Notes under the pieces: model-generated | The model's input: the letters and a program-made list of their open reading frames with translations, nothing else | The model's database searches: none | Told to the model about the DNA's origin: nothing | Program-made: the position numbers and the translations under genes | Shown here: positions 1 to 32,269 of the stretch, piece by piece | Numbering within the stretch: the first letter of the stretch is position 1 | Layout of the letters: every line of letters starts with the position of its first letter | Assembly: GCA_913775215.1 (NCBI GenBank) | Contig: CAJYKO010000376.1 | Coordinates: 1-32,269 of the forward strand | From: an uncultured Devosia sp. | Lineage (GTDB): Bacteria > Pseudomonadota > Alphaproteobacteria > Rhizobiales > Devosiaceae | Direction: 5' to 3' | DNA: 32,269 nt

Positions 1-1032
1 CACGGTCTTGCCATCCGCACCATATTTGATGGCATTGTCGACGAGATTTTCAAAAACTTCATAGAGCTGGTTGCGGTCTCCGGTCACCATCACAGCCCCT
101 TCGGGCAGGTTCAGCACCACTTCGAGCTCGGCCGCCTTGGCCTGCGTCTGCAGCCCCTCGCGCACTTCGCGCAGGAGCGCCGCGAGATCTACCGACCCCG
201 TCGGGCGCACATGCTGATACATTTCAATGCGGGATAGACTCAGGAGATCATCGATCAACCGGCTCATCCGCTCCGCCTGGCCACGCATGATCCCAAGGAA
301 TTTTTCCCGCGCCACCGCGTCGCGCGCTGCGGGGCCCAGGAGCGTATCAATAAAACCGACAAGCGAAGCGAGCGGCGTGCGCAATTCGTGACTGGCATTG
401 GCAATGAAATCGGTGCGCATGGCATCGACGCGCTTCAATTCGGTAAGGCTCTGGAAGGTGACGAGAAGGTTTCGCTCGCCCTCGTCAAGCCAGTCGCCAT
501 CCGGCTGGCGGATCGGGGCCACCGTCACTCGGTCCCAGGTTTCGCTCGGCAGCGTTTCGTGTAGCTCGAAACTATGCAGCAGGCCGGTGCGCAGGGTCGC
601 GTCCACGGCGGCCACAAGTTCGGGATTGCGCATGACAAGCGTCAGCACCTTGCCCGGCTGCACATTGGGATATTGGCGGAGCGCCGCGCGATTGCGATAG
701 GCCACCGTGCCACGGCGGTCGAGCACGAGACAGGGCTCGCCAAGCGCCTCGGCAAAGGCGGCCATGAATTTTTCGCCCTGATCCTCCGGCTCGATCGCCG
801 ACATGGGCGCCTCGACCACGCGCGTCACTTCCCTGACGGGCAATGGCAGGAAGGCAACGAAGCCGAGCACGAAGACATAGCCCAGCACTGCGAGATCGAC
901 CCTAAGATTGCCGAAAATCACGAGTGCAACAAAAAGGCCGGCAAGACCGACAAGCAGCCCGGCATAGTGGGTCAGGCGCCCCAGCAGGGGCTGGGCGCCA
1001 TAAAGGCTTTGGGCCGATTGGGAATCGTCCAT
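1..1032 (-). CDS. phoR: Phosphate regulon sensor histidine kinase PhoR-like (3' end runs off window)
   Basis: Manual translation from ATG at 1032: two N-terminal hydrophobic segments, a PAS-like region, H-box MRTDFIANASHELRTPL and N-box LYEVFENLVDNAIKY. Missing from the ORF track because it is truncated. Confidence 0.85.
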   Translation of the reverse strand, partial: MDDSQSAQSLYGAQPLLGRLTHYAGLLVGLAGLFVALVIFGNLRVDLAVLGYVFVLGFVAFLPLPVREVTRVVEAPMSAIEPEDQGEKFMAAFAEALGEPCLVLDRRGTVAYRNRAALRQYPNVQPGKVLTLVMRNPELVAAVDATLRTGLLHSFELHETLPSETWDRVTVAPIRQPDGDWLDEGERNLLVTFQSLTELKRVDAMRTDFIANASHELRTPLASLVGFIDTLLGPAARDAVAREKFLGIMRGQAERMSRLIDDLLSLSRIEMYQHVRPTGSVDLAALLREVREGLQTQAKAAELEVVLNLPEGAVMVTGDRNQLYEVFENLVDNAIKYGADGKTV

Positions 1033-1119
1033 TTTGGGCCGCCTAATCAATCGCTTGCTCCCGCCTCTTGCGCGGGAACCCAGTTTTTAGCACGGTGCAT
1101 GTAACAACGGAGCGACAGC

Positions 1120-1974
1120 GTGAGCGATCCCATTCTCGGCTTTGACATCGACAATCCAGAACTGCCCCATGCCATCGACAAGGGGGCGCTGACATCGGGC
1201 GGCTTCCCCTATGACAAGAAGCTCGACCGCACCGAGTATGACATGCAGCTTTACGCGCTGCAAAAGCAGCTTGTGCTGCTCCAGGCCCATATGGCCAAGG
1301 CCGGCGAGCGCATCGTCGTCGTTTTCGAAGGCCGCGACGCCGCCGGCAAGGGCGGCACGATCAAGACGATCATGGAAAATCTCAATCCGCGCTACAACAT
1401 CATCGCGGCTTTGCCCAAGCCGAACGATCGCGAGCGCACCCAGTGGTATTTCCAGCGCTATATCGATTGGCTCCCGGCCGCCGGGGAAATGGTGCTCTTC
1501 GATCGCTCCTGGTACAATCGCGCCGGCGTCGAACCGGTCATGGGCTTCTGCACCCCGGAAGAAACAGAACTCTTTCTCGAAGAAGCCCCCGAATTTGAAA
1601 AGCGCCTGACGCGCGACGGCATAAAACTCTTCAAATTCTGGCTCTCGATCGGCCGCGAAATGCAGCTGAAGCGTTTTCACGATCGCCGCCACGACCCGCT
1701 CAAAACCTGGAAGCTGTCCCCGATCGATCTCGAGGCGCTCAAAAAGTGGGACGATTACTCCAAGGCCCGCGACCGCATGCTCGAGCGCACGGACAGCAAG
1801 CACGCCCCCTGGACCATCGTCCGCGCCAATGACAAGCGCCGGTTAAGGCTCAACGTCATCCGCACCCTGCTTGATGGCTTCGAGTTCGAAGGCAAAAATC
1901 CCAAGGCCATCGGCAAGATCGACGACAAGATCATTCTGAGCGCCGAAGACTTTCTGAAGATGGACGGGGAATAA
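1120..1974 (+). CDS. ppk2: Polyphosphate kinase 2
   Basis: Walker A FEGRDAAGKGGTIK, FDRSWYNR and DPLKTWKLSPID motifs. GTG start preceded by GGAG. Confidence 0.95.
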   Translation: MSDPILGFDIDNPELPHAIDKGALTSGGFPYDKKLDRTEYDMQLYALQKQLVLLQAHMAKAGERIVVVFEGRDAAGKGGTIKTIMENLNPRYNIIAALPKPNDRERTQWYFQRYIDWLPAAGEMVLFDRSWYNRAGVEPVMGFCTPEETELFLEEAPEFEKRLTRDGIKLFKFWLSIGREMQLKRFHDRRHDPLKTWKLSPIDLEALKKWDDYSKARDRMLERTDSKHAPWTIVRANDKRRLRLNVIRTLLDGFEFEGKNPKAIGKIDDKIILSAEDFLKMDGE

Positions 1975-1987
1975 GCGCGCAGTCAGC

Positions 1988-3724
1988 CTATGCTTGCCCG
2001 ATCTCGGGATAGGCGACGACGCATCCCCGTCCTTGGGCCTTGGCGGCATAGCAGGCGGCGTCGGCTTCGCTGAGGCAGGTGGCGGGCGATTGCGCGTCGG
2101 GAGTAATCGCGGCAGCGCCGATGCTGGCCCCGATTTGATAATCACGCCCGCTCCAGGAAAAGATCAGCGCGCCAATGGCGCGGACGATCTTTTGGCCGAC
2201 AAGCTTGCCATTGGGCAGCGGGCAATCTTCGAGGAGTACCGCAAATTCGTCGCCGCCGAGCCGAGCGGCAAGATCATGCCCGCGACAGGCGCCGCGAATG
2301 GTTTCTGCGACCTGCTTAAGCAGCGCGTCGCCCGCGGCGTGACCGGCCGTGTCGTTGACCGGCTTGAAGCGATCAAGATCGATGTAAAGAAGGCAATGGC
2401 GCCGATTGCTTCCTTCGGCAGAAGCCAGCGCAAGGTTGAGGGCGCGATCGAAAGCGGCGCGGTTGGGCAGGCTCGTCAGTGGATCGTGATTGGCAGAATG
2501 CACGAGCTCGCGTTGCAGGGCGCGGCTCTGGCTGATGTCCTGAAAGACCAGCACGGCGCCGGTGACGCTGCCATCCGGCATGACGACGGGCGAGGCTGAA
2601 CATCGGATATCGCGCGCCTGGCCATCGCGCGAAACAAGGATCACTTCGTCCGGCACCTCGTAGGGGCTGCCATGGGTCAGGCAGGTGATGGCGGGGCACG
2701 GTGCTGCCTCATGGCCATGGGCATGGCGTAGCGGAAACACATTTTCGGCAAACTGGCCGACTGCATCGGATTGGGTGAACCCGGTAAAGCGCTCGGCAGC
2801 CGGGTTCATGAAGGTTACACGACCGGCGCTGTCCGTCCCGATCATGCCATCGGCGACGGCTTCGAGGGTGACACGCAGTCGCTCCTTTTCAGCTGCCAGT
2901 TCCTGCTCGATGGTCTTGAGATAGGTAATGTCGGTATCGGTACCGACGGTTCGCAGAGTATTTCCGTTCTCATCCCACTCGACGGGACGACCACGGCTCA
3001 TGATCCAGATATATTTGCCGTCTCTTCTACGTTCGCGATACTCCAAGGCATCGAAATTGTCGTCGCCCTGATCCTGCTTGTGAATGTCTCTCAAAACGCG
3101 GGCAACGTCATCGGGATGCAGTCGGGCAATCCACTGTTCCTGATGGTCGCTCCCGATCTTCTCTTCCTCGGGAATGCCACGCATGCGCCGCCACATGCGG
3201 GAATAAAACATGCCGTCGGTGCGAATATCGTGGTCCCACACACCCTGCCGCGCGCTTTCGAGCGCAAAGTTCCAGCGGTTTTCCGTATAGACTAGGGCTT
3301 CCTCGGCGCGCTTTTGCAGCTCGATGCTCGTCACCTGCAGCATGACGCAATCCGGTTCGCCATTGGGATTGCGGGCGAGCGCTGCCGCCAGCATAACCCA
3401 GATGGATTGGCCGTCGGCATGGCGCATCTGGTGTTCGCCGCGATACAGCTCGGACTCGCCGCGAGCCAGGCGCTCAAGATGCTGGCGGCCGGCATGCGCA
3501 TCGGCCTCGTGGAAGAGGTCGAAGCCGTCAAGAGGCGTTTCAGCATCGAGCCCATAGCCGAGAAGGCGCGTAAAGGCTGGATTGAGATAACGCGCGGTGC
3601 CCTCGAGCCCGGTCACGAGCATGCCGACAGGCGCAATTTCGGCCAGGCGCGACAGGACCGGCACCGCGCGCTGGCTGCTTTTCGATCGGACTACCCGCCG
3701 CTGCGCGGCACGCGTCATGCTCAT
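1988..3724 (-). CDS. PAS/PAC-domain diguanylate cyclase (three PAS domains + GGDEF, no EAL)
   Basis: HDPLTSLPNR, DLDRFKPVNDTAGHAAGD and RGHDLAARLGGDEF (intact GGDEF and RxxD I-site). Start placed at the ATG just after the upstream gene's stop. Confidence 0.9.
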   Translation of the reverse strand: MSMTRAAQRRVVRSKSSQRAVPVLSRLAEIAPVGMLVTGLEGTARYLNPAFTRLLGYGLDAETPLDGFDLFHEADAHAGRQHLERLARGESELYRGEHQMRHADGQSIWVMLAAALARNPNGEPDCVMLQVTSIELQKRAEEALVYTENRWNFALESARQGVWDHDIRTDGMFYSRMWRRMRGIPEEEKIGSDHQEQWIARLHPDDVARVLRDIHKQDQGDDNFDALEYRERRRDGKYIWIMSRGRPVEWDENGNTLRTVGTDTDITYLKTIEQELAAEKERLRVTLEAVADGMIGTDSAGRVTFMNPAAERFTGFTQSDAVGQFAENVFPLRHAHGHEAAPCPAITCLTHGSPYEVPDEVILVSRDGQARDIRCSASPVVMPDGSVTGAVLVFQDISQSRALQRELVHSANHDPLTSLPNRAAFDRALNLALASAEGSNRRHCLLYIDLDRFKPVNDTAGHAAGDALLKQVAETIRGACRGHDLAARLGGDEFAVLLEDCPLPNGKLVGQKIVRAIGALIFSWSGRDYQIGASIGAAAITPDAQSPATCLSEADAACYAAKAQGRGCVVAYPEIGQA

Positions 3725-3729
3725 CCAGC

Positions 3730-4566
3730 TCAGCCCTGATCGAGACGCGAGAGAATGAAATCGCGTTCTTCGGCAAGCCCGGTCCATTCATGCGGGTGCT
3801 CGGCGTCAAAGATCAGCGTATAAGGGCCCTTGTAGCCCGCGCCCTCGGCTGCCGAGAGGCAGGCAGCATAATCGGCTTCGTCGAGCTGGCCATCGGCAAA
3901 GCCTGCTTTGGCGTGGCAAAGTTCGGCGCGCGCAAAGATCGAGGCGAGATCCTGGTATTTGGTGGAGCCCGACCAATTGCCGAAATCGCCCAGAAGACCG
4001 ACGCGTCCTTCGAGCCGATCGAGCACTTCGTGAACGATTGCCGGAGACGAAAGTAGATCGAACCAGTTCTCGGTCACAAGGCGGAGGGGCGAGCCGGCAT
4101 TGGCATCGGCCAATTGCCGAAGGGCCGCAATGGAGCGCTCGATGTTTTCCGGCGTCGGCTTCTGCTTGCCCGCAATGATGCGGGCATTTTCGGCGCCGAG
4201 CTCATTGGCGACGTCGACCCAGCCGGCAATCCAGGCCGTATCGCGCGGACCATTGACCGGGTCGGTGATGTCACCGGCATCGATGAGAAGCGTCTGCAGT
4301 GTGACGCCGGCGATGCGGAGCTGCTCGCGCAGTTCAGCGAGATAGATAGAATCGCGGCTGCGCATGTGGAAGGAGACGATTTCGAGGCGCTTGTAGCCGT
4401 GATTGGCAAGCACCGACGGCAGGCCAAGCAGGGATTCGCTGCCTTCGCCATAGGTATCTTCGCCCGGACCTATGGCGTCGGTGGTCAGGTCGTGCGCATA
4501 GGTCGTGCCCAAAAGGCGATGCAACGACCAGGTGGAGACCGCAATTCGGTCAGCACTCTGGGCCAT
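3730..4566 (-). CDS. Sugar phosphate isomerase/epimerase family TIM-barrel protein
   Basis: VSTWSLH N-terminus; LVTENW, GDFGNW and CHAK metal-ligand motifs. Confidence 0.8.
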   Translation of the reverse strand: MAQSADRIAVSTWSLHRLLGTTYAHDLTTDAIGPGEDTYGEGSESLLGLPSVLANHGYKRLEIVSFHMRSRDSIYLAELREQLRIAGVTLQTLLIDAGDITDPVNGPRDTAWIAGWVDVANELGAENARIIAGKQKPTPENIERSIAALRQLADANAGSPLRLVTENWFDLLSSPAIVHEVLDRLEGRVGLLGDFGNWSGSTKYQDLASIFARAELCHAKAGFADGQLDEADYAACLSAAEGAGYKGPYTLIFDAEHPHEWTGLAEERDFILSRLDQG

Positions 4567-4690
4567 AGGTATTCTCCCCGTTCCTCGGAATCAGACTCTC
4601 ACGCGTAAAGGCGCCGTGCAATTCAATTTCTCAGGCCAGCAGCACTTAACGCGGAGGCCGCACGGGATGCGCAGCCATCAGCATAATGAC

Positions 4691-5521
4691 CTAGCGGATG
4701 CGATAGATCCGCTCGGCATTGGCAGCAAAGAGCTTTTGCTGATTGTCCTGGGACTCAGGCGAAACGATCTCGCGCAGGGCTTCCACCCAGCGGGTCAGCG
4801 TGCCGGTCTTGGTGACAACCGGATAATCCGAACCAAAGACGACACGATCCCAGCCAAAACTGTCGATGACATGCTCGACATAGGGGCGGAGCGTTTCGGT
4901 GGTCCAATCAGGGTCGCAATGATTGACCACGCCCGACACCTTGCCGTTGACATTGGGCAGCGCGGCAATGGCCGTGAGATCCTGGCGCCATGGGTCGAGC
5001 CCGACGCCATTGATGTCGGGATTGCCGCAATGGTCGAGCACGAAGGTCACCTCGGGCAGCTTTTGCGCGAGAGCGACGCCAAGATGGAGCTGGTCGGCGC
5101 GGAGACAGAGATCGAAGGTCAGGTTGTGCTTGGCCAGCAGCCGCAGATTGTCGGCAAAAAGCTGGTCCTGGCTGATGCTGTCGTCGATCTCATGGAGAAT
5201 GCGCCTCAGGCCCTTGATGCGGCCTTGGCCGATCGCAAGGAGCCTTTCGAGCTGCTGCGGAAAATCGGGATGTTCCGGGCGGCAGGCCGCTATCGCGCCA
5301 GTGACGCCCGGGAGGCCGAGCACGAAGCCTGTTTCCGCCTCGATATCGCCTTCTGCGACGTCCACTTCCATATGGAGCGCTTCTTCGATACCGAGCGACT
5401 TAGCCTCGGCCCAATAGGTTTGGGCCGGCCATGGGCGATTGATCGCCGGAGCACCCGACAGCCAGGGATAGGTGAGGCGGTCGGGATAGACGAGGTGTAG
5501 ATGGGTATCGATAATGCGCAT
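4691..5521 (-). CDS. Amidohydrolase_2 family protein (sugar lactonase-like)
   Basis: IIDTHLH, FVLDHCGNP and FGSDYPV motifs. GGAGGA RBS. Confidence 0.88.
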   Translation of the reverse strand: MRIIDTHLHLVYPDRLTYPWLSGAPAINRPWPAQTYWAEAKSLGIEEALHMEVDVAEGDIEAETGFVLGLPGVTGAIAACRPEHPDFPQQLERLLAIGQGRIKGLRRILHEIDDSISQDQLFADNLRLLAKHNLTFDLCLRADQLHLGVALAQKLPEVTFVLDHCGNPDINGVGLDPWRQDLTAIAALPNVNGKVSGVVNHCDPDWTTETLRPYVEHVIDSFGWDRVVFGSDYPVVTKTGTLTRWVEALREIVSPESQDNQQKLFAANAERIYRIR

Positions 5522-5665
5522 GTGTCCTCCGCCGGCGAAAATAGCAGAAGGCGCGCCGGAGTGAACCCTGTGCCTTGTGGAAGAGGTCAGTTAAAGCCTT
5601 TGGCAGACCGGCTCCTTTTAAGCTTTTGAACGTTATGGGGAGGCGGAATAAGTCTCCGAGGCACT

Positions 5666-6427
5666 ATGGAAAAAGAGACGCGCAGCCCAGTTCTGGTGAC
5701 CAATGCGCGCGGGCGGTCGCCCTTTGTCATCGTCTGCGATCATGCATCGAACCGCATCCCCGAGCGCTACGGGGATCTTGGCCTGACACCCAGCGAGCGG
5801 TTGAGCCATATCGCCTGGGACCCCGGCGCACTGGCGGTCAGTCGGTTTTTGTCCGATAGCCTCAATGCGCCGCTGATCGAATCGACGGTCTCGCGCCTCG
5901 TCATCGACTGCAACCGCGCGCTTGATGCGCCGGATTTGATCTGGACGCTGTCGGAGCGGACGCGTATCGCCGCCAATGAAAATCTCAGCGACGAGGAGCG
6001 CCAGTACCGGATCCGGCATTTTCACCGGCCGTTTCACGGCGCCATCGAAATGCTGCTCGAAGCGCGGCGCAATGCGGGCCAGGAATCGATCCTTGTTTGC
6101 ATGCATTCGTTCACGCCGGTTTATCTCGGCGTAGCACGCCCCTGGCCGATCGGGCTCATGCATGGTCGCGACAGTCGATTCACCGAGCGACTGCGCGACG
6201 CCATGGCCGCCGAACGACCCGAGCTCAACATAGGCTGGAACGAGCCCTATGCCGCCCTGACCGGGGTGACCCTGACACTCGAAGCTCATGGCGATGGCCG
6301 CGGCATCGAATCAACGATGATCGAATTGCGCAATGACGAAATCCTGTCGCCCGAAGGGGCCCGGCGCTGGGCCGGCCTCCTCGCGCGCAGCCTTGAAGCC
6401 GCGCGCTTGAAAGGCGCCAGGCCTTAG
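5666..6427 (+). CDS. N-formylglutamate amidohydrolase family protein
   Basis: VCDHASN, HIAWDPGA, SRLVIDCNR, HSFTP and NEPY motifs. Confidence 0.9.
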   Translation: MEKETRSPVLVTNARGRSPFVIVCDHASNRIPERYGDLGLTPSERLSHIAWDPGALAVSRFLSDSLNAPLIESTVSRLVIDCNRALDAPDLIWTLSERTRIAANENLSDEERQYRIRHFHRPFHGAIEMLLEARRNAGQESILVCMHSFTPVYLGVARPWPIGLMHGRDSRFTERLRDAMAAERPELNIGWNEPYAALTGVTLTLEAHGDGRGIESTMIELRNDEILSPEGARRWAGLLARSLEAARLKGARP

Positions 6428-7896
6428 CCGGCGACAGAAGCCACAGTGGCCTTGGCGCCCTGGTCGAAAAGGCTGTCGAGATGGCCGATTACGGCCTCGC
6501 GGAAGATGGCATTGGCGGCGAGATCGCTGCCGAAAATTTCCGTCAACGCCGAAAGCCCCTCGTAAAGCGCCACAGGATCGTCTCCCGCATCGGCGGCGAT
6601 GGCGTGCATCTTGAGTGCGTGCGGATCGCGCACGTCGATCTCATTGCCCGCTTCATCGACGCCTGTCACATAGCGCATCCAGGCGGCGACCCCGAGCGCA
6701 AGACGCGTCATCGGCTGACCGGCCTTGAGGCGATCGCGAATGGTGCCGAGAAGGCGCTGCGGCAGCTTTTGCGAACCATCCATGGCGATCTGCCAGGTGC
6801 GATGTTTCAGGGCCGGATTGCGGAAGCGCTCAAGCAACTGATCGCGATAGGCACCAAGATCGGTGCCCGGCATATCGAGCGTCGGCATGGCTTCTTCGGT
6901 CATCAGGCCATGGATCAGCTTGACGTAAGCCGCATCGCCCATGACCTCGGCGATATATTGGTAGCCACCGAGATAACCGAGATAGGCCATGGTCGAGTGC
7001 GAGCCGTTGAGCATCCTGAGCTTCATCAACTCGAAGGGCTCGACATCTTTCACCAGTTGCGCACCAACCTTTTCGAAGGCCGGGCGACCGGCGGGGAAAT
7101 GATCTTCGATCACCCATTGGGTAAAGGGCTCGGTCATGATCGGCCAGGCGTCTTCCGCGCCGATGAGCTCAGCGACCTCGGCGCGATCAGCATCGGTGGT
7201 CGATGGAACGATGCGATCGACCATAGTCGAGGGGAAGGCAACGTTTTCGACCCATTTGCCAAGATCGGTCTCGCGGAGGCTAGCAAAGCGGGTGACGATC
7301 CGCTTGGCCGTTTCGCCATTGGAGGGAAGATTATCGCAACTCATCACCGTGAAGGGCGTAAGCCCAGCCGCTTTCCGCCGCGCCAGCGCCTCGACCAGCA
7401 TGCCCGGCGCCGATTTCGGCGCTGTGGGATTGGCGAGATCGTGGACCACGTCCGGATGCTTCTGATCGAGTTCGCCGGTTGCCGGATCGTGGCAATAGCC
7501 CTTTTCGGTGACCGTCAATGAAACGATGCGGATTTCGGGCGAAGCCATCAGGGCGAGCAGTTCTTCCCGCTCGGTGTTCGCATCCATCACCGACAGGATC
7601 GAGCCGATAACGCGTGGATGGGTGCCGGCCGCATCGCGCACGGCGATGGTGTAAAGCCCACCCTGCGGCTCAAGCGCCTCCTTGGTGTCTGGCCGACGAA
7701 GGCTGGCGCCGACAATACCCCAGCTCAGGTCCTCGGCCAGGAGATCGTCGACATAGACAGCCATATGGGCCCGGTGAAACGCGCCGATCCCCAGATGCAC
7801 GATGCCCGGCGAGACCTTCTCCCGATCATAGTTCGGCACGCCAATACCCGCTTTGAGAGAGCCGAGGATTTTGGGGCTAAGGCGTTCGCTGGTCAT
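6424..7896 (-). CDS. uxuB: Mannitol dehydrogenase family, D-mannonate oxidoreductase-like
   Basis: VHLGIGAFHRAH, LTVTEKGY, MVDRIVP and QIAMDGSQKLPQR. Start trimmed to MTSERL (ATG 7896); the rest of the 779-aa ORF is antisense to kdgK. Confidence 0.85.
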   Translation of the reverse strand: MTSERLSPKILGSLKAGIGVPNYDREKVSPGIVHLGIGAFHRAHMAVYVDDLLAEDLSWGIVGASLRRPDTKEALEPQGGLYTIAVRDAAGTHPRVIGSILSVMDANTEREELLALMASPEIRIVSLTVTEKGYCHDPATGELDQKHPDVVHDLANPTAPKSAPGMLVEALARRKAAGLTPFTVMSCDNLPSNGETAKRIVTRFASLRETDLGKWVENVAFPSTMVDRIVPSTTDADRAEVAELIGAEDAWPIMTEPFTQWVIEDHFPAGRPAFEKVGAQLVKDVEPFELMKLRMLNGSHSTMAYLGYLGGYQYIAEVMGDAAYVKLIHGLMTEEAMPTLDMPGTDLGAYRDQLLERFRNPALKHRTWQIAMDGSQKLPQRLLGTIRDRLKAGQPMTRLALGVAAWMRYVTGVDEAGNEIDVRDPHALKMHAIAADAGDDPVALYEGLSALTEIFGSDLAANAIFREAVIGHLDSLFDQGAKATVASVAG

Positions 7897-8037
7897 GGCG
7901 GCTCCGGAAGATAAAATCGGGCGCAGCATAATGACTTCCAATCTTGTATGGAAGGGTGGGTTTATGATGAAGTCGAAGACTTGCGGCGTTGTGTTGCGCC
8001 CGGCATAAGCCTTGAGGACACGGAGGAGGAAACCGTC

Positions 8038-8949
8038 ATGGCCGGCAAGCGGATCGTCAGCATCGGCGAATGCATGATCGAAATGAGTGGCGGGGAAGAC
8101 CGCAATTATCGCCTCGGCTATGCCGGCGATACGCTCAACACCGCCTGGTATCTGCGCGCGCTGCTCGGCAAGGACTGGAACGTCGATTATGTGACGGCGC
8201 TCGGCAAGGACCGCTATTCCGACGATATCCGCACCTTCCTCCAATCCAATGACATCGGCACGGGCCATATCGGCACGGTGCCCGAGCGCCGTCCGGGTCT
8301 TTACATGATCCATCAGGACAAGGGCGACCGGCATTTTACATATTGGCGCGACCAGTCCGCGGCCAAGCTTCTCGCCGACGACAAGGCGGCGCTCCATAAG
8401 GCCGTCGAGGGCGCGAGCCTCGTCTACTTCTCCGGGATCACGCTCGCCATCCTCGCGCCGCGCGCCCGTGGTCGGCTGCTCGGGGCAATCGTCAAGGCGC
8501 GGGACAATGGTGCCAAGATCGCCTTCGATACCAATCTGCGGCCGGCGCTCTGGTCCAGCCAAAGGGTGATGGCCTCGGTGCTGACGGCCGCCGCAAGCCT
8601 TTGCGATATAGTCCTCCCCACCCATTCCGACGAAGCCCCGCTCTTTGGTGACAAAAGCGTCGAGGACACGGCTGAGCGCTATCTCGAACTCGGCGTCGAA
8701 GAGGTTGTGGTGAAGGACGGCGCCAAGGAAGCCTTTATCGCCACGGCGAGCGAGCGCGTGCATGTCTCGCCCAAGCCAGTCGAAACAGTGGTGGATGCCA
8801 CCGGGGCTGGCGATAGTTTCAATGGCGGCTATCTCTCAGCCCGGCTCACCGGCAAGTCGATCCGCGAAGCAGCCGAAGAGGCGCATTGCGTCGCTGGCAT
8901 CGTCATCGGCCATAAGGGAGCACTGGTCGAACCCAAATTCTTGGGATGA
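8038..8949 (+). CDS. kdgK: PfkB-family 2-dehydro-3-deoxygluconokinase
   Basis: IGECMIE, AGDTLNTAWY, FDTNLRPALW and DATGAGDSFNGG. GGAGGAGG RBS before ATG 8038; divergent from uxuB. Confidence 0.85.
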   Translation: MAGKRIVSIGECMIEMSGGEDRNYRLGYAGDTLNTAWYLRALLGKDWNVDYVTALGKDRYSDDIRTFLQSNDIGTGHIGTVPERRPGLYMIHQDKGDRHFTYWRDQSAAKLLADDKAALHKAVEGASLVYFSGITLAILAPRARGRLLGAIVKARDNGAKIAFDTNLRPALWSSQRVMASVLTAAASLCDIVLPTHSDEAPLFGDKSVEDTAERYLELGVEEVVVKDGAKEAFIATASERVHVSPKPVETVVDATGAGDSFNGGYLSARLTGKSIREAAEEAHCVAGIVIGHKGALVEPKFLG

Positions 8950-8959
8950 GGCCCGGCCT

Positions 8960-9871
8960 TCAAACAGAAGGCGCATAGGTCTCGGCGCAGAGCGCGACGA
9001 AACTTTTCATTCCCGCCGATTGCGGGCTCGACTTGCGCCGCGCGACCAGCAATTGCCTCATGGCCCAGCTTTCGGCGAGCGGGGCGCAGACCAGGTCGGT
9101 TCCTGCGAGAAGATGTAGGCTCGTCGAGCGCAAAAAGCCGATGCCGAACCCTGCCTCCACCATGCGCACGAGCGCGGGGAAACTTTCGACCCGCAGCGTC
9201 TCGGTCAGCGCCTTGCCCTTGGCTTCCGCCGCCTCCGCCAGGAGCCGATCGAGCGAGCCGGAATGATGCACGCCGACAACGGCATGGCCGCGCACCGCAT
9301 CGAACGAGATGGATTTGCGCGGCTCGATTTCGCTCGCCAGCGGATGGTCGGGCGGCGCCAGCACCCAGACGCGCTCGTCCTCGAAGGGCCGGATTTCAAA
9401 GCGCGCGAAATCGTAATTGTCCGAAACGATGGCGACATCGGCCCGGCCCTCATCGAGCGCCAGCAGCGCCTTGGCCGCGCCCATTTCGGCGATGGAGAGT
9501 TCGATCCCCGGAAACTTCTTGGCAAAGCGCGCCAGCAATTCCGGCAGACGCCCGGTCAGCGCGGAACCGGTACAGGCAAGCCTTAGGCTGCCGCGCTGCC
9601 CCGACCCAAACTCGGCCATGACGGCATCGAGATCGGCAATCGAGCGCAGAACCGTCCGGCACCCTTCGGCATAGGCTTCACCCGCGGCGGTGAGCTTCAC
9701 CCCCTGCGCCGAGCGATCGAACAGCACGACCCCAAGTCGCGCTTCGAGGTCAGATACGCGTCGACTGACGGCGGACGAGGCAATGCCCTCGCGCTCGGCC
9801 GCCCGGCCGATCGAGCCGGTTTCAGCCAAGAGCAGAATGAGCCGCGCGGTGACGCTGTCGAATGGTGCCAT
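8960..9871 (-). CDS. LysR family transcriptional regulator
   Basis: HTH GSIGRAAEREGIASSAVSRRVSDLEARLGVVLFDR followed by a substrate-binding domain. GAGGA RBS before ATG 9871. Confidence 0.92.
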   Translation of the reverse strand: MAPFDSVTARLILLLAETGSIGRAAEREGIASSAVSRRVSDLEARLGVVLFDRSAQGVKLTAAGEAYAEGCRTVLRSIADLDAVMAEFGSGQRGSLRLACTGSALTGRLPELLARFAKKFPGIELSIAEMGAAKALLALDEGRADVAIVSDNYDFARFEIRPFEDERVWVLAPPDHPLASEIEPRKSISFDAVRGHAVVGVHHSGSLDRLLAEAAEAKGKALTETLRVESFPALVRMVEAGFGIGFLRSTSLHLLAGTDLVCAPLAESWAMRQLLVARRKSSPQSAGMKSFVALCAETYAPSV

Positions 9872-9955
9872 GTCTTTTCCTCGTCGCCACCATAATGGCG
9901 GAACGCCCGAGGTCAAAACGCATCGCAGAACATTGGACCAATTGCTGTGCGTAAG

Positions 9956-10696
9956 CTATCCCGCCAGCGCCCATACCCCCCGAGAAAGGTAGAAAAGTCC
10001 GATCCCGGTGACGATCCAGCGCGTCCACTTGCGGAAATTCTCGTCCGAGAGCCGCTGCAAGATGCGATACCCGACATTGGTGCCAAGAACGGCAAAAGGC
10101 GCGGCGATGAGCGCGATGATCCAATCCCCCGGCGCCATCGCCGAGGCTATGGCGCCATAAAAGATGATCTTGGCCCCGTGCGACATCACCTGCGCCGCCG
10201 CCTTGGTTGCGATGACAGTGCGCCGATCCATCTGTGTGCGGATGAAAAAGATATCGATCGTCGGCCCGGCCACCCCGACGGCGAGATTGAGTCCCGAGCC
10301 GAAAAAACCGCACCAGAACCCGTGCCAGGGCTTGCTGGCATCGAGCGCCAGCCAATCCTTGGGGATCCAGACCAGGATCGGCATCAGACCGACGACGATG
10401 CAGACGGTGACGAAATCAGGCGTATAGCGCACGATGAACAGCAGCGTCGCCGCCGCGACGAGCCCCATCAGAATGGCCCCCAGGATCCGCCAATCGATGA
10501 ACTCGCGCGAAAAAATGGCCCGTGAGCCATTGGCGATCAACTGAACCACACCCTGCACGGCAATTGCCGTCGCCACAGGCAACAGCGTCATCAATGCCGC
10601 CAGAAGTATCATCCCCCCCGCCATACCAAAAATTCCCGACAGCACCGAAGTGCAGAAGGTAATGGCGGCAAGAAGAATGAGGATCATGGGCGACAT
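9956..10696 (-). CDS. Sulfite exporter TauE/SafE family membrane protein
   Basis: SGIFGMAGGMIL motif and multiple TM segments. Start approximate. Confidence 0.85.
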   Translation of the reverse strand: MSPMILILLAAITFCTSVLSGIFGMAGGMILLAALMTLLPVATAIAVQGVVQLIANGSRAIFSREFIDWRILGAILMGLVAAATLLFIVRYTPDFVTVCIVVGLMPILVWIPKDWLALDASKPWHGFWCGFFGSGLNLAVGVAGPTIDIFFIRTQMDRRTVIATKAAAQVMSHGAKIIFYGAIASAMAPGDWIIALIAAPFAVLGTNVGYRILQRLSDENFRKWTRWIVTGIGLFYLSRGVWALAG

Positions 10697-10766
10697 GACA
10701 ACAGGATGACTGAGCCGGTGCCGGCAAACCAGCCGGCTTTGGGCAAGGGGCCATGCCTGCAAGGCG

Positions 10767-11747
10767 CTACTGACCATTCTCCAACAATTCGGGATAGATC
10801 ACCGCCGAACACTGGCGATTATTCTCATCAAGCTTGGCCTGCTCATCGGCCGTCAGCACGCCGGAATAGACCGGGTCCCAGAGATTATCCCGCGTCAGCC
10901 CCTCCATCCCGCACTGACAATAGGTGGTGCACATCTCCGCGCTCGTCCCGCCCGTCTCGCACGTCGCCTGACAGGTCTTCAAAAAGTCCGCCTCGCGCAG
11001 CGCATCCTGTGTGCCCAAAAGCATCGAAAGCGGCACGATCACCGCCAGCAGCACCGGCTGATGGATCAGATAAAACGGCAGGCTCCACCGCCCGAGCCAG
11101 CCCAATGCGCGCGGCACTTTCCCCTGCGGCTGCACCTCGGCAAGCTTGGGCAAGAGCCGTGCCTTGGCCAACCGCGACGCCAAAATCCCGATCAGCACGG
11201 CACCGAACCAGGGAAAGACCGGCACGAGATCATTGGTCACCGGCGGAGTCACCCAGAAGCCAAGCCAGGAGAAAACCTTCTCGTTAAAAAGCGGATCGGC
11301 AAAGACGAAATGCGGGACGATGAACAAGATCGCCACCAGCCCCACCGCCCAAAGCGGCACGAAAAGGAAGGGCAGCCCCATCAACATGAAAAGCGCGATG
11401 GCATGCAGCACGCCGAAATAGACGAAGGCATCGGGAAAGGTAAAAAACGTCCCGAGCGTAATCGCCAGCGCCCCGAGCGCCACGAAGAGCCAGCGCCGCC
11501 AAAAGCTCTTCCAACGAATGCCATTCCCATGCCCAAGCACGAGCCCGACACCAACGAGAAACAAAAAGCTCGCAAGGATCGAGCGTGCAAAAAACACCCA
11601 GGCCGGATCAAACCCGACATCGGCGCCGATAAAGCCAAAATACCAGAGGTCCCAGCACAGGTGGTAAAAGGCCATGAGCAAGATGGCGACGCCACGGGAA
11701 ATGTCGATCACCGGCAGGCGCTTTGTCTTGGTCGTTATTTCGGCCAT
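10767..11747 (-). CDS. DUF1624 / heparan-alpha-glucosaminide N-acetyltransferase-like membrane protein
   Basis: IDISRGVAILLMAFYH, YFGVLHAIA, DLVPVFPWFG and LGRWSLPFYLIHQP. Cys-rich C-terminal tail. Confidence 0.85.
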   Translation of the reverse strand: MAEITTKTKRLPVIDISRGVAILLMAFYHLCWDLWYFGFIGADVGFDPAWVFFARSILASFLFLVGVGLVLGHGNGIRWKSFWRRWLFVALGALAITLGTFFTFPDAFVYFGVLHAIALFMLMGLPFLFVPLWAVGLVAILFIVPHFVFADPLFNEKVFSWLGFWVTPPVTNDLVPVFPWFGAVLIGILASRLAKARLLPKLAEVQPQGKVPRALGWLGRWSLPFYLIHQPVLLAVIVPLSMLLGTQDALREADFLKTCQATCETGGTSAEMCTTYCQCGMEGLTRDNLWDPVYSGVLTADEQAKLDENNRQCSAVIYPELLENGQ

Positions 11748-11823
11748 GTTAGGTCCTATTGGTTTGCGCGGGCCTGCCGGAGCAGTCTGTACATATCACA
11801 GGCTGTAGCGGAGGCAGGCTCCA

Positions 11824-12294
11824 GTGCATAATAGAGAACTTCGTCGGCTCGAGCCTGGCGACGCGGCGCTTCTGGGCAGCCTGAACCGGCTATTCGGGCG
11901 GGAATTCGACGATAGACCAACCTATATCGATGCTCCGCCAGGCGCCGACTACGTCGCAAGATTGCTCGCCAAAGATCATGTGCATGCTCTTGTTGCCATC
12001 GAAGACGGCCGAATCGTCGGCGGGCTCGTTGCTTATGAACTCCAGAAATTCGAACAGGAGCGCTGCGAGATTTACATTTATGATCTCGCCGTCGCCGCCG
12101 AAAAGCGCAGGCAGGGCATCGCGACAGCCTTGATCGATTACCTTCGCGGTATTGCAAGGGACCGCGGCGCCTGGGTCATCTATGTGCAGGCCGATCATGG
12201 CGACGACGCCGCCATCACGCTCTATACAAAACTTGGTGCCCGAGAAGACGTCATGCATTTCGACATCCCCATCGCAGATCAATCTCCGGCATAA
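11824..12294 (+). CDS. aac(3)-I: AAC(3)-I family aminoglycoside 3-N-acetyltransferase (GNAT)
   Basis: [38 protein letters not shown] and [14 protein letters not shown] match recalled AAC(3)-I sequences closely. GTG start with GGAGG SD. Confidence 0.85.
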
Positions 12295-14129
12295 CCGACG
12301 ACCACCGCCAAAAATGCGTCGCCATAGCGATCGAGCTTCCCCTGCCCGACCCCAGGCAGATTGAGCATCCCGTGCGGATGCGTCGGCTTTGCCATCGCCA
12401 TGGCTTTGAGCGTCGCATCGTGAAAGATCACATATGGCGGCACGCCCTGGCTCTTGGCAATTCTGAGCCGCTCGGCCCGCAGCGCTTCGAACAGCCCCTT
12501 GGCATAGTCCGGCACTTCCACTGATTTGCTGAGCTGGCGCCTGACCTCGACGGCCTTTTTCGGCCGGTCCTTGCGCAGCGTCACACGGCGCTCGTGCTTG
12601 AACACCGCCCGCGCGCCTTCCCCCAGCGTCAGCGCGCCGTGATTGGCGTGGTCGACGACGATCAGACCCATGGCCGTCAATTGCCTGAGCACCGATTGCC
12701 AGGCTTTCGCATCAAGCTCACGGCCCTGTCCGAAGACCGGCTGGTTCTGGTGCCCAAACCGCTGGACTTTCTCCGTCTCCTTGCCGACCAAGACATCGAT
12801 CACATGCGCCGCGCCAAACCGCTGCCCGGTGCGATAGATCGCCGCCAGCGCCTTGATCGCGGATTCCGTGCCGTCCCAGCTCTCGACCGGCGAGCGGCAG
12901 GTATCGCAATTGCCGCAATTGCCCTCATGCGCCTCGCCAAAGTGGTTGAGGATAGCCTTGCGCCGGCATTCCGCCGTTTCGCAGACGCCGAGCAGCGCAT
13001 TGAGCTTGCCGTGCTCGACCCGCTTGATCTCGTCGGGCGCATTGCCCTCGTCGATCATGCGCCGCCGCTGCACCACATCGGCCATGCCATAGCTCATCCA
13101 GGCATCGGACGGCTGCCCGTCGCGCCCGGCACGGCCGGTTTCCTGATAATAGGCTTCGATCGAAGCCGGCAGATCCATATGCGCGACATAGCGAACGTCC
13201 GGCTTGTCGATCCCCATGCCGAAGGCCACGGTCGCGACGAGACAAAGCCCTTCTTCCTTGAGAAACGCATCCTGATTGGCGCTACGCATCTCGGCCGGCA
13301 TGCCCGCATGATAGGGCAGTGCGCGAATGCCTTTGCCGGAGAGATAATCGGCAATGTCCTCGACCTTGGCGCGGGAGAGGCAATAAACGATGCCGCTTTC
13401 GCCCTTATGCCCAGCCAAAAAATCGAGCAGCTGTTCGCGCGCCTTGTCCCGCTCGACGATGGAATAGGAAATATTGGGCCGGTCGAAGGAGGTGGTAAAA
13501 ACTTCGGCCTGTTCGAGCCCCAGGCGCTCGATGATGTCTTCGCGCGTCGTCGGATCGGCCGTTGCCGTCAGTGCAATGCGCGGCACGCCGGGGAACAGCT
13601 CCACGAGGTGAATGAGCTCCCGATATTCGGGCCGGAAATCGTGCCCCCACTGGCTTACGCAATGGGCTTCGTCGATGGCGAAAAGCGCGATATCGACACC
13701 GGACAGCATATTGGCAAATCCCGGCGTCGCCACGCGCTCCGGCGCCACATAGAGAAGATCGAGCTCCCCGGCGCGCAATTGCCGCCGCACCGTGCTCGCT
13801 TCTTCGGGCGAGAGCGAGGAATTCAGCGCCGCCGCCGCGACCCCAGCCTGCTTCAGCGCCTCGACCTGATCGCGCATGAGGGCAATGAGCGGGGAAACCA
13901 CGATCCCGACCCCGGGCCGACAAATGGCCGGGATCTGGTAGCACATGGATTTGCCCGCACCAGTCGGGAACAGCACCACCGCATCGCCGCCGCCGACGAT
14001 CTGGTCGATCACCTTGGCCTGCTGGCCGCGAAACTGCTTGTGCCCGAATATTTCGCGCAGAACATCGAGCGGGGTCAGCCGCTCGGTTCGGTGGGGCGAA
14101 AACAGATCATAGGAATCGAGCGCTTGCAC
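12279..14129 (-). CDS. recQ: ATP-dependent DNA helicase RecQ
   Basis: [47 protein letters not shown], Zn-binding RQC cysteines and a C-terminal HRDC (PPYVIFHD). Confidence 0.97.
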
Positions 14130-14187
14130 AGGCTCCTTGAATCATGAGCGCGGGGTGAGCCGCAAGGGCATGGGCGCCGCCTATCCC

Positions 14188-14517
14188 CTACACATAGCCG
14201 AGAGCGACAAATTGCTGATGGAACCACCACCAGCCGAGCCCTGACAAAACCGCCACCACCGCAAAGGCGGTCCAGCCCTTGGCGGTCAGATTCTGATGGT
14301 CGGGCGTGCGATAATCAAAGCCATCGCCAAAGACGAGGAAGATCGCGCCGAAGACAAAGCAGAGCGGCACCAGCGCGAAAACCTTGAGCTCGTAATGTAC
14401 CTCAGGCACGCCTGCCTGCGCTTGCTGCAACGGCACGAGAAGGAAGAAATAGAGACAGGCAAAGCCGATCAACACGATCGCCAGTCCGCCCAACCGCACC
14501 AGAATTTCCCGCGCCAT
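14188..14517 (-). CDS. Hypothetical membrane protein (three TM segments)
   Basis: Three hydrophobic stretches. GGAGG RBS before ATG 14517. Confidence 0.7.
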   Translation of the reverse strand: MAREILVRLGGLAIVLIGFACLYFFLLVPLQQAQAGVPEVHYELKVFALVPLCFVFGAIFLVFGDGFDYRTPDHQNLTAKGWTAFAVVAVLSGLGWWWFHQQFVALGYV

Positions 14518-14621
14518 GGGCCCTCCCGCTTCGCTGTCGGAAAGTGCCATATGCGTGGGAAATCAATCAAGCCTCAGCCGCCGACGATCTCGCCATAATA
14601 GATTGGCTGCAGAGCCTTGTC

Positions 14622-14936
14622 CTAATGCGCGTGCTGCTCAGCATTGCGTTTTCGCGTCGCGGCCGCTTTCTTGGCCGAAGCCGATCGATCGGCCGCCGAG
14701 CGGTTCGCCGATGCCTTGCCACCTTTTTCACCGCCCTTGTGAGAAGCGGGATGGCCGGTGTCCTTGCCACGGCCGGAGCCGGATTTCTTGCCGCCGCCAT
14801 CGTCCTTGTTGACGCTGGCCCGGGCGCGGCGTTCCGCCTCCTCGTAGCTCACGCCCTTTTTCTCATAGCCCTCTTCGATATGCTCGGCCTTGCGCTTCTG
14901 CTTATCGGTATAGGCGGATTTATCGCCCTGCGGCAT
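14622..14936 (-). CDS. Small basic stress-associated protein (family often labelled 'plasmid stabilization protein')
   Basis: MPQGDKSAYTDKQKRKAEHIEEGYE...SAKKAAATRKRN family signature. AGGAGG RBS. Confidence 0.85.
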   Translation of the reverse strand: MPQGDKSAYTDKQKRKAEHIEEGYEKKGVSYEEAERRARASVNKDDGGGKKSGSGRGKDTGHPASHKGGEKGGKASANRSAADRSASAKKAAATRKRNAEQHAH

Positions 14937-15021
14937 GGTCGCCTCCTGCGACGGGAATGAAGATGAAGGGATTGCGCGAGTGCGATAGAGGCTCGGTTGC
15001 CTATTCGTTGGCCAGGCAGGG

Positions 15022-15046
15022 AAACCGGAAAAACCAAGCCCGTTCC
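15022..15046 (-). promoter_or_regulatory. Candidate EcfG/RpoE2 general-stress sigma promoter
   Basis: Minus strand reads GGAAC-N16-GTTT about 85 nt upstream of the stress-protein ATG. Confidence 0.55.
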
Positions 15047-15175
15047 TCATGCCACCGCGTCCGGTTGACGCGCGCTTTCCCTTCGACAGGGCAACGGCAT
15101 GCTCCGGGTGGAGTTGCCCAAAGCGTCAGAAGTTAATCAGCGAGATTTATGGGATCAGATCCCAGACGGCATAGC

Positions 15176-15730
15176 TCAAGCCTTCATCGTTTTGCTGAGA
15201 TAGCGCGAATTGCGTTCGACAAACCGCCACGGTGTCTCGACGCCCTTGGTGATCCCGATCCGCGGTCCCGTAGCCACCTCGCTCACGGCCTCAGCCGGCA
15301 ACAGCGCAAATGGAGCCGCATCGAGCGGCAAGCCATTTTGCTTGAGATCGATCGCCAAAGCCGCGGCCAGTTTCCCCGGCCCCGAGCAAAGCTGCTTTTC
15401 AACCACCCCGCCCCGCCGTTCATGCATCACATCGAGCCCAATAGTCGGCTCTAGCGCCCGAATGAGAATGGCACTGCCCGGCCGGCAAACAAAATTGAGG
15501 CAAAAGTGGATGCCGTATATCTTATAGACATAGGCATGACCCGGGGGCCCGAACATGGCGGCATTTCGGTGCGTTGGCCCCTTGAAACTATGCGAAGCCG
15601 GATCGGTTTCGTCATAGGCTTCCACCTCGACGATCCGTCCGCCAACGCCGTCGACCATGAGCACCATGCCGATCAGCTCCGGCGCTACGTCGAGCACCGG
15701 CCGATCGAAAAAGTCATTTGAAACCCTCAA
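15176..15730 (-). CDS. DNA-3-methyladenine glycosylase (AAG/MPG family)
   Basis: GRIVEVEAY, MFGPPGHAYVYKIYGIH, ILIRALEP, CSGPGKL and GPRIGI. Start (TTG 15730) uncertain. Confidence 0.9.
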   Translation of the reverse strand: MRVSNDFFDRPVLDVAPELIGMVLMVDGVGGRIVEVEAYDETDPASHSFKGPTHRNAAMFGPPGHAYVYKIYGIHFCLNFVCRPGSAILIRALEPTIGLDVMHERRGGVVEKQLCSGPGKLAAALAIDLKQNGLPLDAAPFALLPAEAVSEVATGPRIGITKGVETPWRFVERNSRYLSKTMKA

Positions 15731-15862
15731 GCGCGCACCCGATAGGCAGGGACGACGCCCCATCCATTCTGCCCAAACGCAGCCGCGAGAAAGCGCACGC
15801 ATCGGCCCGCGAACTCTCGCGCAAGCACGAGATCCCGGCCAGTTGAACCAAGCCCTTCTCGT

Positions 15863-16069
15863 TCAGAACGGCTTTGCTTGCTCGTGCTGTCGGATGACCA
15901 GCGGCTTGCCGCCCTGATAACGCTCCTGCGCAGCATGACTCCACCAGGAGACGACGCAGAACCCAAGATTGAGCGTGGGCACGACGCCCTCGACTTCGAA
16001 CGACCGCATCTGCCGCTTGGGCTTGATGCGCAGGGTCCCGCGACCCAGAGGCAGCCTGATCCAAGACAT
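15863..16069 (-). CDS. Hypothetical small protein (68 aa)
   Basis: Fills the gap between genes, has a G-rich RBS before the ATG, and an AT-rich upstream region with a regulatory motif. No family recognised. Confidence 0.5.
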   Translation of the reverse strand: MSWIRLPLGRGTLRIKPKRQMRSFEVEGVVPTLNLGFCVVSWWSHAAQERYQGGKPLVIRQHEQAKPF

Positions 16070-16092
16070 TGCAATCCCCCCGGATTGGATCG

Positions 16093-16120
16093 GATTAGCA
16101 TGGTTAAGAAAATGCTAATC
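16093..16120. promoter_or_regulatory. 9-bp inverted repeat containing a CtrA-like box
   Basis: GATTAGCAT-N10-ATGCTAATC. Minus strand reads TTAG-N7-TTAACC. Confidence 0.5.
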
Positions 16121-16186
16121 GTCAATGTCATAATTCCTGGCGGAGATATTTTTTCTTTTGCCGTCAGTTGTTTGCGAGCAAGTCTC

Positions 16187-17248
16187 TCAATCGACACGGC
16201 CGCGCGCCGAAACCTGCACGGATTCAACGACTTCCTCGCCGCGCACCAGCGTCACGGTGTCGAAGAGATTGCTCACCGGGCAGCAATGATTGGGCACGAT
16301 CCGGATCGTATCGCCAATTCCAGGCTTTTTCGTGCAGGCCGAAACGTCGAGCGTCCCATGTTCTTCACTGAGCCCCACGATCCGCGCCTCCGGGTAATCG
16401 AGCACATAGCCATGCCCTTCGAGCCCCAGGAGATCGCTGGTCAGCGTCTTTGAGCCAGCATCGATGATCGCCCGCCCCTCGGTCGGCCGCGATACCACCG
16501 TCGCCAACACCGTCAGCGCACACTCGTCATAGCTGGCCGCGCCCGCCGCTACCTGGCTGCGGTCCATATAGATATAGGTGCCCGGCCGGTATTCGGTCGC
16601 GACCCCGGCCTCTTCCATGTGCCAGATATCGGGCGTCCCGCCGGTCGTGATCTCGGGCAGCGGCATGCCCGCACTTTCAAACAGTGCCTTGGCATCTGCA
16701 AGCCAGTCTGCCGCCTCCCGATACTTCTTGGCGGCCGGATAGGTCATCAGCCCGGCAAAATTCGGTCCCGGCAAAACCGCGATCTGCCGCGCCAGCGACA
16801 AGGCCGCCTCGGGCGATTGCACGCCGCACCTTCCCATGCCGGTGTCGCATTCGACAAGAACCCCAAGCGGATGGCTCGCGTCAGCAAAAGTCTCGGCAAG
16901 CCCGATCACCGTCTCGGTGCTGTCGGCGGCGACGCGAATGGTCACCCGATCGTGGAGTGCCTTTAATCTCGCGCGCTTCTTGACGCCGACGATATTGAAG
17001 GTCAGTAGCAAGTCGTCAAGCCCGGCATCGGCCATTACCTCGGCTTCACCCAGCTTCTGCACCGTGATCCCCACCGCACCCAGTTCCACCTGGCGCTTGG
17101 CAAAGCGCGGCAGCTTGTGCGTCTTGATATGCGGCCGAAGTTTTATCCCAGCCTTATCGGCCGCATCTTGCGCCTTTTTGAGGTTGGCTTCGGCCTTGTC
17201 GAGATCGACCAGCACCACCGGGGTTTCGAGTTCACGAATATTGCTCAT
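16187..17248 (-). CDS. D-threonine aldolase/DSD1-family PLP enzyme (candidate amino-sugar-acid ammonia-lyase)
   Basis: RPHIKTHK PLP lysine, GRCGV, EYRPGTY, DAGSK, SEEHG and PNHCC. Confidence 0.9.
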   Translation of the reverse strand: MSNIRELETPVVLVDLDKAEANLKKAQDAADKAGIKLRPHIKTHKLPRFAKRQVELGAVGITVQKLGEAEVMADAGLDDLLLTFNIVGVKKRARLKALHDRVTIRVAADSTETVIGLAETFADASHPLGVLVECDTGMGRCGVQSPEAALSLARQIAVLPGPNFAGLMTYPAAKKYREAADWLADAKALFESAGMPLPEITTGGTPDIWHMEEAGVATEYRPGTYIYMDRSQVAAGAASYDECALTVLATVVSRPTEGRAIIDAGSKTLTSDLLGLEGHGYVLDYPEARIVGLSEEHGTLDVSACTKKPGIGDTIRIVPNHCCPVSNLFDTVTLVRGEEVVESVQVSARGRVD

Positions 17249-18021
17249 TTGCCCCTCAAGACCTCATCGACAAATCTCAGATTACCCGCCGTCAGCCCAG
17301 CATCGACAGGCAATACCGTGCCGGTTATGCCCGAGGCCGCATCGGAACACAAAAATAGCGCCGCATTTGCCACCTCGACCGGGCTCACCATCCGCCCCAG
17401 CGGATAATGGGGCAGCACATTATCAAGAAGGCTCGGATCGGCCGCCAATCGATGATCCCAGGCCGGCGTCCGCACCGATCCCGGCGCCACGACATTAGCC
17501 CGAACCCCCTCGCCCCCGCGCTCGACGGCAAGTGCCTTGGCATAGGCGACAAGCCCGGCCTTGGCCGCCGAATAGGCGGGATTGCCAAAGTGGGCGATGG
17601 CATTGACCGACGAGATGAAGACCAGCGCACCCCGCCCCCGCTCCGCCATCGCGGCCACGATCGGATCGGTCAGCGCATAGGCGCCATTGAGATTAATATT
17701 GAGCTCTGCGGCCCATACCGCATCATCGACCATCCCCAGATGCTCGGCGCGGGTAAAACCGACATTGGCCACCACGGCATCATAGACACCATGGGCCGTG
17801 ATATCTGCGGAAACCGTAGCGCGCGTCGCGGCCATATCCGCCTGGTCGAAGAGGATCGTCCGCTCAAGCGCGATCCCCGCGAGCAGCGCGCTTTCCTTTT
17901 CGGCGCCCACAACCCTGGCGCCGGCATCCTGAAAGACCGCAACCAGCGACCGCCCGATACCGCCACCGGCCCCGGTAATGAGCACAGTTTTGCCATCGAG
18001 GCGGAAGGGATTTTTTAACAC
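17245..18021 (-). CDS. SDR family oxidoreductase
   Basis: TGAGGGIG, YSAAK and VAPGSVRT. Overlaps the next gene by 4 bp; GGAGGA RBS. Confidence 0.93.
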   Translation of the reverse strand: MLKNPFRLDGKTVLITGAGGGIGRSLVAVFQDAGARVVGAEKESALLAGIALERTILFDQADMAATRATVSADITAHGVYDAVVANVGFTRAEHLGMVDDAVWAAELNINLNGAYALTDPIVAAMAERGRGALVFISSVNAIAHFGNPAYSAAKAGLVAYAKALAVERGGEGVRANVVAPGSVRTPAWDHRLAADPSLLDNVLPHYPLGRMVSPVEVANAALFLCSDAASGITGTVLPVDAGLTAGNLRFVDEVLRGK

Positions 18022-18056
18022 TTTTGTTCCTCCAGCGTGAGGGTAGGCCGGCGCTA

Positions 18057-18196
18057 GGTTGTGTGGACAGTTGAGTCAGAGCGAGCCGAAAATGCCGGTT
18101 TTCGAGAACCGGAGCGGAGCGTACATCAGTACGTGAGCACCGGAAGCGGAGAAAATTGGCGTTTGCAGGCCGCTATGGCCAGCTGGGCGCACGACC
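18057..18196. mobile_element. 140-bp MITE-like palindromic element (RPE1-like core)
   Basis: Imperfect terminal IRs GGTTGTGTGGACAGTTG...CAGCTGGGCGCACGACC, TA on both flanks, nested internal palindrome with a CGTAC-ATCA-GTACG apex. Confidence 0.7.
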
Positions 18197-18579
18197 TACG
18201 GCCCTTTATATGCCACGAGATCTATCTCAACCTTGCAATCCACCATCATCCGGCTCTGCACGCAGGCCCGCGCCGGCGGATGCTCGCTAAAGTAGCTCTT
18301 ATAAACCCCGTTAAAACTCCAGAAATCCCGGGGATCATCGAGCCAGACGCCGACGCGGACCACATGTTCGAGCCCATAATCGGCCTCTTTTAAAATCGCG
18401 AGCACGTTCTGGATGGTCAGGTGTGTCTCCTCGACAATCCCACCCCGAACGATCTCGCCATCCTTCATCGCCACCTGCCCGGACACATAGAGCCAGCCGC
18501 CGGCTTCCACCGCGCGGGCAAAGGGGAGGTTCTGGCCACCGGCACCGGACTTTTCAGTCCCATAACGCTTGATCGGCAT
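18196..18579 (-). CDS. RidA family enamine/imine deaminase
   Basis: LYVSGQV, FNGVY, PARACV and VEID motifs. Confidence 0.92.
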   Translation of the reverse strand: MPIKRYGTEKSGAGGQNLPFARAVEAGGWLYVSGQVAMKDGEIVRGGIVEETHLTIQNVLAILKEADYGLEHVVRVGVWLDDPRDFWSFNGVYKSYFSEHPPARACVQSRMMVDCKVEIDLVAYKGP

Positions 18580-18600
18580 GGCTGCATCCTTCCAGGAAAA

Positions 18601-18689
18601 TGAAACTCAATTTCTCTTTTGGTCCATATTGCTGGGTCTTTGAAGCGAGAAACATGGTTTTTTGAATCTGCCGATGTAAATTTCTTACG
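18601..18689. promoter_or_regulatory. Two candidate RpiR/HexR-type operators in the ridA / M81 divergent promoter
   Basis: TGAAA-CTCAA-TTTCT (18601-18615) and TGTAA-ATTTC-TTACG (18675-18689). Confidence 0.5.
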
Positions 18690-18769
18690 TGAAGCACCGC
18701 AAACACCGTGCTAGGCTCGATCAGCGCGAACACTCGCGCCCTCATGTCCCCAGCCTTTGGAAATCTGTC

Positions 18770-20227
18770 GTGCGCGTCTTCACCGCGGCCCTCGCCACCG
18801 AGACCAATACCTTCTCTCCCATCGCTGTCGACAAGCGTGCTTTCGAAGCCTCGCTCCATGCTGGGCCCGGCGAACATCCCACCACCCCCACCCTTTGCAC
18901 TGCCCCGATCACCGTCGGTCGTGAAGTGTGCGCGAAAGAAGGCTGGACCCTGATCGAAGGCAGTGCCTCCTGGGCCGATCCCGCCGGCCTCGTCGCGCGC
19001 CAAACTTATGAAGAGATGCGCGACACGATCCTCGGCCAGCTTGAGGCCGCCATGCCCGTGGACGCCGTCGTCCTCGGCCTTCACGGCGCCATGGTCGCCC
19101 AGGGCTATGACGATTGCGAAGGCGATCTGCTCGCCCGCGTCCGTGCCATCGTCGGTCCTGACATCCTGGTTTGCGCCGAACTCGACCCCCATAGCCATCT
19201 CACCGCCAAGCGCGCTGCGGCCGCCAATTTCTTCGTCTACTTCAAGGAATTCCCGCATACCGACTTCGTCGATCGCGCCCGCGACCTCTGGGACATCGCC
19301 GTCCGCACTCTCAAGGGCGAGATCAAGCCGGTCATGTCGATCTTCGATTGCCGGATGATCGACGTTTTCCCGACCTCCAAGCAGCCCATGCGCGGTTTCG
19401 TCGACAAGTTGCTTGCCCTCGAACAGTCCGAGCCCAGCCTTCTGTCCCTCTCCGTCGTCCACGGTTTCATGGCCGGAGACGTGCCCGAAATGGGCACCAA
19501 ACTGCTTGCGGTCACCGACAATGATCCCACCAGGGGCGCCGCCCTCGCCGAAACGCTCGGCCGCGAACTCTTTGCCATGCGCGGCACCTTCATGGTTGCG
19601 CAGGTCGATGAGCAAACCGCCGTCACCGCCGCCCTCGCCGCGCCCGAGGGGCCGGTGGTCATCGCCGATGTCTGGGACAATCCCGGCGGCGGCACGGCGG
19701 GCGATGCCACCGTCCTCCTCGCCGAGCTCATCCGCCAAAATGCCACCGACGTCGCCGTCGGCACCATCTGGGACCCGATCGCCGTCCAGATCTGTTTCGC
19801 CGCCGGCGAAGGCGCTGAAATCCAGCTTCGCTTCGGCGCCAAATCCGCGCCTTATACCGGTCAACCCATCGACAAGCGCGTCACGATAAAAAGGCTCGTC
19901 CGCGACGCCCAGATGCGCTTCGGCGAAAGTTTCGCCCCCTTCGGCGACGCGGCCTGGATCCACTTCGACGGCATCGACGTCATCCTCAACTCCACCCGCG
20001 CCCAGAGCTTTGATCCGAGCCTGTTCTCAGCCCTCGGTATCGATCCAAAATCGCGAAAGATCCTGCTGATCAAGTCGACCAACCACTTCTACGACTCGTT
20101 CTCGAAAATCGCGTCCGAGATCATCTACTGCTCGGCCGGCAAGCCCTATCCCAACCGCCCCGCCGAAACCGACTATCGCAAGGTACGCAGGGACATTTGG
20201 CCAATGGTGGAGAATCCGTGGGGGTGA
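18770..20227 (+). CDS. M81 family (MlrC-like) metallohydrolase, copy 1
   Basis: ETNTFSP, LHGAM, LDPHSH, EFPHTD and DNPGGG. GTG start at 18770. Confidence 0.92.
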   Translation: MRVFTAALATETNTFSPIAVDKRAFEASLHAGPGEHPTTPTLCTAPITVGREVCAKEGWTLIEGSASWADPAGLVARQTYEEMRDTILGQLEAAMPVDAVVLGLHGAMVAQGYDDCEGDLLARVRAIVGPDILVCAELDPHSHLTAKRAAAANFFVYFKEFPHTDFVDRARDLWDIAVRTLKGEIKPVMSIFDCRMIDVFPTSKQPMRGFVDKLLALEQSEPSLLSLSVVHGFMAGDVPEMGTKLLAVTDNDPTRGAALAETLGRELFAMRGTFMVAQVDEQTAVTAALAAPEGPVVIADVWDNPGGGTAGDATVLLAELIRQNATDVAVGTIWDPIAVQICFAAGEGAEIQLRFGAKSAPYTGQPIDKRVTIKRLVRDAQMRFGESFAPFGDAAWIHFDGIDVILNSTRAQSFDPSLFSALGIDPKSRKILLIKSTNHFYDSFSKIASEIIYCSAGKPYPNRPAETDYRKVRRDIWPMVENPWG

Positions 20228-20245
20228 TCTGTCCCAATCTCGATT

Positions 20246-20312
20246 GTCACCCCGGCTAAGGCAGGGGCCCATCCTGAAATCTCAAGATGGCTCCCCGCCT
20301 GCGCGGAGATGA
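20246..20312. repeat. REP-like doublet (GTCAYYCC type)
   Basis: GTCACCCCGGCTAAGGCAGGGGCCCATC ... GATGGCTCCCCGCCTGCGCGGAGATGA: an inverted pair of hairpins. Confidence 0.65.
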
Positions 20313-20381
20313 AAGCCGGTGCATAACGGAAGTCTAACCAACTCCGTCTTCCCCGCCGCTCAACGCTAACGGAATGCTAAC

Positions 20382-20409
20382 AAAAAGCCGCCGTTTCTGA
20401 GCGGCGGCT
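20382..20409 (-). terminator. Rho-independent terminator of the hexosaminidase transcript
   Basis: Minus strand AGCCGCCG-loop-CGGCGGCT followed by a T run, 20 nt after the stop. Confidence 0.75.
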
Positions 20410-20429
20410 CCTGTCATTTAAGGCTATTT

Positions 20430-22442
20430 TTACTCCGCCGCCCAATGCCCATACATGATCGGCATCAGCCCCACGAGCGCCCTGAACCGCTCCCAGCTTT
20501 TGCGCTCCGGCAACGTCCAACCGGCTTCCGCAATCGCCGAAAGCCGTGGGAAAACAAGGCGATCGAAGATGGCGCGATCCGTCATTGACTCGCTCCAGAT
20601 GCAGCTCTGAATCCCGAGAAGGTGCTTCAAGCCATCTTCCGAAAACCCTTCCCGGGCCTCGAACTCATAGGTCTCCTGCGGACCCGACCAGCCAGCCCAA
20701 CCGGCACCCGGCTCGGCCCAGGAAATTCCGTTTGCCATATCAAGGTAATAGCGCTGACCGGGCGAGACGACGATATCAAATCCGCGCTCAGCGAGCGCCG
20801 CATTGATCTCCACATTGCGCCAGCCGATGACATAGGATTTCGCCTTGTCCACCGCATCGCCATGCGCCGCTTCTTCCCAGCCGCCTGTTATCGCGCCCTT
20901 CGAAGAAATATAAGCGTGCACGCGCTTGATGAACTCGGCCTGGAGGATCGCGGTCGGTGAGCCTTCAATTTCGTCGGCGCCGTGATGATTGCCCAACTGG
21001 TTGAATTGCTTGGCATGTTTCTCGCGCATGGCGGGGCCGGCCATCTTCTCGAGCATGTCGAGCGCCAGCGGCGAGCCCGACCAGGCCGCCAGCGGCACTT
21101 CGTCGGCACCGAGGTGGAAAATGCCCGCCGGGAACAGCTCAAGCACTTCGTCGATCACCGTTTCGACGAACTTATACACGGGCTCATGCGCCGGATTTAG
21201 ACTGTTGTTCGGAAAGCCCTGAACCGATTGGTATTCACCGGTCTCGTTGGGGTCGCGCAATTCGGGGAGGGCCTGCAGCGCCGCATAAAAGTGTCCGGGC
21301 ATATCGACTTCCGGGATCACGGCAATGCCAAGACTATCGGCCAGCGCCACGATCTGCCGGATGACTGCCTTCGAATAAAAGCCGCCGGTCGGCTGCGGAC
21401 CAGAGCCAAGCAGCGGCGGCAAGGCCTTGCCGTGACCGCGCCAGGCCGCAACCTCGGTCAGTGCAGGATAGGCGTCGATCTCGATGCGCCAGGCCTCGTC
21501 TTCGGTCAGATGCCAGTGGAACTTGTTCATCTTGTTCCAGGCCATGATCTTGATGAGCTGGCTCACCTCGGCCCCGGTATAGAACTGCCGCGCCACATCG
21601 AGATGGCTACCGCGGAAGGCAAAGCCCGGCTCGTCGCTGATCGTGCCGCCGGTCGGGAAGCTGAACGTATGCGGATAAAGCTTTGCGCCGCGCAACATAT
21701 GCCCGAGCGTTACGAGGCCATAAAACAGCCCCTGCCGCGTCGTCGCCCCGACGCTGACGCTGTTCTCGCTGAATGCCAGCTCATAGGCTTCCGGCCCCAT
21801 GCCCGGCTTTTCGGCGATTGTCACCGGCATGCCGGCTTCTGAAGCCGGCCGCACCAGCGCTTCCACCGGGAAAAGATCATGCGTGAGCCCGGTAAAGGCC
21901 GTCGCCGCCCGGTTCGCTGCCACGCCCTGCGGCTGCAGGTCAAGCCCGACCGGCGCGATGCGCGATCCCGTCGTCGCCACAGATTTGGGCCAGGGACTGA
22001 TCGAATGCGCCACCGGCGCCTTGGCCGGCACCGGGAACTTTACCGCCCCCTTCAAAAGCGGCGCATTGTGTCCCTTGCCCTTGGTCGGCAAAGTCGGAAT
22101 GGTCACGACCTGCCCATTTCCCAGCACCACATAGGCCGAATTTGCGCCGTCGCTCCAATGCCTTAGCCCATAGGAGAGCCCACGCGCCGTCGCCGTCCAG
22201 GTCCCGCCGGGTTCAAGCACGAAACCATCGGGCGGTGCGATCAGCGTGTGGTTGGAGAGGCGTTTTAGGAGCTTGCCATTTTCCAGCGTCGCATGCGGAT
22301 CGACCCGCGCCGGCCCCGAAAACCCAAGCTGGAAATTGCTGACCGGTTCGTCGCCGATATTGGTCAACTCGATGCCATAGCCCAGCGCCTCGCTGTCGGA
22401 GGCTGGAGTCCAGGTGGTGACGAGCGAAAATTGTGCGGTCAT
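20430..22442 (-). CDS. GH20 beta-N-acetylhexosaminidase, no signal peptide
   Basis: FRGSHLDVARQF, HWHLTEDEAWR, PEVDMPGH, catalytic HLGADE, IWSE and FPRLSAIAE. Confidence 0.95.
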   Translation of the reverse strand: MTAQFSLVTTWTPASDSEALGYGIELTNIGDEPVSNFQLGFSGPARVDPHATLENGKLLKRLSNHTLIAPPDGFVLEPGGTWTATARGLSYGLRHWSDGANSAYVVLGNGQVVTIPTLPTKGKGHNAPLLKGAVKFPVPAKAPVAHSISPWPKSVATTGSRIAPVGLDLQPQGVAANRAATAFTGLTHDLFPVEALVRPASEAGMPVTIAEKPGMGPEAYELAFSENSVSVGATTRQGLFYGLVTLGHMLRGAKLYPHTFSFPTGGTISDEPGFAFRGSHLDVARQFYTGAEVSQLIKIMAWNKMNKFHWHLTEDEAWRIEIDAYPALTEVAAWRGHGKALPPLLGSGPQPTGGFYSKAVIRQIVALADSLGIAVIPEVDMPGHFYAALQALPELRDPNETGEYQSVQGFPNNSLNPAHEPVYKFVETVIDEVLELFPAGIFHLGADEVPLAAWSGSPLALDMLEKMAGPAMREKHAKQFNQLGNHHGADEIEGSPTAILQAEFIKRVHAYISSKGAITGGWEEAAHGDAVDKAKSYVIGWRNVEINAALAERGFDIVVSPGQRYYLDMANGISWAEPGAGWAGWSGPQETYEFEAREGFSEDGLKHLLGIQSCIWSESMTDRAIFDRLVFPRLSAIAEAGWTLPERKSWERFRALVGLMPIMYGHWAAE

Positions 22443-22485
22443 ACTTCTAATTCCTAATATCTTTCAATATCTTGGCTTGAACACA

Positions 22486-22549
22486 TCATTCCCGCGCCAG
22501 CAGGAATCGCTGCTGGAGCAAAAGCGATTTCCTGCTTGCGCGGAAATGC
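22486..22549. repeat. REP-like doublet
   Basis: TCATTCCCGCGCCAGCAGGAATCGCT...AGCGATTTCCTGCTTGCGCGGAAATGC inverted pair. Confidence 0.65.
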
Positions 22550-22550
22550 C

Positions 22551-23417
22551 CTAATCCCCGAGCGGCTGCCCGTCGTCGCCATCGCGATTGACGACGAGCT
22601 GGTGCTTGATGCGGCGCATGCTGGCGACGGCCGAAGGGCCGAGCCGGGTCGCAATGGTTTGGGCCAGAACATCGACCGTCGCAAGAAAGGCATAGCGGCC
22701 GGGCGTGGGCCGCAGGATATCGGCGTTCTCATGCCAATTGACCGGCAGCAGAATGTCGGATTGTGCCGAGACCAGCGACCCCGATCGCGTCGCAACCACC
22801 CGCGTCAGCCCATATTCACCCGCCACCGTCAGCGTCTTGGCGAGCTGCGCATTGTTGCCCGAGAGCGAGAAAGCAACGATCACCGTACCGGCCGGCGCAG
22901 CCGCAACACGCATCAGTTGCAGTTGGTGGTCGTCGGTCGAAGCGACCTTTAGACCCAGCCGGAACAGCCGCGTTTCGATTTCGCCGGCCATCATCGACGA
23001 GGCGCCGCCAGAACCGAAGGACAGCACAAAGCTCGACTTCGCGATGCTCTCCGCTGCCCGCTCCACTGCATTGAAATCAAGCTGTTCGAAGGTTTCGTAG
23101 ATGATCGACTGGATGCCGTTGACGACGCCCTGCGCGATCTCATGCACATTGGTCGGCCCGGCAGCCGGGGCGAAATAGCGCTGGCCGACAAAGCGAGATT
23201 GGGCCAGCCGCACCTTAAAGTCGGCGTAGGAATCGCAGCCGAGCCGGCGGCAAAAGCGGGTCACCGTCGGTGGCGACACCTCCGCCTGGGCCGCAAGATC
23301 GACGATGCTGAGCTTGAGAACGCTATCGACATCGGCGAGCACGATCTCGGTCAAGGCGCGCTCGGACCGCGTAAAGCCGTTCTTTTCGGTCTGCAACAGG
23401 CCGACGATGTCGAGCAT
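22551..23417 (-). CDS. MurR/RpiR family transcriptional regulator
   Basis: HTH VSPPTVTRFCRRLGCDSYADFK plus a SIS domain (FSLSG). GGAGG RBS before ATG 23417. Confidence 0.93.
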   Translation of the reverse strand: MLDIVGLLQTEKNGFTRSERALTEIVLADVDSVLKLSIVDLAAQAEVSPPTVTRFCRRLGCDSYADFKVRLAQSRFVGQRYFAPAAGPTNVHEIAQGVVNGIQSIIYETFEQLDFNAVERAAESIAKSSFVLSFGSGGASSMMAGEIETRLFRLGLKVASTDDHQLQLMRVAAAPAGTVIVAFSLSGNNAQLAKTLTVAGEYGLTRVVATRSGSLVSAQSDILLPVNWHENADILRPTPGRYAFLATVDVLAQTIATRLGPSAVASMRRIKHQLVVNRDGDDGQPLGD

Positions 23418-23445
23418 GGTCCCTCCCCCGGAGAGCATGACGCGG

Positions 23446-24522
<1,077 letters not shown>

Positions 24523-24581
24523 TTTGCGCGGCTCCGGTCGGCGGGGCGGTTCCCGCGGGCAGGCATTCTGGGAAAGTGTGG

Positions 24582-24611
24582 CCACCGCCGCCCCCGAGAG
24601 GGCGACGGCGG
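24582..24611 (-). terminator. Stem-loop 3' of the solute-binding protein gene
   Basis: 12-bp stem that pairs fully only on the minus (mRNA) strand via two G-U pairs. No U-tract. Confidence 0.6.
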
Positions 24612-24623
24612 GATCAGACGAGG

Positions 24624-25847
24624 TTACTTGTACTGCTCGAGTTCTGCAGCGGCCGTCTCGAGGGCAGCCTGCGGCTCGGCAGCGCCGGTCACGACGGACT
24701 GCACCATCTCGATCAGCGTGTTCTGCAGGCCGATATAGTCGGTGAACAGCGGCTCGGGACCACCGAATTCGATGCCGTCGAGGAACGGCTTCCAATAGGG
24801 CTTTTCGGCGAGGAGCTCAGCTGTTTGCGGCTCAAGCGGACGGAGAGGGGTCAGGCCCTGTGCCATTTCGGCATCCCACTGGCGTTCGCCGGATGTGATG
24901 TACTTGGCAAGGCTAGTTGCCTGCTCTTCCACCCCTGTACCCTTGAAAATGGCAAGTGCGTCGGTGATCAGCAGCGTGCCAGGACCCTTGGCATCCGGGC
25001 CGAGTGGCAGCGGTGCAACGCCCCAGTTCATACCCTTCTCGGTGGCAAGGTTACCAGCGTTGGGAGAGGCTTCGATCATGGCGACGCCACCATCGAGCCA
25101 GATCGCGCGAACTTCGTTTTGTTCGTAGGCGGTCGGGCCCTCTTCGGAATAGGGCGTGATGTCCTTGATTGCGGTGAGGGCAGCCAGGACCTGCGGGGAA
25201 TTGATGACGATATTGCCATCGGCGTCGATCACGAGACCATCATTGGTGTAAACCCAATGAAGGAACTGATGCATGGTGTTGTCAAAGGTTTTGGCGACGA
25301 GGCCATAGCCCGCAGCGTCAGTCTTTTCGGTAATCTGCTTGGCGAAAGCGATTTTTTCTTCCCAAGTCTTGGGCGGCGTTTCCGGATCAAGCCCGGCCGC
25401 TTCGAACAGGTCCTTGTTCCAGTAGAGGGCTTTGGTCGAGAAAGCGACAGGAACGCCCCACTGTGTACCATCGAAGGTGACTGTATCAGGGACGTAGTTG
25501 TAGTAACTCGCTTTCTCTTCGTCGGTCATGGGCACGGGGACAATCAGGTCGTTCTGGGCGAACTGCTTGAGCGTGCGCGAGCCGACATAGGCGAGTGCAA
25601 CCGGCGTGCCCGCGGCAGCCAGTGTGGTTACCTTGTCCTGGCACTGCCCCCAGCCGACCACTTCTGGCACGACCTTATAACCTGGGTTTTCGGCTTCCCA
25701 CTCAGCGAAATAGTCAGCGTAGCCAGCGGTCAGCTCGTCGCCGCAGTTGATGAAGGAGATTTCCTTCACGTCCTGAGCGAATGCACCGGTCGAAGCGCTG
25801 GTCAATGCCAGCATCGAGACGGCCATCAAACCGAAAGTCTTGTTCAT
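24624..25847 (-). CDS. Carbohydrate ABC transporter substrate-binding protein
   Basis: Signal peptide MNKTFGLMAVSMLAL...AFA and LYWNKDLFEAAG..PKTWEE. GGGAG RBS. Confidence 0.93.
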   Translation of the reverse strand: MNKTFGLMAVSMLALTSASTGAFAQDVKEISFINCGDELTAGYADYFAEWEAENPGYKVVPEVVGWGQCQDKVTTLAAAGTPVALAYVGSRTLKQFAQNDLIVPVPMTDEEKASYYNYVPDTVTFDGTQWGVPVAFSTKALYWNKDLFEAAGLDPETPPKTWEEKIAFAKQITEKTDAAGYGLVAKTFDNTMHQFLHWVYTNDGLVIDADGNIVINSPQVLAALTAIKDITPYSEEGPTAYEQNEVRAIWLDGGVAMIEASPNAGNLATEKGMNWGVAPLPLGPDAKGPGTLLITDALAIFKGTGVEEQATSLAKYITSGERQWDAEMAQGLTPLRPLEPQTAELLAEKPYWKPFLDGIEFGGPEPLFTDYIGLQNTLIEMVQSVVTGAAEPQAALETAAAELEQYK

Positions 25848-25945
25848 TATAGTCTCCCTTGATTTGGGTCCCCTCGGACCCACTTCGGAAACCGGTCGTC
25901 GCCTTTTGGAACGTCGAGCGGTTTCCAATTCTATGTGCGTCCCGC

Positions 25946-26914
25946 CTATTGCTTGACGGCCCCTGCTGTCAGGCCGGCGACAAGATAGCGCTGTAGGAAC
26001 ACGATCACGACCATGACCGGCAAAATGCCGACGAAAGAGGCCGCCATCAGCTCATTCCAGACCACTTCCTGCTTGCCAAAGAACGCAAATAGCCCGATCG
26101 GCAGCGGCATGAATTCGGTCTTTGAATTGAAGGTCAGTGCAAAGATGAACTGCTGAGCATAGGCGCCAATGAAAGTCATGATCGCAACAACGACGATGCC
26201 GGGCATGGCAAGCGGCAGGATAACGCGGCGCAGTGTGTAGATGCGGCTCGCACCGTCGACCCAGGCGGCTTCGTCGAGCTCACGCGGAATACGCATCATA
26301 TAGGTTCGCAAGAGCCAAATCGAGGATGGGATCAGGAAGGCTGCTCCTGGCACGATCATGGCGAAATATGTGTTGAGCAGACCCAGGCTGCGCATCAGGC
26401 GGAACAGTGGGATCAGAAGCACGGCGCCCGAGAACATGTTCACGGCAAGAAACAGGCCCAGCAGTACGCCAGCGCCAGCGAAGTTGAAGCGAGCAAACGC
26501 GTAGGCGGCAGGGACGACGATGATGACCACGATCAGCGTCACAATGCTCGAGATGAAGAAGGAATTGAAGATGTGCATGCCCAGCATGGGGACCGAGGTC
26601 CACATGTTGATATAGGCATCGAATGACCAGACCTTGGGGATGAAGCTATAGGGTGTCGAAAAAAGCTGCGAGAGCGGCTTGAGCGAGACAAGGAAGCCTT
26701 CAATGAAGGGAGCCAGCACGAAAAATAGAAAGACAGCTATTCCGAGATAGAGCCCGGCGACCTCGTACCACTTATAGCGGTCGATCATGGCCTTGGCTGG
26801 CTTGGTACGGGATTTCATACGCTGCTTGGCGCTGACTGCCGCCAAGCCCGCAGTCCCCGCAGCAAGCGGATAGGAGCCCGTAGGTACCGGGGAATTGGCG
26901 TTTTCAGCGCTCAT
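25946..26914 (-). CDS. Carbohydrate ABC transporter permease (MalG-like)
   Basis: EAA motif IPRELDEAAWVDGAS; six TM segments. Confidence 0.93.
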   Translation of the reverse strand: MSAENANSPVPTGSYPLAAGTAGLAAVSAKQRMKSRTKPAKAMIDRYKWYEVAGLYLGIAVFLFFVLAPFIEGFLVSLKPLSQLFSTPYSFIPKVWSFDAYINMWTSVPMLGMHIFNSFFISSIVTLIVVIIVVPAAYAFARFNFAGAGVLLGLFLAVNMFSGAVLLIPLFRLMRSLGLLNTYFAMIVPGAAFLIPSSIWLLRTYMMRIPRELDEAAWVDGASRIYTLRRVILPLAMPGIVVVAIMTFIGAYAQQFIFALTFNSKTEFMPLPIGLFAFFGKQEVVWNELMAASFVGILPVMVVIVFLQRYLVAGLTAGAVKQ

Positions 26915-27798
26915 TTGGCTTCTCCCTGCTGGAGCCTGCGAACCGCACGGAAATAGGCCAGGCAGAAGATCGACACGAAGATACAGATGACGACGGCCCG
27001 AGCAGCGCCTTCCCCATATTTACGGCTGCCGATTGCGGTCTTGTAGGTGTCGATGATCATGGTCGTGGTCGATCCCGAGGGACCGCCCTGGGTCAGGATC
27101 CAGATGATGTCGAACGAATTGAATGTGGCGATGAGCGAAAGTAGGCTCATTGTGATGATAGCCGGCACCATCAGCGGCAGCGTGATCCGGCGGAAGCGAT
27201 AGGCGCGGCCGGCGCCATCAGTCCAAGCCGCCTCATAAAGATCCTTGGGGATCGATTGCATGGCAGCTAGGAAATAGATCGTCACCATCGGGACTCCGAT
27301 CCAGACGTCGGTGATGATCGTCGCCCAGAAGGCGGTATTGCCATAGGCGAGCCAGGCGACCGGACCATTGACGATTCCGAAGTTCTGAAGGAGCCCGGAG
27401 ATCATCCCGAACTGGCCGTTATACATCCAGCCCCACATGAAAATCCCGATCGCCATGGGGACGATCCAGGGCGGCATGGTCAGCACCCGAAAGAGCGTCT
27501 GACCGGGAATGGCGGCATTGAGCAAAACTGCACCGCACATCCCGATGATCATCTTGATCGAAACCGAAAAGAAGGTCCAAACGAAGGTGCGAATGATCAC
27601 GTCGGTAAAATTGCCCGCACCGAAGATGCGCAGGTAATTGGTCCAGCCGACAAAATCATAGGTCTGCTTGAGCGATGCGTTGGTAAAACTGAGAAGGACC
27701 GTATCAAAGAGCGGATAGGCGACGATCACCGTGATGTAAATCAGTGCCGGAGCCAGCAGGGCGAAGGCGAAGAGTGTTGCGCTACGGGTGCTGGTCAT
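26911..27798 (-). CDS. Carbohydrate ABC transporter permease (MalF-like)
   Basis: IPKDLYEAAWTDGA and FVGWTNY. GGAG RBS before ATG 27798. Confidence 0.93.
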   Translation of the reverse strand: MTSTRSATLFAFALLAPALIYITVIVAYPLFDTVLLSFTNASLKQTYDFVGWTNYLRIFGAGNFTDVIIRTFVWTFFSVSIKMIIGMCGAVLLNAAIPGQTLFRVLTMPPWIVPMAIGIFMWGWMYNGQFGMISGLLQNFGIVNGPVAWLAYGNTAFWATIITDVWIGVPMVTIYFLAAMQSIPKDLYEAAWTDGAGRAYRFRRITLPLMVPAIITMSLLSLIATFNSFDIIWILTQGGPSGSTTTMIIDTYKTAIGSRKYGEGAARAVVICIFVSIFCLAYFRAVRRLQQGEAK

Positions 27799-27811
27799 CG
27801 GCTTTTCTCCC

Positions 27812-28966
27812 TCAGCTCGCTCGGCCCAAGGCGGCATCGAAGCGCTGCCAGATCGGGGCCATATCGACGACGGTCCTGGTTTTCATCGCCTCATCCATCG
27901 AGAGCGCCAGGAGCCCCGCCTCAAGCGCATCGATCACAGAAACCGGCAGCGGCGCACCTTCGATCATGTGCTTCAAGATGTCTTCGGCCATCTGCTCGTC
28001 GGCCCCATAATGGGCCGAGAGATCACTCGCCTGATAGGTCTTGTCTTCGAGCCGCTCGGACGTGCGGCTATCGGTGACCTTGAAATAATTGCGGACGAAA
28101 TCGCCCTCTGCCATGCCCCTGGCGCCGATCACGGCAAAGCGGCGGTAATCGTCGGGCACGTTGAGATTGGTGTGGAAGGTCAGCGCCGCACCGTTTTCGT
28201 ACTGCACCATCGCAGTCTGGAAATCGATGATGTCGCCATCGCTGTCGAAGACGTTTTCCGTGCCTTCCCAGCCCGACGGCTTGCGGTGATAGACTTCGAG
28301 GTCGTTGGCACCCGCGCCTTGCGGCGCATTCTTGGGCACGAAGCTGCGTCGGCCGCCAAAGCTCGAGACATAATGCGGGCGGCAGCCCATGACCCCATTA
28401 TAGAGATCAAGATCGTGGCAGCACTTTTCGAGCATGAAGCCGCCGGCATATTTGGCGTACCGCCGCCAATCGCGCATGAAAAAGGCGCCGTGATAGGGCG
28501 GAATGGTTTCGGACGCCTCGATGGCAGCAATATCGCCGATCTTGCCTTCGGCCTGAGCCTTGCGCAGATCGATATAGAGCGGGGCATAGCGCAGCACGAG
28601 GCCGACCATGACATTGTCCGAGCCATATTGGGCGATGAGCTCGGCCAGTGCCATGGTTTCTTCAACCGAGGTCACGACGGGCTTTTCGGCAAAAATCTTC
28701 ATGCCGCGTTCAAGCCCAATCCGAATGTGCTCAAGATGCATATGATTGGGCGAACCGACCATCAGGAGGTCGAGATTGCCTTCGTCGATCAACGCCTCAA
28801 GCGAGCCATAGGCCTTGCCGACGGAAACGCCATGTTCTTGGGTGTAGGGCAGGCCGGCCGGCGCTGGGTCGACATAGCCAACGATCTCGAAATCGTCCCG
28901 CGCCGCTGTAAAAACGCGCGCCAGATATGCAAGACGATAGCCGAGGCCGATAATGCCTACCCGCAT
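27812..28966 (-). CDS. Gfo/Idh/MocA family oxidoreductase
   Basis: GIIGLGYR, SPNHMH, FAEKP and EKCCHDLD. Confidence 0.93.
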   Translation of the reverse strand: MRVGIIGLGYRLAYLARVFTAARDDFEIVGYVDPAPAGLPYTQEHGVSVGKAYGSLEALIDEGNLDLLMVGSPNHMHLEHIRIGLERGMKIFAEKPVVTSVEETMALAELIAQYGSDNVMVGLVLRYAPLYIDLRKAQAEGKIGDIAAIEASETIPPYHGAFFMRDWRRYAKYAGGFMLEKCCHDLDLYNGVMGCRPHYVSSFGGRRSFVPKNAPQGAGANDLEVYHRKPSGWEGTENVFDSDGDIIDFQTAMVQYENGAALTFHTNLNVPDDYRRFAVIGARGMAEGDFVRNYFKVTDSRTSERLEDKTYQASDLSAHYGADEQMAEDILKHMIEGAPLPVSVIDALEAGLLALSMDEAMKTRTVVDMAPIWQRFDAALGRAS

Positions 28967-29022
28967 GACGACGATATTCCCTGCCTATAAACCGCGAGCC
29001 TCTTTTTGGGCCGCTGTCGTTG

Positions 29023-29037
29023 TGTAAACTATTTTCA
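29023..29037. promoter_or_regulatory. Candidate RpiR-type operator upstream of the gfo-ABC operon
   Basis: TGTAA-ACTAT-TTTCA. Confidence 0.5.
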
Positions 29038-29267
29038 AGCCTAGGCGGCTAAATGACACAATGTCAACATAAATTCGGATGCCTGACAATACCAATTTAA
29101 ACCACCCGCTTGCACTGCCCTTTTGGGCAGCACTTTGCTTTATTTCTAAGCTTTTAGTCGGAGTTTGTCAGCATTTTGGGTGTGGACAAGATCCGGCTTT
29201 CATCGCAGCATGATGCAATTGGTATCCATGTGGCCTCTTTCAGGATTGGCCCTTGGAATGACATGTC

Positions 29268-29282
29268 TGAAAATCTGATACA
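29268..29282. promoter_or_regulatory. Weaker candidate RpiR-type operator upstream of the rightward genes
   Basis: TGAAA-ATCTG-ATACA. Confidence 0.35.
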
Positions 29283-29336
29283 GTCGCCGGAAACCGTTCG
29301 CTCACGCAGCAAGGTGGCTGGCGCAGAGGAAGCCTA

Positions 29337-29831
29337 GTGAGCCTGTCCGCGAACCCTTTTCCCAACGACGCCGATCGCTCGGCCATCTGGACCATGCTGG
29401 TCCCACGCGATATCGCCGCCTATGTCGCCGCCGACTGGTCCATGGTCGAAGGCGATTTCGTCGCCGATGATTTCATGGGCATCAACGGCAACAAGAACGA
29501 CAACCCCGATGGCTGGACCATCAGCTTTCCCACTCTTGCCGAATATCGCGACGAATGGCTGCGACAGGCCCACGAAGGCCAAGCCCAATCCTATGCCGAA
29601 GACGTGGAAGCCGGCATTCATCGCGCCACGAGCCTCAACGAAATCGAAATCACCGGCACCCGCGCGATTGCGCACAAGAAATTCAATGGCGAAATCAAGC
29701 TCAGCAATGGCGGCGTCGATCGCCTGAATTGGCAAACCCTCTACTTCTGCCGCAAGGTCGAGGGGCAATGGAAGCTGACGGGGTTCGTGGGTTATTTGCC
29801 CTATCCGATGGGCTTGCCGACGTCCCGCTAG
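29337..29831 (+). CDS. NTF2/SnoaL-like hypothetical protein
   Basis: DIAAYVAADW helix, then beta strands ending CRKVEGQWKLTGF. GAGGA RBS, GTG start. Confidence 0.75.
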   Translation: MSLSANPFPNDADRSAIWTMLVPRDIAAYVAADWSMVEGDFVADDFMGINGNKNDNPDGWTISFPTLAEYRDEWLRQAHEGQAQSYAEDVEAGIHRATSLNEIEITGTRAIAHKKFNGEIKLSNGGVDRLNWQTLYFCRKVEGQWKLTGFVGYLPYPMGLPTSR

Positions 29832-29833
29832 GG

Positions 29834-29893
29834 CAAATCGCTCCAGTGGAGCGAATTGAGGCGGCAAGGCCATGAGAGCTATGCTCGAATGGC
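29834..29893. repeat. Double-hairpin intergenic palindromic element
   Basis: CAAATCGCTCCAGTGGAGCGAATTG and GCCATGAGAGCTATGCTCGAATGGC hairpins. Confidence 0.55.
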
Positions 29894-29926
29894 TGGATAG
29901 CTCCCAACTTCCGGCACTCTCCTATT

Positions 29927-29981
29927 CTACTTCCACTCGGAGAGAGGGTGGCTCGGGCAAAGCCCGAGACGGGTGAGGGGG
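29927..29981. repeat. Degenerate alphaproteobacterial GAGAGGG...GGGTGAGGGG palindromic repeat
   Basis: GGAGAGAGGGTGG-CTCGGGC-AAA-GCCCGAG-ACGGGTGAGGGG. Confidence 0.55.
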
Positions 29982-30015
29982 AATGGCGCGAAATATAAAT
30001 TGAATGGCAGGGAAC

Positions 30016-31203
30016 ATGATCAACTTCACCCCACAGCGCCTGACCATGCTGGCCTTCTTCCTCCAGCCCGTCGCCTTCGGCTCCTGGCTGCCGCGCATCC
30101 CCGAGATCCAGGCAGGCCTTGATCTCGGGCCCGCCGGGCTCGCACTCGCCCTTCTCGGCATGCCCTGCGGAACACTGATCACCCTGCCTTTCGCCGGTCC
30201 GCTCGTTGCCAAGATCGGTGCACGCGCCGCCATCTTCTGGGGCTTCGTGTTCTATTCGGCAGCCGTTAGCCTGCCGGTATTGGCGCCGCATCCGATCCTC
30301 CTCTTCATCGCGCTGATGCTGGCCGGTTCAGCCATTTCCTTTGTCGAACTCGGGCTTAACGTGCAGGCCGATCTCGTCGAAAAATCGAGTGGCAAGCTGA
30401 TCATGAACACGTCCCATGGCTGCTGGTCCCTCGGCATCATGGCGGGCAGCCTCATCGGTTCGGGCTTTGCCGCCATCGGACTTGCCCCGCAAAGCGCCGT
30501 GCCGCTCCTCGCCGCCATCGTCCTGCCCATCGCGCTCGCCACAGCGACCGCCCTGCCAAAACTTCATGACGCACCAGCCGACGGCCAGACGCAAAAATCC
30601 GCCTGGTCGCTCCCGAGTCCCGCCTTGATCGGCATCTGTCTTTTCGTCTTCGGCATCACCATGACCGAGGGCGCCATGGCCGATTGGTCCGCCATTTTCC
30701 TCCGTGATGCCCTCTCGGCCGAAGGCGGTCTCGTCGGCCTCGGCTATTCGCTCTTTGCCTTCATGGTCGCCGCGGGCCGCTTTGGCGGAGATTTTCTCAA
30801 GCGCCGTTTCGGCGCCATCCGCACGGCCCGCCTCTGCGGCGCCCTCGCCGTTATCGGCGGTATTTTGCTCTTTTTCGCACCGGGGGTCGAACTGGCTCTG
30901 GTGGGTTTTGGCATCATCGGCATCGGCGTGTCCGTCGGCTTCCCGCTCGCCGTCACGGCCGCAGCAGGGCTTGGAGATCGTGCCGCCTCGGCCAATGTCG
31001 CTGTTCTCTCCTTCGTCGCCCTCACCGGCTTTCTCATCGGCCCGCCGCTGATCGGGTTCGTCGCCGAACATGCCGGCATCCGCATCGGCATTGCCTGCGT
31101 CGTGCCCTTTCTTCTCCTTAGCCTCTTGCTCACCGGCCGCCTCGTGCCCAGGCCGATCAAGAGCACCCATAATCCCGAAGCCGAAGTTCCAGGAGTGCTC
31201 TGA
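30016..31203 (+). CDS. MFS transporter
   Basis: About 12 TM segments; GSWLPRIP and EGAMADWSAIFL motifs. Confidence 0.92.
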   Translation: MINFTPQRLTMLAFFLQPVAFGSWLPRIPEIQAGLDLGPAGLALALLGMPCGTLITLPFAGPLVAKIGARAAIFWGFVFYSAAVSLPVLAPHPILLFIALMLAGSAISFVELGLNVQADLVEKSSGKLIMNTSHGCWSLGIMAGSLIGSGFAAIGLAPQSAVPLLAAIVLPIALATATALPKLHDAPADGQTQKSAWSLPSPALIGICLFVFGITMTEGAMADWSAIFLRDALSAEGGLVGLGYSLFAFMVAAGRFGGDFLKRRFGAIRTARLCGALAVIGGILLFFAPGVELALVGFGIIGIGVSVGFPLAVTAAAGLGDRAASANVAVLSFVALTGFLIGPPLIGFVAEHAGIRIGIACVVPFLLLSLLLTGRLVPRPIKSTHNPEAEVPGVL

Positions 31204-32269
31204 TGCGCATTGCCGTTGCCGGTCTCCATACCGAATGCTCGACCTACAATCCCGTCATCGCGCGCGAAGCCGATTTTCGCGTGCTGCGCGGCCCCGCCAT
31301 GCTGCGCGATCAGTATTTTGATTTCCTGACGCACTTTCCGGCCGAGTTCATCACCGTACTCCACGCCCGCGCCATTGCCGGCGGCGCCGTCGAACGCGCA
31401 CTCTATGACAAGTGGAAAGCCGAAATTCTCGATGGCATAAGCGCGGCCATGCCGCTCGATGGCGTCTATCTCGCCATGCATGGCGCCATGTTCGTCGACG
31501 GCATGTTCGATGCCGAGGGCGATTTCATCGCGGCCGTGCGCGACCTCGTCGGCCCCGACGTCTTGATCGCCGCGAGCTATGATCTCCATGGCAATGTCAG
31601 CCAGAAAATCATTGACGGGCTCGATATCTTTTCAACCTATCGCACCGCGCCCCATATCGACGTGCCCGATACCATGCGCCGCGCCGTCGCCATGCTGATC
31701 CGAGCCTTGCGCACGGGCGTCCGTCCAAAGCTCGCCTGGGCGCCCGTTCCGGTCCTCCTTCCCGGGGAACGCACGTCCACCCAGGACGAACCCGCCAAAA
31801 GCTTTTACACTCAGCTCCATGAGGTCGAAGAACCGACCGGTATCTGGGATGCGTCTTTCCAGGTCGGCTATGTCTGGGCCGACGAACCTCGCGCCACCGC
31901 CTGCGCCGTCATCACAGGCACCGATAATGCCGCTATGGAAGCGGCCGCCACGAAGCTCGCGCAGGATTATTGGGATGTGCGTGAAAAGTTCGTCTTCGGC
32001 ATGGAGACCGGCTCCATCGAGGACTGCGTCGATAGAGCCATAACCAGCACCACCCATCCCGTCGTCCTTGCCGAATCCGGTGACAATCCTACCGGCGGCG
32101 GCGTCGGCGATCGCGCCGAAGTGCTGGCCGCCCTGATCGCCAAAAATGCCCAAGGCGTCATCTTCGCCGGCATCGCCGATCGCGCCGCGACTGATGCCGC
32201 CTATGCCGCCGGCACCGGCGCCACCCTGCCCCTCCATATCGGCGCGAGCCTTGATCCCTCTTCAACCCC
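31203..32269 (+). CDS. M81 family (MlrC-like) metallohydrolase, copy 2 (3' end runs off window)
   Basis: Manual translation from the TGATG overlap: MRIAVAGLHTECSTYNP, MHGAM, YDLHGN, YRTAPHID and DNPTGGG. Missing from the ORF track. Confidence 0.9.
   Translation, partial: MRIAVAGLHTECSTYNPVIAREADFRVLRGPAMLRDQYFDFLTHFPAEFITVLHARAIAGGAVERALYDKWKAEILDGISAAMPLDGVYLAMHGAMFVDGMFDAEGDFIAAVRDLVGPDVLIAASYDLHGNVSQKIIDGLDIFSTYRTAPHIDVPDTMRRAVAMLIRALRTGVRPKLAWAPVPVLLPGERTSTQDEPAKSFYTQLHEVEEPTGIWDASFQVGYVWADEPRATACAVITGTDNAAMEAAATKLAQDYWDVREKFVFGMETGSIEDCVDRAITSTTHPVVLAESGDNPTGGGVGDRAEVLAALIAKNAQGVIFAGIADRAATDAAYAAGTGATLPLHIGASLDPSST

Follow-up and report, generated by a model that had tools for sequence, protein, structure and literature searches.

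The window, meaning the whole 32,269-nucleotide stretch of DNA analysed here, comes from an uncultured Devosia sp. and carries, from position 16,187 to its end, a cluster of genes for sugar import, glycoside cleavage, oxidation, amide hydrolysis and PLP-dependent chemistry (Table 1). An earlier note on this DNA had listed these genes, and every element was found in its place with its active-site motifs intact. The note had also stressed the absence of nagK, nagA and nagB, which holds for the window but carries little weight, since nag genes exist elsewhere in the genome. A murQ-like gene and nagQ-nagB-II-nagA lie on contig C191, a ROK kinase gene with cutC on C140, and DgoK/DgoA on C162. Within the window, 7 kb from the cluster, a KdgK-like kinase (NF052444, E 1e-87, under that model's cut-off) could take up KDG.

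Table 1. Features of the cluster and the kinase gene outside it, with positions in the window
Feature	Position	Strand	Remarks
KdgK-like kinase	7948..8949	+	outside cluster; hexuronate context, beside uxuB-like gene
PLP enzyme	16187..17248	-	fold-type III, dehydratase type; PF01168 + PF14031
SDR	17245..18021	-	PRK07074-like (best model, score under its cut-off)
RidA-family protein	18196..18579	-	PF01042
One-mismatch operator copy	18675..18689	+	between RidA and M81a; kept in same-genus loci
M81a metallo-amidohydrolase	18689..20227	+	PF07364 + PF07171
Bidirectional terminator-like hairpin	20386..20409		between M81a and GH20; consensus match only
GH20 beta-N-acetylhexosaminidase	20430..22442	-	Vibrio Nag2-like, no signal peptide
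RpiR/HexR-family regulator	22551..23414	-	
CUT1 ABC importer	23446..27798	-	ATPase 23446-24522; binding protein 24624-25847; permeases 25946-26914 and 26911-27798
Gfo/Idh/MocA protein	27812..28966	-	first gene of the ABC operon
Palindromic operator TGTAAACTATTTTCA	29023..29037		upstream of Gfo-ABC operon
Two ATTGGTAT boxes	29089..29225		29089-29096 minus; 29218-29225 plus
NTF2/SnoaL-fold protein	29337..29831	+	164 aa
MFS transporter	30004..31203	+	
M81b, second M81 hydrolase	31203..32269	+	cut by contig end

Whether the gene set would hold together in other genomes had been named beforehand as decisive, and we found it conserved jointly across Alphaproteobacteria. Of 24 same-genus genomes, 23 have an M81a ortholog and, as tabulated, 21 have the PLP gene no more than 4 kb from M81a, so the clustering is not due to chance. 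The gene cluster is common to Devosia, rhizobia and roseobacters. The surveyed loci are related by descent and were partly chosen by cluster genes, and counts among them are not independent tests. The PLP gene is unlinked to the cluster in S. meliloti, most Mesorhizobium and one further genome (G020); 10 of 20 PLP-anchored loci lack any cluster partner, only 4 of 20 M81a-anchored loci have a PLP gene of at least 45% identity nearby, and locus L130 has the SDR and ABC genes with neither deacylase nor PLP gene. Genes for GH20, NagA, ROK kinases and CutC repeatedly adjoin the cluster, in separate families. Counterparts in non-pathogenic model strains lie at about SMb21148-62 with SMb21134, and at pRL110485-505.

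The Ong pathway of Pseudoalteromonas prydzensis, which handles N-acetylglucosaminate, comprises the GH20 enzyme OngA, the deacetylase OngB, the deaminase OngC, the RidA protein OngD, KdgK and the regulator OngR (PMC9537276, PMC12017989). We predict from the catalytic residues that the PLP enzyme is a hexosaminate ammonia-lyase in the OngC role. Its Schiff-base lysine K42 and an H321-x-C323 motif are invariant in 18/18 aligned homologs. Fold type III, the lysine and the His/Cys ligands are shared with the D-serine and D-threo-3-hydroxyaspartate dehydratases (3ANU, 3WQC; H-x-C in 3WQC), whereas the D-threonine/hydroxyaspartate aldolases (4V15, 6QKB), although nearer in overall sequence, have H-x-D and an insertion bearing His193, as does 7DIB. 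Recognised features of D-threonine aldolase are the metal ligands His347/Asp349 and the base His193 (PMC4401734). The earlier note would have given up its proposal for an enzyme acting solely as a D-threonine aldolase, an assignment that we reject: H321/C323 stand in place of His/Asp, and the His193 segment is deleted. The His/Cys ligands and the missing base mark the enzyme as a dehydratase. It shares 27% identity with the PLP enzyme encoded next to D-aminoacylase, RidA and RpiR genes in another operon and matches 3GWQ at E 5e-13, values which suggest that it may belong to a subfamily other than OngC. RidA, co-located in most loci, is predicted to fill the OngD role.

M81a, in turn, is a predicted N-acetylhexosaminate deacetylase that is non-homologous to OngB. 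The protein, whose true start is probably a GTG near 18770, belongs to a context-defined clade (29 rows) and has DUF1485 and MlrC_C domains; the E/H/D/H/H metal site is present in both M81 hydrolases, and in M81a all five MlrC metal-site residues align. It resembles microcystinase C (MlrC, M81; PDB 7YLQ) in its two domains and these five residues (E 2e-109), but its neighbourhood has an amino-sugar context and no mlr genes. As MlrC proper it was rejected, at 394.7 bits against the NF041767 cut-off of 999 bits. MlrC cuts the Adda-Glu amide, and thus the M81 fold does hydrolyse acyl-amino acid amides. Microcystin cleavage was the only M81-family function that we found in the literature searched. 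M81 proteins are widespread among Alphaproteobacteria, with a close homolog in 37 of 400 sampled genomes.

A gene swap ties M81a to acid deacylation. One operon type, RidA-permease-permease-SBP / SDR-ATPase-RpiR-PLP-hypothetical protein, contains M81a in Nitratireductor and Ochrobactrum-type loci, and a 533-residue D-aminoacylase replaces it in Microvirga pakistanensis (L158) and in L172, at loci with no M81 gene. This D-aminoacylase matches PpOngB (9KB1) at E 2e-74. The deacylase of this operon type is M81a in some genera and an OngB-family D-aminoacylase in others. A D-aminoacylase query gave no match in the Devosia genome itself (74.6% complete), nor at E 1e-30 in four others (G014, G002, G156 and G224). 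In roseobacters, operons combine genes for M81a, the PLP enzyme and RidA with those for a TRAP transporter and for either KdgK or DgoK/DgoA: the Phaeobacter operon carries RpiR / TRAP, M81a, PLP, a KDG/KDGal-type kinase and RidA, and that of G224 adds DgoK and a KDPGal aldolase scoring above cut-off. Only L052, L060, L062 and L086 have KdgK within the operon; the cluster here lacks it.

Such operons bear on a different function, in which M81, PLP enzyme and RidA would salvage N-acylated D-amino acids or peptides containing D-amino acids (D-Ser, D-Thr) next to separate sugar genes. Most M81a-like homologs outside the clade adjoin peptide ABC systems, the solved PLP structures that come closest in overall sequence are D-threonine aldolases, and OngC itself deaminates D-Ser and D-Thr. 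We nevertheless regard this function as very improbable, given KdgK and DgoK/DgoA inside M81a-PLP operons, a link between SDR and sugar ABC genes that survives many rearrangements (69/80 loci), and an operator type common to sugar-import and M81a genes. We hold with good confidence that M81a, the PLP enzyme and RidA form an acid deacylation-deamination module. Gene swaps, operon layout and catalytic residues support the earlier note both in pairing a PLP ammonia-lyase and RidA with an M81 enzyme as a non-homologous OngB and in proposing an intracellular oxidant instead of an LPMO. The LPMO profile PF03067 has no match in this incomplete genome assembly.

As to that oxidant, the earlier note had named either the SDR or the Gfo enzyme. 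The SDR, for which 5TT0 is the closest structure (E 4e-57), has invariant S138, Y150 and K154 and, in at least 90% of 15 sequences, an acidic residue 41; it is likely NAD-dependent and is predicted to be an N-acetylhexosamine 1-dehydrogenase. M81a lies within 9 kb of the SDR gene in 69 of 80 SDR loci, and RpiR is found in 67. Within the M81a clade the SDR occurs in 0/6 TRAP/Opp loci and in 21/21 CUT1 loci, 6 of which were picked by SDR; it is the SDR, rather than Gfo, that tracks with neutral-sugar importers. The Gfo gene comes first in the ABC operon, immediately behind the conserved operator; its protein has sugar dehydrogenases among its relatives, and it could be the net oxidant or could start a C3-oxidation/elimination route with the SDR at a later step. 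This is quite improbable: Phyllobacterium, Nitratireductor, Mesorhizobium and Microvirga loci keep sugar ABC, SDR and deacylase genes with no Gfo ortholog nearby, and Gfo without SDR was not seen in the loci examined, the apparent exception L087 having an SDR gene just upstream. Of the two enzymes named earlier, we consider the SDR the probable oxidant. Gfo is possibly an NAD-dependent glycoside-cleaving enzyme. Its nearest structures, 8QC2/8QC3, are distant (E about 1e-24, with an inositol dehydrogenase almost tied) and align over about the N-terminal half only, with an EKCCH motif in common; Y127 and H319 are invariant in 12/12. NAD-dependent glycosidases of the Gfo fold (GH109/GH188 type) would be recognised by homology over the full length and by a conserved catalytic Tyr and His.

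GH20 is closest to Vibrio Nag2 (6EZR, E 1e-91), with the catalytic D447-E448 pair in HLGADEV (443-449) and an N-terminus free of any hydrophobic stretch. The operator TGTAAACTATTTTCA is the sole exact site in the 3.2 Mb genome, precedes the Gfo gene at 13 of the 14 orthologous loci, and is likely the site of the RpiR/HexR-family regulator, which we infer to act in the OngR role; copies of one operator type stand before the sugar-import genes and before M81a. The ATTGGTAT element also precedes nagQ on C191, and TGGTAT is presumably the motif bound by NagQ. The NTF2/SnoaL-fold protein, missed by the earlier note, is conserved with the cluster and has 716 homologs. Its model (pLDDT 94.6) matches many NTF2-like chains (Z about 12, rmsd 2.5-3.5 Å over 118-138 residues), none of which stands out; our guess is a lactonase or another accessory step. 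No lactonase for the predicted route was identified.

The ABC binding protein is 66% identical to S. meliloti SMb21151, which is annotated as induced by galactosamine alone. SMb21135, of an amino-acid-type ABC system induced by galactosamine and glucosamine, matches the ABC system divergent from the S. meliloti PLP ortholog. Deletion B181 takes out the cluster and deletion B180 the PLP ortholog; GalNAc activity is abolished in either case (0 vs 5), and GlcNAc activity is kept (9 and 8 vs 9). B181 is a large deletion whose other genes confound the loss, and both losses are also explained by the authors' kinase-isomerase-tagatose route, the Smb21217/Smb21218-tagatose route proposed for galactosamine (PMC4961836). 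Wild-type S. meliloti scores 0 on glucosaminate, and its growth on GalNAc is observed where the metabolic model predicts none. We somewhat favour galacto sugars as a main substrate. The earlier framing, from chitin-derived GlcNAc to KDG, keeps its core chemistry, but judging from induction and growth, GalNAc/galactosamine and KDGal are better indicated than chitin-derived GlcNAc and KDG. The same chemistry restricted to chitin-derived GlcNAc would suit the Nag2-like GH20, the nagQ-nagB-nagA or nagA genes adjoining the cluster in L023, L042, L126 and L128, the TGGTAT boxes shared with the nagQ upstream region, and the KdgK-like kinases of L052, L062 and L086. It is improbable given the unchanged GlcNAc growth after cluster deletion, the single listed inducer of SMb21151, DgoK/DgoA within the G224 operon, and an intact nagA/nagB-II set that makes a second GlcNAc route redundant.

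The reported inducer, free galactosamine, fits equally well with a reversed order, in which an M81 enzyme, most plausibly M81b, would turn free GalNAc/GlcNAc into hexosamine for SDR oxidation and deamination, or for ROK/PfkB phosphorylation into an SIS-isomerase route. M81b shows DUF1485 and the five motifs in the window, and its gene continues, with the C-terminal domain, beyond it on overlapping contig C259. It is 31% identical to M81a, falls in a separate clade, and is linked to GH20, MFS, ROK kinase and CutC genes, the MFS gene travelling with M81b and GH20. The earlier note had listed two M81 hydrolases and given deacetylation to an M81 enzyme; M81a is tied to the acid-deacylation step, but M81b is not, and its deacetylation substrate is likely another one, perhaps neutral. 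In favour of the reversed order, GalNAc supports growth of S. meliloti, whose proposed kinase route requires a deacetylase missing from the model, L059, L064 and L074 carry SDR, PLP and RidA genes without M81, and a deacetylate-then-oxidise route is predicted in haloarchaea. As the main order we consider this unlikely: M81a occurs with TRAP transporters where the SDR is absent, it swaps with an OngB-family enzyme whose substrate is the acid and not GlcNAc, and the M81-free L064 and L074 have another amidohydrolase. For M81b, deacetylation first may operate alongside the oxidation-first order that we prefer.

In that preferred order, HexNAc or a short glycoside would enter through the ABC system, GH20 would free HexNAc, and oxidation of its C1 by the SDR would yield a sugar acid. 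M81a would strip the acetyl group from this acid, after which the PLP enzyme, together with RidA, would remove the amino group and leave a 2-keto-3-deoxy acid, KDGal passing to DgoK/DgoA or KDG to KdgK. We put at about even chances that the cluster encodes such an oxidative breakdown of N-acetylhexosamines, with GalNAc probably foremost, in the cytoplasm. More tentatively, and at slightly less than even chances, it would represent an oxidative pathway that needs no LPMO, leads from GalNAc through N-acetylgalactosaminate and galactosaminate to KDGal, and is widespread among rhizobia, Devosia and roseobacters. No earlier report of a pathway with an M81 deacylase was found in the literature searched. 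As predicted from sequence, this is a new version of the Ong pathway in which the deacylase is non-homologous and the dehydrogenase likely cytoplasmic. Both dispense with prior phosphorylation and run through sugar-acid deacetylation and PLP deamination to a 2-keto-3-deoxy acid kinase, and a fold-type III PLP enzyme, GH20, RidA and a dedicated regulator are clustered here too. Unlike in the Ong pathway, the deacylase has the M81 fold rather than that of a D-aminoacylase, an ABC importer and SDR replace LPMO, TonB receptor and SSS transporter, the GH20 has no signal peptide, and galacto sugars are likely used alongside, or more than, gluco sugars. The phosphorylative routes (NagK/NagA/NagB; Smb21217/Smb21218-tagatose) act on the same sugars and are often genomic neighbours, but the cluster here has no kinase and its predicted route oxidises.

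In bean bacteroids of one strain the ortholog of the binding protein rises 5.2-fold, with no significant change in pea bacteroids of another; the bean result hints at a role in the nodule. The cluster would also offer a missing GalNAc route for S. meliloti. If the proposal is true, gene sequences would become available for two activities, N-acetylhexosamine 1-dehydrogenase and galactosaminate ammonia-lyase, and with the OngB-replacing M81a clade sugar-acid deacetylases would have evolved independently a second time. The M81 family would then have a mainstream function, as carbohydrate deacetylases of a new class.

The genes that the earlier note had assembled into an oxidative pathway for N-acetylhexosamines were all located in the window, and by sequence the active-site motifs are whole in the two M81 hydrolases (M81a and M81b), the GH20 enzyme, the SDR and the PLP enzyme. 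The genes for the PLP enzyme, the SDR and RidA lie on the minus strand, followed by M81a on the plus strand, then by GH20, RpiR, four CUT1 ABC genes and the Gfo/Idh/MocA protein (Gfo) on the minus strand and, on the plus strand after Gfo, by a 164-aa protein, an MFS transporter and M81b. A second contig, C259, continues M81b, with a 500-base overlap with the window end that contains 27 mismatches. Downstream of M81b it carries a DeoR/GlpR regulator and then a 247-aa protein, both kept in genomes G014 and G005; the G014 ortholog of the latter, used as query, had no match in Pfam or NCBIfam. For the 164-aa protein, a single-sequence model had a pLDDT of 39 and an alignment-based model gave the common NTF2/SnoaL fold, beyond which structure comparison gave no specific match.

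Features of the cluster and related loci, with positions in the window unless another sequence is named
Feature	Position	Strand
Xylose-isomerase-like TIM barrel, L-fucono-lactonase-like amidohydrolase, HutG-like gene	3730-6427	
Fructuronate-reductase-like gene	about 6424-7850	-
KdgK-like kinase	7948-8949	+
HGSNAT_cat (PF07786) membrane protein	10767-11747	-
M81a	18689-20227	+
Palindrome TGWAAW-N3-WTTWCR	29023-29037	
164-aa protein	29337-29831	+
M81b	31203 to window end	+
DeoR/GlpR regulator, 247-aa protein	C259 939-2458	
CutC	L029 11379-13048	
M81b of G010, two-piece match	L026 14346-15408	
M81a of G015, two-piece match	C9 203915-205370	
PLP gene of Phyllobacterium sp. 628, two-piece match	L041 17740-18788	
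PLP homolog, M20 hydrolase, RidA, MFS	L053 9305-14085	
TIM barrel and amidohydrolase of G004	L034 16078-17798	
PLP gene and D-lyxose isomerase family gene	L056 8362-10281	
S. meliloti cluster	pSymB 892.6-907.9 kb	
S. meliloti PLP ortholog	pSymB 773 kb	

The host genome (3.2 Mb, 74.6% complete; the window is its contig C376) has Devosia as its closest named relatives and also encodes a murQ-like gene on contig C191, a ROK kinase with cutC on C140, and dgoK with dgoA on C162. We rejected the lack of nag genes in the window as evidence, since nagA, nagB-II and nagQ sit on C191. Neither an LPMO nor a D-aminoacylase was found in this 74.6% complete genome. The window contains a kdgK-like gene, masked by a minus-strand ORF call that was too long (779 aa). 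A fructuronate-reductase-like gene is divergent to it, and a LysR gene follows. A TIM barrel and amidohydrolase, found in the window, also flank the M81a block in G004, which makes the amidohydrolase a candidate lactonase. The HGSNAT_cat membrane protein is separated from the cluster by 4.4 kb, and we saw no link between the two; its domain also occurs in NagX, which has been proposed to act as a glucosamine transacetylase.

The gene-neighbourhood survey proposed in the earlier note showed that the set is kept together. Of 24 same-genus genomes, 23 have an M81a ortholog (74–92% identical), and the one without is 62% complete; by hand count, 21 of the 24 have the PLP gene at most 4 kb from M81a, and 18 have M81b within 16 kb. 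Within 9 kb of the SDR gene, the best 80 of at least 581 SDR loci contain M81a in 69 cases, a CUT1 binding protein in 68, RpiR in 67, the PLP gene in 45, RidA in 44 and GH20 in 18, counts that are not independent because these loci come chiefly from Devosia, Mesorhizobium, Phyllobacterium and Ochrobactrum-type genomes. Among seven same-genus regions examined, the order from PLP to Gfo is intact in four and split or inverted in two, and in one (G020) nagQ-nagB-nagA occupies the place of the PLP gene. Rearranged clusters are found on p42e of Rhizobium etli, pRL11 of R. johnstonii, pSymB of S. meliloti and an Ensifer megaplasmid. Another, on a Loktanella plasmid, also includes nagA, a ROK kinase and cutC. 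Counter to tight linkage, 10 of the 20 loci anchored on PLP (picked among 35 matches, one or two per genus) are without a cluster partner, and only 4 of 20 M81a-anchored loci, drawn from 37 genomes, have a close PLP homolog nearby.

Several side observations emerged from these comparisons. Most of the Mesorhizobium-type genomes sampled have the PLP gene apart from the cluster; at locus L056 its divergent neighbour is a gene of the D-lyxose isomerase family. CutC recurs with a ROK kinase, M81b or the SDR-ABC unit (L029, L042, L102, L184 and C140 of the host genome), company that suggests a function tied to amino sugars and not to copper. The two-piece matches to M81b of G010, M81a of G015 and the PLP gene of Phyllobacterium sp. 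628 may reflect frameshifts. Two Haladaptatus (haloarchaeal) plasmids match the binding protein with E below 1e-40.

The earlier note had recognized that the PLP enzyme might act only as a D-threonine aldolase, the group to which it is closest by whole sequence. According to PMC4401734, D-threonine aldolases conserve His193, His347 and Asp349; the dehydratase is without His193 and relies on His and Cys. In our alignment, H321-x-C323 is present in the window enzyme and all 17 homologs, and the segment bearing His193 is missing from 17 of the 18, including that of the window. These residues argue for beta-elimination, which would fit RidA as partner, and we rejected D-threonine aldolase on this basis.

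In the Ong pathway, the N-acetylglucosaminate route of Pseudoalteromonas prydzensis, OngB deacetylates N-acetylglucosaminate, OngC yields ammonia and KDG, KdgK phosphorylates KDG, and growth requires the RidA protein OngD (PMC9537276 and PMC12017989). The cluster would work alike, yet it falls outside the Ong pathway because the defining deacetylase, OngB, is absent from it. The operon of Phaeobacter gallaeciensis reads RpiR / TRAP, M81a, PLP, kinase, RidA, and G224 has the same layout with DgoK and KDPGal aldolase inserted. In Nitratireductor and Ochrobactrum-type genomes, an operon with the order RidA-perm-perm-SBP / SDR-ATPase-RpiR-PLP-hyp bears M81a; in Microvirga pakistanensis and at L172, where M81 is absent from the locus, the same operon bears a D-aminoacylase homologous to PpOngB at the opposite end from M81a's place. 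G425 has an SDR-ABC-RpiR unit without M81 nearby and, elsewhere, a separate RidA-D-aminoacylase-RpiR / PLP unit.

A quick tree of 67 M81 sequences, with SH-aLRT as its only branch support, places the window's M81a inside a 29-row clade (SH-aLRT 99). A PLP gene is nearby in 21 of these 29 rows versus 1 of 20 other M81a-like rows, a contrast inflated by the choice of rows partly via PLP or SDR anchors; many of the 20 adjoin peptide ABC systems. MlrC cuts the Adda-Glu amide with E56, H150, D184, H186 and H208 (PMC12474180), and M81a aligns with all five residues. Microcystin degradation was rejected as the function of the cluster. On an E. coli plasmid (L053), a PLP homolog (37%) is found with an M20 hydrolase, RidA and an MFS transporter beside IS26, and a comparable PLP-M20-RidA unit occurs at L075; possibly M20 enzymes serve the PLP-RidA module as a third family of deacylases. 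Loci L059, L064, L074 and L184 represent a third operon type, in which this SDR, the PLP enzyme and RidA are joined by an NMT1-type ABC system, different Gfo proteins and a fusion of SnoaL to a flavin monooxygenase; M81 is replaced there by an amidohydrolase of PRK09237 type.

The earlier note had assigned the oxidation to either the SDR or Gfo. In the M81a clade, none of the 6 TRAP- or Opp-linked loci (three of them checked on wider flanks) has the SDR, and each of the 21 with a CUT1 sugar importer does; 15 of these 21 had not been picked by SDR. TRAP systems carry organic acids. The SDR would make the sugar acid at CUT1 loci, and TRAP systems would import that acid ready-made; an acid-making SDR is expected with CUT1 and not with TRAP, and the observed pattern matches. 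In alignment the SDR has an acidic residue after the second strand, a mark of NAD preference, which suggests that it uses NAD. No N-acylmannosamine dehydrogenase structure was among 54 SDR matches at E 1e-25. Gfo, whose closest structures are only distant relatives, is limited to one subclade and dispensable in Phyllobacterium-type operons. The SDR half of the earlier assignment is thus favored over the Gfo half.

Evidence on the substrate comes from S. meliloti, in whose cluster GH20 is smb21160 and the ATPase smb21152 (PMC4961836 supplements), so that the binding protein is SMb21151, 66% identical to that of the window. SMb21151 is labelled galactosamine-induced and SMb21135 induced by galactosamine and glucosamine, labels that are second-hand (PMC6421345 Table S4 and PMC4961836); PMC3333776 gave nothing on these genes. 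The PLP ortholog (55%) lies elsewhere on pSymB. In another strain this gene has two neighbours, a divergent amino-acid ABC system with RidA and a hexosamine ABC/SIS/PfkB operon, which we infer to match smb21134-38 and smb21216-21. In published data, deletion B181, which removes the cluster, gave activities of 9 vs 9 on GlcNAc, 0 vs 5 on GalNAc and 0 vs 5 on glucosamine, and B180, which removes the PLP ortholog, gave 0 on GalNAc; the wild type showed no activity (score 0) with glucosaminate, ManNAc or Neu5Ac. Because the authors ascribe the GalNAc loss to other genes within the same deletions (PMC4961836), it is consistent with oxidative use of GalNAc and not proof. Of the 24 same-genus genomes, 23 encode DgoK, which also serves galactose use. 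MurNAc was considered as substrate and set aside because DgoK and DgoA imply a galacto configuration.

A palindrome, TGWAAW-N3-WTTWCR, was derived by eye from intergenic regions of Devosia and hyp-RidA regions of rhizobia; it has a single exact copy in the genome. Of 14 orthologous loci, 13 have it upstream of Gfo (10 of the 11 regions outside its derivation set). Only 8 of 51 Phyllobacterium-type loci have it upstream of the SDR, and 860 kb contained no further exact site; it was not found at TRAP/Opp operons. A one-mismatch copy lies between RidA and M81a, and the one-mismatch search gave 5 matches against 1.4 expected, which is weak taken alone. RpiR probably binds this palindrome. The intergenic region that holds the exact palindrome also carries two ATTGGTAT boxes, which match an element upstream of nagQ, an 8-mer with 67 copies in the genome. 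A sigma-70 promoter scan performed no better than shuffles.

In the literature searched, seen in part and with most subscription papers outside it, we found no tie between M81/MlrC and amino-sugar catabolism and nothing on galactosaminate catabolism. M81 is unmentioned in PMC9007349 and PMC13260240, and PMC3403918, PMC3687685 and PMC3738161 hold passing mentions only. A predicted haloarchaeal route has deacetylation first and oxidation second (PMC12343721). The cluster is real, conserved and unannotated. Its best explanation, to which we give an even chance, is a cytoplasmic oxidative N-acetylhexosamine route in which M81a would deacetylate the sugar acid.
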